NCBI GenBank assembly: GCA_964344935.1
Contig: CAYFPL010000013.1
Span: 27,625 to 91,624 of the forward strand
Length of the DNA stretch: 64,000 nt
Source of the DNA: an uncultured Rhodospirillaceae bacterium
GTDB lineage: Bacteria > Pseudomonadota > Alphaproteobacteria > GCA-2731375
Reading direction: 5' to 3'
Shown: one piece after another, positions 1 to 64,000 of the stretch
Layout: every line of letters begins with the position of its first letter
Position numbering within the stretch: position 1 is the first letter of the stretch
Notes under the pieces: model-generated
The model's input: only the letters and a program-made list of their open reading frames with translations
Database searches by the model: none
What the model was told of the DNA's origin: nothing
Program-made: the position numbers and the translations under genes

Positions 1-1
1 G

Positions 2-1087
2 GAAATGATCTATGGCGTGGATCTGGTGGAACAGATGATCCGCATCGCCGCGGGCGAAGCCATGACCGTTTCACAGGACGATATGCAGGCCGACGGCTGG
101 GCCATCGAATGCCGCCTTTATGCCGAGGATCCCTACCGCAACTTCATGCCGTCCATAGGCCGCCTGGTGCGCTGCCGACCCCCGGCGGAGAGCGAGAGCG
201 TCCGGGTGGACACCGGCGTCGTGGAAGGCTCCGAAATCACCATGTTCTACGATCCCATGATCGCCAAGCTGTGCGCCAAGGGACAGGACAGACAAGGCGC
301 CATCGATGCCATGGCGGCGGCGCTGGACGGCTATTACGTACGCGGCATCAACCACAATATGAGCTTCCTCTCCGCCCTGATCACCCATCCCCGTTTTATC
401 GAGGGCCGGCTCACCACCGCCTTTATCGACGAGGAGTATCCCGACGGCTTCACAGGCGCCCCCCGGGACGGCCAGGTTCTCGACGCCCTGATCGCGGCAT
501 CGATCCTCCTCCATCGTCGCCGCGTCGGCCGGGAGGGCGAGATCGGCGGGCAGTTACCCCATTACCGGCCCGGCTTCGGCAGCGATTGGGTGGTCAGCCT
601 GGACGACAGCAATCATCCGGTCACGGTGGAGGATGCCGAGGACGGCCTGGATGTGCGGTTGGGTGACCGTCTGATTGCCGTGCGCAGCCATTGGCGCCCC
701 GGCCAGCGCATCTTCGAAGGCACGGTGGATGGCCGCCATGTCACCCTGCAGGCGGATCCGGAGGCGGACGGCTTCCGCCTCTTTCACGGCGGGGTGGAGG
801 CAAAGGCCACGGTGCGCACGCCCCGGGCAGCGGCGCTGGCGGCGCTGATGCCGGTGAAGCTGCCCCCCGATACCTCTAAATTCCTGCTCTGCCCCATGCC
901 CGGCCTTGTGGTCTCGCTAGACGTAGAGGCGGGCGACGAGGTCAAGGCGGGCCAGGCCCTCGCCGTCGTCGAGGCCATGAAGATGGAGAACATCCTGCGC
1001 GCCGAGCGCGACGGCGTGGTCGCCGCCCTCAAGGCCGCTCCCGGCGACAGCCTCGCCGTGGACGACATCATCCTGGAGTTCGAATAG
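2..1087 (+). CDS. Acyl-CoA (propionyl/acetyl-CoA) carboxylase alpha subunit, C-terminal part (biotin carboxylase C-domain + biotinyl/BCCP domain); 5' end lies outside the window
   Basis: ORF 5-1087 has no real start and the frame is open to base 2. The C-terminus carries the canonical biotin attachment motif EAMKMEN. Confidence 0.8.
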   Translation, partial: EMIYGVDLVEQMIRIAAGEAMTVSQDDMQADGWAIECRLYAEDPYRNFMPSIGRLVRCRPPAESESVRVDTGVVEGSEITMFYDPMIAKLCAKGQDRQGAIDAMAAALDGYYVRGINHNMSFLSALITHPRFIEGRLTTAFIDEEYPDGFTGAPRDGQVLDALIAASILLHRRRVGREGEIGGQLPHYRPGFGSDWVVSLDDSNHPVTVEDAEDGLDVRLGDRLIAVRSHWRPGQRIFEGTVDGRHVTLQADPEADGFRLFHGGVEAKATVRTPRAAALAALMPVKLPPDTSKFLLCPMPGLVVSLDVEAGDEVKAGQALAVVEAMKMENILRAERDGVVAALKAAPGDSLAVDDIILEFE

Positions 1088-1094
1088 GCCTGCC

Positions 1095-1385
1095 ATGGCG
1101 GCGCCCGGCCGCAAGGTGCATACAGTCATCACCGGCCGGGTACAGGGCGTCTGGTTCCGCGGCTGGACCGTGGATCAGGCCCGCGCCCTCGGTCTCGACG
1201 GCTGGGTCCGCAACCGGGGAGACGGCAGTGTCGAGGCGGTGCTGGCCGGCCCTGAAACTGCCGTGCAGAACATGCTCGTCGCGTTACACCAGGGTCCGCC
1301 CGCGGCCCGGGTGCATACCGTGGCGGTTTCGGATTGGGATGGGAACGTGGCGCCCGGTTTCCAACAATACCCGACGGAATTGTAG
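1095..1385 (+). CDS. acyP: Acylphosphatase
   Basis: 96-aa ORF with VQGVWFRGWT...GWVRNRGDGSVE, the classic acylphosphatase signatures. It starts 8 nt after the carboxylase stop. Confidence 0.8.
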   Translation: MAAPGRKVHTVITGRVQGVWFRGWTVDQARALGLDGWVRNRGDGSVEAVLAGPETAVQNMLVALHQGPPAARVHTVAVSDWDGNVAPGFQQYPTEL

Positions 1386-1395
1386 TGGCCGCGAA

Positions 1396-1947
1396 TTAGG
1401 GCGCCAAAGGCAGGGGAACGCCCTCGGGCAGCGGCATATCGAACACGTTCAGGGTCATCGCAACCAGGACGTAATAGCCCAGCACCCCGACCAGATCGAC
1501 CACGCCCTGTTCACCCAACTGGGTCTTGGCGGATGCGTAGGTGGCATCCGAAACCGTGCGCTCGCGGTAGAGTTCGGTTGCGAACTCGTAGACAGCCGCT
1601 TCGTCCGCCTTGTCGAATGTGGGTTGGCGCCGCTCGCGAATGGCCTCGATGACCATTTTTGACAGGCCGCCTTTCAGGGCCATGGGCTCGTGGGCGTACC
1701 ATTCGAACTGGGCCGTCCAATGCCGGGCCGTGATTAGGATGGCCAGCTCCGACAGGCGTGGCTCCAGGACACTGTTGAAGCGGCAGTATTCGCCCAGCCG
1801 CTGCGCCCGGTCGGCGAATTCGGGGCTGTGGATCCATGCCTGGAACGGCCCGCCCATGCCACCCCGGGGGCCAGAGACGATGGCATCGTGGAACTGGCGC
1901 TGGGCGTCGTTCATATCGGCGGGGTCAATGGCGGGGATACGGGGCAT
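1396..1947 (-). CDS. Carboxymuconolactone decarboxylase (CMD/AhpD-like) family protein
   Basis: Translation from MPRIPAIDPADMNDAQRQFHD...ARHWTAQFEWYAHE matches the CMD family. The start was moved to the internal ATG at 1947. Confidence 0.65.
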   Translation of the reverse strand: MPRIPAIDPADMNDAQRQFHDAIVSGPRGGMGGPFQAWIHSPEFADRAQRLGEYCRFNSVLEPRLSELAILITARHWTAQFEWYAHEPMALKGGLSKMVIEAIRERRQPTFDKADEAAVYEFATELYRERTVSDATYASAKTQLGEQGVVDLVGVLGYYVLVAMTLNVFDMPLPEGVPLPLAP

Positions 1948-2015
1948 GCGTGATGTCCTAACGCTATTGTTAAAGTGGAGTGGTGATTGTTGGTGGACGG
2001 CGTCGGCGCGCCCGG

Positions 2016-2948
2016 TCAACGCACTTTGAAAACCAGCTTACCGCGCAGATGCCGTGCTTCGCTGACCCGGTGCGCGGCGGCTGCCTCGGAAAGTGGATAT
2101 TCGGTGATCGGCGGCACAGTGACCGAGCCGGCCTCGAACAGTTCCACAATGCGCTCCAAATGCTCTCGGTCCCGGCCCACGGCGGGGCGTAGGGCGTCCA
2201 CGTCGTCGCGGGGGCATTCCGGCGCCGTGGCGCCGGAGGCAATGAAGGCGGCCCGGCCGCCCGGTTTCAAGACCGCGAAGGATCGTTCCGCCACATCGCC
2301 GCCCACGGTTTCGAACACCGCGTCGCAGTCGAACACCGCATCGGCGAAATCCTGAGCGTTGTAATCGATAATGCGGTCGGCGCCCAGGGCGGAGACATAG
2401 TCGTGGTTGGCGGCGCTGGCGGTGGTGATGACACGGGCGCCCAAATGCTTGGCCAGTTGGATGGCAAAACCCGCCACGCCGCCGGCACCGCCCTGGATCA
2501 GAATGGTCTCGCCGGGCTGCAACTTCAGGGTATCTTCAAGGCTCACCGTTGCTGTCAGGCCGGCCAGGGCGAGTGCGGCGGCGGCCACGTGGGAGAGGCT
2601 GTCGGGCTTGCGGGCGATAATGGCGGCCTTGATGGCGATCTTCTCGGCATAGGCGCCTTCTTGGCCCACGTCGCAGACCCCGAACACCGCATCGCCGATG
2701 GCGAAATCCTCCACACCGTCGCCCAGGGCGCTGACCACGCCGGAGAAGTCCCGGCCAAGGATATAAGGGAACGCCAGCTTGGCGCCGCCATATTCATCCG
2801 CCCGCACCTTCCAATCGGCGGCATTGACAGAGGCCGCGTGGATGTCCACTACCACTTGCCCGGGACCCGCAACCGGGTCGGGCATATCGCCATAAACGAG
2901 GACTTCCGGACCCCCGTTCCGCTCCATCAACGCCGCTTTCATGACCAA
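2016..2948 (-). CDS. NADPH:quinone oxidoreductase / zinc-type alcohol dehydrogenase (MDR) family protein
   Basis: MKAALMERNGGPEVLVYGD...ILIQGGAGGVAGFAIQLAK is the MDR Rossmann pattern. Confidence 0.8.
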   Translation of the reverse strand: MVMKAALMERNGGPEVLVYGDMPDPVAGPGQVVVDIHAASVNAADWKVRADEYGGAKLAFPYILGRDFSGVVSALGDGVEDFAIGDAVFGVCDVGQEGAYAEKIAIKAAIIARKPDSLSHVAAAALALAGLTATVSLEDTLKLQPGETILIQGGAGGVAGFAIQLAKHLGARVITTASAANHDYVSALGADRIIDYNAQDFADAVFDCDAVFETVGGDVAERSFAVLKPGGRAAFIASGATAPECPRDDVDALRPAVGRDREHLERIVELFEAGSVTVPPITEYPLSEAAAAHRVSEARHLRGKLVFKVR

Positions 2949-3079
2949 TCCCCATATTTATTGTTTGCCGGCTATCTTGCCGGACGGGCAGGGCGAAGTC
3001 CAACGCCACCCGGCTGGATTATGCCAGCCGGAGCGCTTAGGTTGGTGCCTGAGTGTTTGTTCTGTTGAGGCGGAAAGAG

Positions 3080-4261
3080 ATGCGGAAATCCAGATTGCCG
3101 GCGGGTGGGGCGAATATCTTCATGAAGATTCGGGCCAAGCGGGCCGAGGCCGCGGCGGCGGGCCAGAAACTCGTGGATCTGTCCATCGGCGAGCCTAAGG
3201 GGGCGGCGCTGATGAGCGCCCGGCTGGCGGCCCGCGATGCCATCATGAGCGAAGAAGAGGCCATGCACGCCTATCAATACAACGACAGCGCCGCTGTCCC
3301 TGGGTTTTCCCAGCGTTTCATCCGCGCGCATTTGAAGAGCGATCTGCCGGACGACGGCCTGGATTATCTGCCCATCTCGGGCATCAAACCATCCCTGGGT
3401 TTCCTCCCACTCGCCTGCGGCGCTGTTGAAGGACCGGTGAAGGTGGCCACCATGACCAAGCCGGGCTATCCCACGCCGGCCGATCAATGCGCCCTGCAGG
3501 TCAATGTGGAGCACTATGCCCTGCCCCTGAACGGCGGCAATGAATACCGCTTCGCCATTTCGGAGATCGCGCCGGGCACCGACCTGATCATGGCCAACTA
3601 TCCCCATAATCCTTCCGGACAGATTGCCGAGGCCGACTGGTGGCGGGACCTGTGCCAATACTGCTCCGACAACGACATTCGCCTGTTCAATGACGCCGCC
3701 TATATCTCCCTCTCCCATAGTGACGATTGCGCCACGCTGTCGGAGGTCGCCGTCGATTTCCCCGACCTGTCCTGGTCGGAGGCCTTCACCGCCGCCAAGC
3801 TGATCGGCAACGGCACGGGCTGGCATATCGGCGCCATGGTCGGCTCGGCGGATTTCATCGGCGATGTGAAGATCATCAAGGGAAAAACCGATACCGGCTT
3901 CGTCGCCCCCCTGGCCGCCGGCGTCCTGGCGGCGCTGGAAACCGACCAGGCGGGCATCGCTGCTTGCCGGGAAATGTATGCCGAACGTCTGCGCGTCCTC
4001 ATCGATCTTATGCAGGGTTGCGGCATGCGCCTGGCCATCGAGCCCCGGGCCGCCTTCTATACTTTGTGGGATACGCCTACGAAGGCCTTCGGCGAAGCGA
4101 TCACCAGCGGCGAACAGTTCAATTTCATGATGATCGAGCGCACCGGCGTGGTGGGTGTGCATTTCGGCGATGCCTTGCGGTATGCGGTCTGTGCCGACGT
4201 GGCCGCCATGGCCGATGACCTGCGAGAGGCGTTCCAGGCGGCCGACGTCTCATACGACTGA
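3080..4261 (+). CDS. PLP-dependent aminotransferase (class I/II fold)
   Basis: N-terminal DLSIGEP motif and ANYPHNPSG (the NPTG-like motif of fold-type I aminotransferases). The start is uncertain between 3053, 3080 and 3125. Confidence 0.7.
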   Translation: MRKSRLPAGGANIFMKIRAKRAEAAAAGQKLVDLSIGEPKGAALMSARLAARDAIMSEEEAMHAYQYNDSAAVPGFSQRFIRAHLKSDLPDDGLDYLPISGIKPSLGFLPLACGAVEGPVKVATMTKPGYPTPADQCALQVNVEHYALPLNGGNEYRFAISEIAPGTDLIMANYPHNPSGQIAEADWWRDLCQYCSDNDIRLFNDAAYISLSHSDDCATLSEVAVDFPDLSWSEAFTAAKLIGNGTGWHIGAMVGSADFIGDVKIIKGKTDTGFVAPLAAGVLAALETDQAGIAACREMYAERLRVLIDLMQGCGMRLAIEPRAAFYTLWDTPTKAFGEAITSGEQFNFMMIERTGVVGVHFGDALRYAVCADVAAMADDLREAFQAADVSYD

Positions 4262-4276
4262 AATGGGGGAGGGAAC

Positions 4277-5704
4277 ATGACCAGCCATGCCGCCAACGGC
4301 CTCACGGGCGCCGATATCCGCGCCAAATTGCAGCATCCGGTGGTGGATGCAGACGGCCATATGATCGAATGCACTTTCGCGGTGCTGGATTTTGTGCGCC
4401 AGGTGGGCGGCCCTGAACTGGCCAAACGCTATGAGGATATGCTGGCGGGCGATCAGACCGGGGCCGGGCGGCGCGCGGTCTGGGTCGGTAATTCCGGGCC
4501 CGGCTCCATCGATCGGGCCACAGCCATGCTGCCGAAGCTCTACCGCGCCCGCCTGGACGAGGCCGGTATCGATTTCGGCGTGGTTTACGGCACTCTGGCG
4601 TTAAGCGTGTTGCGTCTTGATGACGACGAATTGCGGCCCGTGGTCTACCGCGCCATGAACATGCTGTATGCGGATATGTTCCAGGAGGTCGGCGACCGTC
4701 TCACACCTGCTGCCCTGATCCCCATGACCGACCCAAAGGAAGCGGTCGCGGAACTGGACTTCGCGGTGGGCGAGCTGGGCCTCAAGGTCATCGTGGTCAA
4801 CACCATGCTGCAGCGCCCGGCGCCGGAAGTGGCCGAAGCCGTGCCGCATCTGGCGCATCTGAGTTTGGATCTGACCTCTCCCGGTATCGACGTGGGCGAT
4901 GCTTACGATCCGGTCTGGGCCAAGTGCGTGGAACTGGGCGTCGCACCCAGCTGCCACAACGCCTTCCGGGGGCGGGGTTCCACCCACGGCTCGCCCCGGA
5001 ACTATTGCTACAACTCGTTGAACAGTTTCGGCCATGGCAGCGAATTTTTCTGCCGCTCTCTGTTCTTCGGCGGTGTGCCTCACCGCTTTCCCGACCTGAA
5101 GTTTTGCTTCCTGGAGGGGGGCGCCGGCTGGGCGGCGCAGCTCTATAACAGCCTGTTCGAATATTGGGAGAAGCGGAACCTGGGCGCCCTGAGCCAAAAC
5201 CTGGACCCGGCCCGCCTGGACATCGACCTGCTGGTGGAGATGGCGGAGAGGTATGGCGATGCGCGCCTGACACCGGAACGCATCCGGGCCCAGCCGCACC
5301 AGCCGGGCACGACGCAGCTGTTCGTGCCGCCGGACGAACTGGATGATTTCGCCGGCACCGGCATCACCGGCGGCGAAGACATCCGCCGCATCTTCGATGA
5401 CAACTTCTATTTCGGCTCGGAAGCCGACGACCGCATGACCGCCGTCGCCTTCGATACCCGACTGAACCACCATGGCGCCAAGCTGAACGCCATTCTGGGG
5501 TCCGATATCGGCCATTGGGACGTGCCCGATATGACCAAGGTGATGGTGGAGGCTTACGAAATGCTCGATGACGGCTTTCTGGACGAGGCCGACTTTCGCG
5601 ATTTCACCTTCGCCAACGTCAGCCGTATGCATACCGGCATGAATAGGGATTTCTTCAAGGGCACGGTGGTCGACGGCGCGGTGGAAGATCTTTTGGCCGA
5701 ATAG
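4277..5704 (+). CDS. Amidohydrolase-2 (ACMSD-like metal-dependent hydrolase) family protein
   Basis: VVDADGHMIE N-terminal metal-binding motif and overall TIM-barrel amidohydrolase_2 pattern. It sits 15 nt after the aminotransferase. Confidence 0.65.
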   Translation: MTSHAANGLTGADIRAKLQHPVVDADGHMIECTFAVLDFVRQVGGPELAKRYEDMLAGDQTGAGRRAVWVGNSGPGSIDRATAMLPKLYRARLDEAGIDFGVVYGTLALSVLRLDDDELRPVVYRAMNMLYADMFQEVGDRLTPAALIPMTDPKEAVAELDFAVGELGLKVIVVNTMLQRPAPEVAEAVPHLAHLSLDLTSPGIDVGDAYDPVWAKCVELGVAPSCHNAFRGRGSTHGSPRNYCYNSLNSFGHGSEFFCRSLFFGGVPHRFPDLKFCFLEGGAGWAAQLYNSLFEYWEKRNLGALSQNLDPARLDIDLLVEMAERYGDARLTPERIRAQPHQPGTTQLFVPPDELDDFAGTGITGGEDIRRIFDDNFYFGSEADDRMTAVAFDTRLNHHGAKLNAILGSDIGHWDVPDMTKVMVEAYEMLDDGFLDEADFRDFTFANVSRMHTGMNRDFFKGTVVDGAVEDLLAE

Positions 5705-5712
5705 ACGAGCTC

Positions 5713-6642
5713 TCAGGGAACGATCAGGGTCGGCGGCAGACGCCAAAGCCGTTCGGCGTTCTTATGGGCGATGGCCTCGGCCACCGCCAGGGGCATATGT
5801 GCCAATGCGCGGCGCCAGTGCCGGGCCTGGGCCACGTAGAAGCCGCCCCAATGCTCTGGAAACACATTGTCGAAGGCCAGGATGAAACGGTCCGGATGAT
5901 CGGCCATCACCTTCGCCCAGGCCGGCTTTAGGCGCTCGCCGTCGAACAGGTTGGCCCAGGGCTGCCGGGAGCGGGCCACGGTAATGGGATTGCTGTGGGA
6001 GGTGAGGAAATGCAGATTGCGATGGGCTTCCAACAGGGCCCGGGCCTCGACCGGATCGTCGATCTGGCCCATATGGATCAAGGCCATGGGGTGGCCGGGG
6101 TGGCGCTCGAGCAGCGCTTTCATTTTGGCCATGAAGGGTGCCCGGTCGTCGCCGGCGGCGGCGAACTCGATATGCAGGATAAAGGGCCAGCGATGTTCCA
6201 TGGCCGCATCCAGATAAACCCCGACTTTTGCATGGTCGGGCGCGATGACGAATTTCCCGGCCTTGTTGCCCTTTTGCGCATGCCAAAGAATGACTTCCGC
6301 CAGGGCGCCATAGCTGCCTGCTGCGATTTCCTTGCCCACGAACCGGCGAAAGAAAGCGATGCCCTTGCGGCCCCTGAAATAAGCTTTGGTCTTGGTCCGC
6401 ACGGTTGCAGTGATGCGATCGGGATGGGCTCGGGCCAGAGCCAGGATATCCGCCGGCGCCCGGCGGAAGCGCGGCGATAGCAAAACCCGGCCGATGCCGG
6501 CCCGGTTCATGGTGCGGATCACCAGGTCCATATCCGTATCGCCGTCGATCTGGCTATGGGCATCGAGCAGAGGCAATTCCGCCGCCCAGACAAGTCTTGA
6601 TGCTAAAAGCAGCAGCAGGAGAGCGAGAGCAGCAGCTTTCAT
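5713..6642 (-). CDS. Amidohydrolase-family protein with N-terminal signal peptide
   Basis: MKAAALALLLLLLASRLVWAAE signal peptide, then LLDAHSQID and a metal-dependent hydrolase pattern. Confidence 0.55.
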   Translation of the reverse strand: MKAAALALLLLLLASRLVWAAELPLLDAHSQIDGDTDMDLVIRTMNRAGIGRVLLSPRFRRAPADILALARAHPDRITATVRTKTKAYFRGRKGIAFFRRFVGKEIAAGSYGALAEVILWHAQKGNKAGKFVIAPDHAKVGVYLDAAMEHRWPFILHIEFAAAGDDRAPFMAKMKALLERHPGHPMALIHMGQIDDPVEARALLEAHRNLHFLTSHSNPITVARSRQPWANLFDGERLKPAWAKVMADHPDRFILAFDNVFPEHWGGFYVAQARHWRRALAHMPLAVAEAIAHKNAERLWRLPPTLIVP

Positions 6643-6648
6643 GTGGCC

Positions 6649-8103
6649 TCAGTCCGGCCAGCCGCCGCGGGCATCCTGCAACAATTCGAACTCCAGGTTC
6701 GTGCGCGGGCCATAGGTCAGATGGCTCGGCTCCGGTGCCTCAAGGTATGCCGTCTTCAGGCGGCCGACCGGGTCCAGGCCGGCCTTGCGCTTGATCTCGG
6801 CCGGATCGACGCCATAGACGGCGGCGCCGTTGAGGCCGAACACTTTGGCCTTCAACGTCTCATCCAGAGCGGGGTAGCCGTGGCGTTCCTGAAGTTGTTC
6901 GGATATCTCGAAGGCGCGGAAAGCCTGGATCTGATCTTGGGGGGAGCCGTACCAGATGGAATCCGTACCCCATAGCAGCCGGTCGTGGCCGACATATTTC
7001 AACAGCTTGCCCAGGGTATGGGCCGCCGCCGTCGGATCCCGCATCAGGATGCGCCAGGTACTGCCCAGTTCCGCATAGACATTGGCGTTGGGGGCAATGC
7101 CGTTATCAGCCAGGCTTTTGATCAGGGTGTTGACGCCGCGTTGGGCGTTGTCGGGGTCGTAGGCGCCTTCCCGGGTGTCGGTCTCCAGCCCGGAATGATA
7201 GATGATGAAATTGACGTCCGGGAACCGCCGCGCCGCCGGGCCCACATCCGTGCAGTCGCTGAATTTTGGCGAGAAGCGCGGAAAGGTCAGGCCCTTGTGG
7301 ATGCAGATGTTGCGGATGCCCAGGGTCCGGGCCTTTTCGATGAACGGGATGCCCACCTCTTCGTCGTCCAGGCGCCAGCCGATGCCCCGGGGCCCCCATT
7401 GGGTATAGACCTTCCAGGCCGCGATCTGCCAGGTGGCGGCGGCCTGTTCCATGCCGCGCAGCTGTTCCCCCAGCGGCGGCAGGTTGGGCAGCACGACCGC
7501 ATGCAGCAACAAACGCCGGCCATCGCCCAGGGCCGCCACCAGGTCCCGCGTGCGGGCCGCCTCCGCCATGCTCAGCGGATTGCGGTCGGGCGGTGCGGGA
7601 ATGAAGCTCATCACCGCCATGTCCGTGTCGCTGTTGTGGAACACTTCATGCACGTAGTGGGCCGCGGAGTAGCAGTCCACCGGGTCGCTCTCGCCGCAGG
7701 ATCCCTGGGGCCACCAGGCCAGCACCCGCTCGAAGCCCGGGTTCCTTTGCCGCCAGCCGCCCTGCGGTTCCACCATGTGGGTCTGCACATCGAAGATGAA
7801 CTCATCCCCCGAAAGGGCGGCCTGCGCCGCCTCGCCGTCGAGGGCGGCATCCTTGGGCAGGATGAAACGCCCGCCCTGATTGCCCTTGGCGGCAAAGGCG
7901 GTATTGAACGCCGCCAATGTCGTGGCCGCGCCACACAAACCGTTCAGAAAGGCGCGGCGGGGGATGCCGGATTTCCTGGCATTGTCGGTCAGCAGCTCCT
8001 GGGCCAGAGCGTGGGCCTTGCGCAAATGTGCCGGCACCGGGATGGGCCGGTATTCACCGTTGGAGGTGCTGTCGATCTTGATGGGCAGGCGGCCTTGGCG
8101 CAT
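6649..8103 (-). CDS. Tat-exported amidohydrolase-family protein
   Basis: Twin-arginine motif RRAFLNGLCGAATTLAAF, then FIFDVQTHMVEP and an amidohydrolase_2-like body. Confidence 0.55.
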   Translation of the reverse strand: MRQGRLPIKIDSTSNGEYRPIPVPAHLRKAHALAQELLTDNARKSGIPRRAFLNGLCGAATTLAAFNTAFAAKGNQGGRFILPKDAALDGEAAQAALSGDEFIFDVQTHMVEPQGGWRQRNPGFERVLAWWPQGSCGESDPVDCYSAAHYVHEVFHNSDTDMAVMSFIPAPPDRNPLSMAEAARTRDLVAALGDGRRLLLHAVVLPNLPPLGEQLRGMEQAAATWQIAAWKVYTQWGPRGIGWRLDDEEVGIPFIEKARTLGIRNICIHKGLTFPRFSPKFSDCTDVGPAARRFPDVNFIIYHSGLETDTREGAYDPDNAQRGVNTLIKSLADNGIAPNANVYAELGSTWRILMRDPTAAAHTLGKLLKYVGHDRLLWGTDSIWYGSPQDQIQAFRAFEISEQLQERHGYPALDETLKAKVFGLNGAAVYGVDPAEIKRKAGLDPVGRLKTAYLEAPEPSHLTYGPRTNLEFELLQDARGGWPD

Positions 8104-9299
8104 TAGACGGCCCGCAGATTTTCCATCGGCCGGATGGCGCGGCTGTCCGGGAACACCTTGTCCTCCACGAAAGCCTGGTCGATGCCCAGATGGGACATGA
8201 CCACGCCCTTGAAGACCGATCGTAAGTCCGTGGTGGGCATCAGGTCGCGGCCTTCATACAGCGCCGTCTTGCCCAGGCCCGGCCAGTCGCTGTGGACCTT
8301 GCCGCCGCGCACGGCGCCCCCCAACAGCAGCATGGCGCCCCCCGTGCCGTGGTCGGTGCCGTCGGTGCCGTTGGGCACGGCGGTGCGGCCGAACTCGGTC
8401 ACCACCAGGACCATGGTTTTCTCCCAGGCCGCGCCCAGGCCTGACTTCAAGGCCATCAACATGCCGTCCAGGGTCGGCATGCGGTAGGACAGGGCGATGT
8501 TCTGATAGCCATGGGTGTCCCAGCCACCCATGTCCAGGGCCGCCACCCGGGCGCCATCGTCGGCGGCCAGCATGCGCCCGGCTGCCGCCGCCAGGTCGGC
8601 CAGGGCCTGGCGGCCCGAGGCCCCACTGCGCACGGTTTCCAGATGGCCGAGGCGGTCCCGGTTGGCCAGATCGGACTTGATGCCTTGGTTCAGGGCCCCC
8701 GCGATGGCGGGGTCGGTGCTGGAGATGGCCAGCAATTTATTCAGGTAGTCAGGTTCCGGCCGGGGCAGGCGCCGGGGTGCCCAGGTGGAGATAGGCGTCG
8801 CACCCTGCAGGATCAACGGCGTGCCATAGCCCACCGCCAGGCCGGCCCGGGGCTGGCGCTCGCCAAAGTAACCGAGCGCCCGGTTCAGCCAGCCATCGGC
8901 CAAGGCGCTGACGCTGTTCAGGCCGTTCTCCAGCAAATCCTGGGCATCGAAGTGGGAGCGGCGGCGATAGCCGGTCTGGGCCGCATGCACTACGGCCAAT
9001 TGCTTTTGCTGCCACAACTGGCCCAGGCCCACCAGTCTGGGATGCAGGCCGAAGAAACCATCCAATTCAATATGCGGTATGTTGTCATTCAGCTGGGCCA
9101 GATTCTGGCGCAGCTTCTTGAACTGGCTATCGCCCGGCGCCGGCACCATGGCCAGACCATCGGCGCCGCCGCGCAGGATCACCACCACCAGGCGGCTGTC
9201 CAGGGGCGCGGCCGCCAGGGCCAGGCGGCCGCCGCCCATGGTTGCAATCGCGGTGGCCGTGGCGGCGCTGCCTTGGAGAACCTTGCGTCGCGTGATCAT
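8103..9299 (-). CDS. DUF1501 family protein (Tat signal)
   Basis: Start set at MITRRKVLQGSAATATAIA (Tat motif). LDMGGWDTHG and VVTEFGRT motifs typical of DUF1501. Its stop overlaps the start of the 6649-8103 gene. Confidence 0.75.
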   Translation of the reverse strand: MITRRKVLQGSAATATAIATMGGGRLALAAAPLDSRLVVVILRGGADGLAMVPAPGDSQFKKLRQNLAQLNDNIPHIELDGFFGLHPRLVGLGQLWQQKQLAVVHAAQTGYRRRSHFDAQDLLENGLNSVSALADGWLNRALGYFGERQPRAGLAVGYGTPLILQGATPISTWAPRRLPRPEPDYLNKLLAISSTDPAIAGALNQGIKSDLANRDRLGHLETVRSGASGRQALADLAAAAGRMLAADDGARVAALDMGGWDTHGYQNIALSYRMPTLDGMLMALKSGLGAAWEKTMVLVVTEFGRTAVPNGTDGTDHGTGGAMLLLGGAVRGGKVHSDWPGLGKTALYEGRDLMPTTDLRSVFKGVVMSHLGIDQAFVEDKVFPDSRAIRPMENLRAV

Positions 9300-9321
9300 G
9301 GTTCCAGCCTTTCCAAATCTG

Positions 9322-10656
9322 CTAGCGCCGCTGCATGGCCGGGCTGGCCAACAGCAGGGCCAAGGCCTCTTCGTTGCTTTCCGCCGACGTGATGGTCGCC
9401 AACGCCTCGCCCGGCGCACGCCCGGCCAGGATTTCCCGCGCCAAATCCGCCGCATCTGTATCGCCATTATGCGCGGCAGCCGTGGCGGCAGCGAAGCGGG
9501 CCCGGCGCAGGGCGCTGTCCGGGTTCAGCCAGGCGCCTTCGTCATCGGCCCAACCGGCGGGCGAGGGCTGCATGAAGGGCAGATGCCCGAACGAGGTCAG
9601 GACCTCGATGATCTCCCGCGGATCAGGCCGGCCGTCGATGGCGCGCAGGCAACCGACCACAAATTCCTGGGGCGTTTTGATCTTCCCTGGCCCCTCGGCC
9701 CAAGTTTCCGGCATGACCACCAGGGCCCGGGCCATCTCCTTCAAGTCGCCCTCGGTCTCCTGAAAGGTCCGCGCCAGCTTGTTCACCGCCGAAGGGGGCG
9801 GTTCGTCGGCGATGAAATGGCGCGCCATCTTGAAGGCGATGTGCCGGGCCGTGGCCTCTTGCCCGGCCAGCCAGTCCAGGGCGCCGCGCCCTTCTGCCTC
9901 GCCCGCCTCTTCATAAGCCTGGCCCATGAGTGTCTTCGGTCCCGGTTCGTGGGATTTTTCGCTGAAATGGAATTCGCCGGGGTTCGGCTCGTATCGGCGG
10001 GCGAATGTCCAGCCGGTCAGCATCTTGGCGAATTCTCGCACGTCGTCCTGGTCATAGCCGCCCTGGACGCCCAGGGTATGCAGCTCCAGAATTTCACGGG
10101 CCAGGTTCTCGTTCAGGCCGCGGTCATAATAGGTCACTGTGCCCCGGTGGGACCGCGGCCCGACGGAATTGTAGTTATCCAGGTAGAACAGCATGCCGGG
10201 ATGGCTGGCGGCATCGTGCAGCATGTCGCGAAAGCGGCCGGTGACGTGGGGGCGGACGGCTTCCCGCTCATGGCCGCCGGCCATGCCGATGGCCACGGCC
10301 TTGCGCCCGGAAACCGTAAAATGATTGCCCCAGAACCAGACCAGGCGTTCGCGGAACGGTTGCTCCGCCTCCACTGCCGCCAATATGCGGGCCGCCGCCT
10401 CCCGGGCCCAGAGGTCGCGGTAGTCGCCGCGGATGCGCTTGACCAACTCCGCCACCGACGTCAGCACCGCATCCCACCAGTCCAGCACATTGGCGCTGAC
10501 AGGGGGCAGGTCGGCCATGGCGGCGGGTGTCACCGCCTCACCTTCAAGCTGTTGCAATAGCCATCCCCGGGGATCGCCCGCCATCTGGGCGATCTCGCCC
10601 GGCTTTGGGCCCAGGCCGAAGCGGTGGGCGGCGATCAATGCCTCTTTTCGCGACAT
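9322..10656 (-). CDS. DUF1800 family protein
   Basis: WFWGNHFTVS motif characteristic of DUF1800. It lies 23 nt upstream of the DUF1501 gene, forming the canonical pair. Confidence 0.7.
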   Translation of the reverse strand: MSRKEALIAAHRFGLGPKPGEIAQMAGDPRGWLLQQLEGEAVTPAAMADLPPVSANVLDWWDAVLTSVAELVKRIRGDYRDLWAREAAARILAAVEAEQPFRERLVWFWGNHFTVSGRKAVAIGMAGGHEREAVRPHVTGRFRDMLHDAASHPGMLFYLDNYNSVGPRSHRGTVTYYDRGLNENLAREILELHTLGVQGGYDQDDVREFAKMLTGWTFARRYEPNPGEFHFSEKSHEPGPKTLMGQAYEEAGEAEGRGALDWLAGQEATARHIAFKMARHFIADEPPPSAVNKLARTFQETEGDLKEMARALVVMPETWAEGPGKIKTPQEFVVGCLRAIDGRPDPREIIEVLTSFGHLPFMQPSPAGWADDEGAWLNPDSALRRARFAAATAAAHNGDTDAADLAREILAGRAPGEALATITSAESNEEALALLLASPAMQRR

Positions 10657-10746
10657 TGCGGAAAAACTCCTGTTCCCGATATTCGCCTGAATGGCATGAT
10701 GGCAGTTTATCCCCAAGACGTTGGGTAAACAATTCGGGAGGCGGAT

Positions 10747-11121
10747 ATGGACGAAGCGGCAACTTTGAAGTTAATTGACGAAATCGGGGCCGCCTTCGCC
10801 CGCCACGATATCGACGCCATGGTGGGCTATTTCGCTCCTGACGGCGCGTTCGTCAACGCCATCGGGCCGGAGCCCCACGGCACCCGCTACCAAGGCCATC
10901 AAGAGATCAGGGGCTATTTCGAGGCGCTTTTCGAGGCGGTCGAGGATGTGCAGTGGGAGAAGAGCGATATCCGCGTGGCCGGCGAAAAGGCCTATGCGGA
11001 ATGGCATCGCCGCGCCACCTTGAAGAGCGGCGAGAAGCAGGACTGGTTGGGCGTGGACATCTATACCTTCGGCAACGGCCAGATCGTGAAAAAGGACACC
11101 TACATCAAGGTTGTCCGCTAG
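10747..11121 (+). CDS. SnoaL-like / NTF2-fold (ketosteroid-isomerase-like) protein
   Basis: 124 aa with LIDEIGAAFARHDIDAMVGYFAPDGAFVN, the pattern of the NTF2-like superfamily. Confidence 0.65.
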   Translation: MDEAATLKLIDEIGAAFARHDIDAMVGYFAPDGAFVNAIGPEPHGTRYQGHQEIRGYFEALFEAVEDVQWEKSDIRVAGEKAYAEWHRRATLKSGEKQDWLGVDIYTFGNGQIVKKDTYIKVVR

Positions 11122-11172
11122 ATTGCGGCAAGATTGACTGTGCTTGTCTTCTTACGGCAATTACATCTCGTC

Positions 11173-11254
11173 ACTCCCGCGAAGGCGGGAGTCCAGATCT
11201 CTCCAGAATTTCAGCGGTTTTCCTAGGTCCCTGGATTCCCGCCTTCGCGGGAAT
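11173..11254. repeat. Cluster of short palindromic intergenic repeats: ACTCCCGCGAAGGCGGGAGT at 11173-11192, ATTCCCGCCTTCGCGGGAAT at 11235-11254, and a partial CGAAGGCGG copy at 11266
   Basis: Read directly. Two perfect 20-bp palindromes share the CCCGC-N-GCGGG core in the 170-bp gap between convergent genes. Confidence 0.7.
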
Positions 11255-11292
11255 GACAGTGCCACGAAGGCGGTAACTCCCGCGGCATCCAT

Positions 11293-11907
11293 TTACGATT
11301 GTTCGCTAGCATATTCCGGGCACATGGCGGCGCGGCCCCGTTCGATATAGGCGGTCAGAATACTGTCGTCCGTGACCAGGGCGCTCAAGGGCGTTGACAC
11401 GGGCGAGGCGGCGATGGCGGCCAGCACGGGCACCAGGGCGCCGTCCGCCGCCACGGGCCGGGCGCCGAACAAGAAGGCCTGATCGCCGAGCAGCGCCTTG
11501 ACCGCGTCCAAATCTTCTCCCGCCTGGTGCAACACCTCGGCCCCCGGCCGGTATCCCCAGCTCTGGTTCGGTAGAGCGGCGAGGGCCTCCTTGCGCGCCT
11601 CCTGGGTGACGAAGGTGAATAGGGGCAGGGGGATATGGCCGAACTGTACTTTCTTGAGCCGGTCCCAATTATCCTCGTCCACCCAGCGGTCGTGGATCAG
11701 GGCCGGATGCAGCCGCTCCGCCACCATGCGGATGATGGCGTCCGAGGCCGCCCGCTCTATGGGGCTCAGGCCGGCGTCGAATTCCCAATCATAGGGCACC
11801 GCGTCTTGGTCGTTGTCGGAATTGGGCGCCAGGCCAAATGGTGTGTCGCAGGGGCTATGCTGGGGATCGGAGGCTGTGGGCGGGTGGGCGGTCAGGCTTT
11901 GCATGGC
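11293..11907 (-). CDS. Glutathione S-transferase-like protein (C-terminal GST domain)
   Basis: The C-terminal half ([25 protein letters not shown]) resembles the GST C-terminal helix motif. The N-terminus is low-complexity and the start at the internal ATG is uncertain. Confidence 0.45.
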   Translation of the reverse strand, partial: AMQSLTAHPPTASDPQHSPCDTPFGLAPNSDNDQDAVPYDWEFDAGLSPIERAASDAIIRMVAERLHPALIHDRWVDEDNWDRLKKVQFGHIPLPLFTFVTQEARKEALAALPNQSWGYRPGAEVLHQAGEDLDAVKALLGDQAFLFGARPVAADGALVPVLAAIAASPVSTPLSALVTDDSILTAYIERGRAAMCPEYASEQS

Positions 11908-11987
11908 ATCCTCTTGATTTGTTCGTTCTGTATTTGTACCAAAGCCTGCTGCCAACTTATGGCAGTAATGCGGGGGATAATCCGCCC

Positions 11988-12665
11988 ATGTCCCGAAGTG
12001 AACGGCTGCTGAAATTGATGCAACTGATGCGCGCTATGACCCCGCCCATACGGGCGGAGGAACTGGCGGATGAACTAGACGTTTCCAAACGTTCCATCTA
12101 TCGCGATATCGAGAGCCTGCGCGCCACTGGCGCCGTGATCGATGGCGAGGCCGGGTTCGGCTATACCCTGGTGGAGGATCCGGCCCTGCCGCCCATGATG
12201 TTCAGCCGGGATGAGATGGAGGCTCTGGTCCTGGGCCTGCGCGAGGTGCGCGAGGTGGGCGACCCAGTGCTGGCGGATGCGGCCCAGAACGCCCTGGCCA
12301 AGCTGCGCGCCTCCCTGCCCGATCGCATGGCGGCGCAGTTCGAGAATGCCGTCCTGCATGCCAAGCGCTGGTACGAACGGCCCAAGATCTCCATCGACGT
12401 GGCCGCCCTGCGCCGTGCTGCCTGGGATGAACGGGTGGTGGAGATCACCTATACGGATCTCTCCGGCAACTTCACCCGGCGGCGGATCAAGCCCCTGTCC
12501 ATGGTCTTCATGGACCGCTCCCTGGTGCTGTTGACCTGGTGCCTGCTGCGCCAGGACTTTCGTGTCTTCCGCGTCGATCTGATCGAGACCCTGGAAGTGA
12601 CCGAAGAAAGCTTCCGCCCGCACCGGGTCTCCCTGCTGCGCGACTGCCTGGCCAAGGTCGGTTGA
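11988..12665 (+). CDS. YafY-family transcriptional regulator (HTH + WYL domain)
   Basis: MSRSERLLKLMQLMRAMTPPIRAEELADELDVSKRSIYRDIESL is an HTH_11 domain. The WYL-type C-terminus includes EITYTDLSGNFTRRRIKP. Confidence 0.8.
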   Translation: MSRSERLLKLMQLMRAMTPPIRAEELADELDVSKRSIYRDIESLRATGAVIDGEAGFGYTLVEDPALPPMMFSRDEMEALVLGLREVREVGDPVLADAAQNALAKLRASLPDRMAAQFENAVLHAKRWYERPKISIDVAALRRAAWDERVVEITYTDLSGNFTRRRIKPLSMVFMDRSLVLLTWCLLRQDFRVFRVDLIETLEVTEESFRPHRVSLLRDCLAKVG

Positions 12666-12768
12666 CGGCTCCGCTGTGAAGGATGCTGGCAAGACCGCCC
12701 GGGCCGGCTTAAGATTCGCCGCTGTAAGAGTTTGTTGAAACAGCCAAGAATCGGTCCATGGAGATGGC

Positions 12769-13197
12769 ATGCACGCATTCAAGGGCGCCTGTCACTGCGG
12801 CAATCTCACGGTCGAGTACCTCACCGCCATTCCGGCGGCGGCGGCGGCGGTCAGGGCCTGCCAATGCACATTCTGCCGCAAGCATGACGCCCGGGCGGTA
12901 TCCGACCCTGGTGGCCGTATTACAATCACGGCGAAAGACCCCGGGCGGCTCCTGCGCTATCGCTTTGGATTGGAGGTCACCGACTACCTGATCTGCGGGC
13001 AATGCGGCGTCTATGTTTCCGCCTATACGCAACAGGGCGGTGAGGCCTATGCCAATGTCATGGTCAATGTCCTCGATGACCGGGCCGCCTTTCCGACGCC
13101 CCGGCCCGTAGATCTGGACGGCGAGGATGCGAATGGAAAATGGCAACGCCGCCGGGAGAATTGGACGCCCGCGGTCTTGATCACCACGGCCGGATGA
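12769..13197 (+). CDS. GFA (glutathione-dependent formaldehyde-activating / CENP-V-like) family protein
   Basis: CHCGNL...CQCTFCRKH...CGQCG zinc-binding cysteine pattern of the GFA family. Confidence 0.8.
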   Translation: MHAFKGACHCGNLTVEYLTAIPAAAAAVRACQCTFCRKHDARAVSDPGGRITITAKDPGRLLRYRFGLEVTDYLICGQCGVYVSAYTQQGGEAYANVMVNVLDDRAAFPTPRPVDLDGEDANGKWQRRRENWTPAVLITTAG

Positions 13198-13294
13198 GAT
13201 CGTATTGACACCCCGGCCATGACGGCCAGGGCGGCAAAGGCATAAGTGGACGGCACGGTAGCCGGCAAAGTAGACGGCGTGAAAGGAACGATCC

Positions 13295-14317
13295 ATGGCG
13301 GAAGACAGCGCATTCGACCCCCAGACCCTGAATCTGGAGACCGCGCGGGCCCGGCACCGGGAACTGGCGGATGCGGTGATTGCCACGCCTCTGGTGCGCC
13401 TGGCCTCCCCCGCCATCGGCCGGCTGCTGGAGAGCGAAGATATCTACCTGAAACTGGAATGTTTCCAGCACACCGGCACGTTCAAGGCCCGGGGCGCCCT
13501 GTCTGTGGCCCGCGCCATTCCCAGCAGCGATGCCGGCAAGGGCATCACCGCCGCATCCGCCGGCAACCATGCCATCGCCGCTGCCTGGGCGGCGCGGCAA
13601 CTGGGCATGAGCGCCAAGGTGGTGATGCAGGCCACCGCCAATCCGTTCCGGGTCGGCATGGCCCAGGCCGAAGGCGCCGAACTGATCATGAAGCCGGACG
13701 GCATGGCCGCCATTGGCGAGGCGGAGCGCCTGGCGCGAGACGAGGGGCGCACCTTCATCCATCCCTTCGAGGGCATCAACACCACCCTGGGTGCCGCCGG
13801 CGTGGGGCTGGAGATTATGGATGCCCAGCGGGACCTCGAGGCCGTGGTGGTCTCGGTCGGCGGCGGCGGTTTGATCAGCGGCGTGTCCGCCGGCGTCAAG
13901 CTGGTGAACCCTGACTGCGCCGTCTATGGCGTCGAACCGGTGGGCGCCGACAGCGTCTCCCGCAGCCTGGCCGCCGGCGAACCGGTGACCCTGGACAAAG
14001 TGGACACCATCGCCGACAGCCTGGGTCCCCCGATGTCCCTGCCCTATGGCCTGTCCGTCATCCGCGCCTTCGTGGACGATGTGGTGACCATCACCGACGA
14101 TCAGATCCTCGCCGGCCTCGTGGTCTGCCAGGAAGAGGGCAAGCTGGCCGTCGAACCCGCCGCCGGCGCCGCCATGGCCGCGGCCCTGGGCCCCTTGCGG
14201 GCGCGCCTTAGGGGCAAGCGCACCTGTATCCTGATCTGCGGCGCCAACATCGACGGCGAAACCTACACCGCCCAGCACCAACGCGGCCGGGCCCACGTGG
14301 CGGCGCTGATGGGATAG
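13295..14317 (+). CDS. Threonine/serine dehydratase (PLP fold-type II, catabolic-type, no ACT domain)
   Basis: LKLECFQHTGTFKARGA, SAGNHA and GGGGL motifs. The last ~25 codons (ICGANIDGETYTAQHQRGRAHVAALMG*) are the sequence copied in the downstream repeat array. Confidence 0.85.
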   Translation: MAEDSAFDPQTLNLETARARHRELADAVIATPLVRLASPAIGRLLESEDIYLKLECFQHTGTFKARGALSVARAIPSSDAGKGITAASAGNHAIAAAWAARQLGMSAKVVMQATANPFRVGMAQAEGAELIMKPDGMAAIGEAERLARDEGRTFIHPFEGINTTLGAAGVGLEIMDAQRDLEAVVVSVGGGGLISGVSAGVKLVNPDCAVYGVEPVGADSVSRSLAAGEPVTLDKVDTIADSLGPPMSLPYGLSVIRAFVDDVVTITDDQILAGLVVCQEEGKLAVEPAAGAAMAAALGPLRARLRGKRTCILICGANIDGETYTAQHQRGRAHVAALMG

Positions 14318-14400
14318 CGCCGCCCGGGTGTGGCAGCGCTGATCCGCATCGGCCCCGGATCTATTTCAGCCCAGCGGCCGACATTGTCCGCTTTGTGCTA
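14236..14400 (+). repeat. R0: native copy of the array repeat (3' ~80 nt of the dehydratase gene + ~85 nt downstream)
   Basis: Serves as the reference for the degenerate copies R1-R4. Confidence 0.8.
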
Positions 14401-14515
14401 GAAAGGGGCATCGGCAGGCGGAATTTTGGATCGTCCCGACAAGTGTCATTTCATCGACCAAGGTCGTCCAACCGCTTGAAGGCTCGTCGTCACTCCGCCG
14501 TTCTCGGCAAGAATC

Positions 14516-15829
14516 TTGCTTGCTACACTGCCAAATTGGCAACGGTCACCTATTTGGAACCATGATATTTTGATGGATCAGTTGAACGTCACTGCGGACA
14601 ACGCCGCGCGGCGGTTGATACGTTGGTGGGCGAGGCTCGGGATCGAACCCTATCCACCGCGCACCCGGCGACGGCTGGCCCTGATCAACGTCGTGGCGTT
14701 GATCTGTGCGGGCCTTTCCTATGGCTACGCCATCCTCAATCTGGTCGAGGATGCCATCGGCCTTTGGGCGCCGATGCTGGTGATCGTGGTGCAGGGCGCG
14801 TTGTTCTTGTGTACCCCTCTTTGGCATCGCTTCGGCGATCTGGCGGCGGCGTTCTACTTCATATTTATCTGGCTCACCAACGTTCTGGTGGTTGCGCTGA
14901 TGGCCGGCGTCGATACCGGGGCGCATTTCTATTTTCTTCCCGGCGCCGCCGGCATGCTGCTCTTTCTGGGACCGGGGCGCATTCGTCTGGCGTCCGCGCT
15001 GGCCTTGATCCCGCTGGCGCTATTCATATCCATCGAGGCGACGCAACCGGCCACGGCAAGTTTCGTCCGCGTCGACCAGGCTTATCTGACCACAAACTAT
15101 TATGCGGGCATCGTAGGTTCCTACTTCATGATCTTTGTCATGTTGATCTACGCCTTCCGCGAGACCTCCCGCGCCGAGGACGCGCTCGAACGCGAGCATG
15201 CCCGCTCGGAGCGGCTGCTCGGCAATTTGCTACCCGAAAGCATCGCGCTTCGCCTCAAGGACGAGCCTGACAATGTGATCGCCGACGATCTGGGGCATGT
15301 CACGATCCTATTCGCCGACATCGTCGACTTCACGCCGAGGGCGCAGCGGCTGACACCGCCGGAATTGGTCGCCTTCTTGAATCGTGTCTTCACCGAATAC
15401 GACGGGTTGGCCGAGAAATACGGACTCGAGAAGATCAAGACCATCGGCGATGCCTACATGGTCGCCGCCGGCATGCCTGATCCGCGCCACGATCACGCCC
15501 AGGCCGTGGCCGACATGGCGCTCGATATGTTGCAGGTCACCGCCAAACTCGGACGCGAGATTGGCGAGGACCTGTCGGTTCGCATTGGCCTTCACACCGG
15601 CAATGCGGTGGCCGGGGTTATTGGCACGCGAAAGTTCTTCTATGACGTTTGGGGAGACACGGTGAACACCGCAGCGCGGATGGAAAGCCACGGTGAGCCG
15701 GGCCGCATTCAGGTCACTTCCGAGGCCAAGGAAGTGCTGTCCGACGTCTTCACATTCGAACCAAGGGGTGAAGTAGAGATCAAGGGCAAAGGGCGGATCC
15801 ACACCTGGTGGCTCACTGGGCGAGCTTGA
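14516..15829 (+). CDS. Membrane-anchored class III adenylate/guanylate cyclase
   Basis: N-terminal multi-TM region, then a CYC domain: ILFADIVDFT...KIKTIGDAYM...GDTVNTAARMES. The stop abuts repeat R1. Confidence 0.8.
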   Translation: MLATLPNWQRSPIWNHDILMDQLNVTADNAARRLIRWWARLGIEPYPPRTRRRLALINVVALICAGLSYGYAILNLVEDAIGLWAPMLVIVVQGALFLCTPLWHRFGDLAAAFYFIFIWLTNVLVVALMAGVDTGAHFYFLPGAAGMLLFLGPGRIRLASALALIPLALFISIEATQPATASFVRVDQAYLTTNYYAGIVGSYFMIFVMLIYAFRETSRAEDALEREHARSERLLGNLLPESIALRLKDEPDNVIADDLGHVTILFADIVDFTPRAQRLTPPELVAFLNRVFTEYDGLAEKYGLEKIKTIGDAYMVAAGMPDPRHDHAQAVADMALDMLQVTAKLGREIGEDLSVRIGLHTGNAVAGVIGTRKFFYDVWGDTVNTAARMESHGEPGRIQVTSEAKEVLSDVFTFEPRGEVEIKGKGRIHTWWLTGRA

Positions 15830-15980
15830 AGGATGGCGCCCGGCACACCCGCGACTGGGCCCATGTCGCGGCGCTGATGGAATAGCGCGGGCGGGCGCAG
15901 GACTGCCGATCCGAATTGGAACAGGATCTATTTCAACCGAGCGGCCGCCCATGTCTGCTTCGTGCCACAAGCGGACATTA
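15829..15980 (+). repeat. R1: degenerate copy of the dehydratase 3' end and downstream region
   Basis: cacacccgcgactgggcccatgtcgcggcgctgatggaatag...ggatctatttcaaccgagcggccgcccatgtctgcttcgtgcc aligns with the native 14270-14400. Confidence 0.8.
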
Positions 15981-16023
15981 CAGTACTTCGCATTGTCGTC
16001 CCATTGGCGCACAATAGTGTTCC

Positions 16024-16857
16024 ATGAGATCTATGGTTACGACGTTCCTGTTGGTTAGCTGCCTTATCTTTCCTGACGGCGGGATGGCCGAGAAACGAGC
16101 CGTCGATTTGGAGCTGGTGCTGGCGGTCGACATTTCGCGCAGCATGGACTTGGATGAGGCTGCGCTGGTGCGTCAGGGCTTTGTCCGTGCCCTCCGTCAC
16201 CCTGATGTCGTTGCTGCAATCGAACGGGGCCGGCTCGGGCGCATCGCCGTCACTTATGTTGAATGGGGCAGCGAGCGATACCAAAGAGTGCGGGTCGATT
16301 GGTCTGAATTGTCCGACGCGGCCAGCGCCGCCGCATTCGCCGAGGAGATCGAGCGGTCCAGCGTCTTCCTTGTTGAGTATACCTCAATCAGCGATGCCAT
16401 TGCGTTCGCCAGCCGGCACTTCAAGAACAACGGTTTTCAAGGCGAGCGGCGCGTCGTCGATATCTCCGGTGACGGCCCGAACAATAGCGGCCCCTACGTG
16501 AACCTTGCTCGCGACCAGGCGACTGCCGAGGGCATTGTCATTAATGGTCTGCCCATCGTCAACGACCGCCCCAACGTCTATAGCTTTCCGCCATTTCCCG
16601 ATCTTGACCTATATTACGAGGACTGCGTCGTCGGCGGCCCTGGCGCATTCATCGTAGTTGCCGATGGCTTTGAGGATTTTGCTCGCGCCATTCTTCGCAA
16701 GCTGGTGACGGAGATAGCTGATCGATCACCTCCGCAAGGTCGCATATGGTTGACCGCAACCAGACCTCGACCACCCTGCAATGCGGGAGAGCTGCAGCTT
16801 CAGGAGTTCCAAAGAAATCCAACCTGGCGACAACCTATTCCCCTGTACGACTTTTAA
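16024..16857 (+). CDS. DUF1194 (VWA-like) domain protein with signal peptide
   Basis: LVLAVDISRSMD is a MIDAS-like DxSxS motif. VDISGDGPNN is typical of DUF1194. Confidence 0.6.
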   Translation: MRSMVTTFLLVSCLIFPDGGMAEKRAVDLELVLAVDISRSMDLDEAALVRQGFVRALRHPDVVAAIERGRLGRIAVTYVEWGSERYQRVRVDWSELSDAASAAAFAEEIERSSVFLVEYTSISDAIAFASRHFKNNGFQGERRVVDISGDGPNNSGPYVNLARDQATAEGIVINGLPIVNDRPNVYSFPPFPDLDLYYEDCVVGGPGAFIVVADGFEDFARAILRKLVTEIADRSPPQGRIWLTATRPRPPCNAGELQLQEFQRNPTWRQPIPLYDF

Positions 16858-17218
16858 TATCTTCAAACAGGCGTGCCCGATTGAGTGCAGCTCCAAGCAT
16901 CTGAATTGAGGCCATCTCGACGGCAATTTTGCATTCCAACAATGCTTGATGTTGGATGAACAGCGGAATTGGGGTAGGCGACGCATATCGGCAGGTCTGT
17001 GCCATGGGCCGACATCGGTCGCCTCACATAACCTGCATGGATTTGGTGTTCGAGGGTCGTTACACTCCGGTGCATGTCAGGCGGACCCCAGCGTAGATTG
17101 GCGGCCATCGATGCCACCGACATCTTCGGCTATTCGAGGTCGTGCCTTGCCAACTGAGTGTAGGATTGCTGTCACGACCAAGATTACGATTCAATATTGC
17201 GGATAGGCAGAGACAAAC

Positions 17219-17989
17219 ATGCGATTAGAAAACAAAGTGGCACTGTTGACAGGTGCCGCCGCCGCGATAGATGGCGAGCTGATGGGCTTTGGCGGGGCAT
17301 CCGCCCACTTGTTCGTCCGGGAGGGCGCAAAGGTTGTCTTGACCGACATTCGCGATGAGTTGGGCGAGCGATCGGCCGCTGCCCTGCGGGACAAGGGGGC
17401 CGATGCCATCTACCGGCATCTGGATGTCACCTCTGAAGCGGATTGGAACCAGGCCGTTGAAGACACAATGGAGGCATTCGGCCGCCTCGATATCCTGTTC
17501 AACAACGCCGGCGTCGCCTTTCCCACGAAGATCGAGAATTTATCGGAGGAGACTTGGGACCTCGAACTTGCCGTGCATGCCAAGGGCGCCTTTCTTGGCA
17601 CCAAGTCCGTCATTCCGGCCATGCGCCGGGGTGGCGGCGGATCGATCATCAACACCTCATCCATAATGGGTATCGTGGGCAGTCCGACGACGCCTGCCTA
17701 TTCCGCCGCCAAGGGGGCCATCCGGCTGTTTACCAAAACCGCGGCGCTGCAGTATGCGGCGGAAAATATACGCGTGAATTCAATTCATCCCGGATATGCG
17801 ACCACCCCACTTACCGCCGAACGGTTCAGCGACCCAGAGGTCAACGAAGTCCTGTTGGCGAGGACCCCCATGGGCCGGCTTGGAACAGCTGAAGATATCG
17901 CCAACGGTGTTTTGTTTCTGGCCTCCGACGAATCCGCTTGGATGACCGGTTCCGAACTTGTCATAGATGGCGGCATGACCGCTCAATAA
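17219..17989 (+). CDS. SDR-family oxidoreductase
   Basis: TGAAAAIDG glycine-rich motif, NNAG, and a YSAAK catalytic Y-x-x-x-K. Confidence 0.85.
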   Translation: MRLENKVALLTGAAAAIDGELMGFGGASAHLFVREGAKVVLTDIRDELGERSAAALRDKGADAIYRHLDVTSEADWNQAVEDTMEAFGRLDILFNNAGVAFPTKIENLSEETWDLELAVHAKGAFLGTKSVIPAMRRGGGGSIINTSSIMGIVGSPTTPAYSAAKGAIRLFTKTAALQYAAENIRVNSIHPGYATTPLTAERFSDPEVNEVLLARTPMGRLGTAEDIANGVLFLASDESAWMTGSELVIDGGMTAQ

Positions 17990-18229
17990 ATACCGGCTGG
18001 GAAAGTCCGGCCCGAATAATCTGTGGACGGCCAACAATATGGATAGAATCTCAGAGTTCGATCCCAGTCATTCTTGTTGATCCCCAGTTTTTCCGGCAAT
18101 GCGCGAAGTCGGGAAACCAGCGGAAACTGGTCTCAGAGGCGCTGAGTAACCATGTGTGCCATAAGCAGACATCATCCCTCGCTTCAATCCGCGTAGATTC
18201 CCTGTGCGGCGATAGTTACACTCGACCCT

Positions 18230-19960
18230 ATGGTGGAGGGAACACAACGTAGGCTAGCAGCCATTTTGGCCGCTGATGTTGTCGGCTATTCCAGCCTGAT
18301 GGGTGAGGACGAGGCCGGCACTTTATCTGCACTTCGATCAATGCGTACTGACTTGTTAGTACCGGCTGTCAGCGCCCATCGCGGCACCATCGTGAAAAGC
18401 ATGGGCGATGGCTGGTTGATTGCATTCGACAGTGCTGCGGAAGCGGTCAGTTGTGCGGTCGAATGGCAGGAAAAACTGTCCGAGCAAGCGTATCTGGCTG
18501 TAAGGATGGGCCTTCATATCGGCGATGTTACCTACGCTGATGGCGACGTGTACGGCGATGGCGTCAATATTGCTGCACGCCTGCAGGAAATCGCCGAGCC
18601 TGGCGCCATCGTGATTTCAGAGACGGCGAAAAGAAGCATCGATGGGCGGCTGGCAACTGATTTCAACGATCTAGGGCGGGTTGAGTTAAAGAACATCGCC
18701 GAGCCTGTCACAGCGTTCGGTTGGGGCATGTCTGCCGTCGCGGCCGACGCCGTCACGTTGCCCTTGCCCGATAAGCCCTCGATCGCAGTTCTGCCCTTCA
18801 ACAATATGTCGGGCGATCCAGAACAGGAGCACTTCGCCGACGGCATCGCCGAAGACATCATTACATCGTTATCAAAATTCCACCTATTCTTCGTGATCGC
18901 CCGTAACTCCAGTTTTACATACAAGGGCAGACCAGTTGACGCGAAGCAAGTGGGGCAGGAACTTGGTGTACGTTACATATTGGAAGGTAGCGTGCGCAAG
19001 GCCGACAATCGAATTCGGATCACATCCCAGTTAATCGAAGCTGCAACCGGGCATCAAGTTTGGGCAGAGCGCTACGACCGCGAACTCCATGACATCTTCG
19101 CTTTGCAAGACGAGATGACGGACACGATTGTCGGCGCTTTGGAACCCGAGATCGGGGCGGCGGAACGCAACCGCGCCAAGCGGAAAAGACCCGATAGCCT
19201 TGACGCCTGGGAGTTTTATCAACGGGGGCTTTGGCATCTTTGGCGAACAACGATGTCTGATTACACAGAGGCGGAAAGACTTTTTGACAGCGCAATTGAA
19301 CTGGATTCCGGGTTCGCTCCGGCCCATGCAAGCCTTTCCTATCTCAACTTTGCCAGAGTCCTGTTCGGATGGACGGACAAACCAGAAGATTGTCTCGACA
19401 ATGCTCTGCGCACCGGAAAACAGGCAGTGGCGGCGGATGAAAACGACGCTTTCGGCCATTATGCACTGGGCCGAATTCATAGCATGAGAGGTGAATTTGA
19501 TGCCGCTATTGCGGAATTGGAAAAGTCACTCGAACTCAACCCCAATCACGTACATGCGGAATTTGGTCTCGGATTTGTGCATTGTTGGCGGGGCAAACCG
19601 GAAGAGGCGCTGCCGCGCTTCGTAAAGGCAATCCGGCAAAGTCCCCGTGATCCGGCGTTCTGGACATTCGAAGGAATGATGGGGTTCGCCCATTTGCAGC
19701 TCGGCCGCTACGATGCCGCGGTCGAATGGTCGAAGAAATCCGTCCGGCATCCGAATAGTACTGTTTGGCCACAATTGAACCTTGCGCGATCGCTGGTAAG
19801 TCTCGGCCAGCTTGATCAGGCGCGCAAGGCATTGAGTGATGCACTTAAGATACAGCCAAATATTTCAGCGAAGACCATCACCATGATGTTTGGCGCGATG
19901 CACAAGGCACATCGGGACTCCTACATTGAGGCCCTCCGCCAAGTGGGCCTGCCCGATTGA
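18230..19960 (+). CDS. Class III adenylate/guanylate cyclase fused to a TolB-N-like middle domain and C-terminal TPR region (paralog 1)
   Basis: RRLAAILAADVVGYS...MGDG...GDGVNIAARL is the cyclase core, then VLPFNNMSGDPEQEHFADG and TPR-like helices. It is a paralog of the genes at 22073, 28183 and 38850. GTG start. Confidence 0.8.
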   Translation: MVEGTQRRLAAILAADVVGYSSLMGEDEAGTLSALRSMRTDLLVPAVSAHRGTIVKSMGDGWLIAFDSAAEAVSCAVEWQEKLSEQAYLAVRMGLHIGDVTYADGDVYGDGVNIAARLQEIAEPGAIVISETAKRSIDGRLATDFNDLGRVELKNIAEPVTAFGWGMSAVAADAVTLPLPDKPSIAVLPFNNMSGDPEQEHFADGIAEDIITSLSKFHLFFVIARNSSFTYKGRPVDAKQVGQELGVRYILEGSVRKADNRIRITSQLIEAATGHQVWAERYDRELHDIFALQDEMTDTIVGALEPEIGAAERNRAKRKRPDSLDAWEFYQRGLWHLWRTTMSDYTEAERLFDSAIELDSGFAPAHASLSYLNFARVLFGWTDKPEDCLDNALRTGKQAVAADENDAFGHYALGRIHSMRGEFDAAIAELEKSLELNPNHVHAEFGLGFVHCWRGKPEEALPRFVKAIRQSPRDPAFWTFEGMMGFAHLQLGRYDAAVEWSKKSVRHPNSTVWPQLNLARSLVSLGQLDQARKALSDALKIQPNISAKTITMMFGAMHKAHRDSYIEALRQVGLPD

Positions 19961-20296
19961 CCCTGACCGCAATCCTACGTGACTTGATGCCGTAACGCGG
20001 TGAGGCTTTGGGCCGCGAGATTGTCCGAGGCCCCTATGTCGACCCATGACCACCGAAACGCGCCGGAAAATGAACTGTAATGCCATCCCGGTTCTAGGAT
20101 CGCTGATTAGCGCATGCTCGAGATTGGGTGTCTTGCAGACATGGACCAAACTTAGGATTTGGTCTGTTCGGTGCCATGAGCGGTTAGGCGGTCTGACCGC
20201 GTTTCAGACGCAATGCCCCTCGGCCGACATTCGCGTTCATGGTTAACGGGCCGTTAGCAAATTCCGGTCACATTCCATAATCCATACATCCTAAGG

Positions 20297-21769
20297 GTGT
20301 CGGAAATTTGGGGTAATCCGTTCTGGAATGGGGCAATGGCACAGACAGAGCAAGCGAGCAGCGGTGTGATCGACGCTGAAGCGACCGCTGACGAGACCGG
20401 TCGGGCATTGGCCGGAGAATTGGCGGAGCGCGTGGGGGGCTTTGGAATCGAAGTCGCAGGTGTCGCCGGTAACATTGAAGACGTGGCGCAACTGGTCCAT
20501 CAACAGGCCGATCAGTTCCATGGCATGCGAGGTGATGTGCAAAAGATCATCGATGCCAACCAGCAGATCGACGGCGCCGCGCAGAACGCTCTCGAAACCG
20601 CGCGAGAATCCGCTAAGACCATGTCGCAGTCGCGGGAAACAGTCGAAAATGCGATCGAGACTATCAGGGAACTTGTTTCCGCCGTCACCGAGATATCGAG
20701 TCAGTTGGAGAACCTATCCACCTCTCTCAACCAAGTTGCCAAGGTCAGTGGCGTGATCGATGACATCGCCAGCCAAACGAACCTGTTGGCGTTAAACGCG
20801 ACCATCGAGGCCGCGAGGGCCGGCGATGCAGGCCGGGGCTTCGCGGTGGTGGCCAGCGAAGTGAAGAATCTTGCCGGCCAGACCGCCAATGCGACCACGG
20901 AAATATCGTCAACCGTGGGCGATCTGAATACAAGGGTCGATGCCCTGCAGCAGACAATGGAAGCAGCGAGCAAAAACACCGAGGCTGCCAGCACCGGCAC
21001 CAATGCGATCGGTGATATTATCGCTGAAGTCAGCGCCCGCTTGCAGCAGACCGAAGAACAGATCGGCACCATCGCCTCAGCTTCCGACGCCAACCAGAAT
21101 TCCTGCGCCGCCGTAAACCATGAATTGACTGCGATGGGCGACAGCGTCGATCACACCGCCGACAATCTGCGTCACGCCGACGATGCGGTGCAGGGTCTGT
21201 TGAACATGAACGAAGACCTGATGGAGGTGATCGCCCAGAGTGGCTGTCAAACGGTCGATACGCCCTTTGTTCAGGCCGTCACAGAATTTGCAGCACAGAT
21301 TTCGGACATCTTCGAGCAAGCCGTGAGGGAGGGCGAGATCAGCGCCGACGATCTGTTCGACAGAAACTATGAGGATATCCCGGCTACCGATCCGGCTCAG
21401 GTGATGGGCAAATTTACCGCATTCACCGATCGCGTCTTGCCGGCCATCCAGGAACCCGCCCTGGAACTGGATGAGCGGGTGGTTTTCTGCGCCGCTGTTG
21501 ATACCTTGGGCTACTTGCCGACCCACAATTCGAAGTTTTCCCGCCCCCAGGGGAACGATCCGGTCTGGAATGCTGCCAACTGTCGCAACCGGCGGATGTT
21601 CGTGGACCGCACGGGCCTAGCGGCGGCGCAAAACACCAAACCGTTTCTGCTGCAGACCTATCGGCGCGACATGGGCGGCGGCGAATTCGCAATCATGAAG
21701 GATGTCTCCGCGCCCATCGTGGTCAACGGCCGGCACTGGGGAGGTCTGCGCCTAGCCTACCGCGCCTAG
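20297..21769 (+). CDS. Soluble methyl-accepting chemotaxis protein-domain protein with uncharacterised C-terminal domain
   Basis: MCP signalling domain [32 protein letters not shown] with no TM segments. The C-terminal ~200 aa was not recognised. The start is 20297 (GTG) or 20336 (ATG). The stop abuts R2. Confidence 0.7.
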
Positions 21770-21780
21770 GCGATATTTCG

Positions 21781-21934
21781 CGCCTACACCACCTTGCACG
21801 TCCGCGGCCGGGCCCATGTGGCGGCTTTGATGGGATAGGGGCAACAGGGTGTGGGATCGGCGATCTGTATTGGCGCCAGATCTGATTCAGCCGAGCAGGT
21901 GCCCACATCCGCGTTGTGCCAAGAGCGGACTGTC
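21781..21934 (+). repeat. R2: degenerate copy of the dehydratase 3' end and downstream region
   Basis: tacaccaccttgcacgtccgcggccgggcccatgtggcggctttgatgggatag...gatctgattcagccgagcaggtgcccacatccgcgttgtgccaagagcggact aligns to R0/R1. Confidence 0.8.
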
Positions 21935-22072
21935 AAATTCTCTCAATACATGACATCTGGGCCCCAAAATCCGAAGCCGTTCGCGGCGACATGAGCCGAC
22001 AATCGGCAAAACTCGCTCAACTGGTGAAGATTAAATAATATGTCTAGTATATCCCGGTCCGGTTGAACGGAG

Positions 22073-24295
22073 ATGGAGATGGCCGAGGCAGGCGTTGAGC
22101 GGCGGCTGGCAGCAATCGTCATTGCCGATGTGGTGGGGTATTCCAGGCTCATCCGCGAAGACGAGGCGGGCACGTTGGCTCGATTTCAACGCCTGCAAAC
22201 AACGATCTTCCAACCCCGCATCGCCGAGTATGGCGACCGCGTGGTCAAGACCATGGGGGATTCCTATCTGCTTGAGTTCCCCTCTGCCGTCGCCGCCGTC
22301 GAATGCTGTACAGCCATTCAAAAGGCCATGTCCTTTCACGAAATTGAAACGCCGGAGGAAAGGCGGATCAGGTTCCGCGTTGGCATCAACCTGGGCGACA
22401 TTGTTGTCGACGGCGAGGATATTCATGGCGACGGCGTAAATGTCGCGGCGCGACTTGAAAGCATGGCCGAGCCGGGCGGCATACTGGTCTCCAACGCTGT
22501 TTACGAACAGGTGCGGGACAAACTCTCTGCTGGGTTTGAAGACAAGGGCGAGATCGAGGTCAAGAACATCGCCCGCCCCGTGCGGGTGTTCCAGGTACGG
22601 TCGACGGGACCGGCGGCAACCGTGCCGGCGGGCGAAGAGGCTGCGAAACCGCGCGGGAGAATATGGCTCGCAGCAGCCTTGGCGGTCCTGCTGATCGCCG
22701 TTGCCGGTGGCGCCTGGTGGTGGCTGCTCCGTGACGCAGCGCCGGTCGCCGCGAACCCGACAATCGCCGTCCTGCCGTTCGAAAATTTGTCCGAAGACGC
22801 CAGCCAGGCGTATTTCGCGGAAGGCATGGCGGAGGACATCATCACCGATTTGTCGAAGATCGACGGCCTGGCCGTGATTTCGCGCACCAGTTCCTTCTCG
22901 TTCAAGGGCAAGGCCGTCGACATCAAGACCATCGGCAAGGCGCTTAACGCCCGCTACGTGTTGGAGGGTTCAGTGCGCCGCGCCGGTGGCCAGCTCCGTA
23001 TCAATGCGCAGCTCATTGACGCCGCCTCCGGCGGACACCTCTGGGCCGAGCGCTACGACGGCGATGTGGGCAAGGTGTTCGCTTTTCAGGACCAGATGAC
23101 GGCGGCGATCGTCCAAGCTCTGGCAGTGACGGTGACCAAAAGCGAAGGGACGCGTCTGGCGCGCAAGAGAACGAGCAATCCGAAAGCCTACGATTTCATT
23201 CTGCGTGGACGCGCAGCGCTGTACCGGTTCAATCCAAAGAGTCTGTCCCAGGCTGTGGATTTCTATGAGCAGGCAATTGCGCTGGACCCGGATTATGCCG
23301 ATGCCCATGCCGGCCATGCGGCGGCCGCGAGTCAGATCTATCGTTACGATTGGGCCACCTCCGCATTATCGCCGGACGCGGCGCGGGAACTGGCGGAGCG
23401 TTCTATGGTGAGGGCGTTGCAGCTCGATCCGGAAAACGCCAGTGCGCTCACCACACAGGCAAATATGTTGCTGCGGACGAGTGGCAATATGAAGCGAAGC
23501 ATCGAACTCATTCGGCGGGCCATTGCGCTTGAACCCGGCAACTACCATATTCGTCGAACACTGGCATGGCGCTACGCCCAAGCAGATCGGCCCAAGGACG
23601 CACTGCGGGAACTCGATCTCGCGATGCGACTGGCCCCGCGGCCGACACCCGGCGAGGCTGCCCTCATCGGTGATACCTTGTACTACGCTGGTGATGTTCC
23701 GCGCGCGGTGGACTTTCTGGAGATGGCGCGGAAAGGGATGAAGGGCGTTGCCTGGATACGTAGGAAATTGGCAGCAGCTTATTTCGAGGCGGGGCAATTG
23801 GCCAAGGCCAATGCTGAGATCCAAGCATTGCTTGGCGTCAAGAAATGGGCGAATAGGAATGTCCGACGCGAGGCAATGTATCTTAACCATTTAGCCTCTG
23901 GTGTGCGGCAGCGCTATCTCGAATCCTTGCGCCTCGCTGGTCTGCCGGAGTGGCCAAATGGATACGAGCCGGATCTGTCCCAGCAATTGGACGGCGAAGC
24001 GATCCGCAAACTGATTTTCGGCCAGACCCGCATCGGCAGATCGAACGTAGTCGGTCCGTATGTGTCGGACATTGCCCCTAATGGCGATTTCGTGTTTCGT
24101 TTCGGTAAATCCGTCGTCAAAGGACGTTATTGGCTCGACGATGACTCAATTTGCTACAACCTTCCTCGCTGGTATGCCTCCGACAGAGGCTTTTGCGGCT
24201 TGATTCTTCGCAACCCAGACGGCAACTACGAAAAGCAAGACGAGTTCATTCACATCAATCCTAATTCCGTCGGGAAATTTTCGATCAAACGCTGA
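22073..24295 (+). CDS. Cyclase-TolB-like-TPR paralog 2, with a TM helix after the cyclase domain and an extra C-terminal domain
   Basis: Same N-terminal CYC core. RIWLAAALAVLLIAVAGGAWWWLL is a predicted TM helix, then VLPFENLSEDASQAYFAEG. The extra ~120-aa C-terminus was not recognised. Confidence 0.8.
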   Translation: MEMAEAGVERRLAAIVIADVVGYSRLIREDEAGTLARFQRLQTTIFQPRIAEYGDRVVKTMGDSYLLEFPSAVAAVECCTAIQKAMSFHEIETPEERRIRFRVGINLGDIVVDGEDIHGDGVNVAARLESMAEPGGILVSNAVYEQVRDKLSAGFEDKGEIEVKNIARPVRVFQVRSTGPAATVPAGEEAAKPRGRIWLAAALAVLLIAVAGGAWWWLLRDAAPVAANPTIAVLPFENLSEDASQAYFAEGMAEDIITDLSKIDGLAVISRTSSFSFKGKAVDIKTIGKALNARYVLEGSVRRAGGQLRINAQLIDAASGGHLWAERYDGDVGKVFAFQDQMTAAIVQALAVTVTKSEGTRLARKRTSNPKAYDFILRGRAALYRFNPKSLSQAVDFYEQAIALDPDYADAHAGHAAAASQIYRYDWATSALSPDAARELAERSMVRALQLDPENASALTTQANMLLRTSGNMKRSIELIRRAIALEPGNYHIRRTLAWRYAQADRPKDALRELDLAMRLAPRPTPGEAALIGDTLYYAGDVPRAVDFLEMARKGMKGVAWIRRKLAAAYFEAGQLAKANAEIQALLGVKKWANRNVRREAMYLNHLASGVRQRYLESLRLAGLPEWPNGYEPDLSQQLDGEAIRKLIFGQTRIGRSNVVGPYVSDIAPNGDFVFRFGKSVVKGRYWLDDDSICYNLPRWYASDRGFCGLILRNPDGNYEKQDEFIHINPNSVGKFSIKR

Positions 24296-24600
24296 GAGCT
24301 CTCAGGTCCGTTCTGGATCGTATGCCACGAGCGTTCCATGAGCACCTGCGACACATGGTGTGCGAGAGATGAAGAAGGTTTTCCCCGGGTTCGTTCGTCA
24401 CGGGCTGAATCCAAGCCATCGCAGGCGACAACTGGAGGCTTGTACTTCAATGCTTGGTGAGTACCAACTTTGAAACGGCGATGCCCGCTCCCTGTCAGAG
24501 GCCGACGTCGTTAAGCCCAAGAGGTCACCGTTCCTAATGCGGAACAAAGAGCGCGACGGGCTCGGAGAACCCTTTCAGTTCTTCTGAGCCTGCGGCCTCG
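24296..24600 (+). repeat. R2': partial or alternative-form array repeat, sharing the 5' segment of R3
   Basis: 24296-24332 resembles 27115-27160 (ctcaggtccgttctgg... against ctgaggtccgctctgg...). 24549-24598 resembles 27205-27260 (gggctcggagaaccctttcag...gcctgcggcctcgaac). Confidence 0.55.
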
Positions 24601-24849
24601 AACCGCAGGTCGGTGTTCTCGCAGGCGCGCCTGGTTTCATCGGAAGCAAAGATGCGGCGGTAGGGTGTGGCCCAGAGAACCGCAATGGCGCCGAATACAT
24701 ACCAGCCGAGTGACAGGCCATTGCTTCGATTTCGACTCGCCATTGAACCCAAATGAATTAATTCTTTCTGGGGTGCCTTTACCGGTTCAAATTTGTAGCG
24801 GTATGTGATCCCGAGAACACAACCTTGATGTAGCGAATTAGACAAGAAC

Positions 24850-27114
24850 TTGACTGGCAAAACAAAAATTGTGGAAACGACATCGGTTGCCCGCGACGAA
24901 GAGTTCGCCATAAATCAATGGCTCGCAGTCTTTCGAGACGCCAGCACCGAACACATGTACCGGCAATCGCAGTCGGCGACGGAACGGCGTAAGACAATAC
25001 TATTGGCGGTACTGCTTATCGTCGCGATGTTCTTTTTTGTTTTTGCCGCCTACACGGCCTTCGGTCTCGGTCCAGACTTCGTGCAGGCGTTGGCTATCAG
25101 AAGCATCGGATTGGCACTGAGCGTGACGCTTCTCGTAGCCGCATTCAAGCAAGCCTCCTACAAAGTCCTGGATCGAATTTTCATACTATTGGCAGGCGCC
25201 TTTGTCTTCACGACGCTGGCCTTGATGCACCATGTCGATCCAACCCGCATTACTCTGGTTATACGGACGCTGCTGTTCATATCTTTTGGCTATATGCTTC
25301 TACCCATCCCGCTGCTGCCTTTGACGATGTCTTTGTCCGCTCTAGGACTGATCGTGATGTTTCAGGTCGTCTTCTTTTTCGAATTTACCACGCCAGAACG
25401 TATCGTCCTTGTCATCTCGGCGGTTTTTGTGAATGTGATTGGCTACATCACTGCGCGATCAATGTACTGTCAGCGTCGCGAAACCTACGCCAGTCAAATC
25501 TCCCTGGAACGGGCGAACCGGGAATTGCAGGCGATCAGCGATTCCTTGAGCGGCCAAGTCGAATTGCGAGAGGGGCAACTAAGCGAGGCCGCGCGCGAGC
25601 TGCAAGGCCAGGCTGATCAGTTGCGGCTGATTGCCGATGCTATGCCGGCGTTGATCGTTTATGTGGATGCGTCGCAACGCCTGCAATTTGTGAATGAGAC
25701 GGCGGAGCAATGGCTTGCCCGGCCATCGCGCGAGCTTTTGGGCCGCGCAACGTCTGAAGTCTTCGGAGCCTCGTTATCCCACGCCGCGCGACATCAGATC
25801 GATGCGGTTTTGGCGGGGAAACCTCAATTCTTTGAAAGCGCCCAAACCTATCCCGACGGTCAAACACGGGAGGTGGCCGCGAACTATATTCCCCATTTCG
25901 ATGAAAACGGTCTGGTTCTTGGTTTCTATGCCTTGGTTGTCGACATCACCGAACGGCGTGCTTTGGAAGAGCGTCTGAGGCAGTCCGAGAAAATGGAGGC
26001 GATTGGTCATTTGACCGGCGGCATCGCGCACGAATTCAATAATTTGCTGCAGGTCGTCAACGGCAATATCTCGCTTCTGGCGGACGATATTCCAAACGAT
26101 CCGGCGTCAGTCCATCTATTTCGAGCGATCAAAAGGAACGTGGCACGCGGGGCCGAACTGACCAGTCGTCTGCTGTCGTTCGGACGCCGGCAACAGTTGG
26201 CTCCCAAGGCTTTGGTGATCGGTGATGTGCTTGCGGAGATGCAGGGCATGCTGGGGCAGACCCTGGGCGAGATGATTGAGGTCAAGGTCGCACCAGCAGT
26301 TGACGTTTGGGAGGTTGAAGCCGACCCAGGCCAGTTGGAAAACGCCCTGTTGAACCTTACCCTGAACGCCCGCGACGCCATGCCCAATGGCGGTGTCATA
26401 ACACTGTCCGCCGAAAACATCTCGTTCGACGAGGAAGCTTCGGCGGAGCATGAAGAGGCGAGGTCAGGTAGCTACGTAATGTTGAGCGTGACCGACGACG
26501 GCAGCGGCATGACGAAGGAAGCAATGAGCCGCGCGTTTGAACCGTTCTTCACCACCAAGGATGTTGGCGAAGGCACCGGGCTTGGCCTCAGCATGGTCTA
26601 TGGTTTTGCCCAACAATCAGGCGGCTTCGCCGAAATCGATAGCGTGTTGGACCAGGGCACCACCGCACGCTTGTACCTGCCCAGGCTGGTCGGAACGAAG
26701 GGCGAAGAAACGGCCCCTCAGGATGGTCCGGCTGTGACTGATTTGCCCCGCAGCGGCACCATTCTTCTGGTCGAGGATAACGCAGACGTCAGAGGGTCGC
26801 TGGCGGGCGAGCTAACCGGACTGGGCTACAAGGTGATAGAGGCCCATGACGGCGCGGCGGCCTTGGCTCGTCTGGCCGATGAGGGGCAGCTTGATTTGCT
26901 ATTCACGGATGTGGTGATGCCCGGCGGGCTAAATGGTCTTGAGTTAGCGCGTCAGGCGCTACGACTTCGGCCGCAGCTCAAGGTGCTCTATACCACTGGC
27001 TACAGTGATGAAATTATCATCGAAGCGGGGCAGCTGCCGGATGGCGCCACTGTACTACGCAAACCATTCGACAAGGTCGAACTAGCCGCCACGATTTCCC
27101 ACATTCTAAATTGA
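24850..27114 (+). CDS. Hybrid sensor histidine kinase / response regulator (membrane N-terminus, PAS, HisKA, HATPase_c, C-terminal receiver)
   Basis: HEFNNLL is an H-box and GTGLGLS a G-box. The receiver domain includes LLVEDNADVR...DLLFTDVVMPG. The exact start is uncertain. Confidence 0.85.
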   Translation: MTGKTKIVETTSVARDEEFAINQWLAVFRDASTEHMYRQSQSATERRKTILLAVLLIVAMFFFVFAAYTAFGLGPDFVQALAIRSIGLALSVTLLVAAFKQASYKVLDRIFILLAGAFVFTTLALMHHVDPTRITLVIRTLLFISFGYMLLPIPLLPLTMSLSALGLIVMFQVVFFFEFTTPERIVLVISAVFVNVIGYITARSMYCQRRETYASQISLERANRELQAISDSLSGQVELREGQLSEAARELQGQADQLRLIADAMPALIVYVDASQRLQFVNETAEQWLARPSRELLGRATSEVFGASLSHAARHQIDAVLAGKPQFFESAQTYPDGQTREVAANYIPHFDENGLVLGFYALVVDITERRALEERLRQSEKMEAIGHLTGGIAHEFNNLLQVVNGNISLLADDIPNDPASVHLFRAIKRNVARGAELTSRLLSFGRRQQLAPKALVIGDVLAEMQGMLGQTLGEMIEVKVAPAVDVWEVEADPGQLENALLNLTLNARDAMPNGGVITLSAENISFDEEASAEHEEARSGSYVMLSVTDDGSGMTKEAMSRAFEPFFTTKDVGEGTGLGLSMVYGFAQQSGGFAEIDSVLDQGTTARLYLPRLVGTKGEETAPQDGPAVTDLPRSGTILLVEDNADVRGSLAGELTGLGYKVIEAHDGAAALARLADEGQLDLLFTDVVMPGGLNGLELARQALRLRPQLKVLYTTGYSDEIIIEAGQLPDGATVLRKPFDKVELAATISHILN

Positions 27115-27425
27115 AGTCATAAGCCTCTGAGGTCCGCTCTGGGTCAAATGCCGACGCACGTGGGCTCCAGAGATCATCATTCCCAGTGCGGCACTAACAG
27201 CTCAACGGGCTCCGAGAACCCTTTTTTCAGCGCCTCAGTGCCTGCGGCATCAACATCGACGGCGAAACCTACACCGCCCAGCACGAACGCGACCGGGCGC
27301 ACGTGGCCCGGCTGATGAGAAAGCGGCGGCAGGGTGTGGGACCGCCGATCCGTAAAACAGCCGATTATTTATCCGCCGAGCGACCGGATAAGAATGCCTG
27401 CATTGTGTCATGGGCGGACATTGCC
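27115..27425 (+). repeat. R3: long form of the array repeat (5' extension + a frameshifted copy of dehydratase codons + the downstream part)
   Basis: 27247-27300 ctgcggcatcaacatcgacggcgaaacctacaccgcccagcacgaacgcgaccgggcgcacgtgg is near-identical to native 14242-14300 with a 1-nt deletion. The downstream part aligns to R0-R2. Confidence 0.85.
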
Positions 27426-27522
27426 AAAACCTGATAGACACGAAGAGTATGGAAGTCGGGTTTTGCAAAGCCGGTTAAGTGCGATCAATTCGAACCGTAA
27501 TCACCACCGAAAAGGATTCATC

Positions 27523-27942
27523 ATGGCAATTGAACTAAACCACATGATCGTCCATGCCGTGGACCAGCAAAAGTCGGCTCAGTTTTACTGCGACATTTTC
27601 GGATTAGAGTACCAAGAGTTATTTGATGGCCACTTTCTGGCGGTTCGCATAAACGGATCGCTGACGCTTGACTTTGAACGCGTCATGAACCCGCCAACTA
27701 TGAGGCAACATCTTGCATTCAAAGTCAGCGAGCCGGAATTTGATGAGATATTTGATCGGATCAGGGCGGGTAAAATTCCATACAACAGTTCGCCTGACTA
27801 TAGGGCCATGGATATGAAGGTTAATCACCACAACGGTGGGCGAGGGGTATACTTCCGAGATCTGGACGGAAATATGCTGGAAATTCTGACGGCGGACTAT
27901 GATGACAGCCAGCCCTTCGAGTACGGCATTCATGATCGTTGA
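27523..27942 (+). CDS. VOC (glyoxalase/bleomycin-resistance/dioxygenase) family protein
   Basis: MAIELNHMIVHAVDQQKSAQFYCDIFGL and YFRDLDGNMLEI are the two VOC beta-alpha-beta-beta-beta module motifs. Confidence 0.75.
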   Translation: MAIELNHMIVHAVDQQKSAQFYCDIFGLEYQELFDGHFLAVRINGSLTLDFERVMNPPTMRQHLAFKVSEPEFDEIFDRIRAGKIPYNSSPDYRAMDMKVNHHNGGRGVYFRDLDGNMLEILTADYDDSQPFEYGIHDR

Positions 27943-28182
27943 GGCCAGTCTGTGCGGCCTAGCCGCGCAAGGAATGTTGATCATTGAAAAACGAAGTGCC
28001 GCCGCGTGCATCGCCGTCAATCACTGAAAAGCCGGGGTTTGGATCGGGAACCGCGCGCTCCCAAACGGTCGCGGCAATTTCATCGGCCACCGCCGCCCTG
28101 GTTCGAAAACGGCCCCTTTGCGTCTGCCTCGCCTAGTTTTCTTTCTCGGTTGAATTAGAATGTCTCGGAAGGAGGCGTTCCA

Positions 28183-29952
28183 TTGCAGCGCGAGAATCGT
28201 AGACTGGCCGCCGTCGTTTCGGCTGATGTCGCTGGCTACAGCCGGCTCATGGGGCTTGATGAAACGGGTACGTTGCAGCGCCTGAAGGCGCACCGCGCCG
28301 AGTTGATCGATGATATGATCGGCCGGCACGGTGGCCGAATCGTCAAGACGACAGGTGATGGCCTATTGTCGGAGTTCCCCAGCGTCGTCGCCGCCGTCGA
28401 GTGCTGCCTCTCCGTGCAAGCGGGCATGGCCGAGCGTAATGCGGGTATCCCCGACAACGAGGCGATCCGCTTTCGCATCGGCGTGCATCTGGGCGACATC
28501 ATTGTTGATGGTGATGACATCTTCGGTGATGGTGTAAACATCGCGGCGCGCTTGCAGGAGATCGGCGAGGCAGGTGGTGTGACCGTGTCGGCGGTCGTAC
28601 ATGACTATCTGGATGAAGCCACCGCTGCCCGTTTCGTGGATCTGGGCGAACGGGAGTTAAAGAACATCCGTCGTGCGGTTCGAACCTGGCAATGGCGCCT
28701 GGCCGAAGCATCGCCCGTCAGCAGCGTTGATGTGTCGCAACAAGTAGCGGGTTTTGATGGCAGGCCCGCCATTGCGGTGCTGCCATTCGAGAACATGTCG
28801 GGCGATCCGGAACAGGAATACTTCGCCGATGGGATTGCCGACGACATCCTGACACGTCTTTCGATGTGGCGGTTGCTGCCTGTCATAGCGCGAAACTCAA
28901 GTTTCATTTTCAAGGGACGCAACGTCGACATTAAGGAAGTCGGCGAATTGCTGGGCGCGCGTTACGTGCTTGAAGGCAGCGTGCGCAGGGCCGGCGATCG
29001 ACTACGGATCTCGGCGCAACTCATCGATGCAGAAAGTAGCCATCACCTCTGGGCTGATCGCTTCGATGGGGCGGTCGATGATGTCTTCGAATTTCAGGAC
29101 GAGATCACCGATCTCGTGGTTGCCGCGCTGGAAGCTGTTGTCGGCAACGCGGAGCGGCAACGGGCTCGCAAACAAAATCCGAAAAACCTCGGTGCCTGGG
29201 AGCTCTGTCATCGCGGCTGCTGGCATTTGAACCGATTAAATAGGGATGACATTGTCGCCGCAGAGAAGTTGCTACAACAGGCCATCGATATAGAGCCGGA
29301 TTTCGGATACGCGCTCGGCCAATTGGCCCTGGCTAGTGTCTATAAGGTGTTTTTCGGCTGGACCGATGATGTCACCGCCGAACTGGAACTGGCCAAGGTG
29401 AAAGCTCAACAGGCACGGTCCGCAGACGAACTGGAACCGATTAGCCATACCATCCTGTCGTTTGTTCATATGTTTGCGGGCGAACACGCGGCTGCGCGCG
29501 TGGCGGCGCAAAAGGCCATCGACCTCAATCCCAGTCTGCCAATGGCTTACCATGCCATGGGCGCCGCTGTCGGTCTTGATGGAGATCCGGATGGCGGTAT
29601 CGAGCTGTTTATGCAGGGCCAAAGGCTTAGCCCGGACGATCCAAATGCACAATTCCGCCTTGGCGGCATCGCCGGACTGCATATCGCGGCAGGGCGCTAC
29701 GAACAGGCGCTGGAATATGCCGAGCGGGTAACCCAGATGGCGCCGGGCTTTCCCGTTGGGCATCTCAGAAAGGCCGTCGCCTTGGCCGAGTTGGGGCGCG
29801 GCGAGGACGCCGAAGCGGCGCTGGGGGAGTACTTGCGATTCTCGCCGAAGGCAACCGTTCAGTCGGCCCTGACGACGCTTCGGCTCAGTCGTGCCGAGGA
29901 TGTCGCGCGCTACGCCAATTCCCTGCGCAAGGCCGGCCTGCCCGAACAGTAG
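28183..29952 (+). CDS. Cyclase-TolB-like-TPR paralog 3
   Basis: RRLAAVVSADVAGYSRLMGLDETGT...VLPFENMSGDPEQEYFADG plus the TPR tail. TTG start. Confidence 0.8.
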   Translation: MQRENRRLAAVVSADVAGYSRLMGLDETGTLQRLKAHRAELIDDMIGRHGGRIVKTTGDGLLSEFPSVVAAVECCLSVQAGMAERNAGIPDNEAIRFRIGVHLGDIIVDGDDIFGDGVNIAARLQEIGEAGGVTVSAVVHDYLDEATAARFVDLGERELKNIRRAVRTWQWRLAEASPVSSVDVSQQVAGFDGRPAIAVLPFENMSGDPEQEYFADGIADDILTRLSMWRLLPVIARNSSFIFKGRNVDIKEVGELLGARYVLEGSVRRAGDRLRISAQLIDAESSHHLWADRFDGAVDDVFEFQDEITDLVVAALEAVVGNAERQRARKQNPKNLGAWELCHRGCWHLNRLNRDDIVAAEKLLQQAIDIEPDFGYALGQLALASVYKVFFGWTDDVTAELELAKVKAQQARSADELEPISHTILSFVHMFAGEHAAARVAAQKAIDLNPSLPMAYHAMGAAVGLDGDPDGGIELFMQGQRLSPDDPNAQFRLGGIAGLHIAAGRYEQALEYAERVTQMAPGFPVGHLRKAVALAELGRGEDAEAALGEYLRFSPKATVQSALTTLRLSRAEDVARYANSLRKAGLPEQ

Positions 29953-30050
29953 GTCATCGCACGAGGTCATCGAACGCAGCAGTAGCCGTGCGGCTTACGT
30001 ATTTGATATCTCAAACCACCGCCATTTTCGCTGACTAGCCCCCCGTTTCG

Positions 30051-30145
30051 ACGTCATCATCGACGTTGAAACCTATACTGCCCGGAACGCCCAGGGCCGG
30101 GCCCACGTGGCGGGGCGGATGGAATAGCGGTGTGACTTGCGACCG
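30051..30145 (+). repeat. R4: short degenerate copy of the dehydratase 3' end (last recognisable copy in the array)
   Basis: atcatcgacgttgaaacctatactgcccggaacgcccagggccgggcccacgtggcggggcggatggaatag aligns with native 14246-14317. Confidence 0.75.
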
Positions 30146-30232
30146 CCGAAACGCTATGGAGGCAGATTGGTCTGGGCTGAGTTGCCGCCTACGATCGCTT
30201 TGCGCCGGCAGCGCGCATCGGCTGGATGATCC

Positions 30233-31039
30233 CTACGCCGGCTTTGATGCGGTGAACGCTGCGTAGGCCATGTAACCGAAGAACGCACCCTGTTGCGCCC
30301 GCCAACGCCCCTCCGCCTTCAGGGCCTCGGCGAAATTTTCACTGATCCGGCCCTGTGCCGCCAAGGCGTCGGCACCCCGATCGATCCACGTCATGGTCAG
30401 CGCAGGCGATAAGGTTTCGACCAGGCCATAGCTTTTCAGCGGCGATACGACGAAGCCGACGTCCTGAGCCAGGGCGGTCATCCTTCGGACCAACCACTTG
30501 TCATTGACAAAGTTGTCCACGAACGCGGCCGTGCAGGCTTCCAATGGGTCGCCATCGCCGGTTTGCAGTGTCGCGGTGGAGAAATCGCCATCGCACACCC
30601 CGAGATAGCCACCGGGTTTCAGCACGCGATAGGCTTCGGCCAGATAGTCTTCGGGGCCTGGAACGTGGGTGAGCAGGGTGTGCAGAACGACGGCATCGAA
30701 TGTGCCATCGGGAAACCGCAAAGCCTTGCCGTCGCCAACCTCGTAGGTGATTCCGTCTTCATCTGCCGATAGCGACCGCGCCTTATCGATAAACACCTCA
30801 GACGGGTCAATGCCCGTTATGTTGCCTCCATTGACGATTTCGGCCAACACACGGCAGATCGGCCCCGTTCCGCATCCGACTTCCAAAACGCTCGCGCCAT
30901 CGGACAATGGAATGTCCGAAAGATAGTCCCTTGTCATTTCCTGTTGCGAGGGAATTGCGGCGCGGGTCTCCAGAACATTGGCGATGACCTCGAGCATTTC
31001 ATCCGGCGCATTGGTGATGCTGGCAAATATGTCAGGCAT
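30233..31039 (-). CDS. Class I SAM-dependent methyltransferase
   Basis: VLEVGCGTG motif I and VLKPGGYL post-I motif. The start was moved to the internal ATG. Confidence 0.7.
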   Translation of the reverse strand: MPDIFASITNAPDEMLEVIANVLETRAAIPSQQEMTRDYLSDIPLSDGASVLEVGCGTGPICRVLAEIVNGGNITGIDPSEVFIDKARSLSADEDGITYEVGDGKALRFPDGTFDAVVLHTLLTHVPGPEDYLAEAYRVLKPGGYLGVCDGDFSTATLQTGDGDPLEACTAAFVDNFVNDKWLVRRMTALAQDVGFVVSPLKSYGLVETLSPALTMTWIDRGADALAAQGRISENFAEALKAEGRWRAQQGAFFGYMAYAAFTASKPA

Positions 31040-31404
31040 GACATGACCTCCATCCGCTTGTCGGCCGCAAACCGACCATTCTGACGCCAAGCCTATCCGC
31101 TTGCGTCCGCCATTGTCGAACCGTCTGTCCTTGGTGGCGAAAGCTGAAAGAGCCGCTCGCGCGTCATTGCGTAAAGAGGCAGGTTGCGGACGATATGACG
31201 TCCTGGTAGCGCTGAAGTGTGAATTTCAAGGGACGCTTTTGCGTGTCGAAATCCGGAAACAACCATATTCGGTTCGTGGCGGCGCCACTAGGGTAGGCGG
31301 ATCCGAGCAACCTCCTTCCTTCGACAGGCTGGTTTGTTTGTGCGGCCCGGTCTATCTATTTTGAGCGGACATAAGCCATCAGAATGCGATTGGAGAACGC
31401 CGTT

Positions 31405-32409
31405 ATGCGTTTTGCGATTATCGGCTATCGAAACCATGCGGCCCGCCTTCGGGGTCTGTTGGCCGACATAGAAGCGGTATCCGAAATTATCGTATTCCAT
31501 CCCGACAGCGACCGCCTCCGGGACCTGGAAGCCGACAGCGCTCATGCGGCGATCACGGCGACGTCGGATTTCGACCAATTGCGGGATTGTGCCGGCGTTC
31601 TGATCAGTTCGCCCAGCGATAGCCATCGCCAATATATTGAACAGCTCCTGCGCTTGGGCGACATGGCCATCTTTTGCGAGAAGCCCATTGCAACGACGCC
31701 GGAAGACCTCAATTGGCTGCGCAAACTGCCTACCACGGCCAAGAGAAGACTCTTCTGCAATCAAAGCTATGCCCACAACGCGTTCAGCCGCCAAGCGGCC
31801 GAACTGATCGAAAGCGGCCGGGCCGGACAGCCGCGGCATCTGGAAATCAATGCCACCCATGGCCTCGCCTTCAATCCGTCATTTGAGGGCAATTGGCGGT
31901 TTCGAACCCGGGATCCCTTCGCCTCGATTGTCGGCAACCTCGGCGTCCACTATGTCTATCTCGTGCTGCGCCTGTTTGGCGAACCGGACCGCATCATCTG
32001 TCACAAATCTCGCGGCAATCCCAACAGCGTCGATGCCGATACCTGCGCGATATTGATGACGCTGCCCGCGGGACAATCGGTTTCGATCTATGTGTCCTAT
32101 GCCACGCCTTTTACCAACACCGCGCGATTGCTGTTCACGGATGGCATTCTGCACCTGGACGATGGCTGCTTGCGCCTCTATTCGCCGAGGGACAGCTTTG
32201 ATGCCGATGGCCGATATGCCACGCCGCCCCATGAGGAGATCTGCCGCTTTGACTCCTACAAGGCCTTCGCCGATCAATCATTGCAGCGCGCATTGCGCGA
32301 CTTCGTCGCTGGTCTCGATGACGACACGGGCTATTCCGAAGAAGCCTTCGCCATGGCCATCAGGAGCGCGGAACTGGTGCTGCAGATGTACGGCGATGAG
32401 CCAACTTGA
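31405..32409 (+). CDS. Gfo/Idh/MocA-family oxidoreductase
   Basis: MRFAIIGYRNHA N-terminal Rossmann motif and the EKP motif FCEKPIAT. Confidence 0.75.
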   Translation: MRFAIIGYRNHAARLRGLLADIEAVSEIIVFHPDSDRLRDLEADSAHAAITATSDFDQLRDCAGVLISSPSDSHRQYIEQLLRLGDMAIFCEKPIATTPEDLNWLRKLPTTAKRRLFCNQSYAHNAFSRQAAELIESGRAGQPRHLEINATHGLAFNPSFEGNWRFRTRDPFASIVGNLGVHYVYLVLRLFGEPDRIICHKSRGNPNSVDADTCAILMTLPAGQSVSIYVSYATPFTNTARLLFTDGILHLDDGCLRLYSPRDSFDADGRYATPPHEEICRFDSYKAFADQSLQRALRDFVAGLDDDTGYSEEAFAMAIRSAELVLQMYGDEPT

Positions 32410-32565
32410 ATGCGGGTTGTAGGAGCCGTCACAGCCGGTTGGACAATGAACCATCCTAGCTTTGCGGATGAACATATGCATGGGCGTTTCGCTCGCTGTC
32501 ATTGACATAATATTGCGGCTGTGCAACCGTTTTTTTGAGGGCATGACATTATCCGGAGATTGAAG

Positions 32566-32853
32566 ATGTTGACAAAGATGGTTTTGCCAGCAGCGGCATT
32601 GGTAATGGGTTTTGCTATCGGATCGGTTCAGGCGGCAGAAAAATTTTCCGTGCTGGATGATGTATCCGCCCAGGCGTTGACGCAAAAACAGATGGCTCAA
32701 GTCGAAGGCATGGGAGGTAAACTTGTGGTTGTGCCGCTCGCGGCGAAAAATGGCGCTCATAATTCCACTAACAAACGCGGAAATCACCTAATTGCGACTG
32801 GTAAGGGGGGCTGCCCAGGTCAAGGCTGTGGCGTGCTAAGAAAACGTAGATAG
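32566..32853 (+). CDS. Small exported peptide (95 aa) with Sec signal peptide and an internal double-glycine motif
   Basis: A GGAG RBS sits 7 nt upstream of the ATG. The signal peptide is MLTKMVLPAAALVMGFAIGSVQA|AE. Then ...ALTQKQMAQVEGMGG|KLVVVPL... and a Cys-containing basic C-terminus CPGQGCGVLRKRR. Confidence 0.4.
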   Translation: MLTKMVLPAAALVMGFAIGSVQAAEKFSVLDDVSAQALTQKQMAQVEGMGGKLVVVPLAAKNGAHNSTNKRGNHLIATGKGGCPGQGCGVLRKRR

Positions 32854-33090
32854 GCCTTAAACAAAACTTGGCGCAATAGAACTGAAGTTTGGTATTTGGC
32901 TCATGCATTGAGTCATTCCCGCTATCGCAAATAACCTGATTGGGACGTTGGTAAAGGTATTGGCGGGGAGACAGTAGGAAACGTTCTCGCGGCTGCGCTT
33001 TGATTAGCGCGGCCGCTATTTTTCGGGGTGGGAAAGACCGTGCCTTGGTGCCACCATGGTTGCTCTCTATACTTCCGCGCTAATACGAAA

Positions 33091-33843
33091 ATGGCTTTCG
33101 GTCTCACCATGAATAGCCTTGTCCGTCGGATTTGGATGCGTTCCGTGCTCCACTTGGCGCTCACGTTGATGTTTGCTGTGACGCCGTACCAGGCGATAGC
33201 GACCACCGTGGAAATCGGGTCAGGGCTGCGGGTTCATGTTCCCTTGAAATCATGGCGAGCCCTGCGGGACGAGAACCTCGTCATCCAGCGCTTTGACTAT
33301 TCTTGCGGGTCCGCCGCGTTGGCAACCCTTATGCGCTATGCCCATGGCCGCACGGTCGGCGAGAAGGCGATCCTGGATACGGTCTTTCAAACGCTGCCGC
33401 GCCAAGACAGGCGTGCGCGAAAGGAGAAAGGCTTGTCCCTTTTGGACCTGCAGCGCGCGGCCGAACATTACGGTTTCCATGCCCAGGGGTTCAAGCTGCG
33501 GGCGGATCAATTGCCCAAGCTCAAGGGTCCGGTCATCGTCTTCATCAGTCCCGGCGGCTACGATCATTTCGCCGTGCTGCGCGGCGTGCGCGGCGGACGG
33601 GTCTACCTGGCGGATCCATCGTCGGGTAACGTCCGAATGCCCGCCTACCGGTTCCTCGAAAGTTGGTTGGGCAGCGATGGCAAGGGCATAATTTTTGCCA
33701 TTCAGCGCAAGGATCCTCGCAGCGATCAACCAACCAAACTCAAGCCCTTGGGCGATGGCTTGGCGCAGCCGGAAATCCTGGCAGCGCGGCAAATGCTGGC
33801 GGTCGGCAACCTGCTCACCCGCATGCCCGCGTTACGACGCTAA
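33091..33843 (+). CDS. Peptidase C39-like domain protein, stand-alone, with signal peptide (predicted periplasmic)
   Basis: QRFDYSCGSAALATLMRYAHG matches the C39 Q...C-G-x-A-A-L active-site region. Downstream HFAVLRG provides a candidate catalytic His. N-terminal hydrophobic leader. Confidence 0.6.
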   Translation: MAFGLTMNSLVRRIWMRSVLHLALTLMFAVTPYQAIATTVEIGSGLRVHVPLKSWRALRDENLVIQRFDYSCGSAALATLMRYAHGRTVGEKAILDTVFQTLPRQDRRARKEKGLSLLDLQRAAEHYGFHAQGFKLRADQLPKLKGPVIVFISPGGYDHFAVLRGVRGGRVYLADPSSGNVRMPAYRFLESWLGSDGKGIIFAIQRKDPRSDQPTKLKPLGDGLAQPEILAARQMLAVGNLLTRMPALRR

Positions 33844-33858
33844 TGGCATGTTGACGAC

Positions 33859-35187
33859 ATGAAGCGCGGCCCGAACAAACGCGCGCGTACCTGTTCTGGC
33901 GTCTTCATGGCGGCGGTATTGTGCACGCAATTGTTGTGGGGCACTCCCGTCTTTGCCGGGCAGAAGGGCGTGCGGCCAGAGGTACTTACGCTTGCCGAGA
34001 CGGCGGCGTTCCTGCGTGTGTCGGAAAACGAAATCGTAAGACTGGCCAGCTTGCGTCAACTGCCGGCCCGTAAAATTGGTGGTCAGTGGCGCTTTAGCCG
34101 GAGGGCTTTGCTGGGCTGGCTTGCCGGCAAGCCCATTTCAAGTGATGCCGGCGAAATCGAACGGCAAACCGTTGCAACGGCCCGTCCTGGCTATCCCCCG
34201 TTGTTGCCTCCCGGTTACCGCCAGCCAGTTGTCGGAGGGCGCAACAGGGAACAAATCGGCCAGGGGGCGCTGTTGACGAGTTCGCCTCAACTGGCACCCA
34301 TGGCCATGGCACAAATCAAAGGCCGTGGCACGGACGTGGCACAGGCCGCGCCGGCTTCGCGCGCACCGCCAAGCCAACCGATCGGCGAAGCCTCCAATGT
34401 AGAAACGGCAGATGACATATTTCTGCGCGATCAACGTGTGCTACTTGGTGCCGACGAAGTCACACTGGAATTCGGGCAGTTCTATGCCCACCGGGATGAA
34501 CCGACATTGACGCTGGTGGCCGGTGGCGTCGGGCTAGGGAGCCTTGAGACCGACACGTTCATCACCCAGATGGCTGCACGCTATGGGCTAACACCAAACG
34601 TCGAACTGTTCGCGAGCGTCCCGTTCTCGCACCGCACCACCAAGGTTTTCATTGGCAATTTAAAAACCAGCGAGACTGACGTTACTGAATTCGGGACAAT
34701 CAGTCTGGGCGCACGGGGGACCGTGTTGCGCGAGGGCACGGGGGTGCCGGAAATTGTGCTTACCCTACAATCCGGCATTCCGACGGGAGAGGCGTCCTAT
34801 TCCCTTGGCGGCGGCATGGCGCTGATCAAGAGCTACGACCCAGCCATTCTTTTCGCCGGTCTGAACTACACACATACCTTCAGTCGTGATTTTTCCGATG
34901 TAACCCGGCTGGAGCCGGAAGACACGGTCGATGGGTCCTTGGGATTTGCATTTGCCCTTAACGAAACATTGCTATTGAGCACTTCACTTTCGGGGATTAT
35001 CTCGGCGGCAACAGATTTCCCCGCGGCGAAATTGCGGCAGAGTGAATCCTTCAGCCTAAAGTTCGGACTGACCACACAATTGCTTCCGGGCCTCTACATC
35101 GAACCGACGGCGAGTTTCGGACTCGACGGTCCCGGCAATAGCTTCGTCCTTGGCGTCAGCGTCCCCTACAGCTTTCCCGTCAAATAG
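33859..35187 (+). CDS. Signal-peptide protein fusing an excisionase-family HTH (HTH_17-like) to a C-terminal outer-membrane beta-barrel-like domain
   Basis: LTLAETAAFLRVSENEIVRLASLRQLPARKIGGQWRFSRRALLGWL matches the HTH_17 consensus. The C-terminal ~250 aa have alternating hydrophobic beta-strand character and end in YSFPVK, typical of OM barrels. Confidence 0.5.
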   Translation: MKRGPNKRARTCSGVFMAAVLCTQLLWGTPVFAGQKGVRPEVLTLAETAAFLRVSENEIVRLASLRQLPARKIGGQWRFSRRALLGWLAGKPISSDAGEIERQTVATARPGYPPLLPPGYRQPVVGGRNREQIGQGALLTSSPQLAPMAMAQIKGRGTDVAQAAPASRAPPSQPIGEASNVETADDIFLRDQRVLLGADEVTLEFGQFYAHRDEPTLTLVAGGVGLGSLETDTFITQMAARYGLTPNVELFASVPFSHRTTKVFIGNLKTSETDVTEFGTISLGARGTVLREGTGVPEIVLTLQSGIPTGEASYSLGGGMALIKSYDPAILFAGLNYTHTFSRDFSDVTRLEPEDTVDGSLGFAFALNETLLLSTSLSGIISAATDFPAAKLRQSESFSLKFGLTTQLLPGLYIEPTASFGLDGPGNSFVLGVSVPYSFPVK

Positions 35188-35382
35188 CCCTCGTCACTAT
35201 TCGGGTTCTCGGGCAGACGTCAGCAGATATCGAACCCACGCCCGCTCCGGCGGACGATCATTGTGTTGACCGGGGGAAGCTCGGTTAAAGCCTCCTTAAT
35301 CCTATCGATTTACCATTCCAAGTCATTGCGATTGACGCCTGAGCCGAACGCGCCGAACAACGGGGACACCGCCTTTGCCATG

Positions 35383-36639
35383 AGCAGCGATGTGCAAGAT
35401 CAGTATGAGGCCTATCCCTATCCGCTGCGTGATCCGGAGACCGAAGATCCACACGCGCACATCGACGTGACGCCCGGCCATCTTTTCGAAGTGAACCAGT
35501 TCGTCTTTGACGGCGGGCTTGGCGCCGGGCGCCCATTCCGTGCCCTGTATGCAGGCGGCGGCACGGGCGATGGCACCTTGTTGGCGGCCATTCAGGCGAT
35601 TGCCATGGGTCTGCCCGGCGAAGTCGTGCATCTAGACATATCCGCCGCCTCTATCGCCATCGCCAGGCAGCGGGCCGAGCTGCGGGGGCTGGACAACATA
35701 CGATTTGTCCAGGGTTCGCTTCTGGATGTGGAGGATATGGGGCTCGGCACCTTCGACTATATCGATTGCTCCGGTGTGCTGCATCACCTGGCCGATCCCG
35801 ATGCCGGCCTGCGCTCCTTGTGCGGCGTCCTGGCGGCGGGCGGCGGCATTGGTCTGCTGCTCTATGGCGAATATGGCCGCACCGGGCTTTATCACATTCA
35901 ACATGGGCTGCGTATCCTGAACAAGGCACTGCCGGCGCCGCAGGCGATCGAACGGGCCCGGCGCTTCATCGCCGGATTGCCGCCGACCGCCTGGGCCAAC
36001 CGCAATCCACAGCTTGCCGGCGATCATGCCAACCTTGACGACACCGAGTTCTACGACCGCTATCTGCACAGCCAGGACCGGGCCTATACGGTGGGGCAAC
36101 TCTATGAAATGGCCAGGGGGTGCGGCCTCGAGGTGACCGCACTGGTTACGCCGGGGCGCTACGACCCCCTGTCCTATCTGCCGGACGAGGAGCTTGCCGA
36201 ACAGGCGAAAATGCTGTCGCCGGCACAGGCGGCGGAATTGGCGGAGCTGATGGACGGCGAGATGGCGATGCACTCGTTTTATCTGCGGCCCCGCAGAGAT
36301 GTGCCGCAGTCACCCATTGGGCCAGGATTGGCAGAGGCCATTCCCGCGCTGCGCCACCAGGATGGGGCCGAGTTGGCCGTCAAGCTGCCGCTCGGCACGG
36401 CGCTGTCAAGAAACTACGGCGGCCGCGAGATCAACTTCGAAATGCTGGCCACCTCATCCGCCATCATTGCGCTGATCGACGGCCGGCGTAACCTTCGCGA
36501 AATTCACGCTGCCCTAGTGGACAAATTCCCCGGGTTGACCTGGCCAGCCTTCATGCAGGATTTCGCCTATCTGTATGAAGTGTTGCACCGGCATATGTTC
36601 CAGCTATTCCTGAGTCGCGTGCCGGTCGGCGGCAGCTAG
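35383..36639 (+). CDS. Class I SAM-dependent methyltransferase with C-terminal extension
   Basis: LYAGGGTGDGTL motif I and VHLDIS. The start is uncertain; the ORF opens at 35263. Confidence 0.65.
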   Translation, partial: SSDVQDQYEAYPYPLRDPETEDPHAHIDVTPGHLFEVNQFVFDGGLGAGRPFRALYAGGGTGDGTLLAAIQAIAMGLPGEVVHLDISAASIAIARQRAELRGLDNIRFVQGSLLDVEDMGLGTFDYIDCSGVLHHLADPDAGLRSLCGVLAAGGGIGLLLYGEYGRTGLYHIQHGLRILNKALPAPQAIERARRFIAGLPPTAWANRNPQLAGDHANLDDTEFYDRYLHSQDRAYTVGQLYEMARGCGLEVTALVTPGRYDPLSYLPDEELAEQAKMLSPAQAAELAELMDGEMAMHSFYLRPRRDVPQSPIGPGLAEAIPALRHQDGAELAVKLPLGTALSRNYGGREINFEMLATSSAIIALIDGRRNLREIHAALVDKFPGLTWPAFMQDFAYLYEVLHRHMFQLFLSRVPVGGS

Positions 36640-36827
36640 CCGCCCCACCGGTCGTCCGGCAGGCGTCATCTTTCGACCAATGTCTGCGTTGGAGCAATGC
36701 CGGCCTTTCGATATCATTTGCCGCCACTTCCGGCGTCGATACCGGGAAACGTCGTACCGCCGGAAATCAACCGTTCATGGACAAGCGCAACATGGACGTG
36801 TCTTAATTGGCCGATTGAGGCCAATAA

Positions 36828-37217
36828 TTGGCGGAAGCCGCAATGCTTTCTGAAGTTCGGTATGACAAGGCGGACAATGTCGTACGAGTGACGATTTCGG
36901 AGGACCTTACGCAAAAAGATTTCCGGGATGCGTTGCGGAAAATTACGGCATCTGTGGACCATCCACCCAACGTGAATGTCATTTGGGACCTGCAAAACGT
37001 AAATTTTTTCAATGTCGACATTCAGCTGTTATCAAAGTTGAAGGACGTAAGGGATGAGTACGCGGCAATGCGAAACGCGTCGCGTGCGGCCATTCTTGTT
37101 CCCGGTTTCATCGAAGGGTCTTTGATGAAGATGTTTAGTGACATTGCGAACACACCTTCCGGACACATCAAAATTGTCACAACCCCCGCCGATGCCGAAG
37201 GCTGGTGTGTCGGTTGA
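36828..37217 (+). CDS. STAS/SpoIIAA-like domain protein (putative anti-sigma-factor antagonist fold)
   Basis: Pattern VRVTISEDLT...VNVIWDLQNVNFFNVDIQLLSKL resembles STAS. This is a weak call. Confidence 0.4.
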   Translation: MAEAAMLSEVRYDKADNVVRVTISEDLTQKDFRDALRKITASVDHPPNVNVIWDLQNVNFFNVDIQLLSKLKDVRDEYAAMRNASRAAILVPGFIEGSLMKMFSDIANTPSGHIKIVTTPADAEGWCVG

Positions 37218-37402
37218 GCTAACGTTGCCGACCGTTGCGAACAATCGATTGGTTCGCATCGTGGCTATCAATTCACAAAAATGCACACCTTGAGATTTGG
37301 CAGCAACTACCTTTGGGCTTGCCGGTCCTAGAGGCGTTCAAAGGAGATCTCGCGAATTCCGATAGAAACGGCGCCGCCTTCATTCAGTTCGTCCCTGTAT
37401 CT

Positions 37403-37849
37403 CTAATCATACGATGGGGAAATGGGTCCAGCGTGGAATTCGGATTCATCAATGGCGTATTGCACGCCGACAAAGTTGTCGATCTCTCCGTTATCGGAGA
37501 CGATTGGACGTATGCTGAGGCGATTAAGGAAAGGCGTGCCGTCCTTCTTGTAGTTCAGGATGTCGACGGTGATCGCCTTGCCGCTCTCAATGGCTGTGCG
37601 GATCGCGCCGACAGTGGCGGGATCGGTGTCCTCGCCCTGAAGGAACCGACAGTTCCGACCCAGAATTTCATCGCGGCTGTAGCCCGTCAAATCGACGAAG
37701 GCGTCGTTCGCGAAAACGATTGGGTTGTCCGTTTGTCGCGGGTCGGTGATGAGAAACGACCTTTGGCGCTCCTCTTCGGTGATCCGTTCGTAGGCTTCAT
37801 CAAGAGACATCATCGGAACCGCACCCAGGGCAATTGGATAATGAAGCAA
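37403..37849 (-). CDS. Short LOV-domain (PAS) blue-light photoreceptor protein
   Basis: The GRNCRFLQG flavin-adduct cysteine motif is diagnostic of LOV domains. No effector domain is present. Confidence 0.8.
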
Positions 37850-37978
37850 ACGCCAAACACAACGCCATGTACTTAAGATTGCCCATTCTTTCCCGATTGT
37901 CCACGCTGGCGCGCCGGGCTTTGCCCCATAACTTCAAACATGAATTTGTCTAATGGTGATATCGTCGGAGCCTAACCC

Positions 37979-38773
37979 ATGGCCCCGCACGAGCAGGCGC
38001 GAATGAGGCAAGCAATGCAGGAAGATCAGGTTCGCATAATCGGCAGTCCCATCTCGCCCTATGTACGCAAGGTCCTGGCAGCTTGCGAACTGAAAGGCAT
38101 CGCGGTGGAGATCGATCCCATCGTGCCGTTTTTCGGTGACGATCGGTTCACGGAAATGAGCCCGTTGCGGCGGATTCCCGTTTTTGTGGATGGCGATGTC
38201 ACGTTGAGTGATTCCTCCGTGATTTGCCAATACATTGAAGACCGTTGGCCGGCAAATAGGCTTTACCCGGAAGACATTGCACAACGGGCCCGGGCCCGCT
38301 GGCTGGAGGAATATGCCGACACGCGGATCGGCGATGTCTTCATCTGGCGGCTCTTCAACAACGCCGTTATTTCACCTTCGGTGTTCGGCACAAAGCGGGA
38401 CGATGAATTGCGCAGCCATGCCATGGCGCACGAGGTCCCCCAAATCATGGACTACCTTGAGGCGGAGATGCCATCGGAAGGCTTCCTCTGCGGCGACCTG
38501 GGCATCGCCGATTTTGCCGTGGCGCCGTTCTTCGAGAACTTGACCTGGGCCCGTTGCGAGCCCGATTGGAAGCGTTGGCCGCGCACCGCCGCATGGCGCA
38601 CGCGCACGCTTGAGGCCAGCGCACTAGGACCGTTGGCATCCATCGGCGCGGAACTGGCACGCACACCCATCCCCCATCATCGTGACAAGCTGGCCAGCCT
38701 GGATATGCCGTTGACGGAAGACACCCTCATGGTTGCAACACCGCGCCGTGGCCCCATGACCGTCGCCATTTGA
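37979..38773 (+). CDS. Glutathione S-transferase family protein
   Basis: N-terminal thioredoxin-like SPISPYVRKV and RIPVFVDGDVTLSDSSVICQYI. C-terminal GST helices. Confidence 0.7.
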   Translation: MAPHEQARMRQAMQEDQVRIIGSPISPYVRKVLAACELKGIAVEIDPIVPFFGDDRFTEMSPLRRIPVFVDGDVTLSDSSVICQYIEDRWPANRLYPEDIAQRARARWLEEYADTRIGDVFIWRLFNNAVISPSVFGTKRDDELRSHAMAHEVPQIMDYLEAEMPSEGFLCGDLGIADFAVAPFFENLTWARCEPDWKRWPRTAAWRTRTLEASALGPLASIGAELARTPIPHHRDKLASLDMPLTEDTLMVATPRRGPMTVAI

Positions 38774-38849
38774 TTTTGTGCGGAAAGAGACGCTGCCTTC
38801 TCCTGATCTTGAATGGATTTGCCGGGGAGCGATCGCTAATATTCATGCC

Positions 38850-40643
38850 ATGACTGACGGCACCAAACGCAAGCTGGCGGCGATCGTAAGCGCCGACGTG
38901 TCCGGTTATTCGCGCATGATGCAAGTTGACGAAGCCGGCACGCACCGCCGTCTCAAGGCCCGCTACGACGAGCTTGTCGCTCCGCAAATCGAACAGAAGG
39001 GCGGCCGCATCGTCAAGCTCATGGGCGACGGTTTGCTGGCCGAATTTCCCAGCGTGGTCAGCGCCGCGGAATGCGCATTGGAAGTTCAAATCGCCGCAGC
39101 CGCCGCCGATGCGAATGTAGATCCAGGGCGGCGCATCGAATACCGCATCGGTATCCACCTCGGCGACGTGATCGTTGATGGCGACGATATCTATGGCGAT
39201 GGCGTCAATCTGGCCGCCCGCTTGCAGGAATCCGGGGATGTGGGCGGCATCTCCCTGTCCGACGATGCTTATCGTCAGGTGCGCGGCAAGGTTGATGCTG
39301 CGTTCGTCGATGGCGGCGCGGTGTCTCTCAAGAACATCTCCGGCGATGTCCGCGTCTGGCGCTGGACGCTCGGATATGATGACGAGTCACTTCGTGGCGA
39401 GGGCATCGAAGCGGCGATTGGACCAGCGGCAACCCAGCCTCTTGCCGATAAACCTTCCCTCGCCGTGCTGCCCTTTGACAACCTTTCCGGTGATCCGGAA
39501 CAGGAATATTTCGCAGACGGGATGACGGAAGATATCATTACCGGCCTGTCTCGGTTTCGGTCGTTGTACGTGATCGCCCGCAACTCCACCTTTGCCTACA
39601 AGGGAAATTCGCCGGACGTTCGCCAGGTCGCCCGCGACTTAGGTGTTCGTTATATTCTCGAAGGCAGCGTTCGCCGGGGTGGCCAACGCATTCGCATCAA
39701 TGCGCAACTTATCGATGCCGAGGCCGGTGGTCACCAATGGGCCGAGCGTTATGATCGGGAGTTGGCCGACATATTCGCGGTTCAAGACGAGGTTACGGAA
39801 GCGATCATCGCCGCCATCGCGCCCGAAATCGACCAGGCGGAGCGCAACCGCGCACAACGCAAGCCGCCGGAAAGCTTGGATGCCTGGAGTCTGTACCAAC
39901 GTGGTCTTGCCGCCTATCACGCAACGACCAAGGACGGCTTCGAAACCGCGATCCAATTGTTCGACAGGGTTAACGACCTTGATCCCGGCTTCGCGCCGGC
40001 CTTCGCCATGGGCGCCGATGCCCGTACGCGCCTGACCATCCATTACATGCCCGGCGATACATCGCTGCTGCGCCAGGCCCAGGACAAGGCCGGCGTGGCG
40101 ACGACCCTTGATGCAAACGACGCGGATTGCTTATGGGTCGACGGGAAAGTGCAAAGCTTCCTAGGCTATCACGACGCCGCGGTCGCTAGGGGACAGGAGG
40201 CCATCACCCTCAATCCGAATTCCGCCATGGCGCATCAGGCCTTTGGTCTGATCCTGCAACGTGCGGGCCGCTCCGACGAAGCCATACGCCATATCACCCA
40301 GGCCATAGATCTAAGCCCTCGCGATTTGTTCTTGCCCGGCTTCTTGGCGCTCGGATCAAAGGCCTTGTATGACATCGGCCGCTTTCAGGATGCACTGAAT
40401 TGGGCGGGCCGCGCCAACCGTAGTCGCAATCCGCGGCCGCTGTCGTTTATCGTCGCCGCCGCCGCGTTGAGCGAACTTGGCGATCGGGATGCGGCGGTGG
40501 CTGTAGTTGCCGAGATGCTTGATCTCACGGGCCTCAAATCGGCACCGGAGCTTCGTGAGCTTCTGTTTTGGAACTGCCCCATGAGCCAAGAACGGAACGA
40601 ACAAACCATGGAGGCGTTGCGTCAGGCTGGCTTGCCAGACTAG
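38850..40643 (+). CDS. Cyclase-TolB-like-TPR paralog 4
   Basis: RKLAAIVSADVSGYSRMMQVDEAGT...VLPFDNLSGDPEQEYFADG plus the TPR tail. The start was set at the ATG at 38850. Confidence 0.8.
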   Translation: MTDGTKRKLAAIVSADVSGYSRMMQVDEAGTHRRLKARYDELVAPQIEQKGGRIVKLMGDGLLAEFPSVVSAAECALEVQIAAAAADANVDPGRRIEYRIGIHLGDVIVDGDDIYGDGVNLAARLQESGDVGGISLSDDAYRQVRGKVDAAFVDGGAVSLKNISGDVRVWRWTLGYDDESLRGEGIEAAIGPAATQPLADKPSLAVLPFDNLSGDPEQEYFADGMTEDIITGLSRFRSLYVIARNSTFAYKGNSPDVRQVARDLGVRYILEGSVRRGGQRIRINAQLIDAEAGGHQWAERYDRELADIFAVQDEVTEAIIAAIAPEIDQAERNRAQRKPPESLDAWSLYQRGLAAYHATTKDGFETAIQLFDRVNDLDPGFAPAFAMGADARTRLTIHYMPGDTSLLRQAQDKAGVATTLDANDADCLWVDGKVQSFLGYHDAAVARGQEAITLNPNSAMAHQAFGLILQRAGRSDEAIRHITQAIDLSPRDLFLPGFLALGSKALYDIGRFQDALNWAGRANRSRNPRPLSFIVAAAALSELGDRDAAVAVVAEMLDLTGLKSAPELRELLFWNCPMSQERNEQTMEALRQAGLPD

Positions 40644-40687
40644 CGGCGCCTTTCTGCAAGAGACGGTCCGGTCTGCTTCAACGAGTT

Positions 40688-41194
40688 ATGCCAACGGGGA
40701 TGCCGATGGATTGGAATGATGACCCGGCTTTGCCATCGCCGACGAAACGCATGCTGCTTTCCTGTTTCGGACTGACCGCGATGCTGCCGCTGCCCGGCCT
40801 GGCCCAGGCATCGAGTCTGGAGCGCCTGGTGGCGGCACCGATCCGGCAGCCGGCTGAAGGCACGGCGGCGGCCTATATCGCCCGCGCCTTCGAGATGCGC
40901 CAACTGGCCGTGGCGCACGGAGATCAGGCCTATGGGGCGGTCGTGGTCCGGGATGGCCGCATCATCGGGCAGTCGTGGAGCCGGGTGGTCATAGACAACG
41001 ATCCCACGGGCCACGCGGAAATGTCGGCGATCCGCGATGCCGCCCGGCGCAGCCACGGCGCCTTGGCCGGCGCGCAACTCTATTCCACCAGCATACCCTG
41101 CTCCATGTGTCAGGGTGCTGCCGCCTGGGTCGGCATCGCCGGTATGAGATATGGCCGTAACGGCACGGATGCCGGCCCGCCGCGTTCTTGTTGA
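40688..41194 (+). CDS. CDA-fold nucleoside/nucleotide deaminase (TadA/GuaD-like) with predicted N-terminal signal peptide
   Basis: HAEMSAIRDA and PCSMCQGA zinc-binding motifs. N-terminal TKRMLLSCFGLTAMLPLPGLAQA|S. The start is uncertain and overlaps the end of the preceding gene. Confidence 0.6.
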   Translation: MPTGMPMDWNDDPALPSPTKRMLLSCFGLTAMLPLPGLAQASSLERLVAAPIRQPAEGTAAAYIARAFEMRQLAVAHGDQAYGAVVVRDGRIIGQSWSRVVIDNDPTGHAEMSAIRDAARRSHGALAGAQLYSTSIPCSMCQGAAAWVGIAGMRYGRNGTDAGPPRSC

Positions 41195-41225
41195 TACTGG
41201 TGGGGAAACGCCTGCGAACGATATT

Positions 41226-42503
41226 CTAGGCTGCGGCGAGATGCACGCAGTTGCGGCCGCCGGCCTTGGCGAGATAAAGCGCCTCGTCTGCCCGATGTAA
41301 GGCAGCATCGATCGAATTGTCCGATTTCAGCCAGCTTGCGGCCCCGAAGCTGGCCGTGGCCGTGATCGTCTCGCCGGCATGGACGATTTGTGAAGCCGCC
41401 AGGGCCTCTCGCAGCCGCTCCGCCACTTGCACCGCCTCGTCGCAGCCGGTTTCCGGCATCAGGATGCCGAATTCCTCTCCGCCCAACCGGCCGAAACAGT
41501 CGAGGTTTTCCCGCAACTGGCCGCGGCCGATATCGGCAAAATGTTTTAACACTTCGTCTCCAGCCGCATGGCCCCAGCGATCATTGATGGACTTGAAATG
41601 ATCAAGGTCGCAAAGCACGAGGCTCATTTGACGGTTGTAACGCCGGTTGCGGGCAATTTCGATCTCGGCGACTTCGAGGAAGTGCCGCCGGTTGCTGAGG
41701 CCCGTCAGCGGGTCGGACAGGGCCATATGCGTCAACTCGGCTTCGAGTGATTTGCGCTCACTGATATCAAAACTGATACTGGCATAGCCGATCACCTCGC
41801 CGAAACGGTTGCGAAGGGGCGAAACGCGCAGATCAACATCGATGACCGTGCCGTCCTTGTGAACGCGCTGGGTTTCCCGCAAATGCGGTTTGCCGGTTGC
41901 CAAGATCGTTTGAGCCGCCTTGCCAACGGTGTTTCGCAAGTCGGCGGGTGCGAGAATTGTGTTGGGCTGGCCGATCAACTCGTCTTCCGAATAGCCATAA
42001 AGGACTTCTGCCGCCGGGTTGCAGCCTTGAATGACCAGATCGCGGTTCACAATAATGACCGCCACCGAAGTCGTTTCCAGGATTCGCCCGGAATCACGGG
42101 CAACTTGTTCGACGCGCCGTAGTTCGGTGACATCGATACCCGTCATAACACAGACCCTATTTCCTTCACCGCCACCCTGGCCACGAACGCCAGCGAACGA
42201 CCATGCCACGTTCGTGGCGGCGTCATCGGGCGATGAAATGCAGGTTTCAAGTGTTTCGTGCGGCTCGCAGGCGAATGCAGCCTCAATACCTGCTGACAGG
42301 CTGCGTCGGTATTCGTCAGAGAACAGTTCTGCGATGGGACGGCCCAGGGCGCCGTTCCTAGGGCGAGCGAAAATCTTCACCGCCGCGTCGTTAAAGGCGA
42401 TGATGTTCGTACTTTCGTCGACGGCGACAATACAGGTGCCTATCGCCTCGAAAATTTCTGCGACCGAGTCTTCCTTCATCGCGATACTCGCCGCCTGGTT
42501 CAT
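41226..42503 (-). CDS. PAS-PAS-GGDEF diguanylate cyclase
   Basis: GGEEF active-site motif (RLGGEEFGIL) and two PAS-like N-terminal modules. Confidence 0.85.
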   Translation of the reverse strand: MNQAASIAMKEDSVAEIFEAIGTCIVAVDESTNIIAFNDAAVKIFARPRNGALGRPIAELFSDEYRRSLSAGIEAAFACEPHETLETCISSPDDAATNVAWSFAGVRGQGGGEGNRVCVMTGIDVTELRRVEQVARDSGRILETTSVAVIIVNRDLVIQGCNPAAEVLYGYSEDELIGQPNTILAPADLRNTVGKAAQTILATGKPHLRETQRVHKDGTVIDVDLRVSPLRNRFGEVIGYASISFDISERKSLEAELTHMALSDPLTGLSNRRHFLEVAEIEIARNRRYNRQMSLVLCDLDHFKSINDRWGHAAGDEVLKHFADIGRGQLRENLDCFGRLGGEEFGILMPETGCDEAVQVAERLREALAASQIVHAGETITATASFGAASWLKSDNSIDAALHRADEALYLAKAGGRNCVHLAAA

Positions 42504-42578
42504 CTACTGCGGCAAATCGTAGTCAAATTATGTAAAGAAAATATTCACAGGCTTGGCCGGGAAAGGAGAGTAAAGACC

Positions 42579-42887
42579 ATGAAAAACATACCCTTGAACG
42601 TTGCGGCCGTCGTTCGGGCTGCCGTCGTCGGCATTCCGATTGCACTTTCCGGCCCGGCGATGGCCGATGGCGTTGACCGGGGGCAGTTCCGCGCCCTCGA
42701 AACACGGGTCAAGCAGCTGGAGCGCCACGTCCGCAGCCTGGATCGAAAGGCGGTCAGGGGCCGGGGCACCGGCGTACTGGCCGACGAGATCAACCGGCTG
42801 GCCCAGCAGAATGCCGCCCTGTGGAACAAGATCGCCGAACTGGAAGCACAGCTCAAAGTTCTGCGGTCCGAACTGCATTCCCATTAG
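42579..42887 (+). CDS. Small exported coiled-coil protein (102 aa)
   Basis: Signal peptide MKNIPLNVAAVVRAAVVGIPIALSGPAMA, then heptad-like LETRVKQLERHVRSLD...LEAQLKVLRSEL. Its 3' 165 nt are duplicated at 46393-46560. Confidence 0.45.
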   Translation: MKNIPLNVAAVVRAAVVGIPIALSGPAMADGVDRGQFRALETRVKQLERHVRSLDRKAVRGRGTGVLADEINRLAQQNAALWNKIAELEAQLKVLRSELHSH

Positions 42888-42890
42888 AAG
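42724..42890 (+). repeat. DR-left: 3' end of the coiled-coil gene, one copy of a ~165-bp direct repeat
   Basis: Aligns with 46393-46560 at roughly 80% identity, ending at the shared cattcccattag. Confidence 0.8.
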
Positions 42891-42914
42891 ACGTAAGGTC
42901 TCCTAATCCTCGAG

Positions 42915-43664
42915 CTAATGCCAAGTGCGGATGATCCGTGTGAACAGGGCGACAATAGCCAACGAAAACACAAGCGTGGGTCCCGTGGGCAGGTCCGCGA
43001 TCATTGACATTCCCAGGCCCAGGATGATGCCGGTCATTGCCAACGCGATGGCCCAGACGGGACGAGCCGGTTGCATTTCGTTCACGGCCAGGGCCGGCAG
43101 GATTAAACTGGCAAAGACCACGTAAACCCCGACGAGTTGCACGGAAGCGGTGACGATAATGCCAAACAGCAGGAAGAACGCGAGACCGTGTCGGACAAGT
43201 GGCACCAGGAACCACAACAACGTCCCGACAAGGTAGACGGGGGCAAAGGACAACACCGTCCGCCAATCCGCGAACAGGACTTGCCCTACCAGGACATGTT
43301 GGATTTCCTCGCCCCCATGCGGTTGGTCTGCGAGTACGAGCAACATGGCGGAAGCGGCGACGATGAAAGTGGCGCCGATCACCGCTTCCTGTTCCCGCGG
43401 CATCGCCTTTTCGACCCATCGGAAATAGAGTGCCGCGCAAACGGCCGAGAACAGGGCGGCCAACTGAACCACCGCCCACGGTGGTTCGTGCAATAAGAGG
43501 TTCGCCAGCACGACATAGAGGCCGGCAATTTGCGCAATGGCAAGATCGATGAAGACGATGCCACGGCGCAGGACCTCCATGCCCAAAGGCGCGTGCAACA
43601 CAGCAATCATGAGCCCGACCGCGAGCGCCGGGCCCATGATCTCGATGTAATTATTGCCTGGCAT
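42915..43664 (-). CDS. znuB: Metal (Zn/Mn) ABC transporter permease, ABC-3/ZnuB family
   Basis: Polytopic membrane protein with the ABC-3 family pattern (GIVFIDLAIAQIAGL...). The start was moved to MPGNNYIEIMGP. Confidence 0.7.
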   Translation of the reverse strand: MPGNNYIEIMGPALAVGLMIAVLHAPLGMEVLRRGIVFIDLAIAQIAGLYVVLANLLLHEPPWAVVQLAALFSAVCAALYFRWVEKAMPREQEAVIGATFIVAASAMLLVLADQPHGGEEIQHVLVGQVLFADWRTVLSFAPVYLVGTLLWFLVPLVRHGLAFFLLFGIIVTASVQLVGVYVVFASLILPALAVNEMQPARPVWAIALAMTGIILGLGMSMIADLPTGPTLVFSLAIVALFTRIIRTWH

Positions 43665-44577
43665 GCGAGACGGACTGGACGGTAACGAGCTGATTGATGA
43701 TCTCGTCAAACATAGTCCGCAACGCGCCTGGGGCGGCATCTTTGGTGACCGTGTAGGGCGGCACCAACACGGCGATGCCCGTCTTGTCCGACAACCATTT
43801 TGCCGCGTCCGGGGGATCATAGGGAGTCCGCAAGATCGCTGCGGCAGGTCGCGATTTCATCGAGCTCAACAGTCTATTCAGATGTGCCGGTGTCGGGGGA
43901 ATGCCGGGCCTCGCTTCCAGGGTGGCGACCTCATTCAATCCCAGCCAATTGACAAGGTAGGACCAGGTCTTGTGGTGCACGACGACCGGCATGCCTTTCA
44001 ACGGTCTCGCCTTCGCCCGCCAATCCGACAACGCCTCTTGCCAGCTTCGTATGAAGCGATCGGCGCCCTTGCGATAGGTGCTTGCGTTTGCACTGTCGAT
44101 GCGGCTTAGACGTTCGGCGACTTCCCTCGCCAAAGGGGCAATGTTTCGCGCGTCGAGATGGACATGCGGATTGCCTTCGGGATGGATATCGCCGAGGCTG
44201 CGATCCACAACCCTGGGCTTTTCCAACACGGTTACGTGGTCGACCGCCATAAGATAGCCGGATTGGCCGGGCTGAACGCGCGCCGGGGCGCCGCGTTGCA
44301 GAAGGATGGGCAGCCAACCGATCTCCAGACCACCGCCTGAACAGAAGAGCAAGTCGGCTTGCCGTATGCGGGCAATCAGGCTCGGTCGCGCCCGAATGTA
44401 GTGGGGATCCTGACGGTCACTGGTAGCGGAGAACACGGATACCTTATCGCCGCCCACTTCACGGGCCAATGCCGCCCATTCCGGTTCGCAGGCAAAGACC
44501 TTCACGTCGGCTGCGGCCGGGGTGGGCAAAACCCACCCCGGTGCAATCAACAGGAACAATAGGAACACGCCCCTCAT
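43651..44577 (-). CDS. znuA: Metal ABC transporter substrate-binding protein, ZnuA/TroA family
   Basis: Signal peptide, DIHPEGNPHVHLD metal-coordinating His cluster and two-lobed TroA-like pattern. Confidence 0.7.
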   Translation of the reverse strand: MRGVFLLFLLIAPGWVLPTPAAADVKVFACEPEWAALAREVGGDKVSVFSATSDRQDPHYIRARPSLIARIRQADLLFCSGGGLEIGWLPILLQRGAPARVQPGQSGYLMAVDHVTVLEKPRVVDRSLGDIHPEGNPHVHLDARNIAPLAREVAERLSRIDSANASTYRKGADRFIRSWQEALSDWRAKARPLKGMPVVVHHKTWSYLVNWLGLNEVATLEARPGIPPTPAHLNRLLSSMKSRPAAAILRTPYDPPDAAKWLSDKTGIAVLVPPYTVTKDAAPGALRTMFDEIINQLVTVQSVSHARQ

Positions 44578-44587
44578 AATGCGCTGC

Positions 44588-45916
44588 TCAAAAGGCATGG
44601 GCACCATGGGCGCCGATGCTCATGACGTATTGCAGGATAAGCTGATTATCATCAGCGCCGGAGGATAGCTCCTCCCTGTTATACTGCAGACGAATGCGGC
44701 CGAACTCGCTGCTCGTCCAATCGCCCATGACCGAAATGGTATGCGGATCGTGGCCGGCCGGATCGAGGGCACTGCCCACCAGACCTGCCGGTGCGGCTTC
44801 CGAATCCATCTGGGAATAGCGTGCGCCAATGCGCCAACTGGGGGCAAATTTGTAGACGCCTTGCACGTACCAGCCTCGTGTCGTGTCATCGACGGTGACC
44901 CGACCGGTGCCTGCGTCTGCATCCTCATAGGTGCCATCCTCATTACGCTGGAATAGCTCGGCCTGCAAAATCAGTTCGCTCTGTTTTGCATCCCCCGTCG
45001 GTGCCATCGTATAACGCAAATCAGCGGCATAGAGGCGCGATTCGCCAATGAACGTCACCATGTCTTCGTTGGACTTGCGATCCGTGGCATCGCTGTCCAG
45101 ATAATAGCCGCCTATGCGCCAGCTTTGATTGTCGCCGATATCACCGCCAATTCGCGCGAATGCCGACCAGGCACCCAAGCCGCGAACCGAGCCGCCGGCG
45201 GGGAAATCCTCGGCCCGGAAGGCGCCACCGCCGAACTCGGTATAGAGATCCGTCGGCAATACGTACGACAATTCCACGCCGTCGTCGTTGAACGCCTTGT
45301 TGAGATAGACCCTGTAGGGCAACGGCCGATCGGCGAAGTCGTCCGCATGGGCGTGATGCTCGTTCAAATATCCCAATGTCCAGAACTTGCGCCCGAAGGT
45401 CGCGCGGGCGCCCTCAGGCAACCCGACGCCGGGTAGGGTCTGGGCGTAGGCCTCTTCAAGCTCGACCTTGTCTTCGCCGTCCTCGCGGACGATCGCCGCC
45501 GTCAGGCTGCCGAAAAACTTATCGTCCACATTGGCCGAGAAGTTGAGCTCGGATTCATCGATCGCCAAGCCCTCCCGGCCGCGCTCGCCTTCTTCGCCAA
45601 CGCCAAAGCCGGCGATTTCCGAGGCGTTGCGCGAGAACGACGAAGCCTTGCCGTTCAGGATAACCCCGATAGCTGGATTAAAGCTGTTGCCGAATATGGC
45701 TCTTTTACCGGAAGCAGGCGCGGACGCCGCCTCGGTCTGCTTTGCATCACCCATGGTTTTGAGTTTTGCTTCAAGTTGAGAGATCCGCGCCTCGTAGTCT
45801 TTCTTGAGGGCCTGGATCTCCTTAAGGATCGCCTCTGTGTCCTGTGCGTAAACAGGGGTGGCGTGCCAAGCGGACACGGCCAAAGCCGCCGCCAGGCAGC
45901 GAATTAGCTTCTTCAT
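44588..45916 (-). CDS. Outer-membrane porin-like beta-barrel protein (signal peptide, N-terminal coiled-coil, C-terminal Phe)
   Basis: MKKLIRCLAAALAVSAWHATPVYAQD signal peptide, alternating beta-strand pattern, and a terminal ...GAHAF. Confidence 0.5.
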   Translation of the reverse strand: MKKLIRCLAAALAVSAWHATPVYAQDTEAILKEIQALKKDYEARISQLEAKLKTMGDAKQTEAASAPASGKRAIFGNSFNPAIGVILNGKASSFSRNASEIAGFGVGEEGERGREGLAIDESELNFSANVDDKFFGSLTAAIVREDGEDKVELEEAYAQTLPGVGLPEGARATFGRKFWTLGYLNEHHAHADDFADRPLPYRVYLNKAFNDDGVELSYVLPTDLYTEFGGGAFRAEDFPAGGSVRGLGAWSAFARIGGDIGDNQSWRIGGYYLDSDATDRKSNEDMVTFIGESRLYAADLRYTMAPTGDAKQSELILQAELFQRNEDGTYEDADAGTGRVTVDDTTRGWYVQGVYKFAPSWRIGARYSQMDSEAAPAGLVGSALDPAGHDPHTISVMGDWTSSEFGRIRLQYNREELSSGADDNQLILQYVMSIGAHGAHAF

Positions 45917-45964
45917 CGTATGTCTCCTGATTTAATAGGTTTGCCGCCACGATGGCGGAAATGC

Positions 45965-46285
45965 TCAAGTCAGGAGGGTTGGCGGGCCGCGAATACATCG
46001 CCGATCACCGACGGCGCGGCCCGTGAGACATACGTGCGTTGGGTTGCATAAAGTGACCCTGACAAGGCGCGGCGCCCCAATTGCCGCGAGAGTAGGCGGG
46101 CTCAGTTCCTTTGCCGCCTCGGCGAGAAACTGAATGGCACAAGGGGTGCCATCATGTTCGTGGGGATCCGCGCCGAATTCCGCTGCATGCACGGTTGCAT
46201 GCACTTGGCCGAGCAGGAAAAGCAGCGCCACGAACCATCGCCAGCGCACCTGCCGTCGGTCACCGCTGCGGCGATGGCTATACAT
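45965..46285 (-). CDS. Small hypothetical exported His/Asp-containing protein
   Basis: MYSHRRSGDRRQVRWRWFVALLFLLGQVHATVHA|AEFGADPHEHDG. Weak call; it is the first gene downstream of the Zur-box-like palindrome. Confidence 0.25.
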   Translation of the reverse strand: MYSHRRSGDRRQVRWRWFVALLFLLGQVHATVHAAEFGADPHEHDGTPCAIQFLAEAAKELSPPTLAAIGAPRLVRVTLCNPTHVCLTGRAVGDRRCIRGPPTLLT

Positions 46286-46326
46286 CCGCTTTCTGCCGTC
46301 CCCGATTTCGTAGTTAATCAGTTTTG

Positions 46327-46342
46327 TTATGTTATAACATAA
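46327..46342. promoter_or_regulatory. Perfect 16-bp palindrome TTATGTTATAACATAA, a Zur-box-like operator candidate
   Basis: Read directly, about 45 bp upstream of the leftward operon. The ATGTTATAACAT core resembles Zur-box operators of proteobacterial znu operons. Confidence 0.45.
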
Positions 46343-46392
46343 GTTTTTGTTGCGATGTCCAGTGCATTCTCGGGCAGGAATCGTCATCGGAG

Positions 46393-46560
46393 CTGCCCGC
46401 CGCCACATCCGCAACCTGGATCGAAAGGCGAACAGGGGCCGGGGCACGGGCGTACTGGCTGACGAGATCACCCGGCTGGCACAGCAAAACGCGGCCCTGT
46501 GGAAGCGGACATTGGAACAGGAGGAGCAGTTCTAAGTTCATTTTGTCCGAACAGCATTCC
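46393..46560 (+). repeat. DR-right: degenerate second copy of the 3' end of the coiled-coil gene
   Basis: ctggatcgaaaggcgaacaggggccggggcacgggcgtactggctgacgagatcacccggctggcacagcaaaacgcggccctgtggaag...cattcccattag aligns with 42724-42890. Confidence 0.8.
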
Positions 46561-46639
46561 CATTAGGTGATGTCGTTGCAGACTTTTGAGAAATTCCGGA
46601 GCGTTGAACCTGTGTCATCAGGCGATTAGGGTCTCCATC

Positions 46640-47698
46640 ATGGAACAGATACCTGAAACCATGCGCGGCGTTTGGCTCACCGGGCATGGGGGCCCTGAGA
46701 AACTTTCCATCCGCGATGACATCCCCGTCCCCCGCCCGGGCCCAAGGGAGGTTCTCGTTCGCGTGGCCGCCGCGGCCCTCAACAATACCGACATAAATAC
46801 GCGAACCGCTTGGTATTCGAAGAGCGACGGCGCCAGTGAGGATGGGAGCTGGTCCGGGTCGGCCATAAAATTTCCAAGAATTCAGGGCGCCGATGTTTGT
46901 GGACGCATCGTCTCCGTCGGGGCGGCGGTCAACCAAGACCGGATCGGCGAGCGCATACTGATAGAGCCGTGTATTCGGGAGGCTGATGGGAAAACACTGG
47001 AGCAGCCCTGGTATTTCGGATCGGAATGTGATGGCGGATTCTCTGACTACACGGTTGTTGCCGCCCGCCACGCATACAAAATCGAAAGCGGCTTGAGCGA
47101 TGTCGAACTGGCCTCGTTTCCATGTTCCTATTCGACGGCGGAAAACCTGCTTGAAAGATCAAACACAGGGACCGACGACAGGGTGCTTGTCACCGGCGCG
47201 TCGGGCGGCGTGGGCTCCGCGGTCGTTCAATTGGCCCAGGCCCGTAAGGCACGGGTTTTCGCCGTAACCAGCCAATCGAAATCCGACGACGTATTGCGCC
47301 TTGGCGCGGAACAAACGTTCGCCCGCGAGGACAGCCTTGTCGAGGTGATCGGCGGCAATACCATCGACGTCGTGATTGACCTGGTCGGTGGGGCACAATG
47401 GCCGCAGCTTCTCGACATCCTTCGCCCGGGCGGTCGTTACGCCGTGGCCGGCGCGATCGGCGGGCATAGTGTCGAATTGGACCTCAGGACTCTTTATCTA
47501 AAGGACTTGAACTTGATTGGATGTACGGTTTTGGAGCCTGACGTATTTGCGAACTTAATCCGCCGTATTGAAGGCGGGCAGGTATCACCCATCGTTGCCC
47601 TGACTTTTCCGCTTGACGGGATTCTTGATGCGCAGGCTGCATTCGCCACGAAGAACCATACAGGGAAAATAGTTCTTACCGTCGATGAAAGGCGTTAG
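46640..47698 (+). CDS. Zinc-binding alcohol dehydrogenase / MDR-family oxidoreductase
   Basis: MRGVWLTGHGGPEKL...VLVTGASGGVGSAVVQLA. Start at MEQIPET. Confidence 0.75.
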   Translation: MEQIPETMRGVWLTGHGGPEKLSIRDDIPVPRPGPREVLVRVAAAALNNTDINTRTAWYSKSDGASEDGSWSGSAIKFPRIQGADVCGRIVSVGAAVNQDRIGERILIEPCIREADGKTLEQPWYFGSECDGGFSDYTVVAARHAYKIESGLSDVELASFPCSYSTAENLLERSNTGTDDRVLVTGASGGVGSAVVQLAQARKARVFAVTSQSKSDDVLRLGAEQTFAREDSLVEVIGGNTIDVVIDLVGGAQWPQLLDILRPGGRYAVAGAIGGHSVELDLRTLYLKDLNLIGCTVLEPDVFANLIRRIEGGQVSPIVALTFPLDGILDAQAAFATKNHTGKIVLTVDERR

Positions 47699-47775
47699 CG
47701 GAAGTGCGCTAGGCCAAGCGACACAAGACCCTCCTATCGACGTTTGCCGGAACGCCCCGGCAATGAAGATCAAGT

Positions 47776-49446
47776 ATGAAAGGATCAAATATGGCCACCC
47801 CGACAGATCTTGAAAGTGCGGGTTGCGCCGCTTGCGCGGCCACGGCGTCCGCCGATCCCAGGACCGCCGGTGACATCGTCGCGGCCGCCAGCCCGGGCGA
47901 GGAGATGCCGGCATTGCGCACGGGCGGTGGCAAGGCGATCCCGGCGCAATCTCCGAAACTCAATGGCGACCAAGGACCCTTCAGCCGTCTGGTCATTCGC
48001 GGCGCGACGGTAATTGACGGTACCGGTGCGCCGCCCATTGGGCCCATCGACGTCGTGATCGAGAATGACCGCATCATGGAGGTGCGGAGCGTCGGCTTTC
48101 CCGGTCTGCCCATCACCGCCCCGCGCCCCGAGGCGGGCGATCGGGAAATCGATGCCCATGGAAAATATGTGCTGCCCGGATTTGTGGATGCCCATGTCCA
48201 CATCGGCTATCCGATGCAAAGCAGCCATGGCCCCTTGGCGCCAAGCGAGTACGTCTACAAACTGTGGCTAGCTCATGGCGTTACCACAGTGCGCGAAGTG
48301 GGCTGCCTGAACGGACTGGCCTGGACATTGGAGCAGCGGCGCCAAAGCCAAGCGGGCGAAATCGCGGCGCCTGATATCGTCTGCTACGCCATGTTCCCGT
48401 TGCCTGAATTCACCGACAGATCACCCGAGACGGCCCGGGCCTGGGTCAACCATGTGGCGGAGGCGGGCGCCCAGGGCGTCAAATTCATGGGCGCTGATCC
48501 CGAACCTATGGCGGCGGCCCTGGATGAGGCACGCAAACTTGGCCTCAAGACCGCCTGCCATCATGCGCAAATGTCCGTCGCGCGCATGAATGTGCTGGAT
48601 ACCGCCGGCTGGGGCCTGACCAGCATGGAGCATTGGTATGGCCTGCCCGAGGCCCTGTTCGAGGATCGCACCGTGCAGGACTATCCCGCCGGCTACAACT
48701 ACAACAACGAGCAGGACCGTTTTGGCGAGGCCGGCCGGCTTTGGCTGCAGGCGGCGGAACCGGGCAGCGCCCGCTGGCGGGAGGTGATGGACCGACTGTT
48801 GGAATTGGATTTCACCATCGTGCCGACTTTCGTGGCCTATGAAGCCACCCGGGATGAAATGCGCGCGCGGCGGATGGAATGGCATGATGAATATACGTGG
48901 CCTGGGGTCTGGGACTTTTTCCAGCCCAATCGCGCTGCACATGGATCGTTCTGGTTTTATTGGACCACCCAGCACGAGATCGCCTGGCGGCGGAATTATC
49001 AACGCTGGATGATGTTCATCAATGAATACAAGAACCGGGGCGGCCGGGTCTGCGCTGGCAGCGATTCCGGCTTTATCTACAACCTCTATGGCTATGGCTT
49101 TATCCGCGAGATGGAGTTGCTGCAGGAAGCGGGCTTCCATCCCCTCGAAGCGCTCCGCTCGGCGAGCTTGCGATCAGCCGAACTGTTGGGCGTGGATGGC
49201 GAAACCGGCTCGGTGCAGGCCGGCAAGCGCGCCGACCTGGTCATTCTGGATGAAAACCCCCTGGAGAATACCAAAGCACTCTATGGCACCGGTGCGGTAA
49301 AACTGAACGACGAGACCAGGCTGGCGGATCGGGTCGGCGGCGTGCGTCATACCATCAAAGGCGGCGTCGTACATGACGCCAAGCAAATGCTGAGCGAGGT
49401 GCGGGCCATCGTCGAAGAAGAGAAGGCAAGGCGCGCGGCTGAATAG
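47776..49446 (+). CDS. Amidohydrolase-family metal-dependent hydrolase
   Basis: LPGFVDAHVHIG is the HxH metal-binding motif, and GSDSG comes late in the barrel. Confidence 0.7.
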   Translation: MKGSNMATPTDLESAGCAACAATASADPRTAGDIVAAASPGEEMPALRTGGGKAIPAQSPKLNGDQGPFSRLVIRGATVIDGTGAPPIGPIDVVIENDRIMEVRSVGFPGLPITAPRPEAGDREIDAHGKYVLPGFVDAHVHIGYPMQSSHGPLAPSEYVYKLWLAHGVTTVREVGCLNGLAWTLEQRRQSQAGEIAAPDIVCYAMFPLPEFTDRSPETARAWVNHVAEAGAQGVKFMGADPEPMAAALDEARKLGLKTACHHAQMSVARMNVLDTAGWGLTSMEHWYGLPEALFEDRTVQDYPAGYNYNNEQDRFGEAGRLWLQAAEPGSARWREVMDRLLELDFTIVPTFVAYEATRDEMRARRMEWHDEYTWPGVWDFFQPNRAAHGSFWFYWTTQHEIAWRRNYQRWMMFINEYKNRGGRVCAGSDSGFIYNLYGYGFIREMELLQEAGFHPLEALRSASLRSAELLGVDGETGSVQAGKRADLVILDENPLENTKALYGTGAVKLNDETRLADRVGGVRHTIKGGVVHDAKQMLSEVRAIVEEEKARRAAE

Positions 49447-49550
49447 ATCCGCTTTCCAAGGCCCGCCGTGGCATACAAGGGGCCTGGGAAGTCAATTGGC
49501 TGCGGCTTGCCCGCAGATGTGTCTTTCTGGCTATGAACTGACGGGCGGCT

Positions 49551-50567
49551 TCAATCCTGTGTGGTGAGAAACTGTTGGTTGACGCAGTTTCGCAGGGTCC
49601 CGTCCGCAAGATAGTTTATCACTGTCTTCGCCGCCTTCTCGCGGGCGTCGTGGGCGCCGTCGGGGCTGTACCACGCAACGTGTGAGGTGACGATAACGCG
49701 GCCCACGGTCCAGCTTTCGCCGGCCTTTAGAGCAGCGAATAACGGATGCTCCGGTTGCGGCGGCTCCTCGGGAAACACGTCCAAACCGGCGGCGGCGATG
49801 CGGTTGTTCTTCAAGGCGTCGGTAACCGCATCCAGGTCATAGACCTTGCCGCGGGCGGTGGCGATCAGAATGGCCGTGTCCTTCATGCACGAGATCGCCT
49901 GACCATTGATCATGCCGCTGGTCTCCGGCGTCAGCGGCGTGTGGATGCTGACCACGTCGGCCTCGCGCAGCATATCTTCAAGGCTCTCGTACCTATCGAA
50001 GCCCACCGACTGGTCCTTGCCGTCCGGTACGTAGGGGTCATAGAAAATCACTCTCATGCCGAGGGCCTTGGCCCGCAAGCCGGCCGCCGTGCCGATGCGG
50101 CCGCAGCCGACGATGCCGAACGTGGTGCCGCGTGCCCGGCGCATGATCGGGATGTCGATGGACGTCCAGTTGCCGACCGGATCGGCGACGATCTTGTTAT
50201 GCACCTGGACGATGCCGCGCGTCAGGCCAAGCATGAGACCGATCGCGTGGTCGGCGACATCGGTGGTGCCGTAATCCGGCACGTTGCAGGCGGGAATGCC
50301 GCGCCGCCCGGCTTCTTCAATGTCGAGCGCATCGAAACCTACACCCATGCGGATGATCATGCGCACATTCGGCGCCAGATCGAGCATCGCCTTGTCACAG
50401 CGCAGCCGGCCCCAGATCATCAATGCCTCCGCCGCGGCCCAGGACTCCGCCGGGACTTCATCAAGGCGCGTCGCCTGATAAAGGCGCAACTCTGCGCGGT
50501 CGCCGAATACAGCTTTTTCGATATCCCCGCTGCCTGAATAGCGTGCGTCGGGCATGACAACAATCAT
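49551..50567 (-). CDS. D-isomer-specific 2-hydroxyacid dehydrogenase family protein
   Basis: GIVGCGRIGTAAG is the NAD-binding motif and the family pattern is present. Confidence 0.8.
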   Translation of the reverse strand: MIVVMPDARYSGSGDIEKAVFGDRAELRLYQATRLDEVPAESWAAAEALMIWGRLRCDKAMLDLAPNVRMIIRMGVGFDALDIEEAGRRGIPACNVPDYGTTDVADHAIGLMLGLTRGIVQVHNKIVADPVGNWTSIDIPIMRRARGTTFGIVGCGRIGTAAGLRAKALGMRVIFYDPYVPDGKDQSVGFDRYESLEDMLREADVVSIHTPLTPETSGMINGQAISCMKDTAILIATARGKVYDLDAVTDALKNNRIAAAGLDVFPEEPPQPEHPLFAALKAGESWTVGRVIVTSHVAWYSPDGAHDAREKAAKTVINYLADGTLRNCVNQQFLTTQD

Positions 50568-50726
50568 GACGCCTAGTCCTCCTCAATTCCAGGTGTCGAG
50601 CATCGGGGGAAAACGCTTTGTTATCAAGTGCGGGTGGCGATCTTCGAGAGCCTCTCGGTCATCCGCGTCCGGGATCGAAATTCATCCCCGGATCAGGTCG
50701 TCGGTGCGTTGCTGCGCGCGGCGCCT

Positions 50727-51227
50727 CTAGCCGGACTGGGCCGGATCCTTGTTGGTGGCGACCTTTACAAAGCACCCCATAAGGATGGTGCGGATATACG
50801 TCTGATCATTCCATCGTGTCAGCCCGGCATAGAGCTGCTTCACCTGCTGCGCCCGGTACCGCCCGTCGAGAGGATGCATGGCGTCCTGCAAGGCATCTTT
50901 CAGGGCAAATGACCTCGATTGTTCCCGCCGTGCCTGCGATGCCTCCCCGTCCACCGGCAATTGGTTGACGCCTGCGCCCAGCTTGCCTTCGCTGCAATAA
51001 CCCGCCGCATTGTTGCGAACGATCTGCTGCATGCCGGCGTGATCGTCGAATTTAAGCCGCATGATGCTTTGCAAAATCTCGTCGGGGGAATTGGTGCCGT
51101 ACTTTACCGCGACGGATTTGGCCTGATTGGCTTGCGCGACCTTCGCCCTGGCCTTGGCCACCGCATCATCTTCGCCGCAGCCCAGCAGAAGGGGTGCGAG
51201 AGCAAGGAGTGGGATAAGTATCTTCAT
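50727..51227 (-). CDS. Lipoprotein of unknown function
   Basis: MKILIPLLALAPLLLGCGE contains a lipobox (LLGC). Confidence 0.4.
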   Translation of the reverse strand: MKILIPLLALAPLLLGCGEDDAVAKARAKVAQANQAKSVAVKYGTNSPDEILQSIMRLKFDDHAGMQQIVRNNAAGYCSEGKLGAGVNQLPVDGEASQARREQSRSFALKDALQDAMHPLDGRYRAQQVKQLYAGLTRWNDQTYIRTILMGCFVKVATNKDPAQSG

Positions 51228-51394
51228 AGCGCCGTCTCGGCCTGCTCAATTTCCGATCATGTGGGCACCGTGTTGCCCACGTGCGCGCGATCCTACCGGC
51301 AAGCCAATAAGAAAGTGTTTCGATTTGGCGTAATTTTCAGGCGTCGTTTCCGGCCGCCCGCATCACAGGGGCGAGGGCGAAGTGAACGCCGTTC

Positions 51395-52228
51395 TTACCC
51401 CGCGCCCGGCCCCGGCGGCAACGGGCCTGTTGCCGGGTAGGCGCCGTCGGCATCATGGACCTCCTGTCCGGTCAGCGGTGGGTCGAAGACCGAGATGACG
51501 TGAACATCGGTCACGGCCTTGAGATGGTGCGGGTCGTCCGGGCCAACCAGGTAGAGCCCGCCGGGCCCCAACAAACTGGTTTCGCCGCTGGTCTTGTCGG
51601 TAACTTCCAGGCTGCCGTCCAGGACCAGGTTCGCCTCCCAATGGTTTTTGTACCAAAGATCGGCTTCGATGCCCGCCTTGACCTTGTTCGAATTGAGGGA
51701 AAAGCCAAGCTGATCGGCGGCGGTTATATAACGCTCGGATACCACCTGGCCGTCCAGGACGCTGACCGCCAAACCGGCGGCGTGGACCTCTTCCAGGGTG
51801 GTGACGGTCATGCGGCCCTGCCGCGGCGGTAAATCGCCACTGGGCGGATAGGCGCCATCGTCGTCATGGGTTTCCAGGCCGACGATCGGCGGGCTGAAGA
51901 CCGAGATCAGGCGCGTGTCGCTTTCCACCTCGCGGATAATGCGGTGTTTGTCCAGTGGGCCGACGCAATAGAGTACGCCCGGTTCCAGGGGCCAGCGTTG
52001 TCCGGAGTGGCAATCCTCCAGGATGGCCTTGCCCGAACGCACATAGTTGGCTTCCCAGTGGTTCTTGTACCACAGCGTCGAGACCCCGACCTGACGGCCG
52101 CGCGCTTCGGAGACAGAGAAATTGAGACCGTCGGCCTTGGTCAACAGGCGCACCGCCGTCGCCTTGCCGTGGGAGATGGAGATCACCCGATCTTCCGCCT
52201 CGATCTGCTCCATGGTCCGTATCAGCAT
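51395..52228 (-). CDS. Tandem cupin protein with two ectoine-synthase(EctC)-like repeats
   Basis: WYKNHWEAN occurs twice, about 150 aa apart. Confidence 0.5.
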   Translation of the reverse strand: MLIRTMEQIEAEDRVISISHGKATAVRLLTKADGLNFSVSEARGRQVGVSTLWYKNHWEANYVRSGKAILEDCHSGQRWPLEPGVLYCVGPLDKHRIIREVESDTRLISVFSPPIVGLETHDDDGAYPPSGDLPPRQGRMTVTTLEEVHAAGLAVSVLDGQVVSERYITAADQLGFSLNSNKVKAGIEADLWYKNHWEANLVLDGSLEVTDKTSGETSLLGPGGLYLVGPDDPHHLKAVTDVHVISVFDPPLTGQEVHDADGAYPATGPLPPGPGAG

Positions 52229-52347
52229 GACGACACCTTTCCTTTTCGAAGCCCATCGATCTGACAGTCGTATAACCGGCGCCATCCCGCAAGCCTTCGC
52301 ATTGAATTCTCCGCATTGTGACCGATCCAAATTGGATCTCGTTCGCC

Positions 52348-53754
52348 CTAGATGAATTCGCGCGCGTCGGCCAGACGGCCGGTGATGGCGGCGGCTGCCG
52401 CCGTCGCCGGGCTTGTCAAATGTGTTCGGCCGCCCGGACCCTGCCAATTTTCAAAATTTCGGTTCGAGGTCGAAGCGCTGCGCTGGCCCGGCGCCAGCCG
52501 GTCGGCGTTCATGGCGATGCACATGGAACAGCCGGGCGCGCGCCAGGCAAAACCCGCTTCGATCAGAATTTCGTGCAAGCCCTCGGCCTCGGCCTGCCGT
52601 TTCACCAGGCCGGAGCCCGGCACGACGATGGCATCGACCCGGCCGGAAACCTTGCGGCCCTTGGCGACGGCGGCGGCGGCGCGGATATCCTCAACGCGGC
52701 CGTTCGTACACGATCCGATAAAGACCCGGTCGATGGCGATATCCTCGATCGCGGTGCCGGCGGTAAGGCCCATATAATCCAAGGCTTGCTCGATGGCTGT
52801 ACGCTTGGCGGGGTCGTCCGTCTGGGCCGAGTCCGGCACCTTCCCGGTCACCGGCAGGGCATCCGCGGGGCTGGTGCCCCAGGTCACGTAGGGCGCCAAT
52901 GCATCAGCCCGCAGGGTCACTTCCTTGTCATAGGCCGCGCCGGGATCGGAGACCAGTGTCCGCCAATGGGCAACCGCTTTGTTGAATTCATCGCCCTGCG
53001 GTCCCATCGGCCGGTCCGCCAGATAAGCAAATGTGGTGTCATCCGGGGCGATCAGGCCGGCCCGGGCGCCGGTCTCGATGCTCATGTTGCAAAGGGTCAT
53101 GCGGCCTTCCATGGACAGGGCGCGGACCGCATCGCCGGTATGTTCGATGACATGACCCGCACCGCCGGCGGAGCCGATGGCGGCAATGATGGCCAGAACC
53201 ATGTCCTTGGCGGAACAACCGACGGGCAACTCGCCGTCGATTGAAACCCTCATGTTGCGGGAACGCTCCTGGATCAGTGTCTGGGTTGCCAACACGTGGG
53301 CCACCTCGGATATCCCGATGCCATAGGCAAGGGCGCCGAAGGCGCCGTGTGTGGCGGCATGGGCATCGCCGCATACGATGGTGTTGCCGGGCTGGCAAAA
53401 CCCCTGCTCGGGCCCGACGATGTGGACGATGCCCCGGCGCGGATCGTCCGTATCGAAGAGCGGGACCGCGAAATCCCGACAGTTTTCACGCAGCGTCTTG
53501 ACCAGAATGTGGCCCTCTTCACCTTCCAGGCCCTGGCCCCGGTCTACCGTCTCAACGGTGTGGTCGGCCATGGCCAGCGTCGCCCCGGCGCGACGCACAT
53601 TGTTTCCTCTTTGCCGAAGTGTCTCGAAGGCCTGGGGGCTGGTAAATTCGTGCACCAGATGGCGGTCGATGTAGAGGGTGCAAAATTCGCCATCGAGCCG
53701 CTGTACCACATGGCTCTCCCATATTTTGTCGTAGAGCGTTCGGGCCTTCGCCAT
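52348..53754 (-). CDS. leuC: 3-isopropylmalate dehydratase large subunit
   Basis: [18 protein letters not shown]-terminus and aconitase-family Fe-S cysteines (GSCTNGR, CxxC). No leuD is adjacent. Confidence 0.9.
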
Positions 53755-54129
53755 GACAACATCCCCTTCGTGCCACATATGTACCAGCCCGCCGGATTCC
53801 CGTCCTCAGCGAATACTTGGAACGCGCAGCATTGGAACAAGCGACAGCAGTGACTTTAAGCGATCTACGGCGCGAGGGTGCCCGGCCTTGCGATTGTCGT
53901 TCGACTTTGTTTGATTGACTTCGCTCGCGGGGCCTCTAGGGTCGATGTAACTCTTCGCAGGGACCTCTCTGTATCGATTTGGCTCAATGCCTTCGTTCCC
54001 TGGCCCATTCGACAGCGCCGTTCTGTTGAGGCGTGAAAAACGCTCGGCGGGGGCCGGCCTACCAGGTTCGGCCGAGCAGGATGCAATGCATCCTGATTGC
54101 GACCTATGGAACAAACCAGGAGCCAGCAC

Positions 54130-54442
54130 ATGAGAGAAGTCGCCAGTGGCGACACGGTGCGCGTGCACTATGTCGGAACATTCGCGGACGGTGACGCTGG
54201 CGCCGGAGCAGGCCTATGGGCCCCACGATCCCCAATTGGTAAACGTCATGTCACGTGCCGAGTTGCCAGGCGAGATCGATCTGGAGGTCGGTACCGTGCT
54301 GAAGGCGACCAAGCCTGACGGTTCGATTGCGCGATTGGTGGTTTCGGAATTCGACGACAATAATGTGACCGTTGATGCCAACCATGTCATGGCCGGCAAG
54401 ACGCTCATTTTCCAGCTAAGTCTGGTCGGGTTCGTCAACTAA
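54130..54442 (+). pseudogene. FKBP-type peptidyl-prolyl isomerase remnant (frameshifted with an internal deletion)
   Basis: ORF 54097-54318 gives the FKBP N-terminus MREVASGDTVRVHYVGTFADG. ORF 54146-54442 gives the C-terminal part TVTLAPEQAYGPHDPQLV...ANHVMAGKTLIFQLSLVGF. The frames switch near 54190 and the FK506-binding core between them is missing. Confidence 0.45.
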
Positions 54443-55594
54443 CCCATCGTTGTCAACCTGCGCGGGGCGGGCGCCAACGGCACCCGCCGGCAGACCGCGC
54501 GAGGCTTTGAACGAAATCAGGCGTTGCGTGCCCTCGTCCCAAAGGGCAAGCCGGAAGCAGGACAGACTGTCGCTCAAAGTGATCCGATTGAGCGTCTGCA
54601 GGGCGGGTATTTCGGCCAGGCAGGCGGCGAGCCGGTAATTGGGAATGCGCGAGGACAGGTGATGTAGGTGGTGGATCCCTATGTTGCCGGACAACCAGCG
54701 CAGCGGTTGCGGCAGATCGTAATAGCTGCTGGATAAGACGGCGGCCTGCTGGAAATCCCAATCGGTGCCGCGTCGCCAATATGTTTGCGCGAATTGGTGC
54801 TGCACGTAGAACAGCCAAACACCCGCCGCCGATGAGAACAGCACGATGGGCCCTTGGACCAGCAACAGATCTAGAAAGCCGAAGGCAATGCCCAAACCGA
54901 CCAATATGCCGGCGATGACAAGGTTCGTGATCATCACGCTGATCAACAGCCTGGGATAGCGGCGGATCAGGTCCAGGGGCAGGCGGTACTTCACGACGAA
55001 AACATAAACCGGCCCGACAACCAATAGGACGAGCGGATTGCGGTATAGCCGGTAAGCAAGCCGCTTTGGCCAGGGCAGGGCCTGGTACTCGCTGACCGTG
55101 AGCAGCTCGATGTCACCGATGCCGCGCTTTTGCAAATTGCCACAAGTGGCGTGATGCAAATTGTGGGAACGACGCCAATAGCTGTGGGGCGTTAAGGTGA
55201 TGACACCGAGCAGGGTGCCAAGAATGTCGTTGCCCAGGCGTGAAGGAAAGAACGATCGATGGCCGCAATCATGCTGGATGATGAACAGACGCACCAGGAA
55301 AGCGGCGGCGGGTACGGCCAGCAGCCATGTTAGCCAAACCGCGTCGCCGACAGTCAGCATCATTGCCGCCCACAACGCGGCAAAGGGTGGGATGGTCGTC
55401 AACAGTTGCATGACGCCAGCAGCCGTCTTTGGCTGTGCGTAGCCGCGTGCGATCCGTGACCACCGCTCTGTGCATTCGGACGACGGCGTGTCATTGCCCG
55501 GACCTATGGAAGCAGTCTTCGTTGCAACTCTTGTCGAGATGACGTTATTCCCGGCTGTTTGATGTTGGTATTGGCGCACGGTGTCTGGAGACAA
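54416..55594 (-). CDS. Membrane fatty-acid desaturase
   Basis: The three His boxes HDCGH, HNLHH and HHLHH are present. Confidence 0.8.
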   Translation of the reverse strand: MSPDTVRQYQHQTAGNNVISTRVATKTASIGPGNDTPSSECTERWSRIARGYAQPKTAAGVMQLLTTIPPFAALWAAMMLTVGDAVWLTWLLAVPAAAFLVRLFIIQHDCGHRSFFPSRLGNDILGTLLGVITLTPHSYWRRSHNLHHATCGNLQKRGIGDIELLTVSEYQALPWPKRLAYRLYRNPLVLLVVGPVYVFVVKYRLPLDLIRRYPRLLISVMITNLVIAGILVGLGIAFGFLDLLLVQGPIVLFSSAAGVWLFYVQHQFAQTYWRRGTDWDFQQAAVLSSSYYDLPQPLRWLSGNIGIHHLHHLSSRIPNYRLAACLAEIPALQTLNRITLSDSLSCFRLALWDEGTQRLISFKASRGLPAGAVGARPAQVDNDGLVDEPDQT

Positions 55595-55639
55595 CGCGGG
55601 ACAATGGCCCGTCTCCGAATGGCCGTTACGCAGGACGAT

Positions 55640-55662
55640 GCCGCCGGGTGCATCCCGGCGGC
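55640..55662 (-). terminator. GC-rich hairpin GCCGCCGGG-tgcat-CCCGGCGGC just downstream of cspA
   Basis: Perfect 9-bp stem read directly. There is no obvious U-tract. Confidence 0.3.
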
Positions 55663-55671
55663 ACAGTCGGT

Positions 55672-55881
55672 TCAGCCAAGTGCGGTCAGATTTTCTGCGG
55701 CAAATTTGCCGTCGCGGCTGGAAACCAGTTCGTAGGAAACCTTCTGGCCTTCTTGCAGGCCGACCAGGCCAGCGCGTTCGATGGCGGAAATGTGGACGAA
55801 GGCGTCCTTCGAGCCATCATCGGGCTGAATGAATCCATATCCCTTGGCGGCGTTGAACCATTTTACTGTTCCATTTGTCAT
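55672..55881 (-). CDS. cspA: Cold-shock protein
   Basis: [34 protein letters not shown] contains the RNP1 and RNP2 motifs. Confidence 0.9.
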
Positions 55882-56201
55882 AATATTTTCTCCAACAAAG
55901 TGAGAATTGCCGGCGGCACACCATGTGCTCGCCGGATGGGTAGCAGTCACAATGTCAGGAGATAGCTCGGCCAACCGGAAACGCGGTCGGAAAAGGTCTA
56001 TACCGAGAATTGCGTAGCGTGCGCCGCATATAGTGCCTTCCGAGCCAGGGGTCAAGAGCCGCCGATGCAATCTTCACTTCGCCGGACGCTCCGGCGCCGA
56101 GAGACCGAATTCGGCAGCAATAGATACAAGGCCGCTCAATCGTTGATGTCGTCCGGTACCGGACCGGGCGCCGCGAGCCGCTGATCACGCGTAGCAAGGG
56201 G

Positions 56202-56765
56202 CTAGGCAAGGGGCAGACCCAAATCCTTCAGTTCCTGTTCCCGTTGCGGCAGTTCCGTCGTCATGAAGAATTCATCCAATTGCGGCGGCGGCACCGATGT
56301 GGCCGAGAGCATGTCGTGAACCTGACCGCGGTGATGGATTTGATGGCAGAATAGGTGCGCCAGCACGTCTGTGACACACTCGGTATACGAGGTTCCATTC
56401 ATCAGCCGAAAAGTGACCGTCGAGGCCAAAAGGCCGGGCGTCGCACTTTCGCAGAATTCGATGAGCGCGCGGTCCACTGCGATCTGATCCTGCGCCAGCG
56501 GTTCGAACGCCTGGTGCAAAGTTTCGCCATGGCCGTCGGGCAAAAGTTCTTTTCCGGTAAGGCGCTCCAAATATAGCCAATCCACGAGGACAATATGATC
56601 CAGGTGGGCATGGATGGAGCCGAAGAAACTCGGTCGTTGGGCGAAATACTCCGAGGCCGGCAGACGGGCGCAAGCCATGTGCAGGCGGTGGTTGCTCCAA
56701 TGGTTGTTTCGCGCCTGCGAAACGAGGTATTCGTGCAGTCCATGTTCTGTGCGGGTCGGGGTCAT
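56202..56765 (-). CDS. DinB/YfiT-like (DinB_2) family protein
   Basis: Family-typical histidine triad spacing (HLDHIV...HHRGQ). Confidence 0.55.
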   Translation of the reverse strand: MTPTRTEHGLHEYLVSQARNNHWSNHRLHMACARLPASEYFAQRPSFFGSIHAHLDHIVLVDWLYLERLTGKELLPDGHGETLHQAFEPLAQDQIAVDRALIEFCESATPGLLASTVTFRLMNGTSYTECVTDVLAHLFCHQIHHRGQVHDMLSATSVPPPQLDEFFMTTELPQREQELKDLGLPLA

Positions 56766-57262
56766 GACTTGACGAAGCTCACGGTTTGATTGTGCGGGAG
56801 CAAGAGCTTACCCCCACATGCCCATTTCCCATATCCGCCGGGTGATCGCCATGGACGATCCGGAAATAGAGCAAAGTTGGCTAGACGCGTTGTGAAAGGC
56901 GGGCATGCCGGAGTGAGCAAGCAAGGTTTTCATAACGGCCGCCGGTTAAGGCGGCTAGGATCGAACTCGCAATAGAAGCGGACATCAGGCCAACGCAGCT
57001 TGAGTCTCGAGAAGGACTAGAAACGGACAAACTTTCTTGTCCACGATTACCAATTAGGCTTGAACTGCCAGGGGCGGAAGTCGTTGGGGGATAGGTTCGT
57101 GACGGCATATGTTATTCTTGACGTTCTGAAAATCGACTTTGAAGCGATAAAACCATACCTTTATACCGCCCGCGATACGCGGTTTGTGCCTGCATGTTGT
57201 CATTCGTAAGATCGACAAAATGACACTTTCGATCTAGTAACGCGAACTCTTACCGGGTCTAA

Positions 57263-57823
57263 GTGAGGCAATCAGTGATCACACTCGACGAATGTGCTGA
57301 CATCCTCAAAGAGGCGCCCAATTGCACGGCATTCTTGGAGGCGTGGCTCGGCTGGCGCGGAGATCGTCAGATACCACCAATCGAGAACATGCGGCCTGAG
57401 GATCTGGGCAAGGCCCTCCCAAGTCTAACGGTGTTTGAGATCCAGTCTTCAGACCACATCACATATCGGCTTGCCGGTGGGCTGCACGAAGACCTCTCTG
57501 AAAGAGACCTTAAGGGGACAAATCTATTGGACCTAACGCCGCCCGAAGATCGTCATGTAATTATTGAACGGGCGCGGAACATAGTTGCTTATCCCTGTGG
57601 CGCAGTGTCCTACGGACGGTATGTTCGGCAGAGTGGTCAGGAAACACCGATGCGAATTCTGGCACTGCCTATGAAGCCACGGTCCCAGAACGAAAATAAG
57701 AAGGCATACGTTGCTCTGGACAGCTATGGCATCGAAGCTCGGTTGGCCGACGACCCGGTATCGACCATCCCACTCCCTGACGAGTTTCACTATGTGGATT
57801 TGGGAAACGGCGCGCCGGAATAG
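57263..57823 (+). CDS. Hypothetical protein, possible PAS-like fold
   Basis: No recognisable motif. GTG start. Confidence 0.3.
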   Translation: MRQSVITLDECADILKEAPNCTAFLEAWLGWRGDRQIPPIENMRPEDLGKALPSLTVFEIQSSDHITYRLAGGLHEDLSERDLKGTNLLDLTPPEDRHVIIERARNIVAYPCGAVSYGRYVRQSGQETPMRILALPMKPRSQNENKKAYVALDSYGIEARLADDPVSTIPLPDEFHYVDLGNGAPE

Positions 57824-58088
57824 TTGCCTGCTAGTGCCTGACACCAAATTCCTGCGACTGGGTCTATGACGGAAACCGCCGTTCAATCCCATGATCAGCG
57901 GTCTGTGCCATAAGCGCTGATCAATGGCCCACTGACACCGAAATGCCGGAGGTAAGACTGGCGGTCATTGCGCTTGATATTGTTGGGCTGGGACGCGAAC
58001 GAGAAACACAGTAAACAAGCGGTCTGTGCATACATAATACGCCATCCCAAATCTGACATGGGCTCTATTAAGACGGGATGCCATTGCT

Positions 58089-59300
58089 ATGAATCGTTTC
58101 AAGTGTCTCGTAGTGCTGCCTGTTCTTCTTGGTGCCTGTGCGGCATTGGCAAAGCCGCTGGAACACGGCGATCCGCAGCAGTTGGGCTTCGATCCCGCCA
58201 AGTTGGCCAAGATCAGTCAGGAGATCGGAGGGCTCATAAGCGATCAACGTTTGCCAGGCGCTATCGTTGCCATCGTGAGGCGCGGCAAGCTCGCCTATCA
58301 TAAGACCTTTGGCAAACTAAGGCCGTCCGCCAACGCGCCAATGCGGCCCGATGCCGTATTTCAGATCTTTTCAATGACCAAACCTATCACCGCAGTCGCG
58401 GTGATGCAGTTGGTGGAAAGCGGCAAGCTGTCTCTGGACGACCCGGTCGGGAAGTACATTCCGGCGTTTGGCAAGACGACCGTTTGGGAAGACGGTGTCG
58501 AGGTCCCGCCCAAGGGAACGATCACAATTGCCGAGTTGCTGCGCCATACTTCGGGCCTGACCTATGGATTTTTCGGCACTGGCCATGTGCGCGCCCAATA
58601 CAAAGCGAGAGGCGTTAGCGCCAGCAACCAAACCTTATCTGAGTTTGTCGACAACATCGCCGCAATACCTTTGGAGCACCATCCGGGCACGGTGTGGGAA
58701 TATTCCATGGCATCGGACGTTTTGGGACGGATTATCGAGATTGTCTCGGGTCAGCCGTTGCAGGACTATTTGAGGCAAAAGATATTCATTCCGTTGAGAA
58801 TGAATGACACCCATTTCCCTGGCCCATGGGTGCCCATGGAACGGGTTGCGGGTGCCGCCGCCGCCGGCTGGCAATTGCGCCCGGCTGCTGTCGACGTCCA
58901 ATTCAAAAGCGGTGGCGGCGGACTGTTATCGACGATGGACGATTACCTAAGCTTTTGCCGAATGATCCTCCAGGGCGGTAGCCTGAACGGCAATCAGGTC
59001 TTGAAGTCATCAACAGTCGCATTGATGACCCGCGATCAGCTTGGCAGCCTGCCGAGGGGACAATTTGACGGACCGGGCTATGGCTATGGTTTCGGCTACG
59101 GATTTGCCGTGCGCACTGGTGCGCGCGCGGCCTATCCCGGCTCGGTCGGTGATTTGTGGTGGGGCGGCTATGCCGGCACCTATTTCTGGATCGACCCCGT
59201 CGAAGAGATGATCGCCGTCATTCTGGTTCAAGCACCAAATATGCGCCGGACGCTCCGGCCGATGTTGCGAAGGCTGGTCTATGACGCCCTACTACGGTAG
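58089..59300 (+). CDS. Serine hydrolase of the beta-lactamase/transpeptidase-like family (EstB/class C-like) with signal peptide
   Basis: FSMTKP is an S-x-x-K active-site motif. Signal peptide MNRFKCLVVLPVLLGACAALA. Confidence 0.8.
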   Translation: MNRFKCLVVLPVLLGACAALAKPLEHGDPQQLGFDPAKLAKISQEIGGLISDQRLPGAIVAIVRRGKLAYHKTFGKLRPSANAPMRPDAVFQIFSMTKPITAVAVMQLVESGKLSLDDPVGKYIPAFGKTTVWEDGVEVPPKGTITIAELLRHTSGLTYGFFGTGHVRAQYKARGVSASNQTLSEFVDNIAAIPLEHHPGTVWEYSMASDVLGRIIEIVSGQPLQDYLRQKIFIPLRMNDTHFPGPWVPMERVAGAAAAGWQLRPAAVDVQFKSGGGGLLSTMDDYLSFCRMILQGGSLNGNQVLKSSTVALMTRDQLGSLPRGQFDGPGYGYGFGYGFAVRTGARAAYPGSVGDLWWGGYAGTYFWIDPVEEMIAVILVQAPNMRRTLRPMLRRLVYDALLR

Positions 59301-59604
59301 CCGTGGCGCGATAATGATGTCCTGCAGTAGCACCGGTTCGGGTAAACGGCGGAGGGTGGAGGAGATGGTGGGGCCCTTCGTCAATCGAGAAAAGATCACT
59401 CAACTCCGAAATCGGTGATGTCTTCCCAGAGCATTTTGGCGCGCTTGAAAACACTCTCGGTATCCCCGCCGGGGCGTTGGGAGAGAACCGGGCAGGAATG
59501 CCTGAATTGTGCCTGGAATGGACAGTGACCTGAACAAGTTCGCAAATTTGCTCATTGTACGACCGTTGCTTGACTTCAACATTGCGTCGCGTAATTGGTA
59601 GACG

Positions 59605-61194
59605 ATGAAGCGATATGAGATCGTCGTATTCTGTACCGGCGCCGTCATTCTGTCGTTGGAATTGATTGCGTCACGGATAATGACGCCCTACTTCGGTGTG
59701 AGCCTGTATATATGGACGGGCATCCTTGCGATCACCCTGATTTTTCTTGGGCTGGGCTATGGCCTCGGCGGCAAATTCACCAGGGCAAAAATTTCCGGAC
59801 CCGAGCTCGAGTTGGGCTTTCTGTCGGCACCTATTTTGGCTGCCCTGGCGATCGTGCTTTCGGCGGCGGTCTATCCGGCGCTGTTTCCAATATTCTCAAG
59901 GGTCCATTTGATTGTCGGCAGTTTTGTTGCCGCCGGGCTTTTGCTGGCCATACCGTTGATCCTGTTGTCTGCGCTCAATCCAATACTCATTGCGATGCAG
60001 CGCCACGCTGCTTCTGCGGACGGGAGCGATGGCGGCGCCGGCCGGATCTTCTTCATTTCCACCATTGGGTCCGTATGCGGCGTTTTGTTTACCGCATTCC
60101 TGTTTATCCCCTACATCAGCAATTACCGGGCCATCCTGATACTGGCCATATTGCTGTGCTTGTTGGTGGTTGCGTTTACGCGATTTGCGGCCGGCGCACC
60201 TGCGAGTGCGAAATGGAAACTCAACATCGCCAGTCTGCTCGTCATTGTCCTATGTGCGGCGTTGCTGATAGGCAGAGATGGTTATTTGCGCCTCATCACT
60301 TCATCGGAAAATGACCAACTGACTTTCAAGATCGTGGCCGAATACACCTCACTCTTCGGCAATATTAAGGTTGCCGAGGTGCGCCGCCGGGATGGCGGCG
60401 GCCCTACCGAACGATACTTCATCCAAGATGGCGTCATCCAAGGCCAGACCGCAATGAATAACCAATCCCAAGCCATGTACACCTATGCACTCGAACTACT
60501 GGCCCGCAGCCATGCGCCGAAGGCCCGCAGCGCCGTGGTTTTTGGGCTGGGGGCCGGCACCGTGTCTCGGAAACTAGTGCGCAACGGCCTCAAGGTCTCG
60601 GTGGTGGAAATCAATCCGGATGCATTGGCGGCGGCAGTAACACATTTTGGTTTTCCGGCCAGCGACGTCGACATGCATCTACAGGATGCGAGGACCTTCG
60701 CCCGCGAATGCAAAACCTCTTATGATATTGCCATTGTTGATCTGGCCCAGGATGACTCGGTACCGGATTATCTGCGTGCGAAGGAGTTCTTTGCCGATCT
60801 CAAGCGCTGCCTCCATCCCGACGGCATACTATTGATGAATACCTTCCTGGACACGCGGAATGACGAGCCCAATGGCCGGCTATTCGCCACCATCGCTTCA
60901 GCCTTTCCGGTCTTGTATCTCTCGGGTGAACGCAAGGGCAACAGTTTCATCGTTGGCAAATCCTTGGCACGGGCGGGCGAGCCAATTGTCGACCAAGGAG
61001 GCGTGCCAGAGGCTGTCGCACCACTGGTTCGCATGGCGCTGACCGAAGGCCGGCGGTTGTGGCCTGACGACTACGATAGATGGGCACCGGTTTCGGACGA
61101 TCACAATACCTTCAGTGTGCTGTTTGCTGATGCTGATATGGTTGATCGATCGTTAGTGGTAGGTTTCGTGCCGCCACGCTTGCTGGTCAACTAA
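59605..61194 (+). CDS. Fused polytopic membrane domain + spermidine-synthase-like (class I MTase fold) protein
   Basis: About 7 N-terminal TM helices, then VVFGLGAGTV...DIAIVDL, the spermidine synthase-like pattern. Confidence 0.65.
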   Translation: MKRYEIVVFCTGAVILSLELIASRIMTPYFGVSLYIWTGILAITLIFLGLGYGLGGKFTRAKISGPELELGFLSAPILAALAIVLSAAVYPALFPIFSRVHLIVGSFVAAGLLLAIPLILLSALNPILIAMQRHAASADGSDGGAGRIFFISTIGSVCGVLFTAFLFIPYISNYRAILILAILLCLLVVAFTRFAAGAPASAKWKLNIASLLVIVLCAALLIGRDGYLRLITSSENDQLTFKIVAEYTSLFGNIKVAEVRRRDGGGPTERYFIQDGVIQGQTAMNNQSQAMYTYALELLARSHAPKARSAVVFGLGAGTVSRKLVRNGLKVSVVEINPDALAAAVTHFGFPASDVDMHLQDARTFARECKTSYDIAIVDLAQDDSVPDYLRAKEFFADLKRCLHPDGILLMNTFLDTRNDEPNGRLFATIASAFPVLYLSGERKGNSFIVGKSLARAGEPIVDQGGVPEAVAPLVRMALTEGRRLWPDDYDRWAPVSDDHNTFSVLFADADMVDRSLVVGFVPPRLLVN

Positions 61195-61473
61195 CCGCAT
61201 ACAGGTTTGACCGCGGCTGCAATAGAGGGTTAGGCGGTCACCGCGGCACGGCGCGATATATTGTTGGCCTTTTAACTGCTCGTCCCCGCGCCACTCACGC
61301 CTAACGGCGGCCTCAACATCCTTGAAAATTCCACCCCTTTGTCATGCATTCTAGTCTTGGCCGATGGTTGCCAGACCCAAGGCGGATCCCGCTTTTCGGC
61401 GTGAAGAAAGCCAATTGCGATCATCAACCCGAAGCAGGATAATTAGGCCTGTGGGCACTTCGGCTCCTTTGCG

Positions 61474-62481
61474 TTGTTCGACTGCCCGTTATCGGAGGAA
61501 ACAAAATTGAAAATCGCTCCTGTTGAAAATAAATCGTTCGGCGCCGTCGTCACCGGCGCCAACATCGGCGCATTGAACGATGCCGACTTTGCGGCCATCG
61601 AGGCAGCGTTGCTGGACCGCGGCTTTTTGGTCTTCCCCGAACTCTTTCCGTCCGACAGCGATACCATCGCCTTCGCCAAAAATTTCGGTGAGCTGGAATT
61701 CGCGGTGGTGCCCTTTCTGTCGAACCAGGATCCCAATGCGGACGGCACGCCCGGCAACGTCTATGACCTCAATTCCCAGCGCATGCGGATGATCCTCGGC
61801 AATGAGGCCTGGCATACGGATTCGACCTATAAGCCCTATAGCAGCAAATGCGCCATGCTGTGCGCGCTGGTGGTGCCCGAACAGGGCGGTGGCACCGGGC
61901 TGGCCGATATGCGGGCCGGCTATGCCGCGTTGGATCAGGCGACAAAGGACCGTATCGCCGGCCTTGCCGCCTATCATTCGAACCTTTATTCCCAAGCCAA
62001 CGACCTGGGCGACTTCCCGGCCGTGCAGGAGGGCACGATCTATCACGGCGAGGCCTATCTGCGGCCGTTGGTCAAGGTGCACCCGCAGACCGGGGTCAAG
62101 AACCTGTTCATCGGGCGCCATGCGTTCGGTATTCCGGGGCTTCCGCGGGAGGAAAGCCGGGCGCTGTTGAAATCGTTATTGGATTTCGTCGTCGCCGACG
62201 AAGCGCGGGTATATGAACATCATTACCGGCCCGGCGATCTCTTGGTTTGGGACAACCGGGCGCTGCTGCACCGCGCGCTGCCCTACGATTACACAGAGCC
62301 GCGGACGGTGATCGGTACCCGGGTGGCGGGGGACGAGAGCGAATTCGCCTACAACCCCACGGACCCGGAGGCTGCCGCCGGCCGGGAGGCGCTGGCCACG
62401 GAGCTTGAACTGCTGCGCGGCGAAACCCAGGACCGGAGATACAAGGCGACCATGGCTCCTGACAGCCTTGCCGTGATCTAA
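61474..62481 (+). CDS. TauD/TfdA-family Fe(II)/2-oxoglutarate dioxygenase
   Basis: WHTDSTY is the HxD motif, with LLHRA and a late VIGTR motif. Confidence 0.75.
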   Translation: MFDCPLSEETKLKIAPVENKSFGAVVTGANIGALNDADFAAIEAALLDRGFLVFPELFPSDSDTIAFAKNFGELEFAVVPFLSNQDPNADGTPGNVYDLNSQRMRMILGNEAWHTDSTYKPYSSKCAMLCALVVPEQGGGTGLADMRAGYAALDQATKDRIAGLAAYHSNLYSQANDLGDFPAVQEGTIYHGEAYLRPLVKVHPQTGVKNLFIGRHAFGIPGLPREESRALLKSLLDFVVADEARVYEHHYRPGDLLVWDNRALLHRALPYDYTEPRTVIGTRVAGDESEFAYNPTDPEAAAGREALATELELLRGETQDRRYKATMAPDSLAVI

Positions 62482-62959
62482 GGTACATCCTGGCTGCCCC
62501 GCGTGGGCGACGCATAGGCGCCGGGCCGCCCTCGCGGCCTGATCCGCGTAGATCAATCCAGAAAATGAAAGAGAGCAACCTGGGTCCCATCGAACGCGGA
62601 CAAGGTGCTCTAAGCAATTGAGTTGGGCCTGTTGGTGACGGCCTCATCTCAAAACGGGCAGCGGAAGATATGGAAAGTCTCTACACCTAACGCAAACGGA
62701 CCGCCCGGCCCGACAATCGGTGATGTCGTCCCAGCATTCCTTGGCGCGCTTGAGGGCGCCGTCGCTTTCCAGACCGGCGTGTTCAGATAGGACGCGGCAA
62801 TTCTGTCTGCTTTGTGCCACGGGAAGTAATGCGTTTTTCCCAATTTGGTGTCCCGTTCCGGCGCACCAGTACCGGCGTAGAAATGTTCTTTACCGACTGT
62901 TCGCCCATATCGATACAATAAAACTGAAACCCATGTAGCCGCCCCTTGAGGGAACCCCA

Positions 62960-64000
62960 CATGCAGGCAAACACACCTTTGATTTCAGCCGTCACGAAAA
63001 CCCATGCCGGATTGGAGGTCACGTTTTGCGACGGTTCGGAGCCCGCGAGATTCTCGTGGTTTTGGTTGCGGGACCATGGTGTCGATGAAGACAGTCTCGA
63101 CCCAGAAACCCTACAGCGACGTGTTGATACTTTCGCCATCCCTCAAGACATTCAGGCGACAGCCGTTCAATTCGACGAGAACACGCAATTAATCGACATC
63201 GAATGGTCTAATGCGCCAACGACGACTGTGTCGGCACAACTCCTGGCAGGTGTTGACTCACGGATTCCCGAACCGCATGAGCTGGCGCCACATCGCGAAC
63301 GCATCCTCTGGGACAAGGATGCGCCACTGTCAGAATTGCCAACAGTGCCGTATGACGGCGTTATGTCCGGCGATGATGCGCTGAGAGAGTGGCTGGAAAA
63401 CATCGAGGTTTACGGGTTTTCGCTGGTTAATGGCGTACCCTCAACAGAAGCTGCCACCAAGGAATTGGCGGAACGAATCGGTATCATTGAAGAAACAATT
63501 TTTGGCCGCATCTGGATGTTGACTGCGGAAATGCAGGACCATGGCGACACAGCCTATTCCACTCAGTTTCTCGAACCTCACACCGATGCGACTTATCAAC
63601 ATGATGCTCCGGGCCTGCAGATGTTCAACTGCCTGGTTTTCGACGGCAAAGGCGGAGAAAGTGTTCTGGTTGACGGCTTTGCCATCGCCGAGCGGATCAG
63701 GCAAGGCGACCCCGAGGCCTATAAAACGCTGACCGAAATCATTGTCCCCGCTCACTATCTGGAGCCGGGCGTGCATCTGCGTGCGGAGCGCCCGCCATTT
63801 CGGCTGAACGCCAAAGGTGGACTGGTTCAGATTACCTTCAACAACTATGACCGGGCACCAATGCATTTGCCGGATGCCGATGACGAGCGTTTCCGTCATG
63901 CCTATGGCCTGTTCCACCAGCACGCGATGAACCAGGACAACTGGATCAAAATCCCCCTGCGTCCTGGATTGTTGTTGATTTTCAACAACTGGCGCAACCT
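62960..64000 (+). CDS. Gamma-butyrobetaine hydroxylase-like dioxygenase (DUF971 + TauD domains), 3' end outside the window
   Basis: The frame from the ATG at 62960 stays open to the window end. The N-terminal ...EVTFCDGSEPARFSWFWLRDH is DUF971-like. HTDATY is the HxD motif. Confidence 0.6.

Follow-up and report, generated by a model that had tools for sequence, protein, structure and literature searches.

In the 64-kb window analysed here, that is, the whole stretch of DNA under study, the 3' end of a gene of the PLP-dependent serine/threonine dehydratase family and the spacer behind it recur downstream as degenerate direct repeats, five in addition to the native copy, and these copies bound five cargo modules made up mostly of signalling genes. 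On balance, the array is probably the fossil of a series of at least five Campbell-type insertions, in which small, recombinase-less circular modules entered one site. The growth of islands by accretion is known; here it would involve a new target gene, with no recombinase in view.

The target gene (13295..14317, + strand) encodes a protein of 340 amino acids with a match to Pfam PALP (E 4e-68). Its best NCBIfam match, ilvA_1Cterm, scores 227 bits and lies below the cut-off of 379; as no equivalog cut-off was reached in the NCBIfam search, “threonine dehydratase” is a family-level name only. The genes upstream encode GFA, a WYL/HTH regulator, a GST-like protein and a SnoaL-like protein. The native repeat unit, R0 (14237..14411, + strand, delimited by block identities), comprises the last 27 codons of the dehydratase (~80 nt) and ~95 nt of spacer, and contains an inverted repeat, GATCCG-N9-CGGATC, at 14341-14361. 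The C-terminus ICGANIDxETYxxLHxRGRxHVAAL is common to the dehydratase and its orthologues at 79-83% identity, and the C-terminal coding part of R0 is present in orthologues from other genera and families; the coding part of the repeat is therefore ancestral dehydratase sequence, and the derivation of the repeats from this gene is directly observed. Neither the repeats nor the non-coding block were found with the dehydratase orthologues of other genera.

The original prediction, that degenerate copies of the dehydratase 3' end and its downstream sequence are present, was confirmed by self-BLASTN and by a repeat-finding run on the window, which recovered the same repeat families. With 13295-14520 as the query and the whole window as the target, the proposed self-comparison returned four significant direct copies and nothing else, matching at 15837-15978 in R1 (75%, E 3e-23), 21783-21919 in R2 (74%, E 2e-22), 27242-27407 in R3 (76%, E 1e-29) and 30049-30225 in R4 (65%, E 6e-16); R2', the sixth copy, is heavily degenerate with a 17-nt deletion and was recognised by alignment to R3. 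All lie on the + strand. R1 (15830..15982; BLASTN, alignment and nhmmer) reads ARHTRDWAHVAALME*, its stop codon in register with the native one, and R2 (21783..21936; BLASTN and alignment) reads YTTLHVRGRAHVAALMG*. The segment 24480..24745 (repeat family, alignment and nhmmer) holds a pre-repeat block (24480-24590) followed by R2' (~24590-24745), and 27129..27425 (BLASTN, alignment and block identities) holds a pre-repeat block (27129-27242) followed by R3 (27243-27425). R4, the distal copy (30047..30228; BLASTN, block identities and nhmmer), is the most decayed of all. Two spans had to be revised: R2', previously placed at 24296-24600, occupies ~24480-24745 including the pre-repeat block when aligned to R3, and R4, previously 30051-30145, reaches ~30225. 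All six copies share a single orientation and are found only 3' of the dehydratase, within 16 kb; none of the remaining 48 kb of the window carries a copy by self-BLASTN or nhmmer, and an nhmmer profile built from the six found no seventh in the window, including beyond R4 (next match E 0.56).

Pairwise DNA identity among the repeats is 65-88%. In R0 coordinates, the left edge of homology lies at 14237 for R3 and R4 and at ~14262-14270 for R1 and R2, the right edge at ~14411, and beyond these edges block identities are at random level. Exact matches between any two copies reach no more than 7-19 nt, at differing positions, except for the 34 nt that R0 and R3 share. Comparison of the copies had been expected to define a conserved core and any crossover site; no exact core common to all six was found, and the degenerate block GGGC.CA.GT.GC is the sole element common to the five well-preserved copies. 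R3 is a mosaic, matching the native gene at 95% over its first 42 nt and at 62-79% thereafter, and its stop codon has been lost (TAG>AAG), whereas an in-frame stop codon is kept in register in R1, R2 and R4. R2 has a “TL” variant which is also present in dehydratase orthologues. Of the 46 substitutions in the pseudo-coding parts, nine are synonymous, where ~29% would be expected. Purifying selection on the pseudo-3' ends was considered and dropped, as only the last 12 codons of R2 show it (three synonymous and no non-synonymous changes relative to R0) and the overall pattern is neutral. The copies thus look neutrally decayed, for which reason the array is probably a fossil, and for the same reason the substitutions offer little proof that each copy was once a working 3' end.

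The five modules (1.5-5.9 kb, all co-oriented on the + strand) are non-homologous as units, and their gene content, as assigned by Pfam, bears out the earlier cargo annotation. Module 1 (14412..15829) carries a MASE7 membrane adenylate/guanylate cyclase (ORF 14516-15829, start annotated elsewhere at 14573), the nearest homologue of which is 71% identical at the protein level, lies in an unrelated gene context and, on inspection, has no R-like sequence in its flanks. Module 2 (15983..21782) carries genes for a DUF1194 protein (16024-16857), an SDR (17219-17989), a cyclase-TPR (18230-19960) and an MCP-signalling protein (20297-21769); module 3 (21937..24479) a cyclase-TPR (22073-24295); module 4 (24746..27128) a PAS-HisKA-HATPase-REC hybrid histidine kinase (24850-27114); and module 5 (27426..30046) a VOC/glyoxalase-fold protein (ORF 27334-27942, its true start probably downstream of 27334) and a cyclase-TPR (28183-29952). 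The three cyclase-TPR genes of the array are 33-43% identical among themselves at the protein level and do not resemble one another more than they resemble a fourth copy, at 38778-40643, beyond the array; nothing in the other modules corresponds to module 1 or module 4. The modules are compact, with a largest intergenic gap of 554 nt, which leaves no room for decayed integrases. R4 ends 5 nt short of the stop codon of a convergent class I methyltransferase gene (30233..31090, - strand; Pfam Methyltransf_11), the first gene past the array.

Each copy had been thought to start at or just after the stop codon of the preceding gene. The distance from the stop is indeed short for R1 (8 nt) and R2 (14 nt), but R2' (~185 nt) and R4 (97 nt) lie too far off; R3 fits (15 nt) only when taken together with the 110-nt pre-repeat block that it has in common with R2'. 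This block, found at the right end of modules 3 and 4 and lying beyond the dehydratase homology, is 73% identical between 24480-24590 and 27129-27224, and may be likened to the ends of related elements.

Direct repeats which lie only downstream of the gene, with unrelated cargo between them, support a match to the topology that serial Campbell-type integration at a gene 3' end would leave. As the cargo differs (33-43% even among the cyclase-TPR proteins) while the repeats are 65-88% identical, the repeats were duplicated without the cargo. Judged on the arrangement and divergence of the DNA, the most economical reading would be accretion of integrase-less modules resembling CIMEs. The last ~27 codons of the dehydratase and the spacer behind them would be the insertion site for all modules, and each incoming circle would have borne its own ~150-180-nt version of this segment, so that insertion would rebuild the dehydratase at the left junction and displace the earlier 3' end downstream, where it would decay. 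We infer that the recombination was carried out in trans, as in CIME accretion, by a site-specific recombinase encoded elsewhere. Circular intermediates and the order of events would follow this scheme, and the array would now be immobile, since its copies are so degenerate.

The in-frame stops of R1, R2 and R4, the “TL” variant of R2 and the low GC3 of the cargo count for serial insertion. So does a second case, L040, an unrelated Gemmatimonadaceae locus with the same topology at the 3' end of its dehydratase homologue, in which an insert of 9.3 kb with lower G+C, where no integrase was found, is bounded by direct repeats of ~365 nt that start ~70 nt ahead of the stop codon and include a perfectly identical stretch of 83 nt. 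Against it count the absence of R-like flanks from the closest homologue of the cyclase in module 1, and the repeat homology itself, which spans the whole ~175 nt with no short core and would be expected equally from homologous recombination. The lack of a recombinase in the scanned ORFs, of an empty site and of an exact common core also counts against it. The serial integration originally proposed is supported in part, by the topology and by the failure of segmental duplication, a REP or MITE element, a structured RNA and attC sites as alternatives, whereas its site-specificity gains no support from any recombinase, empty site or exact core.

No integrase, excisionase, transposase, resolvase or relaxase domain was found among the ORFs scanned, either in the array or in the rest of the window, in agreement with the prediction; the scan covered nearly all ORFs of at least 90 aa, as a greedy non-overlapping set. 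ARAGORN found no tRNA or tmRNA in the window, and an Rfam search of 13000-31500 gave no match. When the copies were folded together with alifold the covariation term was unfavourable (+3.6), and their DNA-fold z-scores ranged from -2.8 to +1.6 with no structure in common; a conserved RNA fold was accordingly rejected.

An empty site had been expected in close relatives. The dehydratase was used to scan 185k species genomes, and neither these nor contigs of the same strain offered an empty site or alternative occupancy; the nearest orthologues, 79-83% identical, have different genes directly 3' and do not share the right flank. Within the same strain, the ENA contigs L171, at 99.9% identity to the window, and L172 have the same junctions as the window and so give no structural polymorphism. 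With the two patterns tried, viral contigs yielded no R-like site; one scan of JGI metagenomes for R gave 84 matches, each confined to the seeded 20-mer; and plasmids and phages gave no match. A homologue of the non-coding repeat block was likewise absent from all of these collections.

The displacement of a gene 3' end by an incoming element is familiar from phage 21 and e14 in icd of Escherichia coli, in which the element supplies a substitute 3' end and leaves the gene whole, while the end that it displaces persists as a pseudo-fragment at the far junction. That case, however, concerns a single prophage with its own integrase beside the att site, and not an array of cargo-only modules. Tandem integrase-less islands with repeats of a target 3' end have several precedents (PMC5704250; PMC3146451; bioRxiv 10.1101/2020.12.28.424599). 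The CIMEs of the ICESt1/ICESt3 family, which accrete in tandem at the 3' end of the protein gene fda in Streptococcus thermophilus (PMC5704250), resemble the array in lacking integration and transfer genes, in having att-type direct repeats that originate from the 3' end of a protein-coding target and in their tandem stacking; here, six copies bound five modules, with no such genes in the ORFs scanned. They differ in having short repeats that share an identical core, and in having a known cognate ICE or integrase (PMC5704250), whereas the array has a ~175-nt degenerate repeat in which exact matches of 7-19 nt fall at different positions, cargo-only modules of 1.5-5.9 kb, another target gene and lineage, and no cognate element or integrase among the window ORFs scanned. 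In Dehalococcoides, several islands lie in tandem after ssrA with direct repeats of its 3' end; the islands are low in G+C and 15 of them have no integration module (PMC3146451). The target there is a tmRNA gene, however, the repeat is 20 bp and many islands have a serine recombinase (DsiB) module by attL, of which the array has none (PMC3146451). The absence of an integrase, which had been called unusual, has precedents in CIMEs and in these 15 islands (PMC5704250; PMC3146451). The tycheposons of marine Prochlorococcus likewise integrate repeatedly at one site and push older elements deeper, giving islands of degenerate remnants separated by partial target copies; their targets are tRNAs, though, and they use tyrosine recombinases and leave fragmented integrases (bioRxiv 10.1101/2020.12.28.424599), whereas the repeats here are not partial tRNA or tmRNA copies. 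Integron cassette arrays share with our array the compact, co-oriented units, each followed by a repeat resembling a recombination site, beside a fixed site; however, the genes upstream of the first module (see above) include no IntI with attI and Pc, the fold results show no attC-like hairpin, and the repeat duplicates an adjacent gene's 3' end. Xer modules (IMEX/pdif) use 28-bp dif-like XerC/XerD sites with an 11-6-11 geometry, unlike the one conserved inverted repeat of the array, GATCYG-N9-CRGATC, which is 6-9-6.

If the serial insertion reading is true, the last ~27 codons of a PALP dehydratase gene join the protein-gene targets of island accretion, and a poorly sampled marine alphaproteobacterium owes part of its set of cyclases, kinases and chemoreceptors to very small packages without a recombinase. 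Island finders based on integrases or tRNAs would miss such arrays, and they therefore matter for genome annotation; practical benefit stays limited as long as no recombinase, empty site or variant array has come to light.

Among the alternatives, a RecA route fares best, though we consider it unlikely. Circles of one module and one R would loop out by R x R recombination in related genomes and pass to other cells, with gene transfer agents, vesicles and transformation as possible means; a single RecA-dependent crossover at any R would then re-insert them, with no dedicated recombinase. Homology over the full ~175-nt unit rather than a short core would fit this, as would the mosaic R3, with its 95% over 42 nt and 62-79% thereafter, the long and partly identical repeats of L040 with no integrase found, and the lack of a recombinase in the ORFs scanned across 64 kb. 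However, today's 65-85% identity and exact matches of 7-19 nt are too low for such exchange to be efficient unless the divergence all came after insertion, in which case neutral relics must have outlasted divergence as large as that between genera. A wider and decidedly speculative proposal is that the boundary between the dehydratase gene and the convergent gene next to it serves as a platform for gene capture without any element-borne recombinase, at which cargo-only circles with a ~175-nt target copy are exchanged between related genomes and stacked by an unlinked host recombinase or by homologous recombination; L040 suggests that the same dehydratase 3' end is perhaps used in distant phyla. 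Such a platform, if real, would gather signalling genes in the manner of an integron.

It is improbable that R is instead a functional cis-element, such as a terminator, promoter-leader or protein-binding site, copied beside signalling genes and selected there, with modules that were never mobile. Every copy is intergenic and co-oriented with the genes, and the inverted repeat GATCYG-N9-CRGATC occurs three times against 0.24 expected, the R2 version (GATCTG-N9-CAGATC) being a compensatory double change. It has been lost, however, from R2', R3 and R4; no sigma-70-like promoter or intrinsic terminator lies within any copy, the Rfam, covariation and fold results given above are unfavourable, no co-oriented gene follows R4, and there is no regulatory reason for the unit to include 50-80 nt of dehydratase pseudo-coding sequence.

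Repeated segmental tandem duplication of a unit beginning within the dehydratase 3' end, with the copies then diverging and losing different parts, is largely refuted and very improbable. A cyclase-TPR paralogue does occur in three modules, and a single repeat pair as in L040 could originate in this way, but the cargo is either unrelated, modules 1 and 4 being without counterparts, or 33-43% identical in protein and no nearer mutually than to the copy at 38778-40643, against 65-88% for the non-coding repeats, and five duplications with many precise deletions would be required. That R is a dispersed REP- or MITE-like repeat, one copy of which overlaps the dehydratase end by chance, has nothing more than the multiplicity of copies in its favour and is hardly credible for the window, where, rather than being numerous, dispersed, in both orientations and unrelated to their neighbours, the copies are confined to the array within 16 kb downstream, in one orientation and with none in the other 48 kb, the coding part being ancestral dehydratase sequence orthologous to C-termini in other genera and families and the non-coding block having no homologue in the collections searched; the original prediction had itself named such an element as its refutation.

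Returning to the serial insertion reading, the drop in G+C relative to the left flank that had been claimed is real, with GC3 of 0.72-0.87 in the flank and 0.54-0.75 in the array and its cargo. Low G+C also persists past R4, however, to ~47 kb without further repeats (the methyltransferase gene, with a GC3 of 0.68, is still low), so that composition does not delimit the array. In Dehalococcoides, a similar variable region without repeat signatures extends past the last repeat (PMC3146451). Within this region of the window, an HTH_17 protein (33859-35187) was considered as a hidden recombinase or excisionase and rejected, as it is a FapF/FilC-like outer-membrane barrel; its gene adjoins that of a FapD/FilB-like C39 peptidase.

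The gene at which the array begins encodes a PLP-dependent enzyme of the serine/threonine dehydratase family (13295-14317, 340 aa; Pfam PALP); as no NCBIfam equivalog cut-off was reached, threonine dehydratase is used here as a family-level name only. A BLASTN comparison of this gene and 200 nt of downstream sequence with the whole window returned four further significant matches, all on the same strand and all downstream: R3 at 27242-27407 (76%, E 1e-29), R1 at 15837-15978 (75%, E 3e-23), R2 at 21783-21919 (74%, E 2e-22) and R4 at 30049-30225 (65%, E 6e-16). A separate repeat search of the window recovered the same repeat families, and alignment with R3 allowed a sixth, far more degenerate copy to be recognised, R2' (~24590-24745); a profile built from the six copies found no seventh in the 64 kb. 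The repeat array of the original prediction is therefore borne out by BLASTN, alignment and profile alike, with corrected coordinates for R2' and R4. Identity with the native unit (R0, 14237-14411) starts at 14237 for R3 and R4 and at ~14262-14270 for R1 and R2, ends at ~14411, and falls to a random level beyond both limits, whilst only 5 nt lie between the end of R4 and the stop codon of a convergent methyltransferase gene (30233-31090). These sharp limits, together with the position at which R4 ends, define the unit as the final 27 dehydratase codons and the entire spacer to the next gene. A block of ~110 nt which has no counterpart in the dehydratase gene precedes both R2' (24480-24590) and R3 (27129-27242), the two versions being 73% identical.

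Pfam confirmed the cargo as first listed: a MASE7-cyclase in module 1; DUF1194, SDR, cyclase-TPR and MCP-signalling proteins in module 2; a cyclase-TPR in module 3; a PAS-HK-REC hybrid kinase in module 4; and a VOC protein and cyclase-TPR in module 5. All ten genes lie on the + strand, and in two modules only 8-14 nt separate the cargo stop codon from the repeat. The homologue closest to the module 1 cyclase (71% protein and 75% DNA identity) is found in an unrelated neighbourhood and has no R-like flank, the DNA similarity ending at the stop codon. Intergenic gaps within the array are no longer than 554 nt and thus leave no room for a decayed integrase gene. The absence of integrase, excisionase and transposase from the 64 kb also held, as the ~67 ORFs scanned across the window yielded no recombinase, transposase, relaxase or excisionase domain; no tRNA was found in the window either. 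An HTH_17 match at 33859-35187 was rejected as a recombinase or excisionase because it belongs to a FapF/FilC-like outer-membrane barrel. This barrel follows a FapD/FilB-like C39 peptidase (together 33028-35187), and its excisionase-like segment (residues ~41-90) sits behind a signal-peptide-like N-terminus, an odd location for a DNA-binding fold.

Where unrelated DNA lies between direct copies of a ~175-nt target, Campbell-type insertion of target-carrying circles is the simplest process. The reading we favour, albeit with moderate confidence, is that circles carrying a copy of this target would have inserted by a Campbell-type event at the dehydratase 3' end, that cargo-only modules would have accreted serially at that one site through a recombinase acting in trans, and that the array would then have become fossilised. 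The serial site-specific integration originally proposed is partly supported: insertion stands as the best explanation, but site-specificity and mobility are putative. A parallel was encountered when 78 dehydratase loci were checked for downstream copies of their own 3' end; the single positive, L040, lies on a 350-kb contig of a Gemmatimonadaceae MAG and encodes a dehydratase 49% identical to the query, although 1/78 with no control gene set is an anecdote and not an enrichment. Its direct repeats (L040:10881-11249 and L040:20166-20535; ~365 nt, ~89% identity) start ~70 nt before the dehydratase stop codon, ~6-7 codons upstream of the CG(A/S)NID motif, and reach into the 3' end of the convergent neighbour gene; the second copy lies 9.29 kb downstream, and a stretch of 83 bases over the coding end matches without a single difference. 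The 9.3 kb between them has a G+C of 0.62, compared with 0.68 in the 10 kb upstream, and encodes an S1-type protease-like protein, a lipoprotein-like ORF, an AraC regulator and a GH38 mannosidase, with no recombinase domain found in the insert. L040 matches the array in topology and in position, at a gene only distantly related within the family, and again with no integrase in sight.

No identical core is common to all copies of the array, since exact matches between them span 7-19 nt at differing positions, the exception being R0 and R3, which have 34 identical bases in common; the array is probably now unable to recombine. Compared with the gene, R3 (27243-27425) is a mosaic, in which a first block of 40/42 identical nt (95%), including the 34-nt exact match, is followed by a coding block at 79% and a non-coding block at 62-65%, a pattern for which a crossover point, gene conversion or a recent composite insertion might each account. 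The stop codon in register with the native one is kept in R1 (15830-15982), R2 (21783-21936) and R4 (30047-30228) and lost in R3. R2 reads YTTLHVRGRAHVAALMG followed by the stop, including the 'TL' present in orthologues, and over its last 12 codons three synonymous changes are all that separates it from the native sequence. This was discounted as proof that each copy was once a working gene end because the overall pattern is neutral: 9/46 substitutions over all copies are synonymous, against ~29% expected under random change, and R4 carries many radical replacements. The copies look like neutrally decaying relics.

The main rival retains the insertion topology and replaces the dedicated recombinase with RecA, as homology covering the whole unit, the mosaic R3 and the long L040 repeat would suggest; however, the copies as they now stand are too dissimilar for RecA unless the whole of the divergence postdates insertion, and we regard this rival as possible but unlikely. 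That the repeat is instead a functional cis-element appears improbable. RNA element, attC and expression signal were each rejected, there being no Rfam match even with E relaxed to 1, an unfavourable RNAalifold covariation term, no common shape among the single-strand DNA folds (z-scores -2.8 to +1.6) and no promoter-like or terminator-like site within any copy. R0, R1 and R2 share a conserved inverted repeat, GATCYG-N9-CRGATC with TNWTTCA behind it (14341-14368, 15908-15935 and 21862-21889; three matches to GATCYG-N9-CRGATC against 0.24 expected), which shows a double compensatory change in R2 (C>T / G>A) and is lost from R2', R3 and R4; this inverted repeat may serve as a binding site for a protein or form a weak hairpin.

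Segmental tandem duplication, followed by differential loss, is less credible still. Among themselves, the three cyclase-TPR proteins encoded in the array share 33-41% identity, and they are no more similar to each other than to a fourth paralogue outside it (38778-40643); modules 1 and 4 have no DNA-level counterpart in other modules, whereas the non-coding or pseudo-coding R copies are 65-88% identical. As neutral DNA cannot outlast selected co-duplicated genes in conservation, the repeat was duplicated or imported independently of the cargo. A dispersed REP/MITE-like repeat with one copy overlapping the dehydratase end can be dismissed almost entirely, and within the window is ruled out, because orthologues in other marine Alphaproteobacteria (62-83% identity) carry the same terminal peptide, ...ICGANIDxETYxxLHxRGRxHVAAL..., so that the coding part of the repeat is ancestral dehydratase sequence from which the other copies derive.

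Neither a repeat downstream of the dehydratase nor the non-coding block was found in any of those orthologue-bearing relatives, and searches of IMG/VR, JGI metagenomes, PLSDB plasmids and INPHARED phages turned up no homologue of the block. In the species-level genome scan the closest relative reached 83% protein identity for the dehydratase, other genes (e.g., GFA or arginase) lay directly downstream and none of the relatives linked the window's right-flank genes to the dehydratase; no empty site was found among them. Project PRJEB17505 contributed two short ENA contigs, one of which matches the window at 99.9% identity; both have the same junctions as the window (dehydratase-R0-module 1 and module 1-R1-module 2) and show no structural polymorphism. 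The GFA gene lies 3' of the dehydratase in three relatives (L002, L003 and L165) and 5' of it in the window. In the closest MAG relatives (L001, L061) the dehydratase is preceded, at a distance of ~120 nt, by a zinc-ADH gene with an adjoining aminotransferase, while in the window (2016-13295) this pair is inverted and 10 kb away, so that the left flank, too, has undergone rearrangement or expansion.

Phage 21/e14 and icd exemplify the principle that an element may bring a protein gene a replacement 3' end. Stacked islands separated by repeats of the target 3' end, some without an integration gene, are well documented (PMC5704250; PMC3146451; bioRxiv 10.1101/2020.12.28.424599), and include CIMEs and accretion at fda and other genes (PMC5704250), the Dehalococcoides ssrA islands, 15 of which have no integration module (PMC3146451), and tycheposon remnants in Prochlorococcus (bioRxiv 10.1101/2020.12.28.424599). 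The array has two of the defining features of a CIME, bounding repeats and no mobility genes, but not the common identical core. What sets it apart is the gene targeted, how long and how degenerate the repeat is, the cassette-like packing, the predominance of signalling genes and the lack of any recombinase gene found in 64 kb.

The lower G+C reported for the array relative to the left flank is real, GC3 being 0.72-0.87 across the thirteen genes of which the dehydratase is the last, compared with 0.54-0.75 in the array, but the limits of the array are not marked by composition: past R4 there is no recovery (0.40-0.75 to ~47 kb; low stretch 30233-47700, ~17 kb), and values of 0.73-0.79 return only in genes between ~47.7 and ~53.8 kb. 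The repeat-bounded array occupies the proximal portion of a wider tract of atypical composition, bearing a similarity to the sequence downstream of the last ssrA repeat in Dehalococcoides (PMC3146451). The low stretch holds the fourth cyclase-TPR (38778-40643) and a PAS-GGDEF gene (41226-42503), and a direct-repeat pair at 42723-42861 and 46401-46539 (139 nt at 82%, ~170 nt with gaps) brackets a 3.7-kb segment with a ZnuA-like gene and three minus-strand ORFs without a Pfam match; this pair could be another insertion scar or represent paralogous gene starts. A further direct repeat, 51404-51496 and 51815-51907 (93 nt, 72% identity, 411 nt apart), overlaps ORFs without a Pfam match.

Follow-up and report, generated by a model that had tools for sequence, protein, structure and literature searches.

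Four anciently separated cyclase-TolB-like-TPR genes, three of them within an array bounded by copies of a dehydratase gene end, in an uncultured Rhodospirillaceae bacterium

The locus and its genes

The DNA that we analyzed, called the window below, is a 64,000 nt stretch of contig CAYFPL010000013.1 from an uncultured Rhodospirillaceae bacterium, and all positions follow the numbering of this window. It contains four cyclase genes of one architecture, three of which (copies 1-3) lie within five or six co-oriented modules of 1.4-5.8 kb each that are separated by copies of a repeat. The features are the following, with families assigned by Pfam and repeat copies by nhmmer.

13295-14317, +: PLP-dependent threonine/serine dehydratase-like gene (PALP, 230 bits), intact
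14236-14411, +: repeat copy r1, the reference copy (E=2.7e-52)
14516-15829, +: module 1, membrane adenylate cyclase, MASE7 (154 bits) plus class III cyclase (Guanylate_cyc, 208 bits)
15837-15978, +: repeat copy r2 (E=1.4e-46)
16024-16857, +: module 2, first gene, DUF1194 protein
17219-17989, +: module 2, second gene, short-chain dehydrogenase (SDR)
18230-19960, +: module 2, cyclase copy 1 (CYC, TolB-N-like, TPR)
20297-21769, +: module 2, last gene, methyl-accepting chemotaxis protein (MCP; MCPsignal, 120 bits)
21783-21930, +: repeat copy r3 (E=2.8e-48)
22073-24295, +: cyclase copy 2, sole gene of module 3
24480-24733, +: decayed repeat copy r6 with the left segment D9 (partial match 24654-24726, E=1.9e-6)
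24850-27114, +: module 4, hybrid histidine kinase (PAS, HisKA, HATPase, REC)
27129-27422, +: D9 segment and repeat copy r4 (E=3.4e-48)
27523-27942, +: module 5, first gene, glyoxalase-family protein, also called in ENA contigs
28183-29952, +: module 5, cyclase copy 3
30049-30222, +: repeat copy r5, the last copy (E=1.8e-44)
38850-40643, +: cyclase copy 4, outside the array (597-aa public gene call)
41226-42503, -: PAS-PAS-GGDEF diguanylate cyclase (GGDEF, 148 bits), outside the array

All nine array genes share the orientation of the PALP gene. A convergent methyltransferase gene lies 3' of r5, and copy 4 is found directly 3' of a GST gene. Independent ENA/Logan metagenome contigs from two runs reproduce positions 14738-30601 at 99.97-100% identity, spanning r2, r3, r6, r4 and r5, and the array thus does not stem from an error in a single assembly; one of the ENA contigs (L166) starts and ends on the repeats flanking module 3. 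The first-pass annotation had placed three of the four copies inside a repeat-delimited array and had counted six nucleotide cyclases in 28 kb. Both observations stand, as copies 1-3 lie between repeats with copy 4 outside, and Pfam confirms the MASE7-cyclase and the GGDEF protein.

Architecture and ancestry of the four cyclases

The open reading frames, the Pfam matches and the public gene calls agree on the position and the shared architecture of the four genes, each of which encodes, on the + strand, an N-terminal class III cyclase domain, a TolB-N-like domain and a TPR tail. Copies 2, 3 and 4 have public calls of 738, 589 and 597 aa, the last of which confirms the start at 38850, and copy 1 has one of 564 aa that starts 12 codons further in. 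All four copies pass the Pfam Guanylate_cyc gathering score (33.6-57 bits vs 21.9) and have TPR matches. Both metal-binding Asp residues, reported as retained from the sequence alone, are present in every copy together with the other five canonical class III catalytic residues (in copy 1, D16, K56, D60, D106, N113, R117 and K154). These include the Lys/Asp pair that predicts ATP specificity and an Asn-x3-Arg pair; a pair of equal spacing, Asn491/Arg495, has been described as stabilising the transition state (PMC10463352). Each copy is thus predicted to make cAMP from ATP. In an AF2 model of copy 3 (pLDDT 86.6) the cyclase domain superimposes with a TM of about 0.9 on PDB 3mr7 from Silicibacter pomeroyi (about 49% identical structurally; sequence match E=2.6e-50) and, at about 30% identity and likewise a TM of about 0.9, on Ma1120 of M. 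avium and Rv1900c/LipJ of M. tuberculosis. The K/D substrate pair matches that of Ma1120, for which a "KDA to EGY" specificity mutant is described in the entries. The solved cyclases are isolated catalytic domains or are joined to other partners, and none carries a TolB-like plus TPR region.

The motif V-L-P-F-x-N-x-S...F-A-x-G of the middle domain, which had also been noticed on first reading, is invariant across the four copies, and copy 2 gives a sub-threshold Pfam TolB_N/FlgO match. The domain model (pLDDT 86.9) has the fold of the TolB N-terminal domain, PelC, the LpoB C-domain, FlgT and GNA1162 (Foldseek E about 1e-7, TMq 0.5-0.65, and 0.6-0.65 for the first four), at an identity of only 12-20%. 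The TolB-like and TPR part is presumably a regulatory, partner-binding or ligand-binding region. Copy 2 differs from the others in a ~150-aa C-terminal extension and a transmembrane-like segment at residues 197-215 (hydropathy 2.24 vs 1.3-1.5 or less), and homologs of 738-745 aa align with it from end to end at 40-43% identity; it is predicted to be membrane-anchored with its TolB-like and TPR part outside the cytoplasm. A hydropathy scan found no signal peptide or transmembrane segment in copies 1, 3 and 4, which are predicted to be soluble and cytosolic. This placement is odd, because the structural relatives of the middle domain are all periplasmic or outer-membrane-associated and the fold is otherwise known from envelope proteins.

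The same three-part architecture is found in TPR-tailed class III adenylate cyclases of rhizobia and other alphaproteobacteria, of ~580-600 aa (~740 aa for the type of copy 2), and the nearest known proteins are the S. meliloti Cya paralogs and the entries named "adenylate/guanylate cyclase domain-containing protein" at NCBI and "TolB-like protein/class 3 adenylate cyclase/TPR" at JGI. The S. meliloti proteins CyaC (6TM) and CyaD1/D2/K (CHASE2) do not have the TolB-like plus TPR architecture, and our literature search found no experimental study of it. Thousands of database proteins share 40-60% identity with the window cyclases, and copies on rhizobial plasmids share about 41-42%. At E<=1e-3 the family has 160,366 matching cluster representatives; the plasmid records with a match number 495, mostly rhizobial and with up to 11 copies per record. 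Multi-copy families of class III adenylate cyclases are the rule, with 26 members in S. meliloti and up to 32 in B. japonicum (PMC4222275). Since this is a very large family, of which alphaproteobacteria usually have several copies, the four genes add to an already known kind, and the enzymes themselves are ordinary members of a common bacterial family of cAMP-making sensors. Their clustering, four copies in 22 kb, is tighter than in the three other homolog contexts examined.

Pairwise identity among the four copies had been estimated by eye at 45-55%, which fits the first two domains (CYC 44-54%, TolB-like 50-66%) but not the TPR tail (21-31%) or the full-length proteins (33-43%). Third codon positions are 31-35% identical and hence saturated. 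In a phylogenetic tree each copy falls in a separate clade with outside sequences (100/100 bootstrap), and two of the copies are sisters in 0/100 bootstraps. The nearest outside homologs are closer than any neighbouring copy, at 59%, 42%, 80% and 60% identity for copies 1-4 (59-60% for copy 4). The identity matrix and the tree, which had been proposed as a check, thus show no tight lineage-specific clade; recent local duplication is rejected and the description of the genes as old paralogs is borne out. The genes represent four subfamilies that diverged long ago within a very common alphaproteobacterial family, that of homodimeric class III adenylate cyclases with an alpha/beta TolB-N-like domain and a TPR superhelix C-terminal to the catalytic domain. 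Such deep paralogy excludes local duplication; alone, it is no proof of horizontal transfer for each copy.

The repeat and the gene that anchors it

The repeat unit of ~176 nt is made up of ~80 nt from the end of PALP and the ~95 nt that follow (in r1, the last 82 nt and ~94 nt 3' of the gene), and since its coding part is the end of PALP, this gene anchors the array. PALP orthologs of 78-83% identity align over residues 1-339, and the NCBIfam dehydratase families match below their cut-offs. Searching the window with nhmmer identified five full copies and one decayed copy, all six co-oriented, and a 29-nt degenerate core pattern gave 5 matches vs 0 expected by chance. Neither nhmmer nor a scan of the intergenic regions found further copies elsewhere in the 64 kb, and nothing similar occurs in any intergenic region beyond 30.2 kb, including the flanks of copy 4.

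Each repeat copy lies just 3' of a gene's stop codon and 46-143 nt upstream of the first gene of the next module; r2 begins 8 nt past the stop codon of the MASE7-cyclase, and reading of the sequence places the MCP stop codon inside the left edge of r3. The copies translate as PALP C-termini, with 55-80 nt in the PALP frame including the stop codon. Copy r2, 75% identical to r1 over 143 nt, ends in HVAALME followed by the stop; r3 translates as YTTLHVRGRAHVAALMG and a stop, an intact-looking PALP C-terminus of a different allele. It departs from r1 mainly at synonymous sites, the three changes in its final 11 codons being without exception synonymous, and it reads TTLH as in relatives. The copy closest to r1 is r4 (86% identical over 111 nt), and r5 is 79% identical over 81 nt. 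The left boundary CTGCGGC (14236) is common to r4, r5 and r6, the right boundary near 14411 is common to r1-r4, and an extra left segment of ~100 nt, D9, is common to r6 and r4. Between copies the coding part is 64-86% and the non-coding part 52-72% identical (about 64-88% pairwise), which makes the repeats far younger than the split of the paralogs. In the repeats we found no conserved secondary structure (with an unfavourable covariation term), no enrichment resembling promoters or terminators, and neither integron-type R''/R' core sites nor an imperfect hairpin that is conserved; viral contigs do not contain the core pattern.

Composition, mobility and the origin of the array

GC3 drops from 0.73-0.87 (0.87 in PALP) to 0.56-0.75 exactly at r1, with "core" composition judged from 14 genes of the window; copy 1 is lowest among the cyclase copies, at 0.59. 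The codon-usage comparison suggested on first reading reveals a step at the start of the array; low GC3 continues to about 47.7 kb, well beyond the last repeat, so the array is not set apart by composition. No tyrosine or serine recombinase, integrase, excisionase, transposase, tRNA or attC-like structure was found anywhere in the 64 kb. The PALP orthologs in relatives are single copy without an array in all ten cases, no second such array occurs among 160 PALP loci from genomes and metagenomes, and we found neither an empty site nor an alternative module order, the contigs from the two metagenome runs having an identical order.

We consider it fairly probable that the locus combines four old cyclase subfamilies with serial insertion at the 3' end of PALP, with scars left behind. 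A flexible, compositionally distinct region would start exactly at the PALP stop codon, and in its first 16 kb small gene blocks would have been inserted one after another at the dehydratase 3' end by a putative recombinase, every insertion leaving the terminal ~80 nt of the gene and ~95 nt downstream as a displaced copy. The outcome would be five or six modules, none with a recombinase, between att-type scars, and the cyclase genes would be neighbours because they lie in a flexible region, not through duplication in place. The evidence suggests piecemeal insertion rather than local duplication. The process would resemble the accretion in tandem of CIMEs, which are decayed integrative elements, or the formation of tycheposon islands with their partial-tRNA scars; there are precedents both for serial integration that leaves partial target copies and for recombinase-less elements (10.1101/2020.12.28.424599, PMC5704250). 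As in CIME accretion of the ICESt1/ICESt3 type (PMC5704250), several blocks without integration genes follow one another at a single site, with the target gene intact; unlike it, the window has neither a functional element nor an integrase in 64 kb, its modules (1.4-5.8 kb) are far smaller and its repeat, ~176 nt and strongly diverged, is longer. The Prochlorococcus tycheposon islands (10.1101/2020.12.28.424599) share a marine host, a fixed anchor gene at the island start and scattered partial target copies marking successive integrations that push older cargo inward, but here the anchor is protein-coding, not a tRNA or tmRNA gene, the host is an alphaproteobacterium, and neither a tyrosine recombinase nor fragments of one were found in the window.

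Several observations count against insertion. A repeat of ~176 nt is long for an att site, and resemblance to r1 does not fall off farther from the anchor, contrary to the expectation of a simple newest-nearest model. We found a close ortholog elsewhere for just one cargo gene, copy 3 (80% identity). It sits among unrelated neighbours and shares with the window only the gene itself, with neither the repeat nor the module partner of copy 3. With no recombinase in the window, no array in relatives and copy 4 outside, the mobility reading is plausible but unproven. The interpretation in the first-pass annotation is accordingly partly supported, its observation being confirmed. The repeats do look like displaced att-type scars, being PALP 3' ends, but with no integrase, excisionase, tRNA or attC-like structure in 64 kb the terms "att-flanked" and "co-mobilisation" stay interpretive. 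The idea of cNMP genes as specific cargo is contradicted by the MCP, hybrid histidine kinase, DUF1194, SDR and glyoxalase genes in the modules, and the fourth cyclase and the GGDEF gene are both outside the array.

A vertically inherited signalling cluster, in which the repeats are a local regulatory or REP/MITE-like family that includes the PALP tail and is unrelated to gene arrival, is in our judgement unlikely. It would agree with the missing recombinase, the identity of the array across two metagenome runs and the 80% identity of the copy 3 ortholog, close to the 78-83% identity of PALP to its orthologs in relatives, and the position of the repeats upstream of the next module makes a shared promoter or operator role conceivable. 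The repeats, however, hold PALP-frame coding sequence with its stop codon, share one left boundary inside coding sequence in three copies, and differ partly at synonymous sites and in relatives' alleles, as displaced gene ends would; they also lack conserved structure and promoter-like or terminator-like enrichment, have no copies elsewhere in the window and begin exactly at the GC3 step. Assembly or binning chimerism, with similar repeats mis-joining unrelated fragments, is very improbable: the source is probably a metagenome-assembled contig (107,605 bp), but repeats only 64-88% identical are too diverged to confuse an assembler, and the independent contigs span five of them. Tandem local duplication of the PALP 3' end with a cyclase block, followed by divergence, could account for direct repeats between modules that each contain a cyclase, yet it is refuted and retains next to no probability: the four copies never group together in the tree, each has closer homologs in other organisms, the cyclases are saturated vs repeats still 52-86% identical, and gene content differs between modules.

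Rather doubtful is an integron-like cassette platform with a different site, in which a recombinase elsewhere in the genome would insert promoterless, co-oriented cassettes at the PALP end, preferentially sensory or signalling ones. Integron arrays, including CALINs, likewise hold mostly small co-oriented cassettes with a repeated site 3' of each, and here the repeat immediately follows the last ORF of each module, three modules are single-gene, a signal-transduction gene is present in every module (6/9 genes in total), and one contig is bounded by the repeats flanking module 3. Against this, the window has no intI-like gene, the repeat is a gene-end remnant rather than an attC hairpin with R''/R' cores, the PALP loci and viral contigs offered no second example, and some modules hold several genes (four in module 2, two in module 5). 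The co-orientation of all nine array genes with the anchor also fits a local strand bias, as the stretch from 14 to 40 kb has most of its genes on the + strand and a positive GC skew.

Architecture of the four cyclase genes

The genes designated copies 1-4 combine an N-terminal class III cyclase domain, a TolB-like middle domain and a TPR tail, and are listed here with the two other nucleotide cyclase genes of the same region.

Nucleotide cyclase genes
14516-15829, MASE7-cyclase, a membrane adenylate cyclase (Pfam-confirmed)
18230-19960, + strand, copy 1: class III cyclase N-terminus, multiple TPR C-terminus (Pfam)
22073-24295, + strand, copy 2: class III cyclase N-terminus, multiple TPR C-terminus (Pfam)
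28183-29952, + strand, copy 3: class III cyclase N-terminus, multiple TPR C-terminus (Pfam)
38850-40643 (alternative start 38778), + strand, copy 4: class III cyclase N-terminus, multiple TPR C-terminus (Pfam)
41226-42503, - strand, PAS-PAS-GGDEF protein (Pfam-confirmed)

The first-pass annotation had placed four cyclase/TolB-like/TPR genes at these positions, on which open reading frames, Pfam cyclase and TPR matches and public gene calls agree, and its total of six nucleotide cyclases within the 28-kb stretch also stands, with the MASE7-cyclase and the PAS-PAS-GGDEF protein confirmed beside copies 1-4. Each of copies 1-4 has an identical public gene call (564, 738, 589 and 597 aa, respectively), which confirms the 38850 start of copy 4 and the TTG start of copy 3. 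All four pass the Guanylate_cyc (PF00211) cut-off of 21.9 bits, with scores of 33.6, 57.0, 50.4 and 38.8 bits; the proteins can be aligned end to end, and the alignment retains 7 of 7 canonical class III catalytic positions in every copy (in copy 1, D16, K56, D60, D106, N113, R117 and K154). The catalytic spacing comprises both metal Asp residues, a Lys 4 residues before the second Asp, an Asp 7 before the Asn and the Asn-x3-Arg pair, while the distal Lys, which binds the terminal phosphate, lies within an xKNI motif. The Lys/Asp pair is the substrate-specifying element of the class III motif; here it points to ATP, the predicted substrate of copies 1-4. Residue roles were assigned from the class III motif spacing together with published work on S. 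meliloti CyaC, in which an Asn491/Arg495 pair with the same spacing stabilises the transition state (PMC10463352). The cyclase domain of copy 3 matches the solved Silicibacter pomeroyi cyclase 3mr7 (E=2.6e-50) as well as Ma1120 and Rv1900c, and the AlphaFold (AF2) model of copy 3 (pLDDT 86.6) superimposes on 3mr7, Ma1120, Rv1900c and CyaC with TM 0.7-0.92, normalised to the target, the value for the first three being about 0.9.

The middle domain had been labelled TolB-like, and this label is correct at the level of the fold, with Pfam scores slightly below cut-off. Its invariant VLPF-N-S...FA-G...LEGSVR segment was modelled separately (pLDDT 86.9), and the model matches TolB N-terminal domain entries (E 1e-7 to 1e-5, TMq 0.60-0.65) and also resembles PelC, LpoB and FlgT (E about 1e-7, TMq 0.5-0.65 across the set). 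Only copy 2 gives a match to the TolB N-terminal profile (PF04052 / COG5616), a sub-threshold one of 20.9 bits (cut-off 22.4), and the FlgO profile scores 18.7, below its cut-off of 22.6. The TPR tail matches TPR_1/2/19 and related Pfam families above their cut-offs and forms 16 helices across residues 336-584 in the copy 3 model. Copy 2 differs from the other copies in having a hydrophobic, TM-like segment between the cyclase and TolB-like domains; it also carries a C-terminal extension of ~150 aa (residues ~590-740) with zero Pfam matches that is kept end to end across a subfamily of 738-745-aa proteins. The segment and the extension together identify copy 2 as a member of a distinct, putatively receptor-type subfamily. 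Copies 1, 3 and 4 do not have such a segment and are predicted to be cytosolic.

Copies 1-4 are unremarkable members of a family of predicted adenylate cyclases that is very common. A full HMMER scan returned 160,366 cluster representatives at E<=1e-3, a number that falls to 37,334 at E<=1e-30, and tblastn located the architecture on 495 plasmids, mainly rhizobial, at up to 11 places in one record. S. meliloti is reported to have 26 class III cyclases and B. japonicum as many as 32, most of them of unknown function (PMC4222275), and a literature search for the exact cyclase/TolB-like/TPR architecture found no paper. The four genes are nothing new in kind, but four additions to a very large and experimentally neglected family. 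In three other genomes examined the homologs occur singly and in unrelated contexts. In one of these (contig L163, 10001-18301) the homolog, 53% identical to copy 1, has IS transposases (rve, DDE_Tnp_1) and a cyclase of different architecture (SAM, CYC, AAA_16, TPR) as neighbours, so cyclases gather in variable regions elsewhere too.

The repeat-delimited array

Copies 1-3 lie downstream of a PLP-dependent dehydratase-like (PALP) gene (13295-14317, + strand), within a series of gene blocks, modules 1-5, separated by six diverged copies, r1-r6, of a ~176-nt unit.

Repeat units (all ~176-nt unit, + strand) and the modules between them
14236-14411, +, r1
module 1: MASE7-cyclase
15837-15978, +, r2
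module 2: DUF1194, SDR, cyclase copy 1, MCP
21783-21930, +, r3
module 3: cyclase copy 2
~24590-24733, +, r6 (decayed)
module 4: hybrid histidine kinase
27242-27422, +, r4
module 5: glyoxalase, cyclase copy 3
30049-30222, +, r5

The first unit, r1, is the genuine 3' end of the intact dehydratase-like gene plus about 94 nt downstream of it, and the other units, read in the frame of that gene, translate as recognisable PALP C-termini (for r3, YTTLHVRGRAHVAALMG and then a stop). A 29-nt degenerate core has 5 matches in the window, against none expected by chance. Over the last 11 codons r3 differs from r1 by synonymous changes only, and it has TTLH like the genes of relatives, for which reasons it seems to be a gene end from another functional allele rather than a neutrally decayed r1. 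The left boundary, C|TGCGGC at 14236, is common to r4, r5 and r6, and the right boundary, near 14411, to r1-r4. An extra segment of ~96 nt (24480-24575 and 27129-27224, 73% identical) stands directly to the left of r6 and r4 only, which suggests that the modules of cyclase 2 and of the histidine kinase had the same sequence at their ends. Searches around copy 4 and inside module 2 found no further decayed repeats above shuffled background, and neither copy 4 nor the GGDEF gene has a flanking repeat.

Other roles for the unit were considered. An Rfam scan of the whole window gave no match at gathering score, and the RNAalifold covariation term was unfavourable, so that a structured RNA was rejected; a promoter or terminator role was likewise rejected, as consensus scans gave fewer sites than in shuffled sequence.

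All module genes have the same orientation as the anchoring dehydratase gene, and signal transduction accounts for 6 of the 9 genes of the array (14516-29952), namely the MASE7-cyclase, three cyclase-TPR genes, the MCP and the hybrid kinase, with at least one in each module. The 14 upstream genes have GC3 values of 0.73-0.87 and the genes from module 1 onward 0.56-0.75, the step falling at r1 (0.87 to 0.75 to 0.59-0.70); the stretch of low GC3 extends to about 47.7 kb, beyond the last repeat. On the upstream side, two related MAG contigs (L001 and L061) have a zinc-ADH gene directly upstream of the PALP gene, with an aminotransferase also present in L061. In the window about 10 kb (4277-13283) separates the zinc-ADH/aminotransferase region (2016-4261) from the PALP gene at 13295, and the region upstream of the anchor has therefore also been rearranged or expanded.

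Independent contigs from ENA and Logan, which go back to two runs within a single project, cover 14738-30601 with 99.97-100% identity and in unchanged order; they exclude an assembly artefact and show no polymorphism. Four further exact-protein look-ups for population polymorphism returned the window's own arrangement, the sole exception being the ends of one 2.9-kb contig (L166, from ENA ERZ930061), which corresponds to window positions 21737-24634, from the left edge of r3 to inside r6. This contig covers exactly the cyclase-2 module, whereas other contigs of the same project break inside genes; its ends on r3 and r6 hint, weakly, that junctions in the population are heterogeneous.

The closest relatives of the PALP gene, at 78-83% identity, come from marine MAGs labelled Rhodospirillaceae or Alphaproteobacteria; their synteny with the window is lost, and hence they provide no empty site. 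Among 80 genome and 80 metagenome loci with PALP relatives none had the array, each carrying a single native gene end only, and the repeat core pattern was absent from viral contigs. The 80% ortholog of copy 3 has only 28133-29977 in common with the window, at a locus with no repeat and unrelated neighbours.

Origin of the cyclase cluster

Full-length protein identity among copies 1-4 is 33-43%. The 45-55% estimated by eye in the first-pass annotation suits the cyclase (44-54%) and TolB-like (50-66%) domains alone; it does not hold at full length, where the TPR region (21-31%) is included. Codon-aligned DNA identity is 47-51%, with third positions saturated at 31-35%. Every copy is closer to some outside sequence than to any other copy in the window, the nearest outside relatives being 59% identical for copy 1, 80% for copy 3, 59-60% for copy 4 and 42% for copy 2, a value taken from a library clustered at 50%, in which closer relatives could be hidden. 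A neighbour-joining tree of the four copies and 56 outside sequences places every copy in a separate clade (bootstrap 100/100), and window copies are never sisters; because the outside sequences were picked as each copy's best matches, the four clades are in part a product of the sampling, which is not true of the existence of closer outside relatives. The genes had been proposed to be old paralogs, and a tight lineage-specific clade, meaning local duplication rather than separate acquisition, had been named as the refuting outcome; the phylogeny contains no such clade.

Recent local duplication is ruled out by the identity matrix, the bootstrapped tree and the contrast between third-position saturation and repeat identity. 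Between repeats, identity is 64-86% over the coding portion and 52-72% over the non-coding portion, whereas the cyclase genes are saturated; the repeats must then be much younger than the paralogs, and co-duplication of a repeat with a cyclase gene is also ruled out. We conclude from these comparisons that copies 1-4 are anciently diverged and were not made by local duplication, and this clear negative is the useful outcome of the analysis. An integron cassette array, in which co-oriented modules would be separated by recombination sites, was rejected as well: the PALP, GFA-like and WYL-HTH genes ahead of the array include no intI or other recombinase. The repeat alignment has no conserved GTTRRRY/RYYYAAC ends and the consensus fold no end-to-end hairpin, the attC check having covered core sites and consensus fold.

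Read most simply, the repeats would stem from serial insertions at the dehydratase 3' end, each of which would displace the previous gene end; patterns of this sort are known. The position of copies 1-3, in a region that would have been assembled block by block and marked by displaced gene-end copies, fits the scars of tandem accretion. In Prochlorococcus islands, scattered partial tRNAs come from successive integrations of tycheposons, the island-building elements of that organism (10.1101/2020.12.28.424599). As in the tandem accretion of CIMEs, decayed integrative elements without integration genes, every block is flanked by direct repeats containing the target's 3' end (six copies, PALP C-termini), and the array differs in composition (GC3) from the flanking core genes. 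Unlike CIME accretion with a cognate recombinase, the ORFs scanned across 1-64 kb have no integrase, excisionase or transposase domain; Pfam and NCBIfam searches of ~70 ORFs across the window found 0 recombinase, integrase, excisionase or transposase genes, and tRNA and tmRNA genes are absent from the window. With no recombinase among these ORFs, neither active mobility nor the co-mobilisation of cNMP genes in att-flanked modules that had been proposed is demonstrated. It is possible, though we think it improbable, that the ~176-nt repeat is the recombination site of an undescribed cassette-accretion platform of a marine alphaproteobacterium, with a recombinase encoded elsewhere that would pile up small modules, all in one orientation, at the 3' end of the PLP-dependent dehydratase gene. 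The cargo here would consist almost entirely of genes for sensing and signal output (an MCP, a hybrid kinase and four adenylate cyclases), and such a platform would resemble an integron in function while having none of its parts. If the repeats are active recombination sites, the locus would offer a compact system, made by nature, in which sensory modules are exchanged; if they are inactive, it would preserve in fossil form past integrations that are of a known type. On the preferred reading of serial insertion, a string of gene ends with no nearby recombinase would mark a flexible island built block by block beside a protein-coding anchor in an uncultured marine alphaproteobacterium.

Other features of the window

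A second direct repeat, ~170 nt long and ~85% identical, occurs at 42723-42894 and 46401-46573, reads as a small coiled-coil ORF (42579-42887, + strand) and brackets a cluster of ABC-3, ZnuA and 442-aa genes on the minus strand; immediately upstream of the copy at 46401-46573 there is a palindrome resembling a Zur box, GTTATGTTATAACATAA. Adjacent genes at 33028-35187 encode a FapD/FilB-like C39 peptidase and a protein with a FapF/FilC-like C-terminal outer-membrane barrel and an N-terminal HTH_17/excisionase-like segment. Every NCBIfam match of this pair is below cut-off, and together the two genes may form a fragment of an export system for amyloid or pili. Between convergent SnoaL-like and GST-like genes, at 11170-11257, there is a 27-nt inverted repeat, 93% complementary, with a 34-nt spacer and with each arm a GC-rich hairpin, which is probably a bidirectional terminator or a REP-like element. 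Finally, the 350-aa ORF at 51395-52447, which adjoins an aconitase-family gene, has two Ectoine_synth/cupin matches and thus appears as an unusual, doubled ectoine-synthase-like protein.

Follow-up and report, generated by a model that had tools for sequence, protein, structure and literature searches.

A conserved cassette of a leader-bearing, probably exported peptide, a FapD-like C39 peptidase and a FapF-like outer-membrane barrel in an uncultured Rhodospirillaceae bacterium

In the Fap functional-amyloid system of Pseudomonas, FapF is a trimeric outer-membrane pore (Rouse et al. 2017, PMC5557850; PDB 5O65), and the peptidase FapD acts in the periplasm, where its catalytic Cys is needed for FapF-dependent secretion (PMC5557850). 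Periplasmic cleavage followed by exit via a pore has also been proposed for the nap island of Neisseria (PLoS Biol 2025, PMC11798529), although the inner-membrane route was left unresolved in that paper, which suggested the holin-like NapH and described no Sec signal. Here, we analyzed a 64,000-nt stretch of DNA from an uncultured Rhodospirillaceae bacterium (the window), in which a preliminary description had proposed a four-gene peptide-processing arrangement that it did not recognize as a described system. We found the ORFs of all four genes in place, but only three of them form a conserved cassette: a cargo peptide, a C39 peptidase and an outer-membrane barrel. Moreover, a periplasmic C39 peptidase with a FapF-type barrel has been described before, both as the FapD/FapF "hybrid secretion system" (PMC5557850) and in the nap island, where GG peptides occur together with NapP and NapF (PMC11798529).

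In 16-17 related loci, which span Alpha-, Beta- and Gammaproteobacteria as well as Vicinamibacterales and Nitrospiraceae MAGs, the stand-alone C39 gene immediately precedes the barrel gene, and besides this pair no neighboring gene was conserved across these loci. Of the 17 informative loci, 14 also have an adjoining small gene that encodes a signal peptide and leader, so the small ORF is conserved in the syntenic loci of relatives, while loci L002, L004 and L010 have no leader-bearing gene next to the pair. When 7345 ORFs were tested in a leader search, none other than these pair-adjoining small genes scored at E < 1e-3. In the reverse check, starting from the peptides, a C39 or barrel gene was found beside the peptide gene on all four contigs with enough flank (4/4). 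The close relatives of the cassette family all come from MAGs or metagenomes.

The cargo gene (32566..32853, + strand), assigned by ORF, RBS, leader HMM and synteny, encodes a 95-aa pre-pro-peptide that begins MLTKMVLPAAALVMGFAIGSVQA|AEK... and continues with ...QVEGMGGKLVVV...CPGQGCGVLRKRR. Its ATG start follows 7 nt after a GGAG at 32555-32558, and its position and orientation agree with those of the small genes in relatives. An HMM of the leader, built from relatives and excluding the window peptide, matched only this ORF among the 988 ORFs of the window (E 5.2e-7), whereas a word-based single-sequence search with the peptide retrieved the peptide alone. The gene has a GC content of 51% and a GC3 of 48%, compared to 59-63% and 65-75% for neighboring genes. 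Its family comprises at least 256 clusters of leader-bearing genes, has no Pfam or NCBIfam model, and shares a layout of Sec signal peptide, conserved pro-leader of ~25 residues and hypervariable core. The Sec signal peptide of the window product, read from the sequence, covers residues 1-23 (MLTKMVLPAAALVMGFAIGSVQA|A; 32566..32634, + strand) and has a basic n-region, a hydrophobic run and VQA|A, a layout equal in all family members; signal peptides of all products were assigned by eye rather than with SignalP. These results support the earlier view of an exported product with a double-glycine-type motif beside a stand-alone C39 peptidase.

Across 184 family leaders, the register consists of M/L at -12, E/Q at -8, L/M at -7, V/I at -4 and an invariant G at -2, positions taken in the window peptide by L38, Q42, M43, V46 and G48, with M49 at -1. 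From this register, we predict a pro-leader of residues 24-49 (AEKFSVLDDVSAQALTQKQMAQVEGM; 32635..32712, + strand; net charge -2) and cleavage after M49 (VEGM|GGKL). The preliminary description had instead chosen the GG at G50/G51, but a cut after G51 would place G at -4 and Q at -7 and break the hydrophobic register invariant across the family, whereas M49|G50 fits. The glycine conserved in the family is G48 (VEG), not G50 or G51, and "GGK" in other family members aligns with core residues. The exact cleavage site is uncertain, since the family has K, L, Q, A, T, M or S but not Gly at -1, in contrast to known C39 substrates. In one relative, P0119, the core of a signal-peptide-type relative stands behind a cytoplasmic GG leader of the classical kind and no signal peptide is present, a natural leader swap; the two align without gaps (SELANVGGG|AHIY vs EQMAAVEGK|AHIY).

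The predicted mature core, bounded by the same register, comprises residues 50-95 (GGKLVVVPLAAKNGAHNSTNKRGNHLIATGKGGCPGQGCGVLRKRR; 32713..32850, + strand), which amount to 46 aa and 4.65 kDa with a pI of 11.6, a net charge of +9 and two Cys. It is Gly-rich and has no Q/N-rich repeats. Cores are hypervariable across the family; exactly two Cys occur in 90 of 184, many open with a beta-strand-like HIHF or HIYLLVE segment, and net charge ranges from -9 to +12. Since charge varies over this range and no immunity-like gene is conserved among the cassette loci, a common bioactivity is not implied.

The second gene (33109..33843, + strand) encodes a stand-alone, FapD-like periplasmic C39 cysteine peptidase of 244 aa, identified by PF03412, FapD and PDB matches; its start was taken at ATG 33109, while the longest ORF begins at GTG 33028. 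It has its own signal peptide (residues 1-31, MNSLVRRIWMRSVLHLALTLMFAVTPYQAIA|TT), matches Peptidase_C39 (PF03412) at 70.5 bits vs a cutoff of 22 and contains no ABC-transporter part, in line with the first description, and cleavage in the periplasm, as also proposed then, is the best reading. Among NCBIfam models, it matched FapD (E 4e-32; 111 vs cutoff 330) and FilB (E 9e-26; 91 vs 475), both below the equivalog cutoffs, and its PDB matches were the peptidase domains of LahT150, PCAT1 and ComA. The predicted catalytic residues Q60, C66 (codon 33304-33306), H153 and D169, numbered from ATG 33109, are invariant and conserved with FapD; PCAT1 and LahT150 have their Cys and His motifs at the aligned positions, such that the catalytic Cys and His are present after alignment. 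At the C-terminus, a conserved tail (QPEILAARQMLAVGNLLTRMPALRR) occupies 33766-33840. The gap between the cargo and peptidase genes is ~255 nt, at odds with the short gaps reported earlier, and holds a terminator-like hairpin (32989..33026, + strand) with an 11-bp stem, 9 G-C pairs and a T-rich tail, which we infer to be a partial terminator giving more peptide than machinery transcript.

The third gene (33859..35187, + strand) encodes a 442-aa outer-membrane channel protein, supported by HTH_17, a FapF profile, an AF2 model and Foldseek. A signal peptide (residues 1-33) is followed by a periplasmic HTH_17 fold (residues 42-90; 33982-34128, + strand; E 1e-11), a disordered linker (residues 95-188), a plug-like conserved segment (residues 174-196; 34378-34446, + strand) and a FapF-type beta-barrel (residues 200-440; 34456-35178, + strand), an architecture common to ~60 family clusters. 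The barrel family profile matched PDB FapF 5O65 at E 1.9e-31, and the NCBIfam models FapF and FilC were matched at 8.5e-19 (68 vs cutoff 700) and E 1.4e-5 (25 vs 630). The AF2 model has pLDDT > 90 in the HTH domain and barrel, and its top 18 Foldseek matches are all FapF (E 1.6e-16, target TM 0.70-0.73). The barrel, HTH domain and signal peptide anticipated for this protein were thus borne out, but the barrel, a FapF homologue, is not a PF13557 member (14.8 bits vs a cutoff of 22). The HTH_17 domain is periplasmic, cannot act on DNA and is dispensable in some relatives: barrels without it (L014 and L015) retain peptide and peptidase, and natural HTH-less barrels start just before the plug-like segment. 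Within the otherwise variable linker, an island (L145-APMAMAQIKGRG-T158; 34291..34332, + strand) has a spacing, L..M..I.G, that fits -12, -7, -4 and -2. Conservation reaches 90% or more at L145 and G157, and the motif was listed across the family. The leader HMM gave it no significant score, and we consider it a candidate internal C39 site or pseudosubstrate.

We favor, with a probability of about 0.7, a self-contained three-gene FapD/FapF-type cassette in which a peptide is exported by Sec, trimmed by C39 in the periplasm and released via a FapF-like pore. Judging from sequence, Sec would export the 95-aa product and signal peptidase I would remove residues 1-23. The Sec-exported FapD-like C39 peptidase, whose homology and intact active site are observed, would then recognize the 26-residue pro-leader and cut after G48-M49, the predicted site. 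By analogy with FapF, the unfolded 46-residue, +9 core would cross the outer membrane via the 12-stranded barrel homologous to FapF, and its two Cys may form a disulfide. More speculatively, HTH_17 together with the leader-like linker motif probably serves as an adaptor or pro-region, either docking the peptidase or being removed by it. The hairpin behind the peptide gene would leave cargo transcript in excess. Because of the charge of the peptide, our best guess is that the mature product would be membrane-active, antimicrobial or of an autolysis type, like the Nap peptides.

It is very unlikely that all four genes form a periplasmic RiPP-like locus, with the methyltransferase tailoring the peptide and C39 cutting at G50-G51|K52. 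The fourth gene does encode a class I SAM methyltransferase, as noted earlier, on the same strand as the other three and with a 76-nt gap after the barrel gene; its C-terminus weakly matches the PqqD/RRE-like TIGR03859 (E 0.003, 17 bits vs cutoff 46), and the peptide has a literal GG. However, a cut after G51 breaks the leader register, and the 18 related cassette loci all lack the methyltransferase. Conversely, the 63 metagenome loci that encode relatives of the methyltransferase (34-82% identity) all lack C39, barrel and peptide genes, and the conserved neighbors in these loci are of a housekeeping type (SpoU/TrmH-like and RlmN-like). Neighborhood conservation, which the preliminary description had put forward as a check, thus keeps peptide, C39 and barrel together and leaves the methyltransferase as an unrelated neighbor outside the system. 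We give hardly any credence to the 95-codon ORF being a chance or non-expressed one, with the C39/barrel pair acting on something unrelated: the atypically low GC and the self-only word-based match would agree with this, but the leader HMM match, the correctly spaced RBS and the position and orientation shared with relatives speak against it.

Two other readings, both unlikely, assign the small protein a different role. It could be a surface-polymerizing subunit or nucleator, rather than a soluble peptide, in a minimal Fap- or Fil-like fiber or amyloid biogenesis system, given that FapD/FapF (amyloid) and FilB/FilC (putative pilus) are the closest named families, that the minor fiber component FapE has the same leader type, and that many cores begin beta-strand-like. 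Yet we found no genes for FapA, FapB or FapC-like repeat proteins, ushers or chaperones, the window core is a Gly-rich, +9 46-mer without Q/N-rich repeats, and hypervariable cores are typical of diversifying secreted peptides, not structural subunits. It is similarly doubtful that the small protein has an accessory or priming role like the one proposed for FapE, or that the channel is the main substrate of the peptidase, with linker cleavage opening or maturing the pore for cargo encoded elsewhere. The three loci without an adjacent leader-bearing gene, the conserved linker island and the start points of natural HTH-less barrels fit such a role, and FapD cleaving FapF was speculated on by Rouse et al. 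(PMC5557850). On the other hand, hypervariable cores in at least 256 clusters are cargo-like rather than accessory-like, the HTH-less barrels of L014 and L015 keep peptide and peptidase, and the linker island lacks a significant leader HMM score.

Like Fap, the three-gene cassette combines a stand-alone C39 peptidase, exported by Sec and equipped with a catalytic Cys, with a homologous 12-stranded barrel next to it and a plug-like segment before the barrel. Fap substrates also arrive via Sec, and FapE has a signal peptide followed by F.PIE..D.EL..LRG[RK], the same layout as the cargo. However, the amyloid genes for FapA, FapB and FapC are missing from this locus, its cargo is a predicted 46-aa cationic peptide, and on its pore a periplasmic HTH_17 domain takes the place of the FapF coiled coil. 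Peptidase identity is 31-32% and barrel identity 22-27%, and since both fall far short of the equivalog cutoffs for FapD (111 vs 330) and FapF (68 vs 700), functional transfer rests on distant homology. The nap island, compared by description, also has small cationic GG-type peptides (NapA/B/C) beside a stand-alone C39 (NapP) and a FapF-like NapF (PMC11798529), with peptide genes lower in GC than the machinery genes, but it includes regulator, immunity-like and holin-like genes, whereas the cassette here has three genes, an obvious Sec signal peptide before the leader and HTH_17 on the pore. The peptidase-containing ABC transporters (PCATs: PCAT1, ComA, LahT and CvaB), with their bacteriocins and microcins bearing double-glycine leaders, share the C39 fold, the catalytic residues and the leader register (hydrophobic -4, -7 and -12, E -8, G -2), and P0119 uses a classical GG leader of this type. 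A PCAT peptidase, however, acts at the cytoplasmic face as a fused part of an ABC exporter, and the leader in these systems is N-terminal without a signal peptide, with Gly, Ala or Ser at -1, while the peptidase described here is a free periplasmic enzyme, no ABC transporter is present, and the leader follows a Sec signal peptide and has a variable -1. The putative Fil pilus of Acinetobacter (NF050078, NF050079) likewise pairs a stand-alone C39 (FilB) with a FapF-like barrel (FilC), but pilin, usher and chaperone genes are missing here and scores fall far below the FilB/FilC model cutoffs. Altogether, the cassette represents an unannotated version of the secretion route described for the amyloid of Pseudomonas and the Nap peptides of Neisseria; a periplasmic C39 with a FapF-type pore was already known (Fap in 2017, the Neisseria nap island in 2025), and the new elements are a bipartite leader in which a signal peptide precedes a GG-like part, a periplasmic HTH_17 domain carried by the pore, and a cargo family of this size and diversity.

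The cargo peptide gene (32566-32853, +), the C39 peptidase gene (33109-33843, +), and the barrel gene (33859-35187, +) form a cassette that recurs well beyond the window. Scanning species-representative genomes recovered 18 close cassette loci, all of them in MAGs, from Alpha-, Beta-, and Gammaproteobacteria, Vicinamibacterales, and Nitrospiraceae, with Pseudomonas fap operons as distant relatives; all the close relatives belong to uncultured organisms. The C39 gene lies immediately 5' of the barrel gene in 16-17 of the close loci, and all-against-all clustering of the neighboring ORFs found nothing conserved beyond the cassette except small upstream ORFs. The preliminary description had proposed a four-gene arrangement, and all four ORFs are present as described, with Pfam confirming the fourth product (35263-36639) as a class I SAM methyltransferase. 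The peptide, C39, and barrel genes hold together as a unit, but the methyltransferase does not belong to it: the sole locus to carry it was L001, a metagenome contig whose proteins are 99-100% identical to those of the window, and 63 metagenome loci carrying its relatives (34-82% identity) contained no C39, barrel, or peptide genes. The conserved neighbors of these relatives are SpoU/TrmH-like and RlmN-like, which make up a housekeeping-type neighborhood. We considered a role as a RiPP tailoring enzyme and rejected it, with a methyltransferase in 0/18 cassette loci and the cassette in 0/63 methyltransferase loci. Since each is absent from the loci of the other, we regard the methyltransferase as an unrelated neighbor. 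Residues 396-424 of its product weakly resemble PqqD/RRE (TIGR03859, E 0.003, under cutoff), and translation may in fact begin at the ATG at 35380 (MSSDVQDQYEAYPYP).

Genes near the cassette encode an oxidoreductase, methyltransferases, and SpoIIAA-like, PAS, and GST proteins. Beside the methyltransferase lie a SpoIIAA-like (STAS) gene (36828-37217) and a gene for a short PAS/LOV-type protein (37403-37849, -), and two paralogous adenylate/guanylate cyclase-TPR genes (28183-29952 and 38778-40643) flank the region. GC content in the window is about 64% at 1-14 kb and falls to 55-60% across the remainder. In a plasmid collection, megablast of 8 kb gave no match and tblastn with the barrel gave only one distant Aeromonas FapF-like match, while Rfam had no match at E <= 0.1 over 31000-38000. 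A search for flanking repeats at the locus returned only short chance-level matches, with no sign of a mobile unit.

The cargo gene comprises 95 codons, with its ATG 7 nt past a GGAG. A word-based search with this single peptide retrieved only the peptide itself, and the family surfaced only when small ORFs were collected from syntenic loci and then used in a profile search. In these loci, the small gene directly 5' of the peptidase gene encodes a signal peptide, then a leader with the consensus F-[AST]-x-L-x-x-V-x-A-x-P-M/L-S/T-x-x-E/Q-L/M-x-x-V/I-K/E/R-G, and then a variable region. Conservation of the small ORF, on which the preliminary description hinged, was borne out by a leader-only HMM that was positive in 14 of 17 informative loci, with no further ORF at E < 1e-3 among the 7345 tested; three cassette loci lack an adjacent cargo gene. 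Rebuilt without the window peptide, the leader HMM had the ORF at 32539-32850 as its sole match among 988 window ORFs (E 5.2e-7). The profile search reached 58 clusters in a 90%-identity collection and 256 clusters (E <= 1e-3) among 1.84 billion 50%-identity representatives, and in a reverse look-up starting from the peptides, a C39 or barrel gene adjoined the peptide gene in 4/4 contigs with enough flank. Neither Pfam nor NCBIfam holds a model covering the cargo peptides; DUF6520 was rejected, since its match (E 0.25) is confined to the signal-peptide region and the relatives lack it. In L003 and L013, two of the related loci, the cargo gene is on the opposite strand, nearby rather than immediately upstream; in L003 it lies downstream of the barrel gene (5713-6141, -).

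Across the family, the signal peptide and leader are conserved and the cores, the predicted mature peptides, are hypervariable, with a median length of 53 aa, a net charge from -9 to +12, and exactly two Cys in 90/184. The predicted window core is 46 aa (4.65 kDa, pI 11.6) with a charge of +9 and a CPGQGC pair, behind a leader with a charge of -2, and the AF2 model of the window peptide is uninformative, with a pLDDT of 53 and one short helix at residues 40-47. Basic cores occur in other alphaproteobacterial loci too, such as the Arg-rich core of L017 and that of L003, which starts GWRWRWRVR (GWRWRWRVRISNTPPPP). Trp/Arg-rich stretches of this kind are typical of antimicrobial peptides. Some family members carry tandem leader motifs, with two to six copies in one protein: P0195 (727 aa, with the repeat FATM.D[IL]P.DEL.G.EL.A[IV]), P0177, P0184, P0192, and P0259. 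These could be poly-cargo precursors. In base composition, GC is 49-51% and GC3 44-48% across the peptide gene and the intergenic stretches around it (51% and 48% for the gene itself), compared with 59-63% and 65-75% in the genes for the peptidase, the barrel, and the methyltransferase.

The register of the leader was read from the family alignment and one natural variant. Across 184 sequences, the leader Gly is invariant in 180, with V/I two residues before it, L/M five before, E/Q six before, and M/L ten before. P0119, a peptide of 64 aa encoded at 538-732 of the locus L111, shares its core with the largest cargo subfamily and starts MRNLNQSELANVGGG|AHIY; a signal peptide is missing, as is any in-frame hydrophobic segment upstream. 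Judged by its sequence, P0119 is a natural leader swap between export routes, carrying what reads as a classical N-terminal double-glycine leader. Its gapless alignment with a relative of the signal-peptide type (SELANVGGG|AHIY versus EQMAAVEGK|AHIY) places the invariant Gly at -2 (with -1 as the last residue before the cut), V/I at -4, L/M at -7, E/Q at -8, and M/L at -12. This is the classical double-glycine register of PCAT and ComA substrates. Position -1 is variable in the cargo family (K, L, Q, A, T, M, or S), and for the window peptide the predicted cut falls at G48-M49|G50. The cut after G51 that had been suggested earlier would set G at -4 and Q at -7, which is off the family register, and 'GGK' aligns with core residues in other subfamilies. 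A Flp pilin gene (L111 193-354) lies just 5' of the P0119 gene. In L020, a Methylococcales locus, a small gene (1891-2208) follows the barrel gene and encodes a signal peptide and then FHALAGLRGATPTPLDDEVLAATEGG|AACS, a leader ending in a true GG; the L020 barrel is distantly FapF-like, with an N-terminal coiled coil and without the HTH domain.

The assignment of the second gene to the C39 peptidases withstood a check against PF03412 (70.5 bits versus a cutoff of 22, E 1.6e-19), and the catalytic residues are intact, with C66 and H153 kept together with the oxyanion Gln Q60 and D169. Among 13 family members, including two Pseudomonas FapD, Q60, H153, and D169 are invariant and C66 is present in 12. 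In alignment, these residues fall on the PCAT1 motifs dCG and aHF, and the peptidase matches PDB sequences of the peptidase domains of LahT150, PCAT1, and ComA. Read by eye, its N-terminus is signal-peptide-like (MNSLVRRIWMRSVLHLALTLMFAVTPYQAIA|T). Between the peptide and peptidase genes is a terminator-like hairpin (32989-33026; 11-bp stem with 9 G-C pairs and a T-rich tail), so we favor ATG 33109 over GTG 33028 as the peptidase start. The peptidases of the family share a conserved C-terminal tail, QPEI..AREMLAVGN...R.P.L.R (33766-33840 in the window, residues 220-244), which differs from the ..DAELM[DE]FGFIQSDFF tail of FapD. The tail is loosely leader-like and could be an autoinhibitory or pore-docking element. 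In L017, from an alphaproteobacterial MAG, the peptidase (5109-5876) has Tyr in place of the catalytic Cys (DYSYG) and the barrel gene (6001-7103) is broken by a frameshift near 6687, which could reflect a decaying cassette copy or an assembly error.

The N-terminus of the barrel protein reads by eye as signal-peptide-like (MKRGPNKRARTCSGVFMAAVLCTQLLWGTPVFA|G) and carries an HTH_17 domain (Pfam, E 1e-11), which would be periplasmic because the barrel has to cross the inner membrane through Sec. In the AF2 model (mean pLDDT 76, with values above 90 in the barrel and at residues 41-90), the signal peptide is followed by a compact HTH fold, and about 95 disordered linker residues connect this fold to a beta-barrel. 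When 22 barrel relatives were combined into a profile, it matched the sequence of the FapF crystal structure 5O65 over nearly the entire barrel (E 1.9e-31), and in a Foldseek search with the model the best 18 PDB matches were all FapF (E 1.6e-16, target TM 0.70-0.73), with COG4313-type channels as more distant structural neighbors (4RL8, E 2e-8). By profile and predicted fold, we assign the barrel to the FapF-type outer-membrane barrel superfamily; PF13557 (Phenol_MetA_deg), which the preliminary description had put forward, scored 14.8 bits versus a cutoff of 22 (E 0.031). The HTH_17-barrel family comprises about 60 clusters at 33-52% identity, and where JGI or NCBI records name these pores (including P0007, P0010, P0027, and P0054), they do so as 'excisionase family DNA binding protein' or 'helix-turn-helix domain-containing protein'. 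Naming the pores after their N-terminal HTH_17 is a systematic misannotation. The HTH domain is missing in the proteins P0055-P0059 and in the loci L014 and L015, and since these relatives keep the peptide and peptidase, we consider the domain accessory.

The disordered linker of the HTH-bearing barrels contains a conserved leader-like island (L145-T158, LAPMAMAQIKGRGT; 34291-34332) with the consensus L.{4}[ML]..[VIT].[GA].GT..AQ and the spacing of the leader register. It lies about 30 residues ahead of a plug-like PIGEAP...FLRGQRVLL segment, and natural barrels without the HTH domain begin just past it. Since the leader HMM gave no significant score on the barrel linker (best 7 bits), our argument for the island is its conservation in the family together with its spacing. 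Our hypothesis is that the island may serve either as an internal site for C39 cleavage or as a pseudosubstrate. We also considered whether the FapF coiled coil ends in a FapD site and dropped the idea, since Halopseudomonas shows one there (LRQLEGQ) and Pseudomonas does not (VRQVEE).

Together, the homology of both machines, the intact catalytic residues, the signal-peptide-like N-termini, the conserved gene triad, and the leader register make up the observed basis for a mechanism in which Sec would export the peptide precursor, the FapD-like peptidase would remove the leader in the periplasm, and the unfolded core would leave through the FapF-like pore. This is the best-supported reading of the cassette; within it, leader cleavage and its exact position, transport, and the function of the HTH domain are inferences. 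Textbooks describe double-glycine leaders as marking peptides for cleavage by ABC exporters at the cytoplasmic face. In at least 256 clusters here, this register stands behind a Sec signal, and its neighbors are a C39 peptidase free in the periplasm and a pore of the FapF type. This arrangement suggests that small peptides have a second outer-membrane route, one independent of ATP. With a probability that we put at roughly 0.4, the cassette represents a general, widespread, and unannotated two-step route by which diderm bacteria secrete small hypervariable peptides. Such a route may use a bipartite address tag, with a Sec signal peptide and then a double-glycine-type pro-leader read in the periplasm, and its machinery may couple a stand-alone FapD-like C39 peptidase to a FapF-like pore. 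A leader mimic may be built into the pore itself, along with a repurposed HTH-fold pro-domain in the periplasm, to which the peptidase docks or which it removes. By this reasoning, FapE, cut after LRG[RK], may be the long-sought substrate of FapD in the Pseudomonas amyloid pathway. The three-gene cassette offers a minimal system for studying how FapF-type pores select and move unfolded substrates, and the cargo family supplies a candidate recognition motif for FapD, whose substrate was left open in 2017. It also represents an unexplored pool of secreted peptides, many with a Cys pair and some with a strong cationic charge.

We weighed several known systems as alternative identities for the cassette. 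The nearest NCBIfam models to the peptidase are FapD (E 4e-32) and FilB (E 9e-26), from the putative Acinetobacter pilus system Fil, and those nearest to the barrel are FapF (E 8.5e-19) and FilC, all of them far under their equivalog cutoffs. With 111.3 bits versus a cutoff of 330 for NF058616 and 67.6 bits versus 700 for NF058560, the peptidase is a homologue of FapD rather than its orthologue, and the barrel stays under the FapF cutoff as well. FapF itself is a trimer with an N-terminal periplasmic coiled coil, and the window pore has the HTH_17 fold in place of the coiled coil. Given these scores under the equivalog cutoffs and the lack of FapA and the FapB/FapC repeats in the window, the locus is not a Fap amyloid operon (fapABCDEF). 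PCAT systems share the peptidase fold and the leader register, but the locus is not one of them, since the peptidase here has 244-271 aa, its own signal peptide, and no ABC domains. Class II bacteriocin and microcin leaders are N-terminal, have no Sec signal peptide, and end in GG, GA, or GS. The cargo family has in common with them a hydrophobic and G(-2) register, but a canonical GG-leader bacteriocin or microcin (e.g., TIGR01847) was rejected because the window leader stands behind a signal peptide and has M at position -1, and curated NCBIfam and Pfam leader models gave no match to the cargo peptide at E <= 1-10.

The closest parallels are the Fap system of Pseudomonas and the Nap peptide island of Neisseria, beyond which our literature search found no description of this cargo or cassette family and no paper on Fil. 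FapD works in the periplasm, and its catalytic Cys is needed for FapF-dependent secretion (PMC5557850). Its substrate was left open by Rouse et al., who observed FapE without its N-terminal region by mass spectrometry (PMC5557850). In the Pseudomonas loci L021-L039 (e.g., L027 5114-5854), every FapE consists of a signal peptide followed by F[KQ]PIE[LV]KD.EL[AS].LRG[RK][YF]VMPGR, with L at -4 and -7, E at -8, and G at -2, in the same register as the cargo family. This match suggests that FapE is the FapD substrate, cut after LRG[RK]. The nap island paper proposes the same periplasmic cleavage and pore exit for the cationic GG peptides NapA, NapB, and NapC with NapP and NapF, and leaves inner-membrane passage open (PMC11798529). 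Going by that paper's description, both the island and the window cassette group genes for small peptides with a GG motif with those for a C39 peptidase that stands alone and for a FapF homologue (PMC11798529), and the nap peptide genes have a lower GC content than napP and napF, as the cargo gene does relative to the machinery here. Altogether, the window cassette would work like Fap and Nap, but it differs in its explicit Sec signal peptide before the leader, its minimal set of three genes, and the HTH_17 domain on its pore.
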